Origin: Schizochytrium sp. TIO01
Taxonomy: Eukaryota; Protista; Bigyra: Labyrinthulomycetes
Direction: 5' to 3'
NCBI GenBank assembly: GCA_004764695.1
Contig: SMSO01000034.1
Coordinates: 2,418,001-2,482,000 of the forward strand
DNA: 64,000 bases
The position numbers and the translations under genes were made by a program. The notes beneath the pieces were generated by a model that made no database searches, was not told where the DNA came from, and was given only the letters and a program-made list of their open reading frames with translations. This document shows, in pieces, positions 1-64,000 of the stretch (its first letter is position 1; every line of letters starts with the position of its first letter).

Positions 1-3000
1 CAGCAAGCTCCCACATATGTAACATGCGATCAACAAACCACCAACGCATGTGCGCAATCGAATTAATGCGAATTTCACGAGGAGCCCAGCGGCCGAGAAA
101 AGACCACTTGATAAGAATAGTGAGGATAGTAAAAGAGAGCAGCCAAATTGGGATTACGAAAGGAACAAGTAAACCGAACATCTTGACTGAATTTGTCACA
201 TTGTAAGATGTCCACGGCTGAGGCAGATTTGATTCATACCGGATGTAGTAGCCATAGTGATATGCTGGAATAATTGCTACTGACATCGTAAAGAAGATTG
301 CCCATATCCCGATGAATTGTAGAAAGGTGGCAAAAGGCGAAGGCAGTTCTATTGAGTTTGACATAGGAAGCTCGTCTAAAGTGATGCATTGGGTGCGTTT
401 TATTTCAACTGCCTCTGCAAGTTTGCGAATTGTTCGATGCTTAGCAATAAAGTCTGGGTCCAAAGGCTCGTCAGATTTTGTCAATCGCTCTAGTTCGGAG
501 GTAATTTTGACCATTGCCATGGAGCTAATTCCAGCATCGAAAAGATCGTCATCGAGTTGTAATGTTGGAGCTTGAATAGAGCGTTTGACGCATTGAAATA
601 GCCACTCCATTCTTTCTTCAGGAGTATCCCCTACGTCATCTAACGAATCAAGCTCTCCCTCACTTTCTGGCTCTGGGCTTGCAAACATCTCTGGCCAAAT
701 TTCCCTTCCATAATTTTCACCTAAGAGATTATCGTTCCCGTTTCGGAGATGCTCACGAATCGTATCACAAGTTGCTTGAAGTGAAGTTGGTGCACACTCT
801 TGTTCTTGCGACGCATAAAGTCGCATGAACGTTTGTACAATGTCACCACTCTGCCCATTTTGCTTCATGCAAGTTGATGCGTGTTCAAGAGCTGTGTCCA
901 AAGCATTCATGTTCGAAACCATAGTATCGGTGAAGCAGCTAAAGACATGGCTCGTTTGGGATCCAAGTTGTAGAATGAGAGTGTTCACACGAGCAACGTG
1001 AAACTCCCTGAGGGATGTTGACCCCATTACACTCGGAAGCAGGAGCAAGGCTTGCGTAGATAGGTCTTGCGGAAGGTTATTCTGGGGTCGGTAGCATTCC
1101 ATGAAAACATAGTTCCATGCTACACAAACCTCAATTATAGACTTGAAGTCATCATCCACAGGCTTGCTTAGCATTTCCTTGACAAGCTTTTCGGCACAGT
1201 TTACTGTCGATGCTCTTGATGTAGCACCTTTCAAAAGTTCGGCATTCATTCCAATGAGAATGTTGAGCTCCATCTCACGTTTTATCTCTTCATCAGACAA
1301 TTGAAAATTGCCAGCCTGAAGGTTCAGGTTTGCACATTTAGCAAGCAGCCCACTCTGGACATAAGCGAACCATGACCGCTGTTTGCAGGCAAGCATCGTT
1401 TCGGGCAATGTCCCAAGGATTCTTGTCAATATCTGGCGAAAAATACCTTGATCATGCTGCATAAGCTGCACAATATCTTCAGCTAAGTAAATATAACTAA
1501 GAACGCCGATGAGGTTATCTTTCCCACTTCCCGGTGGCAATTTAGCTGCGCATACTACTTGGCCAAGAAAACTTGCAAGGGTACTTCGTGTGCTAAGTAT
1601 AGCCTGAAAAGTTTCCACGATAGGAATCAAAGACTCAGGTTCATGCATACAAGGCATAGCTTCAATCGCTTCAACCCCTTCAAGATTCAGCTCTTTGGCA
1701 ATCTGCTGCATCTGCTCTGGCTTAGTAAATAATTCCATCTTCAACATAACATCCATGAAATCATCAATCTCTTCTCGTCCTGCTGCAGCTTGGGGAGCGA
1801 TACTTTGTACGAGGATGGAAAGTTCATTACGAACGTACGAATCTCTTGTGCCTCGGCGCTTGATTTTCCCACTCGTTGTCTTTGGAATGCTTCGAGGCTT
1901 GATGAGAACAATGTCGTACGGCCGAAGGCTGTGCTCACTGATGATGTTAGCACGAATTTGCTCTGCGAGCCCGGTAGCATCCTTAACTTTTGGATCGCGA
2001 ACCTCAGCAACAACTACAACGTCCTCTGTGTTCTCTAACGCAAATACTGCGCAGCAACCCGGCCGAATCTCTTCGCTTGTAGCATCAACGGTCAGTTCCA
2101 CATCCTGGGGAAAGATATTGCGCCCTCGGACGATCATCATGTCTTTAATTCGACCACAGATAAAAAGCTCTCCTTTATGAAAGAAACCCATATCCCCTGA
2201 ACGGAGGTACGTTTTGCCATCAGGCTGTGCTAGCTCAGCATTGAGCTCTTCCTTTGATTGTTTTGGACGATTCATGTACTTGCTCACTTTAGTTGGTCCG
2301 GTTACCCAAACCTCTCCAACAGTGTCAGTTGGAAGCTTTTCGAGACTATCTGGATGAACGATTAGCACTTCAATGTCATAGCCCGGCTCGCCATTACCAG
2401 CAATGTCGATTCCCTCATCTTTTGGATCTACAATTTCAATCGTTGTTCCAGGCTCGCGAGTATAGGTTGCACTAAGCCGAATGATCAAAGGTGGGGTTTG
2501 CGAACGATGCGTGGAGATTAGCACAACATTTTCCGCCATACCGTAGAACGGATCGAGGTACTCAGGTTTTACACCCTGGTCAGCAAAAGTTTCAGCAAAG
2601 TGGTGAAGTGTTTCCACCCGGACAGGCTCTGCCCCATTGGAGTAACGCGTGCATGATGATAAATCTAGTTCTGCGCGCTTTTTGGACGAAATCTTACGAA
2701 CTGCCAAAGCATATGCAAAATTTGGTGCACAGGTAGTAGTTCCTTGGTATTTAGAAATGGCGTTCAGCCAGATGAAGGGGTCGCGTAGAAAGGTAACAGG
2801 AGACATTGCAACCATTAAACATCCCGAGAAAATTGTAGTGAGGATTGCACCGACAAGGCCCATATCGTGGTAGAAGGGAACCCACGTAACGCCTACAGTG
2901 TTCTCTGTCATGCCCATTGATTGTTTAATACTAGCCAGATTACTGTTGAGATTGCCATGAGTAACACACACACCCTTGGGATCTCCAGTGCTTCCACTGG

Positions 3001-3514
3001 AAAATTGGACAAATGCAACATCATCTTTTGCAACAGGCATCGAAATAGAAATACTTTTCGCTCTCTTAGCCTTGCCAATGTCAAACCACTTCAGATTCTT
3101 TGGAAATTTGCCGATGCCTATGATGAATCGTCTGACATGCATAAATTTGGAGTGTGAAAGAACTACCTCAACATTAGTGACCTCAACAGCTTTACTTAGC
3201 TTAAGTAAACCAGCTTTAGGTGTGTTTGGATCAGGTGGATAAACAGGCACAGCAACATAGCCACCTAAGAGACACGCTAGCATGGCAACCACAAAATCGG
3301 TGCCAGGAAAGAATACCAGAAGGACATGTTCTCCCATTTTCATTTTCCATTTGGTTTTCATCATCGATGCTAGACCTTGGGCACGAAAGTAAAGATCACC
3401 GCGCGTCAGCACGGAAGATTCTTTTCCCTTGTCATCTAGCCAGATTAACATTCGTCGGTCAGGTTGTTCACTCGCAAAGCGAGCAATTAGCTCACGGACA
3501 TCCTGGTTTGCCAT
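1..3514 (-). CDS. FAAL-insert-ACP-membrane/LbH enzyme, paralog A (3' part runs off the window)
   Basis: ATG at 3514 reads MANQDVRELIARFASEQPDRRMLIWLDDKGKE. It contains FVQFSSGSTGDPKGV, WVPFYHDMGLVG, FYGMAEN, YLRSGDMGF, PKTTSGKIKR and the ACP motif DDDLFDAGISSM. It is collinear with 5555..10894 and is missing from the ORF track because no stop falls inside the window. Confidence 0.9.
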   Translation of the reverse strand, partial: MANQDVRELIARFASEQPDRRMLIWLDDKGKESSVLTRGDLYFRAQGLASMMKTKWKMKMGEHVLLVFFPGTDFVVAMLACLLGGYVAVPVYPPDPNTPKAGLLKLSKAVEVTNVEVVLSHSKFMHVRRFIIGIGKFPKNLKWFDIGKAKRAKSISISMPVAKDDVAFVQFSSGSTGDPKGVCVTHGNLNSNLASIKQSMGMTENTVGVTWVPFYHDMGLVGAILTTIFSGCLMVAMSPVTFLRDPFIWLNAISKYQGTTTCAPNFAYALAVRKISSKKRAELDLSSCTRYSNGAEPVRVETLHHFAETFADQGVKPEYLDPFYGMAENVVLISTHRSQTPPLIIRLSATYTREPGTTIEIVDPKDEGIDIAGNGEPGYDIEVLIVHPDSLEKLPTDTVGEVWVTGPTKVSKYMNRPKQSKEELNAELAQPDGKTYLRSGDMGFFHKGELFICGRIKDMMIVRGRNIFPQDVELTVDATSEEIRPGCCAVFALENTEDVVVVAEVRDPKVKDATGLAEQIRANIISEHSLRPYDIVLIKPRSIPKTTSGKIKRRGTRDSYVRNELSILVQSIAPQAAAGREEIDDFMDVMLKMELFTKPEQMQQIAKELNLEGVEAIEAMPCMHEPESLIPIVETFQAILSTRSTLASFLGQVVCAAKLPPGSGKDNLIGVLSYIYLAEDIVQLMQHDQGIFRQILTRILGTLPETMLACKQRSWFAYVQSGLLAKCANLNLQAGNFQLSDEEIKREMELNILIGMNAELLKGATSRASTVNCAEKLVKEMLSKPVDDDFKSIIEVCVAWNYVFMECYRPQNNLPQDLSTQALLLLPSVMGSTSLREFHVARVNTLILQLGSQTSHVFSCFTDTMVSNMNALDTALEHASTCMKQNGQSGDIVQTFMRLYASQEQECAPTSLQATCDTIREHLRNGNDNLLGENYGREIWPEMFASPEPESEGELDSLDDVGDTPEERMEWLFQCVKRSIQAPTLQLDDDLFDAGISSMAMVKITSELERLTKSDEPLDPDFIAKHRTIRKLAEAVEIKRTQCITLDELPMSNSIELPSPFATFLQFIGIWAIFFTMSVAIIPAYHYGYYIRYESNLPQPWTSYNVTNSVKMFGLLVPFVIPIWLLSFTILTILIKWSFLGRWAPREIRINSIAHMRWWFVDRMLHMWELA

Positions 3515-5554
3515 ACTGTCTGCGGTAGTGCGAAATGGCAAATGCTTTCTAAGTATAGGCAATAATTGCAATCAGCTTGTGACGATTATCGTGGTGTTTT
3601 TGAAACTAGGGGTTTTGCGCAGAAGCTTTCTGTGGCGTTACGAAGGCTTCTTCTTACAATTTCTAAGATCTTTACGACCTGATTTCTTTTTGACTGTGGC
3701 TATTTTTTAAATCCAAAGTTTCGGGTTTGCACGAAATGTTTCTCTGAAATTAGATTTTCCAGCCGCGGCGAGAGAAGAAAATATTATAGGAATATGTACC
3801 CGTAGTTGGCCTCCACTCAAGCAGGGGTAGACTTCGTTGATTGGTCGAGCTGCACACTTCGTTGATAGCTAGTCCAATCAAAGCAGCCTTTTCGTGAATC
3901 TAACACGGTGCAGGAATGTATTTTGCGAGATTTAGAGATTGAGCCTAAATGGAAATTGTATAATACCCTAGTGCAGCAGGTTTCTTCCAGCATTTTGTTA
4001 CCTTATTCATTATTAATCTTTCAGCATAGCGACATGACTGGATTCACACGAACATGACCACATTATTGAAGGTATGAAGGTATACCTTCTAATATAAGCC
4101 AAAGCGCGGATGTTGGAAGACCGTGGCTCGATGCAAAAAACCATATCTATCTTTGCTTTTAAGCATTGAGGGATTAGAGTCAATGACTTCCACAATCTCG
4201 CGCAACAATGAGTGAATATCACATGGCTTTCACATCCGGCTGCTCCGATCAATTCTTTTCTATCTATGTTCTCTTCCTTTGACAGAAAGAATAAAATGAT
4301 AAGAATTACCTTGTGGATTACCTAGGTCAAAACGATACCATCGTTTTTAGCACTATCTTGGTTAACAAGTACAAAATAAAAAGTCGCCTGGGTAGATGCC
4401 TCTGAGACACTTTTTTTTCCTTCCCCACAACTCTAATTTTTTTCCTATCCATTTTCATTTTGCCTCGTGTGAGCTGGTGCGATGGCATGAGTGTCAGATG
4501 GTGACAAAAATGATCTTGGCTCAACGGATTTATTCAGTCTGGAATATGGCTGTGGTCATCTGCTTTTCGCATTCTCTGCCTATTCCAAATGGCTCACTAT
4601 GTAACAGTTGTAATTGACTCCTAGTACCTCACTGGAGCGGCGCATTGACAATTTCTCGTAGAGGTCTCGCACCAGCCGATGAAAGATGTTATACTTGTTT
4701 TTTGGTTTTGATTTTGTTTTTTGTTTAATTTCAAAGGAAGCAGAAAGTCATCAAGGAGCTGCTGGGAGTATTAAGGCTCAAGCTGTTTTATAGTGGGAAG
4801 GTTTTGAAAGAGTCAACTGTCTGTCACAACGTGACTGCTAAGGGCGGTTGAGAAAAAACTCGGGTGGCAAAATAATTCAATAAGTTCATTTAAGTAATGA
4901 GGGGCCTAGTGTTGTTGAATACTTTTTCTCCCACGGAACAAGTACTCAAACTTCGCACCAAACGTAAGTCCTATGTGGGTATAGTGAAAGGTTATTTTAA
5001 AGAGCATTTCGTTCGCTAATCTGTGCTTTGTGCAACTGGGAAAGCAAGAACCATACCTCATGAATATAAACCGTAGTATATACCATCTATTGAACGAACT
5101 CAAGACTTTGCAGGTCGCTCTGCATGCACCGACAAAGTATTGATTAGAGTATTTTTGTATATGGTTAATCAACAAATTGATTTTTAGATAATTGGAAGGG
5201 GAATGTTTTAGTTTCCAACTTGATTGTCTGTGAGAATACCACAGATGCTACATAGGCGGATCAAATGAAAGGTCAGAAATCAGTAAAATATTGTACTTAT
5301 GCAGGACAGAAGTTTGCTGCTCTTGCATTTTGATGCTTTTGAAGAGAGGCGTTCTATTATCGACCCTTGTTGTGGTTAGTGTAGTGTGCGAGCAAAAACT
5401 GAGTATGGTATGTGCCCTAAAGTCAAAGATTATGCGAAAAGTATCTGAGGCGGCGCGAAGCCAGGCAGCACACTTCTGCCCCATTCCTTCTTCGGATATT
5501 GTTTTATCTAAGATTGCACATAGGTGGGCAGATAGTTATGTAGTTAGGTTTTAT

Positions 5555-8500
5555 CTAAATGTGATCCAAGACTACGACCTCGACATGCTCTTCCTCCGGC
5601 TGCATACCAGACAGAATCTTAATCTTGTCGTTCGATGCATTCTTGCCAATCATTTGCATAGCAAAACGGCGCGGATGTAAAACAGCACGATTAGCAACTA
5701 TACCATGCGCTAAACAAACAGCACCAGGATGCAAGAGAGCCTCGCTTTGCACCCGAGTTGGCCCCACATCAATGCCACCATTTGTAAATTGGTGGCCCGT
5801 TACGAAACTCCCGCAATCAATAATTGAGCCTTCGTCAATAGTGAGCAGCTGGTGTTCTCGGATTATCCCTGATTGAATGATTACGTTCGTACCAATATTA
5901 GCTCCCATAAATCTTGCAAAAACATTGTAGAATGGCGTACCGTGAGTTACTGGTAAGAGTAAGTTTTCAAAATACCAAGTATACAATTGGTACGTGCAGT
6001 AAAGGCTCATTCTGCATGGCAGCTGCTGTAAATCTCTACGTGTTCCAAGAATGCAAATGGTCATGATTTTTTGAACAATCATAAACATCAACATTGCTAG
6101 CACAAGACTAATGGCAATAAGAATAATTGCAGCGTTTCTCTCAGCATTTGAGTCGAAGAGGATATAATTGGCAAACTCGTAGGATGGAACTAGAGCAAAT
6201 ATTGCCATTGTCACAATTAGAATTCGCGCAAAAAGAACCATGATTTCGTCGAAGACAGTCCAGGCACCAGGTTTTGGCTTAACATCGATTGGAAATATCC
6301 CACCTTGAAATTTGCGATGACCTGAAGGAAGTGTCTCATCTCTTGTCAAAGTACTGAGACTACCAAGACTTGAGCCGCTTTCCATAACAGAACCGCGCTC
6401 AAGCATGGCAAGGAGACCAATCTCACAGCGATCACCAATGGTAATGTAGTCTCTCTCACCCTGTGTTTCTACTTCGACTAAAATGGGACTTGAAATAACA
6501 GTTTTCCCCATACGAATCATGTCTGCATTAGACGGACAAATCCATCGGAGTTCGGATGAAACGCAGCCTTCCCCAATAGAAGCTCCCAGACCACGAGCAT
6601 AAGCGTTAATTGTACGTGTCTCGCCAAGCAAAACAATCCATGTTGCATAAACAAGACCGTATAAATAATCTGCTGCCCATGCGAGAATACTAGGTGTGGA
6701 GCTAACAGGACCTGGGCGTAGACGACCAATTAATATCCATTTCATCGCCACAGCTACAAGTGACATACAGAATCCTGTCACTAGGTAAGATGATGTCCAC
6801 GCGATGAGCTCTGCATAGCGAAAATGCTTGGGATAGCCACACGCATTCCAGATGAGCCAGTTTACTAGCGATACATTGAAATATACGACAAGAAGAACCA
6901 CCATAATGATAAATTTGGTAATCAGTTCATAGAGTGTAAACCACATATTTGGCTTGCTGTATGCAGTAGCTTCATCTCCAACTTGCTCTCCTTCACTCAA
7001 AACCTGTAGCACGCGCACTGAGGCTCCTTGGGCAACAACACAGCCAGGCATGATCACCGCACCTTGGCCAACTTGACTGCCTGCACCAAGTTTGACCTTG
7101 CGAAAACGCAACGTGCGATTTTGGGCATCAAAAACACGGCATAGGATTGTGCCTTTCACGTTCGCACCTTCCCCAATTTGGAAAAGATCTAGATCCCTTA
7201 ATAGTGTCTTCATTTTTGCCGTGGGGGAAATTTTCGCGCCAAGCAGAATGTAAAAAACTGTCAGCATCGGAGTGTTAATAAGCCAACGACCTACTGCGAG
7301 TTCCCAAATATGCAGTAGACGGTCAACGAACCACCATCGAAGATAGGGCAAAGAATAAATTCTGACCTCTCGAGGTGTCCAGCGTCCAACTACAAGCCAT
7401 TTGGCTATCCATGTTAACACAGTGAATGCCAATAGCCAGATTGGAATGCAAAAGGGCACAAGCAAGCCAAACATGTCAACGCTATCATTAACTTGGTAGG
7501 AAGACCACGGTGTGCGTAAGTCAGCGGTGTAGCGAATGTAATAGCCATAGTGATATGCTGGCAGGATGGCAGCTGCCATACAGAAAAAAATTACCCAAAT
7601 CCCAATAAATTGAATAAACAGCACAAGAGGGAGCGGCAAAACTTGAGCCTCAAAAAAGGGCACTTCATCAAGCTCGATTGACACAGCACGTTTTAGCTCA
7701 ACACCATGCGCAAGCTTTCGAATAGTCCGATGGGTTGCAATAAAATCAGGTTCTAATGGTTCATCTGAGCCAATCAGGAGTTCTACCTGAGAAGCAATAT
7801 CTACGATTGCAATCGAACTCATACCAGCCTCGAAAAGGTCGTCGTCGACATCTAAATCTGGGGCATTGATAGACTCCCGTGCACTAGCTAGAAGCCAAGC
7901 AAGGCGTTCCTCTGGACTATCTCCAGCCTTCGTAGCCGTCGAGGCTCTTGAAATGGTAAACAAACTGTCCCAAACGTTGTCGAAAATATTTGCACGTAAA
8001 TGCTGGTGTGCATTGTCCAGCACATAGCGACAACGTGAGATCATCGAAGCAGGGTCAGCAGAACGCTCTCCAGCCAGATAGTTTTCCGTATAGCAATCGA
8101 TCATGCGTCTGCTTAAAGACGGCCCGATAAAGCGCTGAATCGGGTCGATTGCGTTGTCGAAGTCGTGTTGCGTCCATGGAGTCCTGTTCGTATGAGAAAA
8201 CAGACGCGATGAACCAGACATTGCCATACTTAAAAGCAGAACAAAGTTTCGTGTATATGCAAAAGACATTATTGATGTCTCCTCAAGCACCGCGGGCACA
8301 AACATGGCAAGGGCGCATGCTTTGTTTCGCAAATTCGAATCTCCCTCTGGCGAAGAACTTAACATCGCAAAATTCCAGGCTATATGTGCTTCAATCAGCC
8401 CAGATGTGGAAACATCTTCTTGGTATCCTTCCACTGTGAGAACGCTTAAATCCGCACCACAGGAAGCTATGCGAGAACCATTTTCTGAGCGAAAGGCCAC

Positions 8501-10894
8501 TTTTGGTTCTTGATTGGCAACCAATGCAAAGATATCAAGCGCCATGATGCGTCTGAATGCTTCCTCTGATATGGTATCATGATTCTGCCTGCCATGTTGC
8601 TGAAGCAGAACTTTAGATGGTAAAGCAATGAGGCCAGCCCGAACCTGAGCAAGCCAACTTGTAGATTCTAGTGCGTCATCTCTTAAAACACTCAACAACT
8701 TCGCTACTACGTCGCAACAGATGCTTGAGTCTTGCATAAGTTGCAAGTAGTCTCCCATAAGTAGTAAGAAGCTTAGACAACCTCTACACAAATCTGCATC
8801 CAAAGATTCTTCTTCAAAATCTACCAGTAGGCGACCAAAGAAGTCCGAAAGCATGGGACGCGCTTGCAAAAGTGCTTTTAATTGGTCGATCAACGGTGTC
8901 AAGCTTATAGACTCTGTCATGTATGGAAGGGCCTCAAAAGCACACACCTGACTCAAATGCAACTCTTGCTTTAACTTTTGCATTTGCTTTGGTTCAGTAT
9001 ATAAATCCAAAGCCAGGGCATAATCAAAGAGTTGGCGTATATCTGCGGTGGAAACTTGTTCTTGGGGCTCAAGTTCAACCTCTTTAAATTCTTCCTTGAA
9101 CACCTTTTGCATGGCGGGGGTTGATGCTTGGGGAATCTTCTTTTGTGCAACAATATCTAGGGAACCGTTCAGAAAAGCTTCTCGAGTTGCTCGACGCTTG
9201 ATCTTTCCACTAGTGGTCTTGGGAATTGAACGCGGCTTAATAAGTACGACTGCAACTGGCCGAATACTATGGTCGCTGACAATGTGAGATGTGATTTCAT
9301 CAAGGAGCGCCGACGCAAATTTACACTTCGCGTCACGGACCTCAGCAACTACAACAACATCTTCGGTGCCCTCAAGAGCAAAGGCGGCACAACAACCAGG
9401 GCGAATCTCTGCACTCGTCTCGTCCACTGATACTTCAACGTCTTGTGGAAAGATGTTTCGCCCGCGGACAATGATCATATCCTTAATACGACCACATACA
9501 AAGACCTCACCTTGATGGAAGAAACCCATGTCTCCTGTTCGTAGATAAGATTTTCCTAGGTTTTCAGTATCAAGACTGCTATTTGAATCTCTGTTTGGCG
9601 CCAGTCGCGCATTTAGTTGCTCAGTAGATTGTTCTGGTTTGTCCATGTAATTAGCTACTTTAGAAGGACCAGCGACCCAAATCTCGCCAATTGTATCTTC
9701 GTCAAGTTGAACATGAGAGTCAGGGTGAACGATCGCAACTTCGATGTTGAACCCAGGCTCTCCATTTCCTGCGAGATCCTGTCCTTCTTCATTTGGACCT
9801 GCGAGCTCGATTTTGGTTCCAGGCTCTTTCGCGAAAGAAGCTTTCAAGCGAATAATAAGAGGAGGGCTAGGTTTGCGATGCGTTGAAATTAGAACGACAT
9901 TCTCTGCCATTCCATAAAAGGGATCGAGATACTCAGGCTTGACACCCTGGGGAGCGAAAGTCTTGAGAAATTCTTGAAGTGTCTCAACTCTAACAGGCTC
10001 GGCACCATTAGAGTACCGTATACACGAGCGGAGGTCAAGTTTAGCTCGTTTTGCAGCGGGGATTTTGCGCACTGCTAAAGCATACGCAAAATTAGGTGCG
10101 CAGGTAGTAGTCCCGCGATACTTTGAAATGGCATTCAACCAGATGAATGGATTCTGCAAAAATGTGATTGGAGACATTGCAACCATTGTACATCCAGAGA
10201 AGATTGTCGTTAGGATCGCACCGACAAGTCCCATATCATGATAGAATGGAACCCAGGTGACACCAACGGTAGCCTCCGTCATCCCCATGGAAGCTTGAAT
10301 GCTTGAGAGGTTACCTTGAAGATTTTCGTGTGTGACGCAGACACCTTTGGGGTCTCCAGTGCTTCCACTCGAGAATTGCACAAAAGCAAGACTATCGGCC
10401 CCAACCTGCATTGGTGTGTCAATAGAAGAGGCTGGCTTTACTTTTGAGCAGTCATGCCACTTGAGGCCTTGCGGAAATTTGCTTGTGCCAATGACCAGAC
10501 GCCGCACATGAAGAAACTTTGAATGGGAAAGAACAGTCTGCACGCGAGCTGTCTCGACAGCTTTGGCCAACTTTACGAGTCCCGGCTTTGCTCTATTCGG
10601 ATCCGGGGGATAAACAGGCACAGCTGCATAGCCACCAAGGAGGCATGCCATCATTGCAATTACAAAGTCTGTGCCTGGAAAAAATACCAAAAGAATTCGT
10701 TCGCCAGGTTCAAGTCTCCATTGTAATTTCATGGCTTGAGCAAGGCCCTGGGCTCGAAGGTAAAGGTCACTTCTTGTAAGCACGGAAGCTTCCTTGCCCT
10801 TGTCATCAAGCCAAATTAACATTCGCTTGTCTGGTTGTTCTTTTGCATAGCGAGCTAGGCGTGAGCGAACATCGTCGCTTATATTTGACGCCAT
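5555..10894 (-). CDS. 1779-aa fatty acyl-AMP ligase (FAAL) / helical insert / ACP / TM + hexapeptide-repeat (Pls-like NRPS terminal) enzyme, paralog B
   Basis: Adenylation motifs QFSSGSTGDPKG, PFYHDMGLVG, YGMAE followed by a FAAL-type insertion, YLRTGDMGF and PKTTSGKIKR. ACP motif LFEAGMSSI. Then three blocks of TM helices, each followed by LGAxIG and hexapeptide repeats. Confidence 0.92.
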   Translation of the reverse strand: MASNISDDVRSRLARYAKEQPDKRMLIWLDDKGKEASVLTRSDLYLRAQGLAQAMKLQWRLEPGERILLVFFPGTDFVIAMMACLLGGYAAVPVYPPDPNRAKPGLVKLAKAVETARVQTVLSHSKFLHVRRLVIGTSKFPQGLKWHDCSKVKPASSIDTPMQVGADSLAFVQFSSGSTGDPKGVCVTHENLQGNLSSIQASMGMTEATVGVTWVPFYHDMGLVGAILTTIFSGCTMVAMSPITFLQNPFIWLNAISKYRGTTTCAPNFAYALAVRKIPAAKRAKLDLRSCIRYSNGAEPVRVETLQEFLKTFAPQGVKPEYLDPFYGMAENVVLISTHRKPSPPLIIRLKASFAKEPGTKIELAGPNEEGQDLAGNGEPGFNIEVAIVHPDSHVQLDEDTIGEIWVAGPSKVANYMDKPEQSTEQLNARLAPNRDSNSSLDTENLGKSYLRTGDMGFFHQGEVFVCGRIKDMIIVRGRNIFPQDVEVSVDETSAEIRPGCCAAFALEGTEDVVVVAEVRDAKCKFASALLDEITSHIVSDHSIRPVAVVLIKPRSIPKTTSGKIKRRATREAFLNGSLDIVAQKKIPQASTPAMQKVFKEEFKEVELEPQEQVSTADIRQLFDYALALDLYTEPKQMQKLKQELHLSQVCAFEALPYMTESISLTPLIDQLKALLQARPMLSDFFGRLLVDFEEESLDADLCRGCLSFLLLMGDYLQLMQDSSICCDVVAKLLSVLRDDALESTSWLAQVRAGLIALPSKVLLQQHGRQNHDTISEEAFRRIMALDIFALVANQEPKVAFRSENGSRIASCGADLSVLTVEGYQEDVSTSGLIEAHIAWNFAMLSSSPEGDSNLRNKACALAMFVPAVLEETSIMSFAYTRNFVLLLSMAMSGSSRLFSHTNRTPWTQHDFDNAIDPIQRFIGPSLSRRMIDCYTENYLAGERSADPASMISRCRYVLDNAHQHLRANIFDNVWDSLFTISRASTATKAGDSPEERLAWLLASARESINAPDLDVDDDLFEAGMSSIAIVDIASQVELLIGSDEPLEPDFIATHRTIRKLAHGVELKRAVSIELDEVPFFEAQVLPLPLVLFIQFIGIWVIFFCMAAAILPAYHYGYYIRYTADLRTPWSSYQVNDSVDMFGLLVPFCIPIWLLAFTVLTWIAKWLVVGRWTPREVRIYSLPYLRWWFVDRLLHIWELAVGRWLINTPMLTVFYILLGAKISPTAKMKTLLRDLDLFQIGEGANVKGTILCRVFDAQNRTLRFRKVKLGAGSQVGQGAVIMPGCVVAQGASVRVLQVLSEGEQVGDEATAYSKPNMWFTLYELITKFIIMVVLLVVYFNVSLVNWLIWNACGYPKHFRYAELIAWTSSYLVTGFCMSLVAVAMKWILIGRLRPGPVSSTPSILAWAADYLYGLVYATWIVLLGETRTINAYARGLGASIGEGCVSSELRWICPSNADMIRMGKTVISSPILVEVETQGERDYITIGDRCEIGLLAMLERGSVMESGSSLGSLSTLTRDETLPSGHRKFQGGIFPIDVKPKPGAWTVFDEIMVLFARILIVTMAIFALVPSYEFANYILFDSNAERNAAIILIAISLVLAMLMFMIVQKIMTICILGTRRDLQQLPCRMSLYCTYQLYTWYFENLLLPVTHGTPFYNVFARFMGANIGTNVIIQSGIIREHQLLTIDEGSIIDCGSFVTGHQFTNGGIDVGPTRVQSEALLHPGAVCLAHGIVANRAVLHPRRFAMQMIGKNASNDKIKILSGMQPEEEHVEVVVLDHI

Positions 10895-13800
10895 AATACA
10901 ATCGCTTCAGGACAGTAACCGATGACTGTAAAGGAGTTGAGGTTCTGCAGTTCTGTTTGCCTGAGTCCATCCTCATGCCTTGAGTAGTCGTTTTTATATT
11001 TTGTATAGTCATGGTTCTCTCTGCTGAGCTTATTTGGCGGACAATACAGTCAGACAATCCCAAAAATAAATTGAAGTACCGTCTCACAATCAAAAAGGAT
11101 CGAATTATTTAGAAGTGAACGAATCAGGCGCATTCTTCTGCACAGAGAGAAACAGAGGGAAACAGGAAGAGAGAGAAAAAAACAAAAACAGAGAGATTCT
11201 TAAGATAAAATAAAGCTCAGCAGCAGTTTTGAATACAGTTGGTACGACTAACTTATTCGATCCAGCATAGTACTATTTTCCAAATTCGATATCCTCAACT
11301 CAAAGAAACTTGCCACACTGCACAGAAAGATCACTCTTTTCTCAACTAGCTTTTATTTAAACTAGTGATATGTCCCGTGCCCGCGTCAGTTTGTTTCTCA
11401 TTGATCAGGAATGATCGTCAAGCCGGTCCACATGTGCTTTATTCATCATTTCCATAAGCTGCGAAGCCGCCTAATCAAGCCGACCCATGCTCGATGCAAA
11501 AAGAAGATTATCAATCAGGACAGAGAAATTGGTTTAATCGAGCCGGCTGCAAATGTTACCTAGCTTCACAAGTTGCGAAGTTTGTATTTATCAGCGTATG
11601 CCATTGTTGTTGGCGTGGTCAAAAAAACTAATTTTCTCAATGCAGAATTCAGATTTTCTCTTTCCCCCCCCTTTTTTTGTAGCTGCATCACTTCCAAAAA
11701 GTAAATCTTTGATCGATCTTCGTTGCACTCAAAATAAAATAACCCACACGACTTTTTCATTCCCCAATCGAATAAAAGAAAGTAAAAGAAAAAGAAAAAG
11801 AAATTGGGTGTTTTCGCTAAATTATTCAGAATTGAAGTCGAGCTGCAAGTTTCAATCCAAAGCTTAATTAACACAGCATTATCTATATAGTCATGCGAGT
11901 TTTTTAAAAAATCAGTATTGTACAAACGAACAAGTTGAGATACTCGCTTCCAACTTCGAATCGCAAAAATCCTTTGAAGAAACTCTATGTTTTTGTTTTC
12001 GAACCTATTATTTTTTAATGCTGATATATTTTGAAATATTGAACAGATTTAAGACGGGTTGTATGCTACGTGCCCAGACCAAGCAAGATTATCATCCAAG
12101 GCTTCGATCCTCCAGCATTCACTTACAATCAGTGAACAGTTTATCTTAAACCTGAGAGGCGGGCGAAATAACCAGGTTAAAGAGTCTTGAACATTACTGA
12201 TTCATGGCCGGAGAAACGTCCGGACTGACCTGTCGACCTTCCCACCTGCATAGCAGACATTAACGATGTGTCCTAATCCTGTGATGGATCGAATTTCAAA
12301 ATTTAAAAAAGGGAAAAGTTATAGAACAGTTGGAGTCCCAGATCCCCCCTTGTATAGACCCGGAATGCTACTTGCGCTACTATTTTTTTTTTCGTGAAAA
12401 GAAACACATTTTAAGCTGGTCCTCTCGTATGATTATTCTCACTATACTTAAATTATATGTTAGTAAGACTCAGATAATAGAGTTGCTAGTTGTTGTTATT
12501 ATTGACTATTGTAGTTATTATAAAGTATAGTAGGCATACTATTTTGTTAATTTTAAGTAAATAAAAAACAATTGTTTTATTTTTTATTTTTACAAATGAA
12601 ATAAAGATAAAATAAGTCAAACGTTGTCCAGTATCCAAGTAATGCGATGGCATGACCGATATATGTTTATGATTAAACAAGGTAAGGATTTTCAAATTCC
12701 CACCTATACGTCATTGTATATGGAAGGGGGATGGATGTGGAAGGTCTGGTCACCGTTTCCTTTTACTTTTCTTTTCTTTTATACAATTTCTCAAGTTTGC
12801 AAGCGGTATTGCAAATGTCAAGTCGATTCGCAACTTCAACAATTTGGCTGGTCTCAGCAGTCACGCACGCAACTCAAAACCAACATGATGTCCTTTCAGT
12901 ACGACTTTGAAGAACAAATCAACCAAACCGAGCCGAGAAGAGAACATCTGTGGTTGTCGACCTCGGCTCGCCTCTCGCCACGCGCCATTGACCCTTCTTC
13001 ACTCCAAATCTGAGTATTCAGACGATTAGTTCCCAGACGTCGACACCCCCTTTTCAATAGTCAAAACAACTGATGTGACTGTCAAGTATCTCTTCTGTGT
13101 GTGCAATATAGGGATACAAAGACCCTATCTCTATAAACATAGCCACAAACACTGCGCAACAACGCCCAGATTCACGATTCATCCTTGTTTGGTCTTTCTT
13201 AGTAATCATGAGCAGAACACCTTCCTAGGATGTTGAAACTACTGCGCTTATCCTCTCTCTCTTTCTCTCTCTCTCTTTATTTATTATTTTATCCTATGCT
13301 TTAATAAAAAATAAGTTGAAACAAATAAATAAAAATTATATATAGCGTATATAATTACATTTGTTTTGCAGCTGTAAAAAATAAAGGAAAAAAAGTGAAA
13401 AAAAGGAGTGATCTCACTCGTTTCACACTCCTTGCCTGTCGGTGTCATCGTTTCTCGATCCCGCTCTCAGCCTAGTACCTCCTATGGGCCTTCTCTCTCC
13501 GCCTTTTCTCGCATACATAGAATTACTAATCCATGCCGGAGCTATAGCGTTCTATCTTGTATTGTCAGAATTATTTATCGACCGATCAAATAGTGAGGCT
13601 TGTGATCAGAGCTTCTTGCTGCTCCTTTGACCCCCTCCTTATCTCTATCCGCCTCGAGATGGTAGGACTTCTGTGAGAAAGATTGCTATGGTAGAGTCTA
13701 ACAATAGACTAGAACTACAAGGGTTCCCACAGAAGCTCCGTTGGGCCACTTCTTTCGTCGCCCACCTTTTTCAGACTCGATGTTCAATACTTGTATATGT

Positions 13801-16800
13801 CGGCGATTTCAGGCATTGGACAGCCAGGCGTCCTTCTCAGTTCAAGCGCCGACACATGCAGGACGTTCGCAGCGGAACTTCTTGCCTTAACCCTTTGTCT
13901 GCGAATTGTGGAAAAACAGAACCTCACGGGAGAGGGAGTCTAGCAATATCTGACACAAACTTTAAAGGGTTGTAATCTAGAAGACAACGATATTTCAAAG
14001 CTGTCGTGAATCCGTCACAGGGATCCTTTTTTCGATTGCCTTTCCTCTTAGCACTTGTGATATGTGTGGCAAGCTTGTTATATAAAATACAGCCCAATAA
14101 CACTCACAGGAAAGAGACTTGATACATGCAGTTCGACTAGTGATATGGCTGAAAGAGGCAAGAAAGTAAGTTTGACTGCACTTGACGGGACGTGCCAGAT
14201 CCAGCAAGATGAATTCTTCTTATGCTAGATTAATACTGCGCTTTTAAAGATATGACAAAGGAAACTGGGCAATAGACAGAAATCATACTATAGTTATCCA
14301 ACGCTGGTCTCATTATAGACAAGTTGGTATTACTAACGTAAATATCATTCATGGCAGTCCATTCGAGAATAGTGAGTATTCGCCAACCTCAAGTCAGCAC
14401 AATCCCCCCTGGGCACGTTTCTGAGTCTCGATCCATTAAAATCAGTATATAATTTTACTTTATTTTAAATCCATCAGACTCCATCCATCCTAGCGTCTAG
14501 ATCAAGAAGCAATGAATCCCCATCCTGACCTCACTGGGGGAGAATTAAAGAATAGGATGTAAACTCATATCATAAGACCCTCTGCTATCTTGCCCAAGTG
14601 CAAACCTAATCGGTTGATTGATAAGCAAAGAGCTCTTACATCTGGCGTACACACAGGTCTTTCGTGTCTTTCAACAATATTCACTGCCGAAAAAAAAGAA
14701 AAAGGAAAAAAGAGTATAATAACTTTTTTGGTGCAGAATACTTATCTACCTTTAAATTTCTCTTTTGAAGCCAAATTAGGTTCGAACTGAACCAAACCAT
14801 GAAGTTCACTCGAAATCCAACTTGATAAGAGCTAAAAGAACATATTTACCATAGAACATAGATAGCAGGGATAGAAGGAACATTAGATATGCTTGAAAGG
14901 TTCTGTTTAAAATGCCTTGTTCTATTGCATCAGAGTTTAGAAACCCCTCGATGGGCTATGCAACCATAATAAATACGCGCCCTGAGTGAATAATAAACTA
15001 ATCGAACTTATTTTTCTTCTTCTTTTAATTATAATTAAAACAGAAATCATTATGATAACCCTGGAAAAAAAAAAAACGTTTTTAGTTCTTATTCACACGC
15101 CACTCAAGATCATTACCTATCATTGCATAATTCAAAATTGCATATTTTAGAAAAGTACCTATGTAACACAAATTGAGTTTATATTTATAGGTTGGTTTCT
15201 TGAAAAATTTGAAACACGCGCTCCGACCTAGGCAATTAGTTTATTTTCTTCATTGCCACTTTCAGATATAAAGGGCCAAACCTTTACTTAGACAAAAGCC
15301 TTCGTTGAACCGACATCGGACGGGTGCTCGTGATTATATGAAGGAGAGTAATATCTCACGCAATGACGAACCCAGAGGCAAGTGTCCAATCCTCGCTGCC
15401 CTTGTTAACTTTCACTTTTGCGAGTGTATGCGAATCTCCGATTTCTCCGCAATTCCTGCGAACGACATTGATCTCTGCATCTCAAGGTACTTGTTAGTTA
15501 GCAACAAATCTTGAAATAAATTGCTTATAAGGACAGTAACTCGATGTTGTCACCCGTGGCTTCCAAATATCTTTAATGAAAAGGATGTCGGAGAGCTTGG
15601 CTAAACTTTAGTTTGATTTGAATAAATAAGCCACTCAGAACAAAGCTCGATAATACACAAGCCAATAAGTTAAAAAAAAAAATAGTTTTGAATGTTGGAA
15701 TAAGGCCTATTTTAAAGCAACAGAGGCTTGCTAGGTAGAGGTAAAAGGTTAGAACCTCTTAGCTTGGATGAAAAGTTCAGCCAAAACACTGTTTCTTAGT
15801 TTGGAGGTGGAAAGGCATATTACCTCGGTACATAGGTACCTCAAGCTTATGTTTCTAATGTGTAATTTTTTCTATACATAAATATATATTTATTTATTTA
15901 AAGCTTTGGTTATTCCACCCAAATGACTTTTTTTTTTCTTGCCTCTTTTCCACACGGATTTTTTTTTCATATTCTAAAAACTCGAGTTAAAGGAGAATTT
16001 AGAGGTACTAAGTAACTTAAAGTAGTATACATAGTAGTCAGATAAGAATCTCAAGGGTGTGTGAGGTTTTCAGTCTGACCTTGGATTATGATGGGGTAAT
16101 CAAAGGGGTTCCGTTTTTTATTTCAAATTTAGTTTACCAGAGAGAAGAGTTGATGCGTTAGAAGTAAAACATGACATTTCCCTGATTGTGATATAGCAGT
16201 TCGCTTTCGAGAGACATGCGTGGGTCCTTTACGGCGGCACTTCTTTTTATTTAAAGATTGTTTTTTGCATTCTTATTTTTTATTTTTTATTTTTTTAATA
16301 TTAATAATAGTATCGTGGGCGATCTTGCGATCTCCGGGAGCGTCGATTTAATAATTTGTGGAACTATTGCCATAACAAACTTGAGTTGATCAATCTCGGA
16401 AGTTCCTTTTGAGTGTCCTTTTGTCCTTTGTTTAGGGAGAAGTTGTATTGTTCTGTCGTAGTTGCATCAAAGGCTGGCAATTTGAGTAGTGCTCACTCGA
16501 TTTATGTCTTGGATGTATTTTCTTTGCTTCTTTGCTGCATACATTGCGAATTGCAAAAGAATTAAGATTCAAAGCATACATAACTTATTCTTAGGTTAGG
16601 CGATCTTTCGAAGGAGGTCAATACTCGCAAGCGAAGTCGCTTTCTTGCTATTATTAATTATATCAAACTGCAAGTACGCGGGTGATTGGGTTCACGCAAT
16701 TTGTTTATTATCTGTTATCAAAGCCAGAGACAATAAGCTTGGAGTCTACATACTCGCATCATAGGTTGACAAAACCTAATCACCGAGAAGGCTATGCATC

Positions 16801-19800
16801 ATTTAGGTGCGATGTATCAAGCTGCCAACTGCCGCGAAATCACTACAATGAGAATAGTCACGAGTGCACTTTCTACTTTTCCTCTGTGACTTTCTTGGCG
16901 TCATTCATCTGCCATCGCGTGCAGACTCTCACACTAAAATTCAGGACAGACCAAACTTCACGATGCCGACTACAGCAGATTATTCAAGAGACTGTCTCCA
17001 CCACTGATCCAGGACTTATCAGTCAGCCATGCTCAAAGGGTTTCATGCGCGCTACCGATGTTTTGAATGGCGATCCAAGCTCGCTTCCACCTTTCTAATG
17101 AGGTTTCCAGCTGTCATGAGCTGTGGCCAAAGATCTCTTCAAAGAAGCGTTACTCGTAGAACTAGCTCTACTGAGCCATGCAGATTTCAGCTCCAGCTCC
17201 GCATGCTCTCATATTTCCCAAGGCGCTCAACCACCAAGAAAATGAATTCGAGTGCGCGTGCGTGAATCATGATCAACCTTGTCCTTCTATTCCTTCATTT
17301 GCTTTATTGGACAACCTTTTCTATTTCTTCTTTTTCTTTCCTTCATCTTACAAAAGAAAAGAAACGAAATGAAAAAGTTAAAGAACTGTCTTAGACTCCT
17401 TACCTTGCCAATCATTAAACCAATAATGAACGTGTCCCCACAGAAGCCATTGCCACATGTGTGCCAGCCAGTCATTCGTTCCCCATCATGAAATAAATTC
17501 GCACGTTTTGCCGAGACGATCCTCGTTTCTTCGTCTGAGTGGCAGAGGCACTTTACTCTTATTTTCGTATCCAGCCTCCACCCAGGTGTTTGACAATGGC
17601 CAATGGCTTCCTGCCATATACCTACACCCCTCGTGATTGTTACATCAGCAGCTAGCTCATAGTGTCGCTGCACTCGTGACCGGTCGACAGGGCATAATTG
17701 GAGCTCCCGGGGATTCTCAGGGAGTGGAGCCACGATACAGAGATTGCTCTGCTCGTGTTTGGGGACTTTCTAGAGCACTCAACGTGTGCGAGTTGGCTCC
17801 GCCAGATGTTGCGATCTTCTTGCTTTGGTCGAAAAGTGAAGAGTAGGACCGGGTCTCAAAGGGACGAGCAAATGTGCTGCAGATGAATTTCTTTGGTATT
17901 CCTTTTTTCTCTTTCTTTTTCATTTTTTAAAAGATATTTTACTTTTTACTTTTTTTAAACTTTTTTTTTTTCAAACAGCAGGTACGGTAGTAGTCGAGTT
18001 GATGAAATTAGTAGTATACAGACAGGTTTATGGGTGAATGCCACGGGCTGTGCACTCTTCGTATAGGAATGTCCCCTAGATCTGACTGGTTGGCCGATCC
18101 TTAGGTCTACAAAGCAGTTCGATATACCAGGCCTACCGCATATCTAGGTCTTACGATTCTGAAACTACCTATCCAAACGACGTCCTTGGTCAGTGCGCTT
18201 TCTCCTTCATGGCTCTAACCTTGATCATTTTGAGTGTCCGGAATAAGCAGCGAACTCAACGATCTTCCTCCCTCACTATACTCGCCATAGAAATCGTTGG
18301 CGTCGTTGGGGGTGTGGTAGAAGGAATTAAGTGTTTCTCAGACTTGGACAGATCTTTAAAGAGGGCTCGCAGGTTACATCTGTCGGGCTTCTTAGATTCC
18401 AAGTCGTACTGGATTGGCGGATCGGACGTCTTCGGAAGTAGCAAATGGAAGTGCAAACCGAGTTCGAAGATTGGGGCCAACATGCGGACAAAAGTGTCAA
18501 GTATGAGGTACAAGTAAGGTCGTCTACTGTCTCCTCCCTCTTCCTTTTTGAGGAGATCGTCTCACGTTTCTCAAGCCCATCTTTTTCCGAGTTGTTTTTC
18601 ATTCATCCAAAATTTCTTACGATTGCGATGACTTTTATAAAGCGGGCTATTTGCACAAGCTTGATATATACCAACCCTTCGACCCTGTTGTGTCATTCAA
18701 GACGCTTTAGTAAGTACCTAGGTGCTGGAAATCAACTGCGTCTGATTTGATGGCTCTGAGATCGAAGCAAAGTTTGCTACTTACTCTCATATAAATGTTG
18801 ATTATGATAAGTAAAAAGATTCCCTGCAAATATAAAAAATAAATGCTGATCTCTGCAAGCGCAAGGGCCGTTTGCAAGATATAAGTGCCCTGGTATTAAC
18901 TTCCAAAGAATCAACTTATTATTTGCGAGTTAAGGCTGGAATCCATGAGTTATGATGCTTTTTAAAATCGTTGCTGATATTTTAATTACATGTGCAGATT
19001 GATCTATTGGCATGGGGGACATCATCGTCATGGAATTTTTCAAGATCATGCTTTCTCAAAGAAACCAAATCTGTGATTTTTAGAATTTGATATAACAACA
19101 TCAGAAGCTAATAAATATCCTACCATCTCATGCAAAATGACGGGATGAAAGAGTCATATACCATTTCATGCAAAACTACATAACCATCAGAGTCAATATC
19201 TGTATATCGGAGTCTTACGCAGTAACGGTTGGTAATTTCTTTCTTGCTTTTTTTCATGTTGATATGAATTCAGTAGATCGCGCATTCAAAAGATCAAGTA
19301 TGCAATGACTTTTCAGTCAGCTACATCAAGCTGTCTAAGTGCCTTGTCCTCATCTCCAAAGTTCACCTTTAGTTGATCAATAATTAGTTTTGGGAACGCA
19401 AAACTGAAAATAATACTGGAACTGAATGCACATGGAGACGTTTATCTTCATCAATGATCTCGTTAAAACCTTAAGCAGATGGACGATTCATTATAGATCA
19501 AATGATAGATATGAAATTTTATTAGTTTCGTACAAATTTAATTACGAGGGTACCAATTCAAGTCATGAAATATGAAGCTTCACCTTTTACGCTCGTATTA
19601 GTTCGCGAGCTGTTGGAGACTCCGACGTCTAAGCTCGAAATGCTTCATCTTATTTCACCTGAACTATAACACATACCAGAGTACATGCGGTCCTTTCATT
19701 ATTACAGCTCTCAATGGAAGACCTTCCCGATCTCGAAATTGCTCATCATAAACTTGAATATAATCCCATCGATCGAATTCTGTCTATCTTTCCTACTTCA

Positions 19801-19803
19801 AAA

Positions 19804-19824
19804 GGGGGGGGGGGGGGGGGGGGG
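19804..19824 (+). repeat. poly-G tract (21 nt)
   Basis: Direct reading of the G homopolymer. Confidence 0.9.
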
Positions 19825-20299
19825 CGTATTTAGTTGTTATACTGCCATTAGCTACACAAGAGATACCAAAACGAATATACTATCCAAGTGAACCAGGGAG
19901 TTGCTCCAAATCCTTTTTTCCTCTTGATTTCCATCCGCTCAAAATAACACAACCAAAGTTCTCTGGCATTTCATCTGAAGGAGTGTTTGCTGTTTGCCCC
20001 AAGGCACCTTTCTCAAAGATATCAATCATCGATTCGTTATTTTAAGGGAACGGCAGATACGACTATGATCTTACAAGATGCTGAAATTACCTAGTTATTT
20101 TTCTCAAACACGATCGGTGATTCGTATGAAATTGGCGTATCGAAACATAAAGCAGCACCGCAAAAGATTGAAAATAATTGTGCATGATTATTATTTATTT
20201 GAAGATATGCTTAGTTGAAATCCTAACTTGAGGTTGCTGCAAAATCCATCAATGACCTTCACATCTTCACTGAGTATGGCGGTTGGGGTCATCAATAGA

Positions 20300-22543
20300 T
20301 TATTTCAGCCTCCTTCCGATTTTTTGTTCTAATTCGTTTTGCTCCTCATTCAATTTGACTTTGTCTCTCAGGTTATTAACTTCATCCTCGAGATTCTTTA
20401 TTTTCTTTTTGTAGAATGCTATTAGTTCCATTTCAGAACTCTTACAGCCACAATCAGGGGTTTGAGAGGGCTGATTTTCAGGATGCTTGATCGACTTCTG
20501 AATGGCACCTTTTAGTTGTTTGATTTCGATAACATGATTTTCCAGCTCGTTCGTCTTATTGCTCAATTCACCTTTTGTGTCTCTCAATTGCTCTTCTAGG
20601 AGTTTGATTTTGCTAAAAGCATCTTTGCAATCACTCTGTAACGTTTCTTCGTTCTCCTTGGTTTTCTTTTGCTCTAACTGAAGCTCAACGATTTTTTTTT
20701 TCAGCGCCTCGCAGTCTGCATCCTTCAACTCCTCTTGTCGTTTGTTTGAAACCTTCTTGATTTCCACGATCTCCAAATTTACTTGCTTTAGATCTGCTCT
20801 CGACTGAATGAGTTCTTCTTTTGTTGATTGCAACTCAGAACTATCTTCCTTAATATCCTCCTGCTGGGGTGATTTAGCTTGCAAGATTGAACGCAGATTT
20901 TCCTCCTCAGTTGATGATGCTTTAACACGCTTCAATAGCGCGCCTCTTTCCTGTTTTGAGCTATCTGTTGAACAAACTTTACGTTTGCCTTTTGGGTCGG
21001 CCTCCGATGGCGATGGACCTCCCTGATCAGTATCTTGGATAGTGGGTGCCAAGTTATTCTCGGTAAAGTCACCACCTTCTATGCTGTGTGAATACAGTCC
21101 AGTAGAGTGTTCATTATTCGTGTCATGGTTCACTCGGACAGTTTTATCATATTCGAAATCATAGCCAGAGTCGCTACAATGGTCCGACTGAACAGGACCT
21201 AACCGCAGCTTGAAGTGCTGTTTTTTACTATCCTCAGCATTTTCAAACTCAATCACCTTGATAGAACTATTACTTTCCCTGAGAAGGCTATTCAAATATT
21301 CTGTGGGAGAGTCACGAGTGCAGACCTTTTTCAGAAGAGCTGCAAGATCTGATTTCTTGATCTTCTCGTTTTTGTTCTTAATGAAGAGACTGTGCTTCGG
21401 AAGACTAGAGTCAGCGTCAAAGAAAGCCAAAATTTTTCTCTGGTAACAATCAAGCATCAATGCAGGAACACAACTTGTCTTCCCGTCCCATTCATCGGAG
21501 ATATACTCGAAAGTATTCTCTAAAATTTCTATAGATCTAGCATGAGAAAGTTCGTTTTCCTCTGATGACGATCTCGCCTGCTTTCTGCCTGCTTTCATGC
21601 GATCTGACTGACTCGGCTTAGTATCGACAGTGCCCCTTGTTGCAGACGAACTAGGTTCATTTTGGGTTTGGCTCCTTGCGATTGATGAGTCCATTGAATT
21701 GTTTTTTTCACTTTCACCAACCTTAGCTGCTTTGGAAGAGTCCTCGGTTGTTTCGAGGCTCTTTGAGCCAAGAGGAGGGCTAAATTGTAGCCGCCTTGGA
21801 TCAGTAGTATCGTGTTTCGAATCGTTGATACCCGAGCTATCGCGACGTTTGGCTGTTTTTGATTTATTGCCAGTGTCTAGATCGCTATCATCATCGCTGT
21901 CATTGTCATCACCATTGTCTTCACTGTCACCATCGATACCATTGGTATCATTACCAATAGGAGCTTCTATATCGTCATCAACACCATTACTACTAATAAC
22001 ACCGGTTTCAATCATCTCGTCATCGGTATCTTGGTCCATCTCTCTAATTTTTCTTGTAGCTGCGGCTGACGACTGTCGTTGTGACCGCCTTCTTGTAGCA
22101 GGAGTTGACATCTCCTTGTCAGCATTTTTACGATTTTTGGTTTGAATTTTGGGACGCAACTTCTTATCCTTCTGAAGAACAGCAGCATCTGCCTTGGACT
22201 TATCGGAGAGTGTTGTATCATCTATACTCTCCACCAGCTCAACATCACTATCATCACCTGGTGGGTTGATCAAATCATTGAAATCAGATTCAGTTCCTTT
22301 GACCTTGTCGTTAAGTGTATTTGACAGGCTATCGTAAGACCCGCCTGTTTTTGTTTGCGGGTGGTTTTTTCGGAGGTCCGCGTCTGAGTCGGAGTCGGAG
22401 TCGGAGTCGGAAGGGATGTCCATGCAGAGCGAGTCAGACGCACCCGACTTCTTGTTTTGTCTTGGGGGAGAAGGAGGTTCAGCATCACCAACAGTTTCGA
22501 GTCCCCTAGCTGGATATGTTGATTCTTTGGAATTGGTGCTCAT
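20300..22543 (-). CDS. Hypothetical ~747-aa protein: acidic/Ser-rich disordered region, small folded core, C-terminal coiled coil; probably nuclear
   Basis: Long ORF. The track start at 22621 is TTG; the first ATG is at 22543 in a gcaaaATG context. Basic motifs RRRSQR and KGKRK; heptad-rich C-terminus. Confidence 0.8.
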   Translation of the reverse strand: MSTNSKESTYPARGLETVGDAEPPSPPRQNKKSGASDSLCMDIPSDSDSDSDSDADLRKNHPQTKTGGSYDSLSNTLNDKVKGTESDFNDLINPPGDDSDVELVESIDDTTLSDKSKADAAVLQKDKKLRPKIQTKNRKNADKEMSTPATRRRSQRQSSAAATRKIREMDQDTDDEMIETGVISSNGVDDDIEAPIGNDTNGIDGDSEDNGDDNDSDDDSDLDTGNKSKTAKRRDSSGINDSKHDTTDPRRLQFSPPLGSKSLETTEDSSKAAKVGESEKNNSMDSSIARSQTQNEPSSSATRGTVDTKPSQSDRMKAGRKQARSSSEENELSHARSIEILENTFEYISDEWDGKTSCVPALMLDCYQRKILAFFDADSSLPKHSLFIKNKNEKIKKSDLAALLKKVCTRDSPTEYLNSLLRESNSSIKVIEFENAEDSKKQHFKLRLGPVQSDHCSDSGYDFEYDKTVRVNHDTNNEHSTGLYSHSIEGGDFTENNLAPTIQDTDQGGPSPSEADPKGKRKVCSTDSSKQERGALLKRVKASSTEEENLRSILQAKSPQQEDIKEDSSELQSTKEELIQSRADLKQVNLEIVEIKKVSNKRQEELKDADCEALKKKIVELQLEQKKTKENEETLQSDCKDAFSKIKLLEEQLRDTKGELSNKTNELENHVIEIKQLKGAIQKSIKHPENQPSQTPDCGCKSSEMELIAFYKKKIKNLEDEVNNLRDKVKLNEEQNELEQKIGRRLK

Positions 22544-23419
22544 TTTGCCACAATTATTCACTTCTCGACTTCTTGTGAATGCCGATTGGGATATTCTATT
22601 CCCATAAAAATTGAAATTCAAAGAAAACCGCGACCAGAGCAGTCAGAAACACGCCGATCTCTTCGTGAAGATCAGGGGACTTATGCAGAGACTTTAAATT
22701 TCTTTTTATCTCTGCGTAAGGAGGCTTGATTGATAAAATTTCGTAGTTCCGCCAGCAGCCTCAAGCCAAGCCTTCGATCTATGTCTACGTTTCTCTGCAA
22801 CGCCGAAGTAAATGTCAGCGCTATTGGTCAACCTGTTGCTGACGGTCACGCAAGGCAGCAAGTCTTTTGAAATGAAGACTTCTTCGCGCCTCGCTGTTGA
22901 TGCTCAGGTCCTCCACTCCCTTTCGACTCACAGATCAGGCAGGCGTTGCTTGCACACGACACCGAGAGCGGCGCAAGCAGCCTTCTGATTGCACGTAGTC
23001 GCTTTGGCAACTGTCAGAAGTTGTGCGTGGCGTGCACGAGGCTCTTCTCCTGCGTCTTGCCCGCTCGCTCGCTGATTTCGCTTTGCTGTCTGTGTAGATA
23101 GGTTCCACTAATTCAATGGTTTGTTCTAAGGACACTTACAGCTAGAGCGAACTATAGTACTCGCAGTTTTTACTAGGCTCTAGCTAGTACCACTTAGGTG
23201 TAGATATAGCGCTCTCAAAGACCAAAGTCAGAGAGAACTGGACGCAGAAACTGCTGCTCTTGGGCAGCTTGTAGCGTGAGTTTGACAAACGCGAGGCAAA
23301 GCAGTTGCTGATCGAGCGTAAGGACCAGGCTTGATAGCACAGCTCTGAGCGGACAAACCAGCGATCAAGGCAGGAATAATGAATGAAGTCTACGCCAGCC
23401 GATCTATCGGATGACGAAA

Positions 23420-23468
23420 TTGAGAGCGAACTTGAGAGCGGAGCTGAGAGCGAACTTGAGAGCGAAAT
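23420..23468 (+). repeat. Imperfect 12-bp tandem repeat (TGAGAGCGAACT) x4
   Basis: ttgagagcgaac ttgagagcggag ctgagagcgaac ttgagagcgaaa. Confidence 0.8.
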
Positions 23469-24566
23469 TGGCAACGCTCGCCAAAAAAGCCTGAATGAGC
23501 TGCTTTCTGTGCAAATATAGGCTCATTGAGACTTCTCAAAGCTCGTGCAAGCCAGTGCGCGAGACCTACCCGCGAGGTGAATTGGTGAAGGGGGAGCTGA
23601 GTTGATTTTGCAGACTTTATTCTTTGCTTATGCACAATGCTGCACACGAACAAATGAAGACGCAGGGCTGCTCATTCTGCATCAAAGTGTTCCAACCGAC
23701 TCTAAGCGAGTGCTTCTGGAGTGAAAAATTGAACAAACTAGCTCAACCGTGATGAGCACATTGAAGTGCTATTCCCAGTAGGACTGTCGCAGTCATGCAA
23801 GATTGACTAGCTAGACTATTTCGTAGAAATCAACATAACACGACACCAACAGAGTTTTGCTTTGATAGTACTGGTCGCTAGCCTCAGACAGCAGCGTAGC
23901 TGCCACTTCTAAAACACAAGCTAGCACTAGGTTGGCTCGGAGTTTGAAGAAAGAAAAGGGCAAATCAATCAACTCTTCGTGGCCTGTCGATTGGTAGTGT
24001 ACAGTAATTCGAGCGGGCCAATGATGCAAAAATACTAAACACACCCTGCATAAGGAACGTTCTCATCTCATATTTTGAGAGAATAAAGCAGCCTCAATGT
24101 GCACCCGAGCCCGAATATTAAATCCTCTGGGTGCTTCTGGATTAGGTATTAGGCTCTTCCCAGGTAGTCTACACCTCAAGTTGTGACGGTAACCAAACGG
24201 ATTAATTCACCTCATTCTTTGAACCCCCAAAATTAAAACTATTTTTACTTTTTGAGGGAGAAAAGAGAAAAAATGTAGGAGGAAGAAAGAGGTTTTTCCA
24301 TTGACCTAACGACGGCGGTCTGTCAAATGATCATCAAATGAACAGCCGACATTTAGTTTGAGCAAAGCCCAACCCGGCAAGGCGAGAGAAGGGCACCTTG
24401 GGCACAAGCCTCGTTCAAGCCAGCGCCGTGCTCGCGAGTTTGATTGAGCAAGTTAACCTCCTGCGCGGCCGTTCACAACTTCACATGGATCGATTCGTTT
24501 ATCTGAAATAAAACTCAAAGTTGCTACATCGAGCTTGTGGGAGCAATTGAGGGTGCTCGCCGGAGG

Positions 24567-26720
24567 ATGGATACTCCTCATGAACAGAAGCGGCAAAGGT
24601 CAGATAGTGTTGGCTCTCTCTCTACTACCGGCGGGTATGCTTCTGACTCCCAACACTCGCCCAAGCGCCGTCTGAAAGAAGCTGTGCTAGACAAGCTTGA
24701 GGACAGTGACAGCGACGATGACCTTATTTTATGCATTGGGAACCATCTCTCAACACCAAAGGCAATATCTCGCAGAACGTTGGATAAAACAGCTGCCGAT
24801 GCATCGTCAATTTCCCCAGCTCTTCCGCCAAAGTCCATAGGATCCTCAGAATTGAAATCCAGAGAAATTAAGATCTGCAAGGTAGAAAAGGACAGCAGTC
24901 AAGTCGAAATGAAGAAAGTAGCAAGCATAAAGACACCTGCAGCTGCATGTTCTCCAGTTCGAGAGATTGAAAGTACAGTTAACGTTGTCGACGAAACCCA
25001 AACTGAATCTACAAGGATCTCAGATGGTGATCAAGAAAAAAGTATATCACAAAGCGCCCCAGAGTACTGTTCTGAAGGCACTAGAAGTCCATCGAGTATT
25101 GATAATGGACATTCGTGGAACGATGCATATCTAGATGATATGTACGATTATAATTCTGATGAAGATGTTGAGGACTTTGAAAAATACAAAGCCCCTCCTG
25201 CTCAATCTAAATCTTCTGAGAAAGAGAAAGCATCATCTGCAGATAGTAGTGAAGGCCCCAATCCTCAATCAATACAGGATGAAAACAAATCGCTGAAAGT
25301 GCTACGGAAGAATTTTTGGTCCTCTATATCTGAACGTGCCGAGGCTGAGGAATATGCGAAGACATCGTCGTTATGCCAAACCAACACATCTTCCGGGACA
25401 GAGAACGATGTATTAGACAGACCTATCTACAACTCGTCAAAAACCGCCAATTCTGCTCATCAAAAGGAACACACAATAAATTCTTCCTTTCCAGTGCAAT
25501 CTAAATCACAATCCGATAGACTTTCGAATACCACAGAGGCTGGCCACACTTGCGATTTAGCAAGCCCCTCACCGGCCCGAAACTTTGAGGCAAAGCAAGC
25601 GCTGCATCAGACAAGTTTATCGCACGGCACCCAAAGAAGGACTCCGGAGCAGGCTTCTAATTCGTCATGCCCCAAGCCACCTTCCATGGCAAATACTGCC
25701 GGTCAGTCAGTAAACAGTCCCAATTTGGTGTCTAATCATTTTTCTAATCATTTTGGTGATCCCACAGCTGAAAGTTCGTCAAGTACAAGCCAGATCACGA
25801 CTTCTAACCAGGTGCAAATGTCTTCTTCTGTATCACATACGCCTTCTCAGTCTTCACGACCCCCGCCTTTACGTCAATCCAGTAGGTGGTCAGCAAACCC
25901 TGAACGAGCCACTATTCAGCGCGCTCGCACCATGATTCGCTACTTGAATAGGTGCTATCAACGCTGGAACGAGGAATGTCCTGATGATTCAATGGTCGAA
26001 ATCGACATAGGTCCAGCTAGTCGAGGAGCGGGGGCTGCTAGTTCATATCTTGGGGGTTCAGGTCCAGAAAAGGGGAAATTGCTCACCTATATGCGGCCTA
26101 GCAACAAAGCGTTTTTAGATGCCGTAATGGAAGAGCTTCGCATCGCAAACAACCAAGATGCCACAGCTATTGTGAACGCTGCTATTGGAGATCCAAAATC
26201 TCTGTTTACGATGAAGGAGTTAAAGTTAGCCCAATTTGTGAAGCCCGGTTACCCTGGAAAGTACTCCTACACTGGTAAGTTACGCTTTACACCCTCGGCA
26301 CTTGCCCCACCGGTAGTATCATCAAAACACGAGCCACGACGTCCCGACATACCGCGAGAACAGCAACGATCGAATTTTTCAAACACTTCTAGAACCTCTT
26401 CTGGAGAATGCCAACAATGCTTTAACATGAAGCGACGTCTCATTACGCTCCAAAACGAGACCGTGGTTATGCACACTGAGCTAGAAGCCTTAGAAAATGC
26501 GTCAGCAAGGGAAAATTCGATCCTCAAAATGGAGCTAGAAGCAAGGGAGACCTCCGCGAATCGCGAAAAACTGCTGCTGAAAATGGAAGTCCAAGATGTC
26601 AAGGAGAGGTTTAAACTCCTTGTAAAGTACTACGAAAGTCAGCAACTCTTGAACCCTGGATCAGTAACGATTCCTTCATGGGCTAAAGCCTATGCAGACA
26701 CAGAATGCTCAAAGTCTTGA
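24567..26720 (+). CDS. Hypothetical ~717-aa protein: disordered region, unassigned ~130-aa domain, CxxC, coiled coil
   Basis: Long ORF. The track start at 24537 is GTG; the first ATG is at 24567. Domain clearly homologous to that in 28283..29509. Confidence 0.85.
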   Translation: MDTPHEQKRQRSDSVGSLSTTGGYASDSQHSPKRRLKEAVLDKLEDSDSDDDLILCIGNHLSTPKAISRRTLDKTAADASSISPALPPKSIGSSELKSREIKICKVEKDSSQVEMKKVASIKTPAAACSPVREIESTVNVVDETQTESTRISDGDQEKSISQSAPEYCSEGTRSPSSIDNGHSWNDAYLDDMYDYNSDEDVEDFEKYKAPPAQSKSSEKEKASSADSSEGPNPQSIQDENKSLKVLRKNFWSSISERAEAEEYAKTSSLCQTNTSSGTENDVLDRPIYNSSKTANSAHQKEHTINSSFPVQSKSQSDRLSNTTEAGHTCDLASPSPARNFEAKQALHQTSLSHGTQRRTPEQASNSSCPKPPSMANTAGQSVNSPNLVSNHFSNHFGDPTAESSSSTSQITTSNQVQMSSSVSHTPSQSSRPPPLRQSSRWSANPERATIQRARTMIRYLNRCYQRWNEECPDDSMVEIDIGPASRGAGAASSYLGGSGPEKGKLLTYMRPSNKAFLDAVMEELRIANNQDATAIVNAAIGDPKSLFTMKELKLAQFVKPGYPGKYSYTGKLRFTPSALAPPVVSSKHEPRRPDIPREQQRSNFSNTSRTSSGECQQCFNMKRRLITLQNETVVMHTELEALENASARENSILKMELEARETSANREKLLLKMEVQDVKERFKLLVKYYESQQLLNPGSVTIPSWAKAYADTECSKS

Positions 26721-28282
26721 GAGTTTACCTCGAGAATTGTCTTTTCCTGACAACCAGCACAACCCAAATAATGATTCTGATAGAAACTAGTCTGAAATTA
26801 TCTAATTTAAATATAGAATTGGATCTTCTTATTCACATAATCTACAAACCATGGCACGAATAAACTCGGCTTTGAAAGCTGAAATGGGTAGTCTTGAAGA
26901 TTCCTTGGTGTATAACGCATGGACTTTGCCTCGTACTTCGCATATACATGTGAATTGAAATAGTTTATGTTGTCTTCTCAGTGCTGTTTATTTGCCGCCT
27001 CCAGTGTTGGGATGACTAGTCCATACAACACTGACTCACGATTGTTGAGATTAGAACTCCGTATAATTTTCTGTGCTTGGAATTCGTTTCGTAGCACAGT
27101 CTCGCTAGCACAGCACAAAGCTGAAACAACTTGAAGTGTAATAGTGAACGGAAAGAGCAACAGTATCAACCATGTACAAGAGACATCAGCCGTCAAGTTT
27201 TGGGAGCTACTTTGTACGTACTGTTTCTTCCATCACCGATTCAAAAAAGGTGCAAGCCCAAAACAGTCGCTATGAGCAGGCATCGTTCGATGAATGCAAA
27301 GTAAAACGTCAAAAAGCAAAGATTGAGCCCCTTTTACCATATTCATCAACAAACAGGTTTCATAAGTTTGGTTTCCTTCGGTTACTTGTTCTTTTTCTTT
27401 TGGAACTTGGACGCTCTCAAATCATTAAAAAAGGCAGACTAAAAAGAAAAAAGATATTTTTTTTTAAATTTTTTTTCATGTTTTGACGTTTTAAAAAAAT
27501 TAAAAAGTTCCGCACACTGCACTTTGCTTTATTTCATTTGAGTGCAACTCAGCCTGGTCTGCCATGCTCGCAGTAGCATCTTGAAGTGCATAGTTGCCAT
27601 GCAGTGCAGCATCTCCATGACGAACCTTCGTTTGTTCTCTAATCAAGCTAATAATGGACCTGAGGCCTTTGCCAAGCTTCAGGCCGCAGGGAACTCACTC
27701 ACTTACTCGCTCTCAGCATGAACTTCTCCCTCTTGGGCTTATAGTACTTATCTAGTTACAACGCTAAGGTTCCTCTTTTAAAACAAATCGGTGTGCTGGA
27801 TGAGAGCGCTTCAGTTAGGGCGAACGACTTAAAGATGTCTCGTTTAGATTAAGGATACCTACCTCTGAAGAGGCGTGTCGGAAATTACTACATTCTTGAC
27901 CCACTCGAAGCTTGCTAAGACCCTTTAGCTTATGCTAGCACAGCACAGAGTATGGCGCAGCTCTGCAGAGGGTTTGCCACTGCGAGTCTGTGAGAGCGGA
28001 TACACTCTAAGAGCGAAGTGCTCCACTACAGTGAACTCTAAGAGTTATATAGGACCGTGCGCTCTCAATATTGAAGGGCTCTCGAAGCAGGCCACCGTCG
28101 AAGAGGCAAACCAAACTCAGATTGTTGAAGACTAGAAGGTAGACTTGCGTCGTGTTGCGAGTCCGCAGCACTCAACGCCTGGGCTTGCTAAAGTAAGAAA
28201 CAAGGATCAGGGATCGTATCTGCAAAGATGGGTGACGAGCACCCTAAAATCGTTGTGAAGCAGGAGGAGGACAGCAGCAGCG

Positions 28283-28694
28283 ATGCTGATTTCCCCGACA
28301 AGAGCAGCCGGCGATAGCTTCAACTCGGGAGAAGGCATGCCGACTGAGACTCTCAGGAGCCGGAAAAGAGAGCGCATGGAGAGATCTCGTACACACGAGC
28401 AGAAGGTTAACGATAAGATACGTACGCCACCCTCCCAGACAAGCTCTGAGAGAGGTTATCCCAACCCAATTCGCAGAAGTGACAGCGACGTATGCTCAAA
28501 TACGAAGGGGTCTACCAGATTGCCCAAAAGACGGTGTACAAAATCGGTAAATTATAAGGAAATTGAACCTTCTGATGACGACCACGAAGTCGATTATGAG
28601 TGCTGTTCCCAACACAGTGGCAGGTCAGCAACCAATAGTGTCAAGCCGACGCAGAGAAGCAGCAGAAGTAGCAACAGCAGCAACAACAACAACG

Positions 28695-28753
<59 letters not shown>

Positions 28754-29509
28754 GGTGCCAATCAGCCAAGTGCGGTCTCTCATAAAGTGACACCTAAAAA
28801 AACTTGGATGGATCTTGCAAAAGCCAAACGAGCTAGGAGGCGCTTAATGATTAAATACTTAAACAGGTGCAAGCAGCGGTGGAGAGACGTGTACGACCCA
28901 TCAAGTGGTGGTGAGAGCAAAGTGATCAAGATTAAGATCACACATGCTGCTCGAGGCGCAGGTGCAGCAAGCGTCTATCTCGACGGATCGGACGCTGAGA
29001 AGAATACGCTCGTAAAAGGACTGCGACCAACCAATAAACTGTTCTTGGACTCCGTGATTGAAGAGCTCGATGGTCAGGACTCAGAGAACATTGCCCATGC
29101 CCTTAATGCAAAAATTGGGGATCCTGTTTCGATCTTTAGGATTGACCAGTTTAAGTTGAAGAAAACTCAAAAAAATGGAGACAAAAGAAAGTATAACTAT
29201 TCTGGCTACATACATTTTACAGCCTCTGATTTACCAGAAAATTCTTCAGATTATGTGAAGAACGAGGTCTCACGAGACAGAAACCCAGAGAAAGATGTAC
29301 CGAAACCTCGTGAAACAATAACATCACAAACTTGTCAACCATCGTGCGAGGCTGCAAAGTACAAAAGGTTGTTCAATGAAGAAAAGAAAAAGTCAGAACG
29401 ATTAAGATCCGAAAATTCAAAACTTCAAAAAGAGATGAACGACCTAAGAGAAAAAGAAGAGCGACTTCGACTCAAAATTGAGAACATATTGAATGCTGCC
29501 AACAATTGA
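28283..29509 (+). CDS. Hypothetical 408-aa paralog of 24567..26720 (true start uncertain)
   Basis: Shares MIxYLNRCxQRW, RGAGAASxYL, RPxNKxFLDxV, IGDPxSxF and KYxYxGxxxFTxS with the upstream gene. C-terminal coiled coil. Confidence 0.85.
28670..28750 (+). repeat. (AGC/AAC)n trinucleotide tract encoding poly-Ser/Asn
   Basis: Direct reading inside the 408-aa ORF. Confidence 0.9.
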
Positions 29510-30563
29510 AGGTTATTGTCACAATTGTCTTTCCTTATTACGAGGAATACACTTAAACACCTTGTAGGTAGTATTTTATATTGAATTTTTTTTTCCCCCT
29601 AAAACCATAATGTTTATTCCTCAATCATAGAAGCGCAGAGACTTGCTTGATTAAAAATGGGTTTTGTTGATGTAGTTATTTCTTGTGGTTTGTTTGTAAA
29701 CGTTTTCTCTCGGGGCGAGTCAGAAAACGTTAGCTACAGTTTCACGTGTTCTTATCGGCGATGCACCCTGCTATGTCAGAGTGCACGGCCCTTGTAAAGG
29801 CCATTGGTTCCTATGACACTCTTACCTTTTCATCTAATAGAGCCTTTTATACTGTGAGAGTATGCAAACACTATCAGTTTCTTGAAACCCCATTCAGCTT
29901 TGCTTCAGCTGCTTTCGTTTCGTGTTGAAGCGGTGCAGTTTCACTGCCATGCACTCACATTGGGTTTGTAGAAGTCTGAATGGTAGCTCTAGGTCCCAAT
30001 AGCCGCGGTGAAAGTTATGGGCTGGTTTGGTCCCTTTCGATACCTCCTATAAAGATAAGTGCGTCTGAAGGTAAAACAAACTATAACTTGAAGACAATAC
30101 AAATTAATTAAAAGTAAAAGATGCAAAATAAAATGCTCGCTCGTTCAGTCTTGAGATGGGAAAGTACAATAAGAACCAGTAGACCGTGTATGAGCGCAAA
30201 TGTAGAGGTTCCTAGAAAGTCGAGTTTCATTCCAAACTACTAGCCGGGCTAGTCATGATTGATTCTTCACCTCACTTTACAGTTACACCTACTGTTATAC
30301 CCATGTGCTATGCGGGAGATCTTCTGTATTTGATAGGCAAGCGTACGAGGGTCGAAAAGGCGCAGCGCGTGAAAGGAAGAAATGTCTCGAGAAGCTGGCA
30401 GTTATGATTTGCAAATAAGCCTCTGATGAAGAAGTCCTCCTGAAGAGTATTCTGCATGAAAGCAAAACCCGAGCCTCGGTTCGAGGCGCGCAGGGCTTCA
30501 AGTCGTTGTGAAGGTTTGATTGCTATTTTATTGCATTACGCTGCGTTCCATTGCGATACTAAT

Positions 30564-33500
30564 ATGGAGATTACTCCAATAGGGGACGATGAGGATATTG
30601 AGCTTGTGCTGCGACTAGTGCGCAAAGTATCCAATCTGCTGCATAGTGCGAGAACCTGCAAGCACAAGGCTTCTCATCTTGAAATGCTTGTGGAGAAATT
30701 ATCTCGGAAACTTGAACAGCCCCAGGCCGGAAACATTGACACCCTAGTTCTTGAGGCGACGCTGCGCGAAATCATTGCCATTTTGCAACCTTACTTTATT
30801 GAGACGCGAGGGCCTGCCAGCGTCATCCTAACACTTTTGCATAGCCGTCAGGCTTATCAAGCTCTGCTTGATGCCGAAGACCGTATATTTACAATGCTCA
30901 AAGTCTGTCAGCTCAGCCTGGGTGATCTGCATCGAAGACCCGAGAAGGATATAGATCATCGAGATATTGAAGACGACCATAGCTTACTTACACAGCTTCT
31001 CGAACAACGTATCGAAAAGGGCTCCTACAGTGAACATGATTTACAGATCGTTATAGAGCTCTTAGAGAAGCAACACGGTGTTGATACCATTTCTGTTCTT
31101 GATAGATCGTATGGCACACGACGTGAATGTCAAGCTATGCAAGCGTTGTTTGCCTATTTACTTAAAGAGCAACGCTACGAAATTGCTACTCTTTCAAGAG
31201 AGAGTATACTCAAAATTGACACAAGCAATACTCTGGGCCACGGTCATTTTGGGCAAGTATTGCAAGGTGCTATCGTTGATGACTTGGGCATCAGGTTTAG
31301 TGTTGCTCTCAAACGTGTACGTCCATCAAGGGACTACCTCCCATTGCATGAGCAAAGATCACTTCTTCTTGAGGCAGAACTGTCGCGTGGCCTCAAACAT
31401 AAGAACCTTGTCAATTTTCACGGTAGTTCTGTTGTGGATGGGCATTTATATCTTGTCATGGACCTCTGTGACTTTTCTCTAGATGACTTACTATATGATG
31501 CTGGAGCTCGAGGGCCAACTAAGCTTTTGATCAAAGACAAAGAAGCAATACTACGAGGTATCGCTCGCGGATTATCTTACCTTCATAACAAAGGCATTAT
31601 TCATTGTGATCTAAAGCCGACTAACGTTTTGCTTAGAGCGGATCTTGGACTTGTTAAGTTATCGGGTTTTGGTCTCAACACATTTAACTCCAATGCAGCC
31701 TTAGTTGGCACACCTGCATACAAAGCACCTGAAGTGATTCAAGCCCCAGCACGCTGGACCAAGCAAGCTGATATATATTCTTTTGGAATGGTCATGTGGG
31801 AGATCTACCATGAACGGTGCCCCTTCTCATCTCTGCATACGGCGACCGATCTTGAAGCTCGTGTTCTGAACGGTGATCGGCCCATTCTTAACCTTCCCGA
31901 TGATAAGTCAGCCATAGATATAGTTGAAATGATCGAAGAATGCTGGGAACATAATCCTTGGGACCGACCACTTGCTTCTGAAGTTCTCAAGAAACTTGAG
32001 AACCGTCGCTTTCGAAACAGGAAACGAGGCTCAGTGAAAATAATTCAAGGCTTAATGGCGACAATGACCAAGAACAGAAGCCACAATGATCGAGAGTCTG
32101 CTCGTGTAGAAAGTATAGACATTGTACAATATCTATTGCAGGACCTTGTCGACGACACTGGTCTGTATGGCCGTTTACATACATTAAAGGCTCTGCATGC
32201 GGGCTTGAAACAAGAAAGAAATGCTCTAATATCTGACGACCTTCGTGCAGAGGTCAGGAGTCGGGGAGTTACCTTGCAAATAAGCAAATTATTACAAGAG
32301 TTCGACCAAGAACCAGAAGTATACTGTCATGCTTTGTGGGTTCTTTATTATGCTCTCACAGGCAGCAGTGATACAATTTCTTTTCGTGAAGCGGCAGTAC
32401 AAGACTACCACATTGTTGAGACTACGTTAGTGCTAATGCATGACCACTACGATAATGCGGATTTGTTAGCTGCTGCGTTAGGTGTTTTCCAGAACCTCTT
32501 GCATGCATCTGAGCGTAACACCGAAATATTGGGGCAAGGGCTTGACGTCGGATCTGTCATTGTCGATGCTATGCAAGATCATCCAGAGCACCAGGGTATT
32601 CAAGAGCACGGATGCGGTGCACTTTGGAAGCTAGCAACAAACGAGCGTAATCGAGAATTACTTGGACTAGAATTAGATGCAGGGTTTGTGGTCCTGGCTG
32701 CGATGCAAAATCATAGTTCTCAAGATTTACTCCAAGAAAATGCCTGCGGTGCGCTCTGGAACCTTGCAATAAACACAAAATATTGCAAAATTCTTTGCCA
32801 TAAGTACAATGTCACTGAGATAATTACTCAAGCTATGGACGTTCATAGATTCCAAGCCGGAGTGCAAGAACAAGCATGTGGCGCACTTTGGCACCTCGCA
32901 CGAAATGGTACTAACAACAAGAAGCTTTTGATAAAGGACCCCTCTATTGGACATGCTCTTGTGAAAGCAATGCAGACACACCAAAGCAACACTAATATTC
33001 AACGACTAGCTTGTACAGTCATCTGGAATCTAGCAGTCGATGAAACAAATTGTGAGCTTCTTGGTCAAGATCTTAATATTGGTGTGGAGATCATCGCTGC
33101 CATGCAAAAGCACCGATCAAATGCCCTCTTGCAACAACACGCCTGTATTGCACTACGTAATTTAGCTGTGAATCCGTATAACCAAGCATTACTTGGGCTA
33201 GAGCTTAAAGCTGGAGCAGCGATCATGTTTTCAATGCAAGCGCACTGGAGCAACGCGAAAGTGCAAGAGACTGCCTGTATGGCTCTGTGGAACCTTGCCT
33301 GGGATACACAAAATCAAGATTTATTTACGCAGCAGTTGAATATTGGAGAGACGCTTGTACTTACTATGCGTAAACACCCAGACAATGTTGGTGTGCTCGA
33401 AAACGCATGTTCTGCTTTACGAAATTTGGCTGCAAATATGCATCATAAAGAAAATATAGCTCAAGAGGTTTTGTCGGTTATGCAAAAACATCTAACATAT

Positions 33501-34601
33501 GCTGGCATTCAAGAACAAGGTTGCGCCGTGCTACGCAACCTTGCAGCTAAGGAAGAACTTGAGAAGGTGATAGGCGATATTGATGGTCTTGTAAAGATTA
33601 TAATCAGGACCCTGCAGACCCATCGATTCGACTCAGGCGTACAAGAGAATGCTTGTGCGGTCTTACGTAACATAGAAATGACGGTTAAAAATCAAGAGAT
33701 TCTTGGTCAAACTCTCAATGTTGGCCAAGAATTAGTTGTAACAATGCAAACACATCGTCAATGTGCTGCTGTGCAAGAGAATGCTTGTGCCGTGATACGT
33801 AATCTTGCGATGAATGCTCAGAACAAAGAAATCCTTTGTCAACAGCTTAGCGTGGGATACGAAATTATAATGGCCATGCAAATTCATCTTAAGGATGCTG
33901 GGGTACAAGAGCAGGCTTGTGCCGCTCTTCGCAACCTTGCTGTGAATGCTCGAAATCAAGAAATTCTAGGTGGCGAGCTCAATGTAGCTGACGAACTCAT
34001 AGAAGTCATGCAAGCGCATCGAGACTGTGCAGTTGTACAAGAGCATGCTTGCGCTACGATTCGGAACCTTTCTTGGAATGCGCGTAACAAGGAGATTATT
34101 GTGCAAGAATCGCAGACAGCCAGAGAGATTATCATTGCAATGCAACGCCATTGGAACAACGCAGAATTGCAACGATTGGCCTGCACTGCCCTTCGCAACC
34201 TTGCTGCAAATAGTGAAAATCAAAGGATTCTTGGTCAAGAGCTCAACGTTTGTGATGAAATTGTAGTAGCTATGCAGGCTCATCGTGACAACGCTGCCGT
34301 GCAGCGCCTCGCGTGCGGAGCTCTGAAAAGTTTAGCCAAGAATGCACGCAATTCTAAACTTCTTTGTCGCGAGCTCAACATTGGCAAGGTTCTTGCTACA
34401 GCTATGCACGCTCACCCATACAATGCAGAGGTGCAAGAAAATGCTTGCCGAACTTTGCGAAATTTGGCGCAGCACAGTAAGTCTAGAGATTCCCTGCGGA
34501 GGCAAGGTGTGTTAGATGAAATCAAGCGGGCCATGGATAGATTTCCTGCGCTTCGTTCCCCACCGGAAGCGCTCCAGAGATTGTCTTCCTTCTCAACCTA
34601 A
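30564..34601 (+). CDS. MLKL-like helical bundle / pseudokinase / ARM-repeat protein (16 clear repeats)
   Basis: Likely start MEITPIG at 30564 by alignment with the paralogs. Kinase motifs GHGHFG, VALK, HCDLKPTN, VKLSGFG (no DFG Asp) and YKAPE. Mostly 44-aa repeats with QExACxAL(W/R)NLA. Confidence 0.9.
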   Translation: MEITPIGDDEDIELVLRLVRKVSNLLHSARTCKHKASHLEMLVEKLSRKLEQPQAGNIDTLVLEATLREIIAILQPYFIETRGPASVILTLLHSRQAYQALLDAEDRIFTMLKVCQLSLGDLHRRPEKDIDHRDIEDDHSLLTQLLEQRIEKGSYSEHDLQIVIELLEKQHGVDTISVLDRSYGTRRECQAMQALFAYLLKEQRYEIATLSRESILKIDTSNTLGHGHFGQVLQGAIVDDLGIRFSVALKRVRPSRDYLPLHEQRSLLLEAELSRGLKHKNLVNFHGSSVVDGHLYLVMDLCDFSLDDLLYDAGARGPTKLLIKDKEAILRGIARGLSYLHNKGIIHCDLKPTNVLLRADLGLVKLSGFGLNTFNSNAALVGTPAYKAPEVIQAPARWTKQADIYSFGMVMWEIYHERCPFSSLHTATDLEARVLNGDRPILNLPDDKSAIDIVEMIEECWEHNPWDRPLASEVLKKLENRRFRNRKRGSVKIIQGLMATMTKNRSHNDRESARVESIDIVQYLLQDLVDDTGLYGRLHTLKALHAGLKQERNALISDDLRAEVRSRGVTLQISKLLQEFDQEPEVYCHALWVLYYALTGSSDTISFREAAVQDYHIVETTLVLMHDHYDNADLLAAALGVFQNLLHASERNTEILGQGLDVGSVIVDAMQDHPEHQGIQEHGCGALWKLATNERNRELLGLELDAGFVVLAAMQNHSSQDLLQENACGALWNLAINTKYCKILCHKYNVTEIITQAMDVHRFQAGVQEQACGALWHLARNGTNNKKLLIKDPSIGHALVKAMQTHQSNTNIQRLACTVIWNLAVDETNCELLGQDLNIGVEIIAAMQKHRSNALLQQHACIALRNLAVNPYNQALLGLELKAGAAIMFSMQAHWSNAKVQETACMALWNLAWDTQNQDLFTQQLNIGETLVLTMRKHPDNVGVLENACSALRNLAANMHHKENIAQEVLSVMQKHLTYAGIQEQGCAVLRNLAAKEELEKVIGDIDGLVKIIIRTLQTHRFDSGVQENACAVLRNIEMTVKNQEILGQTLNVGQELVVTMQTHRQCAAVQENACAVIRNLAMNAQNKEILCQQLSVGYEIIMAMQIHLKDAGVQEQACAALRNLAVNARNQEILGGELNVADELIEVMQAHRDCAVVQEHACATIRNLSWNARNKEIIVQESQTAREIIIAMQRHWNNAELQRLACTALRNLAANSENQRILGQELNVCDEIVVAMQAHRDNAAVQRLACGALKSLAKNARNSKLLCRELNIGKVLATAMHAHPYNAEVQENACRTLRNLAQHSKSRDSLRRQGVLDEIKRAMDRFPALRSPPEALQRLSSFST

Positions 34602-35378
34602 AATGAAAAGATTCGCCATTCATATACTAAAGAGCCTACTTTGTGCCACATCTTTCTTGCCTCTTCCAAGAGAACGGCAACTTTTTTCATCAGCCGTACA
34701 TGCGTGCAGATTCGAGTGGCCTGTACTCGAACCACAAGGACAAAGGTCTAGTCTTTAAAGGCCAGGCATGGTAGCGTCTGGCAGCCACTGATTTCGAGAC
34801 ATTGGCATGACAAAACAGCTGTCGCAGAACTTCTCACAGCATAGACAAAGAATCTTTTGACTCTATCCTTGCTGCAGTAGGCGTAGTAGTGATCGAAGGT
34901 TAAGCCTCGTACTTGTAGCATTCTGATGGTCATCACCCTCGCTAGATTAGGAACAAAAGAGGTCTCACGACCTTTCATTTGCTGATTGCTTTGGTGGTAC
35001 GTGCTACTTGCTGTCTGCCTCTGGGCCACTGGGCCTCCCCTTGTGGGTCTTGGCATTCGCATTCTAGATAGCGAGCCCATGCTCTCTTTACTGGCGATTT
35101 CGAGCCCCATTCACAATCATGACTAAAAATGACCATGACGATGATGGATCTTCACTGTGCAATTGTTTTGCGCTCTGCTGTGACTGTGACGTTGGCGAAC
35201 CATCCTCGAACGATGCCTCCGAAAGGGTGTCGTGAACCAAGATTCGTTCAATTGCCTTTAGGCGTTAATTGCCGAGCTGTCTCCACCACATGGAACAGCC
35301 AAGGACCTTCTAACTGCCCCCAATCATTCGCAACTTAGGCGAGAGTGAGGCTGTTACGAAGTAAAATGAAGGACTTCG

Positions 35379-35418
35379 TCGCAGCACGTATCGATCGCAG
35401 CACGTATCGATCGCAGCA
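35379..35418 (+). repeat. 16-bp tandem duplication (TCGCAGCACGTATCGA) x2.5
   Basis: Direct reading. Confidence 0.85.
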
Positions 35419-36981
35419 TTTAATAATCACAGCATGTCAAAATCATAGTGAGGAAATTCTGCGCATCTTGGAGAGCGGACCATCTCGGCATCAGGCGAGA
35501 GAGCAAGCTCGTTGATCACATCCTGCTCAGCGTCGAGTGCTTGGGATTGCTTTGCTTTTCTTTCAAATTGGTTGCGCAAATAATCATGAAAGACTGTTTC
35601 ATCGATTGCAGCCTGGCCATCATCGTGTACGAGATTGGCTTGGCCGAAATCGCATCTTCCGACGAAAGGCTGAGAAGAATGAAGCGGTTCTCAAAACCAA
35701 CAAGAGCACAGAATTTGCAGGCGTCGCATTTTGGCTTTTTGCGAATACCTTCAGGCCTCGCCTCCTGCTCTGCACGTTCCAGTGCCGGACCTCGCAGAAT
35801 CTGCGCGAGCCAGCTGGAAACCGCATTGAGTTCGACGGTCGGTCTTTATGATTCTATTCAAGGACTTCCATGATATAACAACTCCCTGTGATTTCATTTC
35901 TATTGAGCGAGTACCGCCCAAGCTACGACTACCGTGACGAAGCCAGATATTTCCATCGCTGGCTCATTCATTCACAGCTGCGCAATTGCCTCTCTGCAGC
36001 TGCACTTATGGAGAGAGAAAGGTGACCAATCACCCAGCTGATGGTAGGATTAAGGCAACAAGTCTTCCGCAGTCTTCGCAGCTGTGTCCCTCCAAGTTTT
36101 GGTTTAGTAAATTCAGACTCTGTGCTTAGTTAGGTAAACTTTAGCATTTGGGTCTTTCGCAGAGAGTTTTTCTGAAGCCTTGGCCCCTTCAAGCTCTATC
36201 GAATTTGATTTTCCAATTCGCCACAGCCATTTCGTTCAGTGGGTGCTAAATGAATGCTCCTGACACACATTTCCAGTTGAGCAACTACCTCGACATTGCA
36301 GTTGCTTCGATGTAATGTAAGACTTCGTCTACGAAGCCCAAAGATACAATTCAAGCCTCGTAATTTCAGATCCCAAGATGCTCCCAGCTCTAGGAGCTGC
36401 AAAGTCTCTCCGAAAGCTCGTTTGCGAGCTGCTCTGTAGCAAGATTCGGACTCAGGTGCATATAGGCTCGGGAGAATATAATTAGTACCGTTACTGTAAA
36501 TATTGCCTCTAGGAGTAAGTCAAGTTATTCCGAGATGGAAAAGAGATGTTAGAAGGTTCAGTTTCTGCACACGTGAAAGTTCTTCTTAACTAAACAAGGT
36601 AGTAGATGAGAGTACCCAGTATATACACTTTTGTTCAAGATGATGTAAGAACTAGCTAAGGTTCAAGAAGTCCCTAAGAGAGCTGATAATTGATAACTAA
36701 TAGTTGTTATGAGAAGAAGAAAGTCGAAGTTGGAATCACTTGTACACGAATTCGTCAAATACAACCTTGAGAGTTGAGACGCCCAAAAATTTTAGGGAAC
36801 TCATGAATGGAATAGATCATAAAACCTGAAAAGTGGGTAGAGAGAGAAAGAACCATGGATATCACGGCAGGGGTGAACGAAAAAAGACAAAAACTAAAAA
36901 GGTCTGCGAGATGGAGCAAAACCCAATCGCAGGGAATCTGCCAACAGCTGGGAAGATACCTAAGTTAAAAACTAAAGAAAG

Positions 36982-39369
36982 ATGGACCCTATATCAACGC
37001 TATCGATGGTCATTCAGCTTGGCCAAAAGGCATCAGAACTTCTCCAGGATGCTAAAACGTGCAGACACAAAGCAGCGCATCTAAAAACCTTGCTTGATGA
37101 ATTCACTTCTCGCGTAGACCAGTTAGAAGATGCTGATGTTGACGTGTCGGTGCTGGAGTCAAACATGCGCGAAATTTATACAATGCTTAAGCCATATTTT
37201 AAGCACAATCGAGGCGTTGCTTCAAACATTATTCGCTTGCTTAACTCAAGGCACACATACGAAGCTCTTTGTGATGCAGAGCAGCGTCTGCAAACAATCT
37301 TGCAAATCTGCGCTATCGACCTTGCCTTACAAAACCGAGCACGAAGCATCGCATCTAGTGTTGATGAAGAGCAGTCTGACACAGAGGAGGCAGATCTTCA
37401 AGAGGACCATGATCACCTTGTTGAAATGCTCGGGGAGCTTCGTGGACAAGGCCGCCTAGATGACAGTCAGATTGACGCTGTCCTGGACTTGAATGAACAC
37501 CAGCAACAAGAACGTCTAAGCATTACTGATGTAATTCAAGGCCGCGTAGGAACCGAGGAGCAAAGCGAAATTGTTAAGTTGCTGCTTAAGCACCACCTAC
37601 AAGAAGAGCATGACGGCATCGTAACTCTAGATAAAAACATGCTTACGTTCAACGACCCAGAAGAAATGCTTGGCCATGGTCGATTTGGCGAAGTTGTTGG
37701 GGGAGTCTTACGAGATGAAGATGGCAAGGAAACCCCAGTAGCAATTAAGCGCGTGCGTCCGTCAAGCGAAGATCAAGAACTCATCGAAGAGAGAGCTCTC
37801 ATTTTCGAAGCTGATGGCTGGCAGGAATTACAACATCCCAACATTGTTTGTCTTTTGGGAGCGTGCATCATTGAAGAAAAGATCCACTTAGTCATGGACC
37901 ATTGTGATCTTTCTTTGCGCGACCTTTTGCGTGAGAGTAGCACAGCTGGGCCGACACAGCTTTCTGATGAAGATAAAGAGACCATTGCGCGCAGCATCGT
38001 TCGCGGTCTAGACTACTTACATGGTCAAGGTGTGATTCATCGCGATTTGAAACCTGCGACTGTACTTCTAAGTGTTGATTTTGGACTGGTTAAGTTGTCT
38101 GGATTCGGCCTCTCAACACGTACAACTATCGGTACAACCGCCGCAGACACTCTCTCAGCTGAGGGAACCTCCCTTTACATGGCTCCAGAAGTGATGACCC
38201 CGCCAGCTCGGTGGACAACTCGTGCAGATATTTATTCTTTGGGCCTAATTTTATGGGAAATCTACAATGCTCAAACACCTTACATGCACGTGGGTTCTGT
38301 CACAGAGCTAGAATCTCGTGTTATGAGTGGTGAACGGCCTTCAATTTCAGAAGAGATTGTCACGTCCAAATGGTTAGTACAGATAATTCAGCAATGCTGG
38401 CAACATGACCCGAAGCAGCGCCCTCGCGCCTCTCGGATACTGAAACGTTTCCTTTCCCGAGGTAAATCCAGTCGGCGCTCCACCCGAATCATTCGAGGTT
38501 TAGTCGCGACCATTACTCGCAGTCGTTTCCAGAGTACTTCCTATGGAGAAGAAAATGAACATATCCAGCAAATGCAAGATCTTCTCCGAGATATTGCCGA
38601 AGCTGAGGATCTTAGTGATACAGGCGAGTCGTTGAAAGCTCTGCATGCTATCCTGCAAAAAGAATATGAGGTTAATCTCTCAGAAAGTGTGCGATCTGAA
38701 GCGTGTACACGAGGTGTTCTTACGCGTATGCGCAGAGTTCTCAGTGATGAGGACTTAGATCCCTCGATTCTTGCCGAGGCAATGTGGATTTTGACCTATG
38801 CGCTTTCCGGAAGAGGAAATGCGATTCTCTTTCGCGAGGCTGCTGTTCGAGACTATCACTTTGGTGAGAGCATTCTTGAAATTCTACGAGGAGATATTGA
38901 AAATGTCGACTTGCAAACCGCAGGGTGCGCTATTTTGATGACCTTGGCTCATTCTCCTGCTCGTAATCAGCAAGTCCTAGGCATAGAACTCAATGCCTGC
39001 CAAGATTTGTATGAGATAATGCAAGCACATCCAAGTAATGCTGATGTTCAGCAGTGGGCATGTGGTGCTTTGTGGAATCTGGCAATGAATTCTTCAAATC
39101 GAGAATTCATGGCTCTTGATCTGAATGTCGGCCAGGTAATTCTCGAAGCGATGCAGTTTCACGAAAAGAATTTAGAGGTTCTTGAGAACGCATGCTGGGC
39201 TTTATACAATCTCGCGCAAGAAGACAGTGTCAAAGAGATTCTCTGCCAACAAGGAGCCGTTGCTGAAGTGCAGATTGCGCATCGAAGATACCCTACGCTT
39301 CGAGCTGCAGATCAGGCTCTTGAAAGGCTTGTTGAAAACCAAATCGAGGTCGTGGAAGGAGAAGTTTGA
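36982..39369 (+). CDS. MLKL-like helical bundle / pseudokinase / ARM-repeat protein (3 clear repeats)
   Basis: N-terminus MDPISTLSMVIQLGQKASELLQDAKTCRHKAAHL. Kinase motifs GHGRFG, VAIK, HRDLKPAT (Asn lost), VKLSGFG (Asp lost) and YMAPE. ARM repeats follow. Confidence 0.92.
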   Translation: MDPISTLSMVIQLGQKASELLQDAKTCRHKAAHLKTLLDEFTSRVDQLEDADVDVSVLESNMREIYTMLKPYFKHNRGVASNIIRLLNSRHTYEALCDAEQRLQTILQICAIDLALQNRARSIASSVDEEQSDTEEADLQEDHDHLVEMLGELRGQGRLDDSQIDAVLDLNEHQQQERLSITDVIQGRVGTEEQSEIVKLLLKHHLQEEHDGIVTLDKNMLTFNDPEEMLGHGRFGEVVGGVLRDEDGKETPVAIKRVRPSSEDQELIEERALIFEADGWQELQHPNIVCLLGACIIEEKIHLVMDHCDLSLRDLLRESSTAGPTQLSDEDKETIARSIVRGLDYLHGQGVIHRDLKPATVLLSVDFGLVKLSGFGLSTRTTIGTTAADTLSAEGTSLYMAPEVMTPPARWTTRADIYSLGLILWEIYNAQTPYMHVGSVTELESRVMSGERPSISEEIVTSKWLVQIIQQCWQHDPKQRPRASRILKRFLSRGKSSRRSTRIIRGLVATITRSRFQSTSYGEENEHIQQMQDLLRDIAEAEDLSDTGESLKALHAILQKEYEVNLSESVRSEACTRGVLTRMRRVLSDEDLDPSILAEAMWILTYALSGRGNAILFREAAVRDYHFGESILEILRGDIENVDLQTAGCAILMTLAHSPARNQQVLGIELNACQDLYEIMQAHPSNADVQQWACGALWNLAMNSSNREFMALDLNVGQVILEAMQFHEKNLEVLENACWALYNLAQEDSVKEILCQQGAVAEVQIAHRRYPTLRAADQALERLVENQIEVVEGEV

Positions 39370-42148
39370 AGGTTTTTTCTTGGCGAGGTGCTTTGAGTTA
39401 GTTTCATGCGCTTCAGAGCACTTCCTTTTTTCTCGAATCCCTTCGTCAACTGCCCTGCAGCATAGATTCGGACATGTCAAGTAGAAGATCATAGACTTTA
39501 CAAAATAAGCAATTGAGCATAAAATAAAAATGTTTTAGTATGTACAATAGTATGATTTACGGTCTGGGATTTTGCTTTGACCAACATTTTAGCAAGCTCC
39601 TTAAGTTTCCTTCAATTTCCCCGATCCAAACATTAAACATATTTATTGTTTTACTCCAAGATTGCGGGATGCGTATGAATGAACTTTTGGACTACTTGCT
39701 CATTTGAAAAGTAGTTGTCCTGATACATAGCAGCTTTCGCAATCACACGGAGTCTGATGACTCAGATCATCCTTCTTAAAACTAGCCATGGTTATGATAC
39801 TACTGAATTAGAAACTGCTGAACCGGGTGAAGTGGTGATCTTGTTTATCATATTTGCGATGCCCTGGCATTCAAATTTACAGAGTAAAGAGATTATTCAG
39901 CTGCTGTATCGCTAATGGCAAGCTTTGTTGATGGTTTCAGACCGTCAAGTTAGATTTATATAATTCAAACATCATCGTGTCTGAAATCTTCGTTAGAGAT
40001 CATGCAGCATATCTGCCAAGTAACACGTATATGTTGGTTCAAGAAAAGAGCACCTTGATTTTTCAGCATTGTCCATTCTCAGATCAGGATAAATTGACCA
40101 ATTGAATAATTGCATCGGGGTCGAATTCAGATATATATGCTAGTAGGGGAGAATGGGACATGATGCTGACGGCAAGGTGACTTAGTTCACAGCAAATGAG
40201 TAGAAAGCTCCGCTGCCATTCTGTCCAGCACCAGTTACGGTTCATGGCCCACTGCAGTAGCCGTTCTGTATTACTTTTGTCATCTGTGCTGCTCTTGACA
40301 TCCTCCTTTTTAGTTCTCGCAATGCTTGCCCGCTCTCGCCATTATTCTTCGAATCAGTACACTCATCTTCGAAACTAACAGCCATTCCAAACTTTGCATG
40401 TACTTTGTTCAGGTCTTTCGCCCGCAGGACGTTGATCGCATGCAAGGAAGAAGCACAGCAAATTGCAGTACTTCTGTACGCGGCGCAGAATGTATTCAAT
40501 CGGCCGAAAAGGCTGATCCAGCTCGGTAAAGGTGCACACATTTTGTCATTAAAACTACGTCGTGAAGTTCAAGTTTTTATATATAATCAAGCGTTCGGGG
40601 CGAATAAAAGTTAAATCTTACCGATCGTTCGAGGAAGGGATTAAGTTTATTGCCAGTGCGTTTGAACGGGCGTATGCTCCAGAAATCGTACACTGCAGAC
40701 TGTTCTTCAATCTTTATTTCCAAATATCTGGGGTGAAAAAAAAACTTAAAAAAAACTATAAATTGAACCAGAATCGTTTCTGGGGTGGCTGCTGAAGAAG
40801 ATTCAGGTTCTGAGGAGAGCAGACATCGCGGTAATGGGTGGCCAGATCTAGCTTAGTAAGGGTGGTGCGTCTGTCTCTAGGGCGGCGCGCATTTTTGCGA
40901 GGGTGCGGCTCTGAAGGGTCGGCCTCAGTCTCTCCTGGTTTGCGGTCTTCGAAAAGTAGCGTCTGGTGATTTGAAAGCCGCACCTTGCCGCGTTTTCTTT
41001 TCATTTCTGTTTTTCTTTTTCAAAGTGGGATGCGCTCGAAGAGTTTTAGCGAGCATGCACATAATAAGTAAGCACGTGTCAAAAGGTAATTTAATCTTGG
41101 GAGCCAACCTTTCGAGAGCGAGCTAAGTCAAGCTACATAACTGCTTCAACTTCTGTGTGAGCACGTGAAAGAGCTTATAAAAGAGGATTTGGATGGAGCT
41201 CAGAAATTTGCAAATCGGGACCTTGAGCTGAACACGCACGCTCCCAAGATTCTGTACTGGAGACGGGGGAAATTACTACTCGCAAATAGTTTTCGGTAAT
41301 TCTGCGTCCAGTCGCCACTTGAGGGACGAACGAAGCGCTTCTTGGTAAAGACGACGCACTGGAGATTCGAATCGAAGTATATGGAAATCTAAACGTGTAG
41401 CTACCACCAATTTGAGTATTTGTAAACGATAGAAAGCTTCCCTCAGAAATTCCCGTTGCTTAGAGTATTTAATTGAAAGTGTCTAGCTACGAATAAATAT
41501 AGAGTCCATTGCAATCTTTCTGATAGTGTGGTTTCCAATCGGCATGAATATCTTATAGAGCGTAAAATGACCTTAACTTTAACGTGCTAATGTTTTTTAA
41601 AATCGGAAATCAAACAAAACTTCACAGATTCGCATTCTGAAACTAGCATTTTGGTCAAAAGTACAATAATGAAGTTGGTCTTGCAGATCCATAAAGATCA
41701 TTTTGTCAGCATCTGGAAGCGTGAATCATGCTGCTTATGAAAACGAGCCTAACGAAACGAGCCATTGTCTATTTACAAATTAGCCACAGACGAATAATAG
41801 CATAATTATTTTTTAAAGTAGATATATGTAGGAGTTTGTGACTCAACAAAACATTTAGACTTTAAGTATAGAGTAGGTCGATTACTCTATCATGCAAAAG
41901 GGCCACTTTGTCGAGACGATTGAAGGATCTTCAGTTTTAAGCAGTAAGTAACCTTCCAGATATAATATCGTCCAGCCATTTGTAGCACCCTTGAGCAAGC
42001 TCGATTTACTGTACAAGCTCATCTTTCTTTTTCTTGTCTCTTTTGGTAAAGATTTCAGGGGTAGGTAGTGTGTACCTTTGTAGGATATATTTGATATTCT
42101 CCCGAAGGTTACTCAGTACCGCATATAATTTTTGATAATAAATAAATA

Positions 42149-42766
<618 letters not shown>

Positions 42767-45026
42767 AAATTTGTGCTCTATTTTTGAGGCATTCGCAACT
42801 TAGGCAAAAGGGTTCCAGTACCCTAAGCTTTGCAAAATAAGCTTCCATCTTTTATAACGCCACCGGTGTAAGGCTTGCATCATCAATGTATCCTGGCTCA
42901 TGAGCAACTCAAAACTTTAAAAGAATTCATACAATTGAAGCATAATAACGGCGTGGTTGTTTGAAAAAAAAAGAAAAAAAAAGTTATTGGGATTAAAAAC
43001 TATAGAGGTCTATATCATAAGTGTTTTGCTGTTGAACATCAATTTAATCATGTTATTTTAAGAGAGTGCATAGCATTGTTTGAAGATCAGGTTATTTATC
43101 TCAAGCGGCTTCGTTAAGGAATCATCTCGAAGAAACTCTATTATTGAAATATGTCAAAATGACGCCTCCACCTTCGTGAAAATGATGGGGCAAGTGGTGT
43201 TTTTCGAACTGGACATGCATAATAGTTATGTCGCGTAAGGTGTGATTTCCATTATCGATTTGTAATGCCATGCCTCACTCTATGTAGATATTGATCAACA
43301 GTGAGATACTTTAATCCTATTACTTTCATTTATTTATTTTAAAATACTAATCGTCGATGTTATATTTATAATTTTTTGAAATATGATGTACTTTCCTGCC
43401 AAAGTGCTCACGTTTTTTCAGCGTTACGCGCGTCCGGGCTCCTGGCAAGGCGTCGTGATGTTTGGTGTCTATCGAGGCTCAATGCTATCTTCTCGACTTC
43501 TGAACATGACACTCGATTCTCTACAATCACCATTGTGACCCTCGTGCGTAATATGAACTATAGCTTGACAATACTTGCATGGCGAGTGCAAACGTTTGGA
43601 CGATGTCTTGCATCTGGCAAGACCAGTCCTAAATGCTTTTTGCAGCGCATATAATCTTCACTTGCTTTTAAGTTCTCAAAACTTTTTATTTTAAAATTTG
43701 TTCCTTTTAATTGACTACGTAGAGATTCGCCGAGGCGAATACCGGCGTTCTTGAACCAAGACGACCTTTCCAAGCCAGCCACAAATTCAGACTAATGATG
43801 CTACTGCTGCCAGGCGATTATTAGTCGCGTCTTGCACTGCTGTGCCTGAACTTGTAAAGGTGCTATTGTGGCCCATTTGTAATTGAGGGATGGATTAATT
43901 GATAATAAATAGCTCTTATAAATCATTAAGTTAGGTACCATATCATCATTAACGGGGAAATGAAGTAGCAAAACTGATCAATGCGATATTTTAGGGATTG
44001 CGACAAGAGTATTTCGGAGCTCATCCTCAGCGCCTTCCATCATGTTGCACTCGACAAGAATGGAAGCTGGAAAATATATTCGAGCCTACGATAATCCATC
44101 ATTATCGTTATGATTATCATCCCATCAACATGCTTCCTTCGACTAGCATTATTAGTATCTGCAGATATAAGAGTCCTCGAGTATGCATCTTGCTCAAAAT
44201 TCTTGGGCCACGCTTGTTTGCCATTCACAGGACAGCTTGATAGTTTCTCCAGCTCTATTCGCTAACACGCAAACCCATTCGAAGCATGTTTTTGAGCCAA
44301 CATGAGTCACTGTCTCTAGTGATCAATCAATTCAATCTCTAAGGATAACTATCTTCGGATCGATCACCCTCTTCAACGATAGTTCTATACCGGTCCTGAC
44401 GAGGTACACACCCTAAAACAATTTTAATACTCTCTTCACTTCTACACAAGTGGAAACACGCAGCCTACATGCTAGGTTAGTGAGGAGTAAGTGATTTGGT
44501 CAATCCCTTTCTGTTAACTCAAGTCGCCTGTTTACAAAAGCCTTTTGTAGGCGCTCAGCATTCATTCAGCTTCTCAGGGTGGGAACCTCGTCCTTCTTCC
44601 TTATTTTTTAAATTAAATTGTAAAAAATGAAGAAGAGACAAGAAAAGATAGATGTTTGTGCTAAAACCTCGGGGCATAGTAACATATTAAGTAGTAGGCC
44701 GAGTTCCAACGAGGAGTTCAAGTTTGGGATTCCTTAAACTTGAAAGGCCTGGAGAGAGAGGACAAAAGGTACCAGTAGGTAGGCAGGCTTTTGAGTGAGT
44801 TTCTCCGGTGCTAAATTGGAGAACATTTCATCTTCTATCAGAGTAGGAGAGCAAATGAAATGATCTCGTATGGCCTCCACGCGATCTCCCTGTACCTAGA
44901 ACATCAAGCTACCATGCTCTGCCTTTCAATCGTCCTTGCCGTGCCCCACCCGGCGCCTTCGCACGAGACTTGAGCAGAATCTTTTCTTCAGGAGACGAAC
45001 CTCGAGGCGAGGAAAGGAGAGGTTCC

Positions 45027-46435
45027 TACCTACCTGCTACAGGTCGCGAAGACGAAACCTGACATGAAAGAAAAGGAATGGCAGGAAAAGCCAACCCACG
45101 TAAGCGTAAGCGGTGCTGCTCGCTTCGAGTATATTTGTGGGCCCTCAGGCACAATTCGCCGCCGCGAGCAGGTCGTGCGCTGCGAGGAGCCCTCGTGTGG
45201 CTCCTGGAGACGCCAAGCCACTCGCTGCCCTCGCCGCGAAAGAGCCTTTTTTCAAGCCAACATGGGCTTGGATTGGAATTTCTCCAACCTCAAGTGAACT
45301 ACAAAATTGTGCCATGGGCCCATGACGACGATGCCATTCCGCCGGGCGGCGTGACCAAAACACGGCTGTTCGGTCTCCTTTGGCAGCTCCAGCGGCAGAG
45401 CCTCCAAGTCCGTCTCGAGGCATCGCTGCTAGTGCTAGAAAGCAGCTGTGATGGCCGCTTCGAGAGCGTCTCCTTAGGATCCCTTCTTCCTGAGGCCTTT
45501 CCTCCGAGTGTTGGACCAGGAACTCGCGCATTCGTGAGTTCGCTTCCCTCGCTCGCGCCAAAACTCAGGCCGGCAAGCGTCTGGGCGTCGAGCATGAAGT
45601 AGCCCGACACCGGCAGCACGTTGAGCGAGGCCGGTGTCGATCGATCCCTGTCCGCAAAGAAGCCCGAGTTCGAGTTTGGCTTTGCCGCTTCGTCGCCTTC
45701 GAAGACGGACGAATTTGAAATTTGAAATTTGAAATTCTCTGGAAATTTGAAATTTCAAATTTGTTGAACTTAAAAAATAAAAAATAAAAACAGAGACGAT
45801 AGATTTCTTTTCGTCGAAAAAGAAAATGACCTTCAACATTCAAACGAGGATCTTCGAGGAGGCCCACTTCAAGTTCAGGCAACTTCGAACCTTGGCAGAC
45901 CTACGGAAAGACCTCCGGAGAACTCCGGGCGTGGGCTGAGGTTCCCGAGGATCGCACCCGCCGGTCTGCCAGATGCGGCGGTGGTCTCTCTCTCTCCGCC
46001 AGCGAGGCCCGTGCCCAGGTGCGAAGCAGGAATGAGAAAGCGCTGCCAGCTCGCAGCTGTAAAATCGGTCGATCACCATTTCTAAATTACAAAACAGATT
46101 CTGTTCAAAGTTTTGCAGTTAAAATCTTTTTTCTTTTTCTTTTTCTTTTTCTTTTTCTTTTTCTTTTTTAAAATCGAATTAAAAACCTCCAAAGAAAGAA
46201 GAAAACGTCGGAGATACTTGAGAAAAGCTTTTCTCTCCTTCTTTCTCGAGGGAAAAAGAGCGCATAATACAACGAGTAAACAATGAGGGAACAAAGAGAG
46301 CGAGCGAGCTAAGGTCTGAGCGTGGGAGGCGCGGGCTCTCCCACGCGCACGCCAGAGGCAGCCGGCAGCTCGAGTAAAACGCCAGGCTGTTGAGCCGGCG
46401 CAGCGATTTAAAACTCTGGGGTACATACCTACCTG
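45027..46435. other. GC-rich island with decayed coding-like sequence, bounded by a TACCTACCTG direct repeat; possible mobile-element relic
   Basis: Visibly more GC-rich than its flanks. Identical 10-mers at 45027-45036 and 46426-46435. Internal (GAAATTT)n and (TTTTTC)n tracts. Confidence 0.35.
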
Positions 46436-49181
46436 AGGCTTCTTTCTCTTCGTGTCTGTGGGTTAAGCTCTTGCGATCGTTGGTCTCGCCTCTTGGCCGG
46501 AATTGATGATCTTCGCTCTTTCATTCCATTTACTCATTTCGAGCTTAGATCTGAGGCTCATTGACCTCGTAAATAGTTGCTAGGAAGTCGTTCGAAGTGA
46601 GCCAACGGAATGGATCACTTCGCAGATGTCCCTAGCTCGCAAAGTTTGCCACGATCCTGTTTTCCTTCCTGCCGCCAGCAAGGCTACGGCTACGTCCTCT
46701 TATCCTTCTTTAAGTTGATAGCATCTATCATGTGGGCTTGGAAGAGGTTACCTTGTCTCGGCAGTACCTAGGTACTTTTCGAACCAGCGATTCACGACGA
46801 GATAAAGGTATTCAAGATTAAGATTGTTGATCATCCGACTCGAGTGATATTCTCTTTGAGGCAAACTCACTGCATTTTACTTGTTTCCCTCTGTTTGGCT
46901 GTTGTACGAGATGCATGCATGTTACGGTGTTATTAGTGCTGTTGCCCCTGCTGACAAGTCCTCATGTGCCTACCTATCAGTTTTGTTGCCGTTAGCGTCA
47001 CGATCTGAAGCAGCAGTACGGTACTTTTTCCTGAACCAGAATAACATGACAGAGACGGTGACTGTAACTTGACGGCTACAATGGATGGTGCCAAGGGCAC
47101 TGTAACGATCTGACAATCTCCAAGGGCTAGCTTCGCTAGGATCTTAATCCTCGGTAATCTTTGCCAAGGACACTTCTAAATTCGCAAGTTTCACATTTAA
47201 ATCTCTACCTTCGCCAGCGACAAACACCAATGGCGAGGTAGAAAACGGTCCCAAGAGCCTGAACAGATCTATTCAGTGTACCACGGCCCAAGCAAATACA
47301 TGCTCACGGCCCACTCACACGGCCGGCATCCTCATATCTTCAGAATTCCTCATAGGTCTTTACTTGTGTAATTCTGGGCAATCGCAAGCTATTTGTCCTT
47401 GCAAACTTTAAGTTTCTGTGCATCCACCTGATGCAAGATTCTACTTTCAACGCTCATTTGTTCAAGAGGATCTTGGCCCGCCCCAGGGACTTGAACTACA
47501 TTCTTACCCGCCCACCAGTCGTTGCGTTGCCCTGCTCTCGAGTCATGACATTTCACGAGGCAAGCGTTGTTTTGCTGAGAACGCACTTACATGAATCTGG
47601 ACCTGGGACCTTTTGGCGGCTGCACTTGCGATGGGAGATGCAGATTTTCGAGCGAAAGCTGGAGCGGCTCGGATCATTTCCGCGAGAGCCACCGCTATCT
47701 TGAGCTTCTGCATGCCAATTTCTAACTCTGCCTCGATATTCCAGAGCTATGCAGGGCTGGAAAGCGGCACTTGAAGCAGCTTCGCAGGGTGCGGCGGTCA
47801 GGACTTGCATCCGCCAAGGGTGGCGAGGAGCCAAACGATGTGTACCGTCCATTACTCTGTTGAGGCGACGGTTTATCTTCGAGTTCTCCTCATTATTTGA
47901 TTTTCAACATTGTTATTATCATTATTTTGTATTTGAACTAACTAACTAAATAAATAAATAAACAGATAAACAAGTACAAGCGCCGCACGTGCACGCTTCA
48001 TAGTGTCTGGTATTATTATATATAATGATTATCTTAATTTTAATCTTAATTTTGGTTCTATTTTTTAATTTTAAGAAAAAAGGGAAAAAAAGAGAGAGAG
48101 AGAGAGAGAGAGACTTACATTTTTGTGGGTTGTGTACTATCTGCGTTAAAACAAAAGTAAAAGTTTTAAAAGGAATATCCTTGCATCTTCTCCTTCTTTA
48201 TGTGCTAAATTAGTTACACTGACAGACTTTGAAGAGAGCCCGAGGTAATAACCAAACGTAGTCCGGTAAGCTTGGGCTGGCTCGATTTACGAGTGTTGCT
48301 AAACAAGCGGAATCTAACACAACAACAGCAGATAATTGTGTTGCAGCAGGCACTTTAAAAAAAGGTGAAAGAAGAGGGCGAACGGGAGAATAAAAAATAA
48401 AAAAGTAAAAAAAATGATGCCATATACATTTTCATAGGCATTCCGTTTTGATATTTTAAGCCAAAACAATTGTAGCACAACAGACTTGCGCAGTATGTTT
48501 GCATCTTCGAATATGGCAAATATACCATCGGAGCCCAGATTCTGACGTTCTTTCAAGCCTGGTGTGCTAACGTGTTATTACGTGCGGGCTCTACTCCAAT
48601 GGTCGTGTCGGCATTTCCTTCGCATCTGAGACAAAACGAAAACTATCTCTAGAGGTTACTATGAGGAAGGAAAGGGTTAACATTTTCAATCTTAATTTTT
48701 TGTCAAGAATAACTAACAATGAAAACTTGCAGCAGAAGAGGGCTTATCTAACGACGAATCAGGGCTCCAAGCTCTTTCGATTCCAAGTCAAGTTGGCTGC
48801 GAACCAGCAATGTCATCGCCGGCTAAGATCAAATGCAAACTCGAAAGTCTTTTGCATCACCGGAGTTACCGGAGCTTCGCACGCCAATCACTCCGAGCCT
48901 GCCCCACAACCGCCATGATTCAGAACCGAAGCTGCCTCAATGCTAATCTCATAAATCTCCTTTAGTTAGGTTGTAGTACACAATGCAAAATGTATAATGC
49001 AGAGCATTATACCACCTTACTCGCCGCTGGGAAGCAGGTCAGCCTGAAGAGAGGACATACTGGCGACTGAGACTGGCCAGAGGGCACTCGCTGCTGGCTG
49101 ATTTATCTGCCTCTGCCGAGCCTGCCGGCGTTTCGGGCGAGCCATTGGGGTCATCGACTGGACGCGAGGAGCGAAGAGATG

Positions 49182-49222
<41 letters not shown>
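49182..49222 (+). repeat. (TGCT)n microsatellite
   Basis: Direct reading, about 10 copies. Confidence 0.95.
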
Positions 49223-49223
<1 letters not shown>

Positions 49224-49868
49224 TCCTGTGCTGCTTCTTGCCTAACGTTTTATTTGCGAGTGCCAATCAAATCTTGGTTCACAAAAAATAATATAAAAAA
49301 TAAAAAATACAGCCAGGCTGAAGCCGGAGGAAGTGGCTTATGCTCAAACGAGCACTCGGCTGTCACTCTCTAGAGCCCGATATCCTGTATTGCAGAGGCT
49401 TAGATCCCTCCAAGCTTCAAGCTTTGCAGGCTTGCGGAAGCGACATATATTTTTCGTTATTTTTTATTGTTACGTATTTTAGCCTTTAATTGAAAGAAAC
49501 TAATCGTCTTCAATTTATAATTTAATTGATTAAAAGAAAAAGAAAAAGAAAAAGTGAAAAAGAAAAAGTAGAGAGGTAAAGCCGGAGCCCCCGAAGAGCA
49601 TGAGCTTGTGCTTGAGCTTGAGCTAGGCCGCCTCCATAAACTATGACGAACTAATCACCGGTGTGTCGAACCCTCTGGAGTGCCTGACCTCCTCTCTCCT
49701 GGTTTATTCGTTTATCTGCTTACTCGTTCGTTCATAGGTTTTCCCCATCATCCACGTGGCTCTTGGTGACTGCCTTGGCACACTCCCTCGCATGCGAAGA
49801 GTGTTGAGTCGTTGTGTACCATCAAGACTTCGATTCAACTTCCAGTCCCAGTAGTAGCTCTGACTTAG

Positions 49869-49912
49869 GCACGCACGTGAACAAGTCATTGCACGCACGT
49901 GAATAAGTCATT
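49869..49912 (+). repeat. 22-bp tandem duplication, each copy containing CACGTG
   Basis: gcacgcacgtgaacaagtcatt gcacgcacgtgaataagtcatt. Confidence 0.85.
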
Positions 49913-49969
49913 TGTAAATAGATCGCGATCGTAAATCGTCGTCACCGGTACTCTGGCTGCCTTATAAGA

Positions 49970-50100
49970 GCGATCAAATTGCAAATTGAGGGCTGCCAAG
50001 TTCATGCAGACTTGGTAGAGACTTTGGGCACGCGGCGGCGGAGTTTGGTCAATCGGGCGCTTGAGCGATTTTGCTCGAGGCGAAGAATTTTGCTTTGCTT
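49970..50100 (-). pseudogene. Possible frameshifted bZIP fragment
   Basis: KILRLEQNRSSARLTKLRRR (N-x7-K basic region) in one frame, followed by AQSLYQVCMNLAALNLQF (heptad L/L/F) in another frame. Confidence 0.35.
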
Positions 50101-51454
50101 GACGCTCTCGTTTCGTTTGACGATCAGAGATTTGGTATTCGCAACCAGGAAGCAAATCGTTGTTTGCATCGCTGGAATCAAGCGCGATTCTCCGTCAAGC
50201 GCGATGCGAGGAGGGCGTAGGGTATGTGGGCAGGCAGGCAGGCAGCGTGCGGCTTCAATCGAGCTTCGAGCTCAAGTTGGCGGGAGACATCCATCGAACC
50301 AGCGCGCCCGCGAGGTTGAGATTGAATGGTCAACTTCGTAAGTATGTTTGCGAGAGTCGATTTTCATTTGCTGTCTGAATGGGAGAGGTGTGCACCGTCG
50401 CATTTCTTTCGCGCAGCAAACATTTTTTGTTTTGGAATTTTTTGTTTTTGTATTTCTTGCTTTTCTAATTCTCTTATTGTTTTAGAATATGATCATACGT
50501 TTGTACTTTAACATTATTGTTTCACTTTTTTGTTTTTTATATTCACATGTATTTATATGTGTGCCATTGTCTTTCTTCAAAGCCTTCTTCCATAGAGTAG
50601 AAGACGGGTCGGATAATCGTTGAGAATTCAGATCTCGCCAGATGCGCGCAAGAGAAGTTTTGCCGACACTGGCAAGTCTACTCACAGCCACATATCTGTG
50701 CACGTGCCAATCAGTTGAGAAAGCAAAACTATGAAGCGAAGGTTTCGAAAGCTGAAAAGAACTCGGGAAAATATTTTGCAAAGAAAATACTTACCAACAG
50801 CACTTAAGAATAGGAAAAAGAAAAGAAAAAGCCGCAGCTCAACAATAGTGCTTTTAGCTATTCTGTAAAAAATGAAAATAAGATAAAATAAATAACAAGA
50901 TTAAGCTCGCTTCTCCCGGGGCCTCAGCTAAAAGCGAGTTGGTCCACATAACTACATTGATGCTACAGCCAGCGCTCGGGCTGAATATTCCAGCAATCGC
51001 GCGAGACATGGCCTTGCTCAAGTCGAAACAAACGGAAAAACTCACACTCAGTGATAACGCTCGAGCACGCAGAACTGGCGATTCGGAAGTGACAATCAAT
51101 CGATCTCTTTTTTTACCTTTTTAATTTTATTTTACTTTACTTTTTATTTACTTATAATATATCAGCCAATAGTGGGCTCCTCTGGCACGCGCTCGACGGA
51201 GCACTTTTATTAATACATTATAGCCCAAACAATAGCACTCACATGCGCCCACGCACACCAAAGTTTCGGAAAGTCTCGACGAGCTCTAGCAAATCCAGAA
51301 CTCGGAAACATTCTCATCACAATTTAGCAGGGCCTAGAAGTCCTCGTGCGTTTTGCGAAGTATCGGGTTGTCATATAAAGCTTTGAGTTGTGAAAGCGGA
51401 GTCAGTACTATTTACTTGGAGCAAGGGCGAACATAGGTGTCAGGGTGCACCACA

Positions 51455-54400
51455 ATGGACCCTCGAAAAGGGGCTGGGTTCGTGCAAGAGCTTGTATGCG
51501 AGGCCTCGAAATTGCTCAAAGGAGCAACCACATGTCATCGACGAGCAGCACATCTTGATGAAGTGCTTGCCATCCTGGCGGAGGAGCTCACGAAGCTAAA
51601 TGAGGACAACCGTGGCGTGGATATATCACTTGTTGAATCAGGTGTACGTGAGTTTGTGACAGAAATCCGGCCACATGTTGGAGAGCAACAAGGTGAAGTC
51701 TCACAAATCATTCGTCTTATGAACACGAGGCAAACGAGGTTTGCGCTCTCAGATGCTGAAAAACGCATCCGCAACACAATGAACATTTGTCAGATCGAGC
51801 CTACCTTGGCGCTAAGTCTCGACGATGCGGATGACATCGATCTAAGCGATGCTAGTGATGACTCCGCACAGCTTCTATCTATTCTCGAAGGTTTGCAGGA
51901 AGAAAATAAGATTGGAGAAGAATATTTGACAATCATCATCGACCTTTGCCGGGAAGATACGATGGTAGACTTTGATGCGATGCTTGATGGTCTTGCTGGA
52001 TCTCGCAGACAGCGACAGGCAGTAGAAAAACTTGCAACCTACCTGCTGCTGAGGCAAGAATCCGAAATCGCGTCTTTGTCTCCAGAGAGTGTGACTGTCA
52101 ATGAACCGATCGAAGTTCTTGGCCAAGGCCATTTTGGTCAGGTTCTTGCTGGTGTTCTGCAAGGCCCGAACGGTCGCAAAATTGATGTAGCAATCAAACA
52201 CATTCTTCCGTCTCGCGATCGACTTCAGCTCAAGGAGCAAAAGGCACTCATCACTGAAGCAGAACATTGGCGCGGCTTACAGCACCCGAACATTGTGTGC
52301 TTGCTGGGAACTTGTATTTTGCACAAGCGTCTTCAACTTATTATGGATAGATGTGACCTTTCTCTTGACGAGTTACTTTATGATACTGATGTGGCAAACT
52401 CTAATCCCCTGACTATGGAAGGCAAAGAAACCATTCTACGGGGAATGGCTCGAGGTCTCGATTACTTGCACAGCCAAGGCATTATTCACCGTGACTTGAA
52501 GCCTGCAAATGTCATGCTTAGCAAAGACCTTGGGCTTGTTAAGCTCACAGATTTTGGTTTAGCCACACACACACTCCCCAACATGAGCATTGCAGAAAAT
52601 ACCATCACCGTCGGCACTCCTGTATACATGGCCCCGGAAATTATTCACCCACCAGCTCGCTGGACAACTCGTGCAGATATTTACTCCTACGGCTTGATTA
52701 TGTGGGAAATCTATCACGGAGAATCTCCTTTCGGACGAATGACGTCCACCTCTGACCTTGAACAAAGAGTATTAAATGGTGACCGGCCTGTCATTTCAGA
52801 TGAACTCAATCTTCCAGCATGGGTCAAACAAACCATTAAACAATGCTGGCAGCATGTACCCGAAGACCGCCCTCACGCCGTGGACATTTTGAAAAAGTTA
52901 GAGTCTAATGGTGTTCGTTCTCGGCGCTCCACAAAAATTATTCGCGGAATTGTTTCTACCTTGGCTCGCACCAGAAGCCGCGGAAGTACCACTTTAGATT
53001 CAAAGGCGGGTATTGTACAAGAGGTACAAGGCCTTCTGCGCGACTTAACGGAAGGTGACGTTTCCGACGATCTTCTCCCAACACTCAGGGGTATCCAGCA
53101 AGCTTTGGAGAAAGAGCGGATGGCTGGGAATGGCAGCGAAGAACTCCGCACAGAAGTACGAAGCCGCGGTATTCTAATTCAAGTCCGCGGCATTCTCGAA
53201 AATGAATCCCACGAAGTTGAAACCTATACACAGGCTTTGCTTGTACTTCGTGATGCGTTGACTGGTACCAATGCACTTCCATTCCGCGAGGCAGCTGTGC
53301 AATCATACCACATGGGTGAAGCGGTTATCAACCTAATGCAACGATTTCGTGAGGATGGTGACCTTCAAGCAGCAGCATGCAGTGTCCTTGCATATCTTGC
53401 CTTTTCGCTAGAAGAAAACATGGAGATCCTTGGTCATCGCTTGAAGGTTGGTAATGATATTGTAGCTGCTATGGATAACCATCGCGAGAACCAGGATGTA
53501 CAAGAAGCAGCTTTGGAGGCCGTATACTATCTTTCTGTGAATGAAGAAAACCGTCAACGTCTTGTACATGAGTTAACCATCGGCGAGAAAATAATGACTG
53601 CAATGAAGACACACCCGGATAATGCAAGCCTTCAAGAATATGCATGCGGAGCAATTGCAAATCTTGCTGTTGACGAACAAAATCGCGAGATTCTTGTTCG
53701 TGTGCGCCATGCAGGAGAAGAAATTATAAAGGCCATGGAGACCCACATTGACCATGCCGGAGTTCAGGAAAAAGCATGTGGTGCAATTTGGAATATGGCA
53801 TACAACGAAAGCAACTGTGACTTTCTTGGTCAGAACCTCCATATTGGCGTTGAAATACTTGCCTCTATGCAGGCTCATCGAACCAATCCTGGTGTACAGC
53901 GAATGGCATGTGGCGCGATTGCTACCTTGTGTGACAATGAGCGAAATCAAATTACCTTTGGCCAGGAGCTGCACGCCGGAAATGAAATACAGGCAGCTAT
54001 GAGGGAGCATGTCAATAACCCCGCAATTCAGGAGCAAGCATGCAGGGCTATCTGGAAACTGGCTTGCAATGAGCGTAATCGTGAGATTTTGGGTCAACAG
54101 CTGAACATTGGCGCTGAGATCGTTGCAGCTATGCGAACACAACGCAGCAGTGTTTCTGTTCAAGAAAAGGCATGCGGTGCGATATGGCAGCTTGCCGAAA
54201 ATGAACATAATCAGGGAACTCTTGGGCAGCAGCTCAAGGTTGGAACTGAAATTGTTGCAGCTATGAAAAGACATCGTGCCAGCGCAGAAGTTCAAAAGGC
54301 TGCATGCAGTGCTCTTGCAAGCCTTGCAGCAAATGACCGAAACAAAGAAATTCTTGGTCAAGAGTTAAACGCAGGCAAGGAAATTATTGCAGCGATGCAA

Positions 54401-54589
54401 GCACATCGTGCAAACGCTGCTGTACAGGAGGAAGCTTGCAGTGCACTCACAAATCTTGCTCTGAACGGATCGGTAAAGACACTTCTACGACGCCAAAGTG
54501 CTGCTCAAGAAGTCAAGCTTGCCCACGAGCGATTTCCCTCGCTTGAGCCAGCGAAAAGAGCCCACTCAAAACTCAAGTCCTTTTTCTGA
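51455..54589 (+). CDS. MLKL-like helical bundle / predicted active TKL-like kinase / ARM-repeat protein (9 clear repeats)
   Basis: The track start at 51437 is GTG; the first ATG is at 51455 (MDPRKG). Motifs GQGHFG, VAIK, HRDLKPAN, DFG and YMAPE are all intact. 44-aa ARM repeats. Confidence 0.92.
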   Translation: MDPRKGAGFVQELVCEASKLLKGATTCHRRAAHLDEVLAILAEELTKLNEDNRGVDISLVESGVREFVTEIRPHVGEQQGEVSQIIRLMNTRQTRFALSDAEKRIRNTMNICQIEPTLALSLDDADDIDLSDASDDSAQLLSILEGLQEENKIGEEYLTIIIDLCREDTMVDFDAMLDGLAGSRRQRQAVEKLATYLLLRQESEIASLSPESVTVNEPIEVLGQGHFGQVLAGVLQGPNGRKIDVAIKHILPSRDRLQLKEQKALITEAEHWRGLQHPNIVCLLGTCILHKRLQLIMDRCDLSLDELLYDTDVANSNPLTMEGKETILRGMARGLDYLHSQGIIHRDLKPANVMLSKDLGLVKLTDFGLATHTLPNMSIAENTITVGTPVYMAPEIIHPPARWTTRADIYSYGLIMWEIYHGESPFGRMTSTSDLEQRVLNGDRPVISDELNLPAWVKQTIKQCWQHVPEDRPHAVDILKKLESNGVRSRRSTKIIRGIVSTLARTRSRGSTTLDSKAGIVQEVQGLLRDLTEGDVSDDLLPTLRGIQQALEKERMAGNGSEELRTEVRSRGILIQVRGILENESHEVETYTQALLVLRDALTGTNALPFREAAVQSYHMGEAVINLMQRFREDGDLQAAACSVLAYLAFSLEENMEILGHRLKVGNDIVAAMDNHRENQDVQEAALEAVYYLSVNEENRQRLVHELTIGEKIMTAMKTHPDNASLQEYACGAIANLAVDEQNREILVRVRHAGEEIIKAMETHIDHAGVQEKACGAIWNMAYNESNCDFLGQNLHIGVEILASMQAHRTNPGVQRMACGAIATLCDNERNQITFGQELHAGNEIQAAMREHVNNPAIQEQACRAIWKLACNERNREILGQQLNIGAEIVAAMRTQRSSVSVQEKACGAIWQLAENEHNQGTLGQQLKVGTEIVAAMKRHRASAEVQKAACSALASLAANDRNKEILGQELNAGKEIIAAMQAHRANAAVQEEACSALTNLALNGSVKTLLRRQSAAQEVKLAHERFPSLEPAKRAHSKLKSFF

Positions 54590-55242
54590 GCATATAGATA
54601 TTGGGTGTTGCTCCATGTTATTTACACACACCTTCAACTTGAACATTATATGATTTTTATTAGTTCTCGTATATCTCAGCTCTACCACAGCTGTGAAATG
54701 CGGGAACAGACCCTCCTCGTGCGAAGTAGTCGAATTTTGCTAATCTTTGATCCTGTATGCATGGCAACGGAAGACTTCTTTAATTCGAGACGTATCACCA
54801 TCTTTTTTGTTTTATTAGATTGCAGTCGTAGATTTGTTATTTTCTTTTTAGTTATCAATCTTTACCTCATTAAAGTTCTTAATCGGAGTCATCAATCTCT
54901 TATGTATGCTCAAATCTGGATTTATTTCTGCATCAATTGGAAACTGTTTTTTTAGTAAGAATGACTATAAAATCTTTCGAATGTGTTTTATTGCCCTTTG
55001 GCCATAGAAGGGTGTGTATGTGGTGAACTAGTGCTTTGAAGCTCTACTCGGTTCATTTCGTCCAACCAAAACTTCTGCAGTATTGGATTTTTGAAGTCAT
55101 TCCCTCGCTACACATTCAAAAGGATAGGAGCACATTTGAAAACATTTTGTTGAAATAAACTGTAGAGAGCCACACCTTTCTTAATGATTTCTGAAAGCTT
55201 CTGTTCAAGTGACCGCATCCTCTCTTATCTACTCTTTCAAAT

Positions 55243-55285
55243 AAACAAACAAACAAACAAACAAACAAACAAACAAACAAACAAA
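55243..55285 (+). repeat. (AAAC)n microsatellite
   Basis: Direct reading, about 10 copies. Confidence 0.95.
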
Positions 55286-55415
55286 TTGATTCTAGGTGGC
55301 GATCTATTTAAAATGTGTAACTAGCAGATAACAGAGGGTTGTTTCATTTGTTCAAGGAATGTCAGCGCTTTGGACATCACTGTGTTCAGCAAACTCATCT
55401 TTGTAGTGAAGAACT

Positions 55416-56219
55416 TTACTTCGAACCAAGATCGAGTATTTCAGCATCTGAAATTAGTAAGATGGTACCCTGAGAACCCCCAATGCGAAGTTTACTTCGG
55501 CCATCAGCAAGTTTCTCGATGCCGGATACGTTAATATCTCCATATAGCACAAACAAATCTTTCCTATCTTCCGGCGAAGACTCCAGGCCATGAGGAGCTC
55601 GAACAACATGGACTCCAGTTTGGGTAAAGTTGATAAACCCAAGATCTCTCTGTCCCTGAAAACCGTTCGAAGTGGCTTGAAGCATATCCTCTTCGTCGTG
55701 TAGAGTCACCATATCCACAGAATGCTCTTGGGCTTCTTTCATGTAGCTCTGCACCCAACTTGCGTCATCTCTGGTTGATTGTGTGCCTACTACTTGGGCA
55801 ACCTGTGGTGAATTTTGGCCATTAGATAAAGTAGCTATGACAGCAGGGGCGACGGCTGCAGCAACGTTATATGGTTGGCTTGTTGGAATACGTACATTAT
55901 TTAGGGTTCCAGACTCTGCAACTTTTGCAATGCAAACAGCTATTGCACAATAATACAAGATAGTGCCAATAACAGAGAGACCAATAATAACGCCAGCGAC
56001 GATGCCAATGATTTTCCCTGTGTTTTGAGCACTGCTCATAGTTTCGGACACTTCATCTGAATTGCAAAAATAGCCTGAGATAGTATATCCTGACGCACAT
56101 TCGGTGCAATCATAAGTTGTGCATGATAAGCAATTAGTCGCGCATGAATAAGTCTGCGCAATTTGAATGAAGATCAAGATTAGACTAAACACACCAACGC
56201 GAGTCATATCCCTTCTCAT
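55416..56219 (-). CDS. Type I membrane protein with one Cys-rich (furin/VSP-like) ectodomain module
   Basis: Signal peptide VGVFSLILIFIQIAQTYS, module CATNCLSCTTYDCTECASGY..C, TM helix IIGIVAGVIIGLSVIGTILYYC, and a cytoplasmic tail of about 170 aa. Confidence 0.82.
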   Translation of the reverse strand: MRRDMTRVGVFSLILIFIQIAQTYSCATNCLSCTTYDCTECASGYTISGYFCNSDEVSETMSSAQNTGKIIGIVAGVIIGLSVIGTILYYCAIAVCIAKVAESGTLNNVRIPTSQPYNVAAAVAPAVIATLSNGQNSPQVAQVVGTQSTRDDASWVQSYMKEAQEHSVDMVTLHDEEDMLQATSNGFQGQRDLGFINFTQTGVHVVRAPHGLESSPEDRKDLFVLYGDINVSGIEKLADGRSKLRIGGSQGTILLISDAEILDLGSK

Positions 56220-57612
56220 TGTCTTGACCTTTATACCAAAAAAATTACTCTTCCCTCTATCACCAATGCCACAAGGGCTTTCTCACAGCTCCAGTGAGTG
56301 TTGAAGACTTGATGATTTGCTTCAGAGTTTTTGGTCTGCTGTGCCTCCTAAGCTGTCTGCGCTCTCTTGGTATCATGAATGTTGACAAGGTACTCTAGTT
56401 CTACTGTTCTACCCAGTTTTTATGACGGTAGCTATACTATCATAGAGTGCTCTTACCACCATCTAAAACTTCGCTCTTAGTATTCTTTTTAGCACTGAAA
56501 AGTCTCACGAAAGAGGGAAATTGGGATGTGCACCTCACTAATTAACACTATGTCATTATTACGATTACTATAGTAGGGTAAGACCAAGCATGCACGTGGG
56601 TTTGTCATGCGCACGCCCAACTTTTCTGTAGTCATTTGTATCAGTCATTTTCATCGAGGGGGGGTAACATTGCTTAGGCTTTCACCTCGCTCTAACTACC
56701 TAGATGGGTATCTAGGTAACAGTGACTTCAAATTTAGATTGTTTTGGATTGAGTCTTTACCCAAGCTAACTGGCTACCTATAAGTCGTACACCCCGTGGG
56801 GCTTGGGTGTGTATATTGCTTTGCGAGGGAGTGCATGAACGTGGGAGACGATAGTCATATGTGCGCTGTTTGTAGATTAAACATATAGTACTACAATAGC
56901 AACCATATATTTTTGTATTGTAAGGTACAGTTCCAAGATTGCACCGCGTGCCTGGAAAAGAGATCTGATCTGAGCAGGTACCTTCATAGAGGAATTGCTA
57001 AGTAATCATGATGACGAATTGTTTTAGCCCAACATAATTTTTTTAACTTATAACCTTTTTATCTTGAGGAGGAAGAGATCGTTGGGTGCCAACTTGCACA
57101 CCCTACCTCATTAAAATCTATTCACAGTTAGTAAAACAAACTTAGGCCAAAACAATCACTCCTAGGTACGAAGAAGTATTTAATACTTAGGTTGGTAAAT
57201 AAAAGAAACCTCACTAGCTTTAAATCATCATGATAACTCATATGTCTTAGTGTTTCAAGGTTTCAGAGTCAGGCCAGCTAAGGCTTGCAACTCTGCCGAA
57301 AATGGTAGTGTTGGCGTGTTAGTTGCAAAGCAGTTTATCGATTACTAAGGAAAATAAAAGCCACAACAAGAAAATTAGATTTAGTTCTTGCTCTAAGGAC
57401 GTGCATTGATTCAATCTGAACGTCTCTACTGTTTTGTGAAATACAGTTACCAGTGCAGTTTTTGTTCAAGTTTCCGTTCTAATCTTGATTATTCTTGAAA
57501 TAGGGAACTTCCAGTTAGTGCACATATTTCTCAGACAGAGTTGTCAAGACTTACGTTTGCGAAAGATTGTCCATCTGGCCGATGCAATATCAGCAATATC
57601 TCAGACATTGCC

Positions 57613-57741
57613 ATGTTTGAGTGTAAAAGAACCAAACTGGAATTGGGATGTTTGAGTGCAAAAGAACCAAACTGGAATTGGGATGTTTGAGTGCAAAAGA
57701 ACCAAACTGGAATTGGGATGTTTGAGTGCAAAAGAACCAAA
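57613..57741 (+). repeat. 35-bp minisatellite x3.7 (ATGTTTGAGTGCAAAAGAACCAAACTGGAATTGGG)
   Basis: Units start at 57613, 57648, 57683 and 57718; one substitution in unit 1; no spacers. Confidence 0.95.
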
Positions 57742-59062
57742 ATATCTCGATAATGGTGGGTGCAGTATTTGGTGGGTGAATTTTACCCTATGCACGAAAT
57801 TGAGGTCGATCTCGGACTTTGAAGTATGAGACAAGAAGATGGAGAGAACATGATATGCGGGCTTGTAAGCATTTCTACCATGGGTTTTTGGAACACGGCT
57901 TAGTATACGTTTAAATAACAAGTTACTCGATAGGCTCTTGCATGAGGAATAATCATTTGTTATTGACCATATCTATAGCTGGACACCACAGCAAGGTGGC
58001 TAAGGGCCTTGATTAGGCGTCCAGGTTATTATAACATTTGCCTGGCCGATGCCATTCCGTAAGTCTGTTTTGCACAGTACACATAATGCAAAATGCTTTA
58101 TTTTGGATGAACTCCCTTCACAATGGGTGCTCATGTATGCGGGAAGCAGACGGAGGTCTATGCAGAAATTGTGATCAATGGAGAATGAAGTGACGAAACT
58201 CACACGTTTTCGTGGTTCCCTAATCTATTATTATTATTCTCTTCGTAGTTTACGTGGTATATAATGCACGAGATGCAGTCTAAAGGCACCCAAGAATCTA
58301 GACTCTTAGTATATTTAAATAACTCCCTAGACCGCTACAGAGGACTCACCATGTGTTCTTGCATTTGTTTACTCTTTGCTATCAAAAGCCAGTCTACGTT
58401 TCAGACCAAAAAAAAAAAATTACAAAGAAAGGATCGTTTGATGAAAATTGAACGGAGACAAGAATATCAAATTTTAAATTTATAGTAAAGTAATAATTGT
58501 TCCGCTGTTCTGTGCTTTCCCCAGGAAACAAAAACAAGAGGACATTGTTGTCGGGTAGTTGAGGTACGCGAAGAGAGAGGGGGAGAGGAGGGCTTGACAT
58601 ACTTGACATATTTCAAATATACTAATATATAAATATACTACAGTAGAGACCATAATTATTTTATGCTTGTCTTTATCATGATTCTAGGTACAAATCCTTT
58701 GATGTGCAGTGACCCCTATCTCAAAACGGGACATGAAAGCTGTATTTTTGGACTATAAAAGGCTGAGGTATTAACTCCACCAGGGCCATTATTCTTTGCT
58801 TTTAAAATATGGTTAGTATGGTTAGTATGATTAGTACAACCGTCTAAAGTTAAAGCTTTAAAAAAAAATTAAAAATAGAGAAGATGGGGTACTAAGAAAG
58901 GGTTTTATCTTGATTGAAATCCCCAAAACCTACCTAAAATTCGATGCAGTCACATTCTTCATATAATTGAAAAACAGATTTCAACAATATAGACAGTATG
59001 TAAACTACTAATGCAGGATTCCGTAGAAGCTCCTCAAGGTAAAAGTATTTGATAGAGCACCT

Positions 59063-59890
59063 TTAAGGTTTTGAACTATAGAATGTTTCTCCTAGCTTCA
59101 GTAGATTTAGTAAGAAACAAACTCGATCATCAGGTGCACAGGCTCCGCGGATACTAAATGCAAGGGCCTTTTTACAGAGCCCCATGCTCACAAAGGGGAT
59201 AGATCCAAAGGTTTTTCCTAGTGGTGTATGCTCACATGCAATGTCAGCAATGCGATCAGGAGTTCCGAAAACTAAGAGCCAAGTTAATATACACAAGCAA
59301 ACTAGGATAAGCGCACGGGCAAAAATGACACTTAGGCTATGCGCACCATGGCTTGAGTTTGAAAAGGTAGAGGGTTCCTTCTTTGAGCCCTTGCGAACGC
59401 TTTCAGATTGAGAGCCTTTAGTTGGCGTACTGTCTACTCCAGCTGGTTTCCAGAGCTCTGCTCGGCACATTTTAACTGCGATTTTCTCAATCAATGCCTT
59501 GAATTCAGGGTCAAACAGATCGCTATCTCTGAGAAGCAGGGATTCGTAAGCACGAAAATTGATCTCGTTGGCTTTCAAGCGTTCTCTGTCTTCTTTGCAT
59601 AGACCGTTCCGGGCTTTTGAAAAGGCGGCCTCGATATCTTTTTTGGACGTATTTACTCCGTACTTCTTTGCCATCATATGCAAATGTGAAACATTTACCG
59701 CATGTTCTTGACTCGCTACTTGAAAAACTAGCTGGGCCCCGCTAGATCTTAGTGAGTCATCTTGGACATCAGTTTGGGACTCTGCATTGGATTGGCTCTG
59801 GTTGAGCCTTCTCTTCGCGGACGGTGTTTTCGATCTGCTTTTCCTTGCACCATTGCTGCCTTGAACAGTGCTTCTGCCTTCCCTCGGCAT
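59063..59890 (-). CDS. Hypothetical ~275-aa membrane protein with a basic N-terminus and a C-proximal TM helix
   Basis: The track start at 59941 is GTG; the first ATG is at 59890 (MPREGRS). Basic stretch RKSRSKTPSAKRR; TM ALILVCLCILTWLLVFG; Cys-containing tail. Confidence 0.75.
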   Translation of the reverse strand: MPREGRSTVQGSNGARKSRSKTPSAKRRLNQSQSNAESQTDVQDDSLRSSGAQLVFQVASQEHAVNVSHLHMMAKKYGVNTSKKDIEAAFSKARNGLCKEDRERLKANEINFRAYESLLLRDSDLFDPEFKALIEKIAVKMCRAELWKPAGVDSTPTKGSQSESVRKGSKKEPSTFSNSSHGAHSLSVIFARALILVCLCILTWLLVFGTPDRIADIACEHTPLGKTFGSIPFVSMGLCKKALAFSIRGACAPDDRVCFLLNLLKLGETFYSSKP

Positions 59891-60459
59891 AGTTGGTTGC
59901 CTCTCTTGAGGTAGCCGAAGAATACTTTTTCTGATCGACACAGCTTCGCACAGCCTTCGATCCTAGAAATAGATCAACCCACGCAGCGCGCCAGGCTCTC
60001 TTTCTTATAAGACGAGACGGGGAACGAGCTCTTCTCTCGCAGTAGGTTCTTGTCGCGTGATTGTTGCTTTGTAGTCCCAGCGTGGTGATCACACACGTAT
60101 ACGACTAATGGATTATTGCGCGAGAGCGCTTCGCTGGCGCTCTCAGTAAGAATATCAATCTTTTTATCTTGAAAAGAACCTATGAGGAACTTAGGAGGAA
60201 CCGGCTGCACCAATTCTATGTAAAAACTTAGAACTTAAATACCCCCTCCAACTAGTATCGCGAATTGACTATAGAGTTCGACTGTTCCATGTCACGGTAA
60301 ATGATATATTGTAATCAATCAGGAAAATGGAGGAGGTCAGATAAGAAAATGGACAGTACAATTGTCCATGTCATAAGTGTGCCCCGCCAAGCAAAAAGAG
60401 AATTCCAAATGCCGGATTGGTGCCTCCGCCGTCTACAAGACATCGATCGGTGGAGCTGT

Positions 60460-60850
60460 CAACTTCAAAAGGCCGGGCTTGCTCGCCCTACTGGACTACC
60501 GAGATTCCCCGTAAGCTTGCAATTTGGCTCTGTCAAAACTACGGTGCTATCGCCCTTTTTGGCCTAAATGTGAAACCTCAACAAGTTAACAAGATGGATC
60601 AAAATCAAGTCAGCTCAAACGATATGTCGTTGGTTGGATTCCGAACAGCGCCCATTCGCAAAGCCGAGCTTTTCCCCTGGGAGTGGTGTAAACTGGTTAT
60701 TTGCCGAGAGGATTGCACTTGAAGACCATGCAATAAATATTGTAGCATCCACGACAAGCTCGGAACATCCAAGGTTCTCAAACTGCACATTCGTAGTCGA
60801 TCGTGATAGCCACGCCGCCAGAGGCATCCTTTTGCGCTACATATTTACCC
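60460..60850 (+). mobile_element. Decayed Fanzor2/TnpB-like RNA-guided nuclease (C-terminal RuvC and Zn-finger region), pseudogene
   Basis: Collinear motifs EIPRKLAIWLCQNY, FRTAPIRKAELFPWEWCKLVICREDCT*RPC, IHDKLGTSKVLK, then after a frameshift SNCTFVVDRDSHAARGILLRY. These match the remembered family consensus ELHxKLAxWLCxNY..FRxRLxxKA.xYPWCxVxICxExYTSKTC..IHxKLGGSKxFxC..CxxxxDRDxNxARNILLRY. Confidence 0.8.
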
Positions 60851-63253
60851 AAGGACACTGTCTAAGAACTGTCTTCGAGCCGCGATTTAGTTTTTGACCA
60901 TGCTTGGGCCTTGGCCACTATAGGAAATGCAAGTTTTGCAAATTTTATAAGTTGAATCTGTAGAGAATATTCATTCACACTCTCACTAGTAGGCAGAGGT
61001 GACAAGTTGAAGCCGTCATTGCAGCACACGCAAAAAGTGCGTAAACGTGCCAGAAGCACTTATAATTATACCTCCACACCCGACATGACAAAGTATGCAG
61101 CCCTTCAACCTTTACGGTTGCAGAAGACTTTGCCATTAGTGGTTTGCGACCCGATGCATTTGCAAGAGCATGTCCCAAAATTGAAACAAGTGGCTGATAG
61201 ACTGATTCACCCTAGATTGGCCACAGATCGACTTGGTGACCTAGAAGCCAAAGAGTTGCAAACCCTCGGTTTTCACAATACTCTGGAGGCAGTCATCTTC
61301 GGTAGAGTGAATGATTCTCTCAAGCACATGATGCACATGAATTATGGTATGATTTCTTAACTTTAACTTATTTCAGTCCATAATCTCAACTGCGCCCTTA
61401 TGGTGATTTAAGTGCGCATCCAGTCTGACCTTTAGCGCACTAAGGGCTCTTTCAGCGCTGCCTTTATGCAGAATCATGTTTGAGGGCAGCTCTGCGTTTG
61501 TCTTTGCCATTGAACTTGCACACGATGCCATCACTCGCTTCCTAATGGACAGGAAGTCTATTCGATGAAGCAAGCCCTAGCGCTGTTTTGATCTGCTGCG
61601 TGCTCGACTGCGGCCAACTGGCGAGGCTTTCCTAAACCAAGCGTGATGCCAAAGCTGTTTCTATGCATCGACAGCTCCACAGACAAGCAGATCACTGCAT
61701 CTCACTCGGTGCTCTGGCTAAAGCACGACGCGGCACATCTTCATCTGTTAGAATGCCAGCCTTAGAGGTGAAACATTTCTCAGTAGTTTTCTAAAGCCAA
61801 GGAGAGGCCAAGGAATTGGTTGCAAAGATAGACGAAGCAGAACTTAGCGACATCCTCCGATCACGCACGCGCGCCAGTCGATAGTCCATGCAGATACTGC
61901 AGGAGGTCTGGCACTGCCAATGGTGAGCTGGCTCGATTGAAGCGAAGTGAAGTACGTTGACGTTATCGTGCAATGAAACAGTGAAAGAGGGTGTCACCAA
62001 TTCCACTTCGGGCGTCATCGTCCTTTCGCAGGGATATTCGGACTGATCCACAGCACTCGCACTCGCCAAAAGCAGAACCAAGCCAGACCAACAACTCGAG
62101 GAGTAGTATTATGTGAAACCCATACATGGTTGCAATGTATATGAGGTCAACAGTTTGGAGTCTTTTGCGCAGCATTACAACTGAAGAGGATTATCATTGC
62201 ATCCCACTTCACCTCTTGTAAAGTGCCAATGGGAAAGGAATATTATTTCATGCGGGTTGTAGTAATAGAACACTCGCACTCATCAATCATACGGACGGAG
62301 GCCGCTGCCAAATAAAAACTCAGCTAAAGGAATTGTGCTTGTAAAGAAAGAAGAACTGGTAATTGAAGGCGTAAGTACACACCCTCCGACAGGCTGTTCT
62401 GTTCAAACATTCGCTCGAGTTTGTGTTAAAGTAAAGGGCTGCAAAGAGCACCGGCAGAAGGCTGTATTATTTAGACATGGTGTTGTGCATCTGAGTCGTG
62501 AAATGGAATGAGAGATAGAGAAGCTTTAATTTGAGCTTTTATCCAAGCTGCATGATCGATAGCGATAGAAGAAACTTCTGACTAGAATCGAAGATTGATA
62601 GGAATAGGAATGGCCCAGGAGTGAAAGTGTAGACCTTTGTGTAACTCAAAGGGTACTCGTATAGTACCAACTCAAAATATCAGTAAAAGATTGAAAAGAG
62701 TGCCCGGGAACGAAAACGGAAATTGAAAGATGCGAATGCCCGAATTAGTGCTTGAAAATTTTCATATTCTGGTCATGGTGAGGTATATTCATGAAATTAA
62801 TTAACCTTTCAACCTTTCAACCTTAATAAATTGAGAAGACATCTTGAGAAATGACTTCTGCAGTGCAAAGTAGGTACTTTTCTACCTGTATCACTCTCAC
62901 GAGGTACTGAATATAAATTTCTTTCTGTAATGTATAACTTCGAACAAAAGGATAAATAGTAATAGGGAGACTCAATACGCTTAGAGACTTCGAAGTTTAA
63001 GACATAAATAATAAACTATGCCTAAACATCTCTTAATTTTGGTAGAACGTTGCTTCTTAGTAATTTATTTAACTTCAGGGCAGACAAAACAAGCATACAG
63101 ACTTGCAAAACCGATAGCCAAGTTGCAGATTCACGCGCGCAAGGAGCACTTGCTTGCAAAGACTACATCTCTCGATTTCGTGGCCCAGGACGAAGGCGTG
63201 CAGTATTTGTGAGAGATTGGGATTGAAAGTGTTGCTCTATCGAGGGAGCTACC

Positions 63254-63906
63254 ATGTCGCATCACCCAGAGGTCATCACAGCACTTGAAGCGCTTCGTCA
63301 GGGTTCAACAAATATAACGTAGGTTTACATTGCATTGTCTCCTTTCGAAGTGGTGCTATACGAAATAGAAACCGAGAGGAATTACCAAATAGGATGACCG
63401 ACTTTTAACAGTATGCATACGTGCAATATGTTGTTTATGAAAAATTAATTGAGCCTACAGCCTTGACAAAGCCGAAATCGGTGACGAGGGCGCGAAAGCA
63501 CTTGCGGCAGCCTTGGAAAACCATCACTCACTTACAGAACTTGGGTAAGTTATCTAGTTTTTTGGACACGTTTGACACTTGAGCCAAGTTTTGTTGTTCG
63601 CTAGCCCAATATGATGCATGTTGGGGTTGACAATTGAATCACTTGTGCCAACACCTATGTTATTGTCAATTAGTTTAATCTTGGGCGTGCCTACTTCTAC
63701 GTAGACAAGTAAAAAACGCGGCAACTAAAGATGGCATCTGGAGCTAAACGACTGACGGATATGTGTATTATAATATGCTTGCTTGCACTGTGGTTCTTGC
63801 GATTGGGGAATTCACGCAACAGTCTTTATTCAAATAAGATTGGTGATGAGGGCGCGAAAGCACTTGCGTCAGCCTTGGAAAACCATCACTCACTTACAAA
63901 ACTTGA
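63254..63906 (+). CDS. Ribonuclease-inhibitor/NLRC3-type LRR protein, 5' part (exons 63254-63318, 63461-63544, 63823-63906; continues beyond the window)
   Basis: The spliced product reads MSHHPEVITALEALRQGSTNITLDKAEIGDEGAKALAAALENHHSLTELGLYSNKIGDEGAKALASALENHHSLTKL. Donors GTAGGT/GTAAGT, acceptors CAG, all introns phase 2, repeat exons exactly 84 nt. Confidence 0.85.
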
Positions 63907-64000
63907 GTAAGTTATCTAATTGTTTGGACACGTTTGAAACCTGAGTCAAGTGTTGTAGTTCGCTAGCCAAATACGATCCCAGTTGACATTGCAAATTGAA

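Follow-up and report, generated by a model that had tools for sequence, protein, structure and literature searches.

Three clustered genes of the thraustochytrid Schizochytrium sp. TIO01 encode putative MLKL-like proteins with C-terminal ARM arrays

The window analyzed here is a stretch of 64,000 nt from Schizochytrium sp. TIO01 (Labyrinthulomycetes), corresponding to positions 2,418,001-2,482,000 of the forward strand of contig SMSO01000034.1 (assembly GCA_004764695.1). A preliminary description of the sequence had reported three same-strand intronless paralogues starting at 30564, 36982, and 51455. We confirmed the positions and the plus strand of the three genes, named W1, W2, and W3, and their identity of 39-42% over 760-1115 aligned columns (E = 0) indicates that they are true paralogues. 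The features, in window coordinates, are as follows.

30564..34601, plus strand: gene W1, 1345 aa, with bundle, brace, degenerate kinase, and 16 ARM repeats (ORF, translation, Pfam, HMM repeat count)
30564..30917, plus strand: W1 four-helix-bundle-like domain, residues 1-118 (paralogue alignments; the family profile matches the MLKL N-domain)
30918..31223, plus strand: W1 helical brace/linker with acidic D..EDH motif (paralogue alignment; helices predicted for the paralogue W2)
31224..31997, plus strand: W1 kinase domain, predicted pseudokinase (Pfam, motif alignment)
31602-31628, plus strand: W1 HCD catalytic loop (motif alignment, coordinates checked)
31665-31667, plus strand: W1 Gly codon of SGFG in place of DFG (motif alignment, coordinates checked)
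32406..34502, plus strand: W1 ARM array, 16 units of 44 aa (Pfam ARM_LRRK2/Arm, stacked units, HMM count)
36982..39369, plus strand: gene W2, 795 aa, with bundle, brace, degenerate kinase, and 3 ARM repeats (ORF, translation, Pfam)
36982..37320, plus strand: W2 four-helix-bundle-like domain, residues 1-113 (AF2 model, subthreshold Pfam MLKL_N, Foldseek and VIA)
37321..37659, plus strand: W2 brace/linker helices, residues 114-226 (paralogue alignment, AF2 model; aligned to the human MLKL brace segment DADEDRRAF)
37660..38448, plus strand: W2 kinase domain, predicted pseudokinase (Pfam, motif alignment, coordinates checked)
38038-38064, plus strand: W2 HRDLKPAT, Thr for the catalytic-loop Asn (motif alignment)
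38101-38103, plus strand: W2 Gly codon of SGFG in place of DFG (motif alignment)
38866..39252, plus strand: W2 short ARM array, 3 units (Pfam, stacked units, HMM count)
51455..54589 (ORF start also 51437), plus strand: gene W3, 1044 aa, with bundle, brace, canonical kinase, and 9 ARM repeats (ORF, translation, Pfam)
51455..51799, plus strand: W3 four-helix-bundle-like domain, residues 1-115 (paralogue alignments)
51800..52108, plus strand: W3 brace/linker (paralogue alignment)
52109..52900, plus strand: W3 kinase domain, with GxGxFG, VAIK, and APE all present (Pfam, motif alignment, coordinates checked)
52487-52513, plus strand: W3 HRDLKPAN (motif alignment)
52550-52552, plus strand: W3 Asp codon of DFG (motif alignment)
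53303..54493, plus strand: W3 ARM array, 9 units of 44 aa (Pfam, stacked units, HMM count)

For W1, another possible ATG lies upstream at 30456 and would give 1381 aa. In agreement with the preliminary description, a helical N-region (about 215 aa), a kinase fold, and ARM repeats were recognized in each of the three proteins by Pfam, alignment, and the W2 model. Pfam assigned Pkinase/PK_Tyr_Ser-Thr to approximately residues 220-490, followed C-terminally by ARM_LRRK2 and Arm, and detected no family above threshold in residues 1-215. The motifs AxTCxxxAxHL and ALxDAExR, announced as conserved in all three proteins, were found in W1, W2, and W3 as TC..[KR]A.HL and AL.DAE.R, the Cys of the former being invariant in 12 of 12 paralogues. 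No further fragments of the family were found in the window, and the ORFs of the 2.4-kb and 12-kb spacers contained no Pfam family; a 223-aa ORF at 42132 was discarded as a (TTTA)154 microsatellite. Long antisense ORFs were also seen opposite the ARM arrays.

The genome was searched for members of the family, which yielded 17 loci with the N-domain, 27 matches to the profile, and 19 kinases (40-58% identity), arranged in tandem clusters. In this genome the family comprises a minimum of 17-19 loci (about 20 genes); the thraustochytrid Hondaea has 8 or more, and W3 has a full-length homologue there (P0014, 41% identity, 100% coverage). The same architecture was present in all members checked, and the family was not found beyond this genome and Hondaea in the searches made; a thraustochytrid-restricted, tandemly clustered family is the best explanation.

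Since in-frame stops or frame breaks occur in some members elsewhere in the genome and antisense ORFs face the ARM arrays, it was considered that the ORFs could be pseudogenes in decay, or artefacts of annotating a region rich in repeats. Against this, none of the window ORFs is interrupted in its 795-1345 codons, all three run colinear with their paralogues, and a full-length homologue is kept in another genus. The dN/dS of bundle and kinase among paralogues was 0.07-0.22, which indicates constraint, and in close paralogues both domains are under purifying selection (about 0.15). In addition, contigs from two runs guessed to be RNA (36881-39523 and 36933-39431) precisely bracket the W2 ORF, with no joints across it and nothing downstream, and a run of DNA extends over all of the stretch; sequence data from 12 studies contain the locus. 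W2 is thus probably transcribed and apparently unspliced, to the extent that the runs were rightly guessed to be RNA. Taking into account the W2 contig, the Hondaea homologue, and the dN/dS values, we rejected the pseudogene reading as very improbable.

The kinase domain is of the TKL type. The best single-domain match of its profile in the PDB was RIPK1 (7.5e-45, about 30% identity), with 156 bits against 141 for the next, that is, about 15 bits above FGFR and TAK1. The catalytic motifs were compared by alignment. W1 presents HCD and SGFG, and W2 presents HRD..T and SGFG, both without the DFG aspartate, so that the two are predicted to be pseudokinases; seven other paralogues also have degenerate catalytic motifs. 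Every catalytic motif was kept in W3 and in the paralogues L018 and L021, and by its sequence W3 looks catalytically intact. The term pseudokinase switch is therefore not apt for all three proteins. Neither RHIM, death domain, nor CARD had a Pfam match in W1-W3, and without a Pfam match to a RHIM or death domain of the RIPK3 type the proteins do not imply necroptosis sensu stricto. Also undetected by Pfam were ANK, LRR, and WD40 domains in W1-W3, and Roc, COR, NACHT, and NB-ARC in W1-W3 and 9 paralogues, the kinase occupying the central position. Membership of the LRRK2/ROCO, NLR/STAND, and RIP-kinase families was rejected because their defining domains are missing.

A key aspect of these proteins is the nature of the N-region. 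Vertebrate MLKL, the executioner of necroptosis, consists of a four-helix bundle, a two-helix brace, and a pseudokinase. We built a profile from the N-region alignment of 12 paralogues (A1) and searched it against 177,635 PDB sequences. The top five matches were all the human MLKL N-domain (E 0.0065-0.014), profile positions 7-140 being aligned with MLKL residues 5-151. In Pfam, MLKL_N (PF22215) ranked first for the W2 N-region (E 0.011, residues 9-143, profile positions 3-141 of 142), with 15.7 bits, the best score obtained, against a gathering score of 27, which leaves it under the Pfam threshold. Taken singly, 3 of the 12 paralogues gave weak MLKL_N matches and the N-regions of W1 and W3 gave none; every MLKL sequence match was below curated thresholds. 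The preliminary description had put forward a gap-free alignment with human MLKL. HMMER arrived independently at the same register, placing the first segment quoted there on MLKL residues 8-32 approximately and SNIIRLLNS on SNICRFLTA, with a few small gaps over the whole domain, so that the register stands and the absence of gaps does not. The acidic brace motif was aligned by the A1 profile with brace helix 1 of MLKL; in the W2 brace, D138, D142 (≥90%), and L146 are invariant positions.

Other sequence searches were negative or less specific. The W2 N-region alone found nothing by phmmer in the PDB, residues 1-215 of W2 returned only W2 itself in a word-indexed protein search, and alignment A1 returned nothing there at E ≤ 10. 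A search of the organism's own genome with PF22215 gave no match, and is uninformative because its controls were silent too. When the brace was left out (profile A4, bundle only), the MLKL chains fell to E 0.57-1.3 with unrelated proteins above them, so that the acidic brace motif accounts for about 5 of the 19 bits. When two Hondaea proteins were added in full length (alignment A3), the profile had 1262 positions, mostly kinase and ARM, and for this reason did not sharpen the test of the N-domain; it did bring out the links to the LRRK2 ARM domain and to RIPK1. A conceivable alternative is a helical or coiled-coil regulatory domain without relation to MLKL, which would resemble it by convergence or by chance through helical composition and an acidic stretch. 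The marginal E-values (0.0065 and 0.011), the behavior of the bundle-only profile, and the lack of a genome-wide PF22215 match in the search with silent controls count in its favor.

The structure of the W2 N-region was predicted with AF2 (pLDDT 81, pTM 0.78). The model presents bundle helices at residues 3-20, 28-47, 55-73, and 89-109, with a short helix at 79-87, followed by brace helices at 114-155, 161-177, and 192-212. It was thus possible to see the arrangement of the MLKL fold, with four long helices, a short one between helices 3 and 4, and then the brace. By Foldseek, MLKL ranked first among natural proteins, its chains reaching probabilities of 0.60-0.98 (6zvo_A 0.98) and other natural proteins about 0.4 at most. 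By VIA-align, the model superposed on MLKL (6ux8_A, Z 8.8, rmsd 3.1, 135 of 152 residues; 4btf_A, Z 8.8), followed by the NRG1 CC-R, Rx CC, AtMLKL3, and HET-S HeLo domains (Z 7.2-8.1), all of them within the noise range, since the VIA calibration for helical bundles places this below Z of about 13. The MLKL/HeLo-like bundle anticipated in the preliminary description was therefore recovered at the level of the predicted fold. A model of 500 residues that covered bundle and kinase retrieved generic kinase domains only in the two structure searches, which is uninformative about the arrangement between domains.

De novo helical designs scored above MLKL in both structure searches, and this, together with a Z inside the helical-bundle noise, again agrees with a chance likeness. 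However, four methods on different bases (PDB profile, Pfam, fold, and language model) put the same family first among natural proteins, over the full length of the domain and in one register; each is weak alone and the four are consistent. The language-model (Atlas) feature neighbors of two paralogues only 27% identical were MLKL_N/MCAfunc/RPW8 clusters (scores 0.89 and 0.94), so that the match is repeated in a distant member. Both the short helix between helices 3 and 4 and the brace are part of the predicted topology, and the bundle is placed as in MLKL, about 200 residues ahead of a TKL (pseudo)kinase. We therefore regard an unrelated domain as quite unlikely, and the N-domain, judged by sequence profiles and modeling, is most plausibly a four-helix bundle of the MLKL_N/HeLo type followed by a brace.

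The C-terminal array is formed by 44-aa ARM repeats, of which the HMM count gave 16 in W1, 3 in W2, and 9 in W3, the family ranging from 3 to about 51. Its best Pfam match was PF23744 (ARM_LRRK2), and the LRRK2 ARM domain was matched with a domain E of 3e-17. The comparison of L018 with L020 gave dN/dS values of 0.16 (bundle), 0.13 (brace), 0.13 (kinase), and 1.12 (ARM array). This signal comes from paralogues outside the window, and the set of hypervariable positions was derived in part from the same pair. The ARM differences are located at register positions 20, 24, 27, 30, 34, and 39, while 27 of the 44 positions are unchanged; the same variable positions recur in three paralogue pairs and lie on one helix face. 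A hypervariable helix face with elevated dN/dS is what is expected of a binding sensor, and the sensor role assigned to the array in the preliminary description is in this way supported in silico.

The same array could belong to nonlethal signaling or scaffold kinases, in which the LRRK2-like ARM solenoid would recruit partners, the TKL kinase or pseudokinase would signal or act as a scaffold, and the bundle would only oligomerize in a regulated manner or target the protein to membranes or the cytoskeleton, without permeabilization. The ARM_LRRK2 match, the full catalytic motifs of W3, L018, and L021, and the ordinary purifying selection on bundle and kinase agree with such a role, and the immune functions of plant MLKLs are reportedly separable from cell death. 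On the other hand, the nearest relatives of the bundle by profile, fold, and language model are membrane-acting death or immune modules (MLKL_N, RPW8/CC-R, HeLo). The family has also expanded in tandem, lost catalytic motifs repeatedly, and diversified one face of its repeats, a pattern that suits immune receptors better than housekeeping signaling. We consider the signaling or scaffold role unlikely, though a serious contender.

By comparison with vertebrate MLKL, the order of the modules is the same and the kinase fold begins some 200-220 residues in; the bundle aligns by profile and predicted fold, including the short helix at human SNICRFL and the acidic brace motif, and the DFG Asp is missing from W1 and W2 as it is from MLKL, which carries GFE. 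The differences are the long extra ARM array at the C-terminus, an apparently active kinase, as judged by its motifs, in several members including W3, a kinase whose nearest solved structure is that of RIPK1 and not of MLKL, a sequence identity of 9-19% that stays under the Pfam threshold, and a family of about 20 genes instead of a single one. Plant MLKLs (AtMLKL1-3) likewise present an MLKL architecture in nonanimal organisms and extend it at the C-terminus, and the plant MLKL_N/RPW8 clusters are the language-model neighbors of the family; with AtMLKL3 (6ka4), 196 residues of the N-region model were aligned (Z 7.4, rmsd 8.4), which represents only a loose overall fit. The plant extension, however, is not an ARM solenoid, and the plant family is small and conserved.

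Fungal NLRs carry highly similar tandem repeats with few hypervariable positions, which resembles the ARM pattern found here; in the HeLo-NLRs the hypervariable repeats are of the ANK, TPR, or WD40 type. The predicted bundle falls in the same superfamily as the fungal HeLo/HELL domains (HET-S N-domain, Z 7.2, within the same noise range), and in fungi HELL domains have been described fused to kinase or pseudokinase domains (PMC12881547). Unlike fungal HeLo-NLRs, the present proteins are from a stramenopile, have neither NACHT nor NB-ARC, show no amyloid motif that we could see, and join the sensor repeat straight to the kinase. An LRRK2-type ARM array and a TKL kinase in one chain are shared with LRRK2/ROCO, but in reversed order, ARM being C-terminal here, and LRRK2 lacks the N-terminal four-helix bundle. 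RIPK1 provides the nearest solved kinase, and differs by its death domain and RHIM, for which Pfam gave no match here.

Taken as a whole, the analysis makes us lean, without strong preference, to an MLKL-like family formed by bundle, brace, RIPK-like TKL (pseudo)kinase, and C-terminal ARM solenoid, whose mechanism we propose by analogy with MLKL and with immune receptors that carry repeats. Autoinhibition, sensing of a ligand, trans-phosphorylation, damage to membranes, the killing of cells, and a role in immunity are all inferred, in the following putative order. In the resting state, the kinase and ARM part would keep the bundle inactive. The bundle would be freed by a ligand in the hypervariable groove of the ARM array, by phosphorylation of the activation loop by a catalytically competent paralogue, or by both. 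Oligomerization via the brace would follow, and finally the bundle would enter the membrane, where the resulting ion leak or cell death may limit a virus or other non-self agent. A broader proposal, which we offer as a doubtful speculation, is that thraustochytrids may possess an NLR-independent innate immunity of one-chain receptors, with an MLKL-type head, a RIPK-like (pseudo)kinase switch, and interchangeable diversifying repeats (ARM here; SAM arrays and WD40 propellers in sister subfamilies). Intact W3-like paralogues would then activate dead W1/W2-like ones, as a self-contained "necrosome" in a tandem cluster.

Executioners of the MLKL type have been described in animals, plants, and fungi. 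In a survey of 67 protists no homologue of MLKL was detected, and necroptosis regulators were taken as vertebrate-only (PMC7539657). No paper connecting MLKL with thraustochytrids was found in the literature searched. If the MLKL-like reading is true, a bundle-brace-(pseudo)kinase core in a stramenopile would make the origin or the spread of this cell-death module much wider across eukaryotes. It would also represent a new coupling to recognition, with diversifying repeats fused directly to the core instead of acting via RIPK3 or an NLR. Thraustochytrids are grown on an industrial scale and reportedly host large DNA viruses; the family would offer in them a tractable unicellular system for the gating of a membrane-damaging bundle by a pseudokinase, and the coexistence of predicted live and dead kinases within one young clade would be a natural experiment in pseudokinase evolution.

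The three genes of the window were delimited by ORF search and translation as follows:

30456/30564-34601, + strand, ORF of W1
36982-39369, + strand, ORF of W2
51437/51455-54589, + strand, ORF of W3

Pfam placed a protein-kinase domain at residues ~220-490 of W1, W2, and W3 alike and ARM_LRRK2 plus Arm repeats C-terminal to it; residues 1-215 gave no Pfam family above threshold. The preliminary description, which had claimed three same-strand ORFs with an N-domain, a kinase fold, and ARM repeats, was borne out, and the motifs that it quoted for all three proteins were found in the alignment. The pairwise identity was 39-42% over 760-1115 aligned columns, and counting with an HMM built on the ARM repeat of 44 residues gave 16 units in W1, 3 in W2, and 9 in W3. 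Membership in the ROCO, NLR, or RIPK families was rejected because their defining domains were absent in the Pfam search.

Neither further family fragments inside the window nor a recognisable gene in the spacers between the W genes was found. From W2 to W3 (39370-51436, 12 kb) there was no ORF >175 aa and no Pfam match among the ORFs tested; spliced genes or non-coding DNA may lie there. An AT-rich 223-aa TTG ORF at 42132-42803 was discarded as spurious; both it and the dip of GC to 0.26 are due to a (TTTA)154 microsatellite (42150-42765, 98% perfect). An ORF of 1779 aa on the minus strand (5555-10894) has an AMP-binding, a DIP2-like AMP, and a PP-binding domain; it is a fatty-acyl-AMP-ligase/carrier-protein type enzyme and bears no relation to the MLKL-like genes.

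A key aspect is whether the N-domain is MLKL-like. Taken singly, the sequences are a weak indication: W2 matched Pfam MLKL_N at E 0.011 and 15.7 bits (cut-off 27; profile positions 3-141 of 142), the paralogue L018 at E 0.076, and W1 and W3 gave no MLKL_N match, so that all remain outside strict Pfam membership; phmmer of the W2 N-region alone against PDB was also negative. When the family profile, built from 12 paralogues, was compared with 177,635 PDB sequences, the best five matches were all the human MLKL N-terminal domain (E 0.0065-0.014). Profile positions 7-140 aligned with MLKL residues 5-151, acidic brace motif included, which is the register given in the preliminary description. With a profile of the bundle only, the MLKL chains fell to E 0.57-1.3, behind unrelated proteins, which indicates that part of the MLKL signal lies in the brace.

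The AlphaFold model of W2 residues 1-226 (pLDDT 81, pTM 0.78) shows four long helices, with an additional short one separating helices 3 and 4, and long brace helices. Foldseek related it to MLKL executioner-domain chains with probability 0.60-0.98 and TM ~0.5 normalised to target, and no other natural protein exceeded ~0.4. In a structural search against 48,161 chains, mouse MLKL (Z 8.8) and the human MLKL N-domain (Z 8.8, rmsd 3.1, 135/152 residues) came first among natural bundle domains, at Z values that lie inside the tool's stated noise for helical bundles; NRG1.1 CC-R, Rx CC, AtMLKL3, and HET-S HeLo followed. Designed helical proteins scored level with MLKL in both structure searches. 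Protein-language-model neighbours were the MLKL_N, MCAfunc, or RPW8 clusters, both for W2 (score 0.89) and for L018 (0.94), which is only 27% identical to W2. Chance or convergent likeness to MLKL appears improbable, considering that profile, structure, and language-model evidence put MLKL_N first among natural proteins. The N-domain is very probably a true bundle of the MLKL_N/HeLo type.

Regarding the kinase, the motif alignment showed GxGxFG, VAIK, the αC Glu, HRDLKPAN, and DFG to be retained in W3, in the paralogues L018 and L021, and in two Hondaea proteins. W1 has HCD and SGFG, W2 has HRDLKPAT and SGFG, and in further degenerate members HGD, HSD, or HSN is combined with NFG or GFG. Since W1 and W2 lost key residues and W3 kept its motifs, the former two are predicted pseudokinases and W3 is a predicted active kinase. 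The kinase fold proposed for all three stands; going by these motifs, a pseudokinase switch could apply to W1 and W2 but does not describe W3. A tree built on residues 1-560 placed the window genes on deep branches, without resolution among the Hondaea sequences, and a genome-specific clade (support 96/95) holds canonical and degenerate kinases side by side, a mixture which indicates repeated and recent catalytic decay. The best single-domain PDB kinase for the 12-paralogue profile was RIPK1 (7.5e-45, 156 bits; FGFR3, 141 bits). By structure, FGFR1 chains led, RIPK1 was fourth (Z 28.7, within 1.5 Z of the top), and the MLKL pseudokinase was 17th (Z 26.8), amid many TK/TKL kinases. The family kinase is TKL-like and nearest to RIPK1, by a modest margin. 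The main rival reading is a non-lethal signalling or scaffold kinase, whose head would serve for oligomerising or membrane targeting; we regard it as rather unlikely.

Selection was estimated on the close paralogues L018 and L020, both outside the window; W1, W2, and W3 have no close partner for repeating the test:

bundle, L018-L020, dN/dS 0.16
brace, L018-L020, dN/dS 0.13
kinase, L018-L020, dN/dS 0.13
ARM array, L018-L020, dN/dS 1.12

The dS was 0.6-0.9 in bundle, brace, and kinase versus 0.11 in the ARM array, which suggests recent homogenisation of the latter. The 89 amino-acid differences over 12 aligned ARM units cluster at register positions 30 and 34 (each in 12/12 units), 39, 20, 24, and 27, and 27 of the 44 positions are without any difference; the dN/dS of ~2 for the hypervariable set carries the caveat that the set was partly defined on that same pair. 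Two more paralogue pairs vary most at the same positions, and in W1 and W3 the entropy between repeats is likewise high at 24, 27, 30, and 34. Such positions, 3-4 residues apart, would lie on a single face of ARM helix 3, and the pattern is as expected for a candidate binding groove under diversifying selection. It was also possible to see long stop-free antisense ORFs opposite the ARM arrays of many members (W3, 53573-54361, minus strand; L018:703-2506; L020:898-2840; L027, L029, and L030), reaching 634 aa and starting 'MAATISAPTFKS...' or 'MLVLARLHWFD...'; they are probably not genes but a by-product of the codon composition of the ARM repeat.

In the organism's own 64-Mb genome the W2 N-domain matched 17 loci, the 12-sequence N-region profile gave 27 matches, and 19 kinases were 40-58% identical to that of W3. 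Besides W1, W2, and W3, clusters were found at C30:179-245 kb (five genes within 65 kb) and C30:742-754 kb (three genes), with other loci spread over C24, C30, C31, and C34. The 12/12 full-length members extracted (795-3024 aa) have the same architecture, and in each of five split loci the kinase is present downstream. The longest, L024 (C24:4429600-4439500; 3024 aa, ~51 ARM units), has a strongly degenerate kinase, which shows HSD and NFG and gave no pattern match to VAIK, and sits on the longest branch in the tree. L015 (C30:178530-179977) and L016 (C30:183828-185275), 5.3 kb apart, received the same scores throughout the searches, a sign that they arose by tandem duplication very recently; in each, a frame break or intron separates the two halves of the bundle. 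In an exhaustive HMMER comparison of the N-region profile with 1.84 billion representative proteins, the 12 proteins at E<=0.001 were only own paralogues and proteins of the thraustochytrid Hondaea fermentalgiana, the latter annotated solely as 'Protein kinase, putative'; such best matches point to a thraustochytrid-like labyrinthulomycete as the source. At least 8 Hondaea proteins match the profile, and P0014 is 41% identical to W3 over the full length.

The next-closest kinases of the genome (36-41% identity to the W3 kinase; L031-L034) carry a helical N-region of 217-258 aa and other tails:

C7:527300-557300 and C13:6581300-6587000, SAM-domain arrays at the C-terminus, no ARM
C4:1349500-1353500, WD40 propeller at the C-terminus, no ARM

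Their N-regions aligned with those of the ARM family over 205 columns (hhalign probability 57%, E 1e-4) and gave no match to Pfam MLKL_N.

Some copies have a single in-frame TAA/TAG or start only at the linker (L027, L028; C30:748078-748899, 752820-753641, 742143-742271, and 5215973-5216104) and are likely pseudogenes, truncated copies, or intron-containing genes. That the three window genes are pseudogenes seems highly improbable. The W2 locus is present in 20 public runs from 12 studies. In two runs, RNA by the tool's guess, it forms single contigs of 2642 nt (36881-39523) and 2508 nt (36933-39431), that is, the ORF flanked by ~50-100 nt on its 5′ side and ~60-150 nt on its 3′ side, without joints and with no coverage at 39600-40399; by contrast, a DNA run covered the whole 6 kb around W2. 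The pattern fits an unspliced W2 mRNA. A contig of one guessed-RNA run reaches 35246 from the 3′ part of W1. At 34437-36397, contigs of such runs, with 3- and 6-nt deletions against the window at 34883 and 35140, cover most of the W1-W2 spacer, in which there is no ORF >141 aa and no Pfam match; W1 may have a long 3′ UTR here, or the contigs may stem from a non-coding RNA or a spliced gene.

Taking these data together, we lean towards an autoinhibited one-chain receptor and executioner, in which the ARM groove would sense a ligand, the kinase or pseudokinase would be the switch, on which active paralogues may act by phosphorylation, and the bundle would damage a membrane. Animals and plants are already known to have the bundle-brace-(pseudo)kinase core, and for fungi HELL-kinase fusions have been mentioned (PMC12881547). 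A 2020 survey found MLKL homologues in 0/67 protists (PMC7539657), and the literature searched held no link of MLKL with thraustochytrids. What is new is a stramenopile lineage for this core, the joining of the core in one chain with long, diversifying arrays of ARM repeats, or with SAM or WD40 domains, the tandem expansion to ~20 genes, and the mixture of live and dead kinases within one family.
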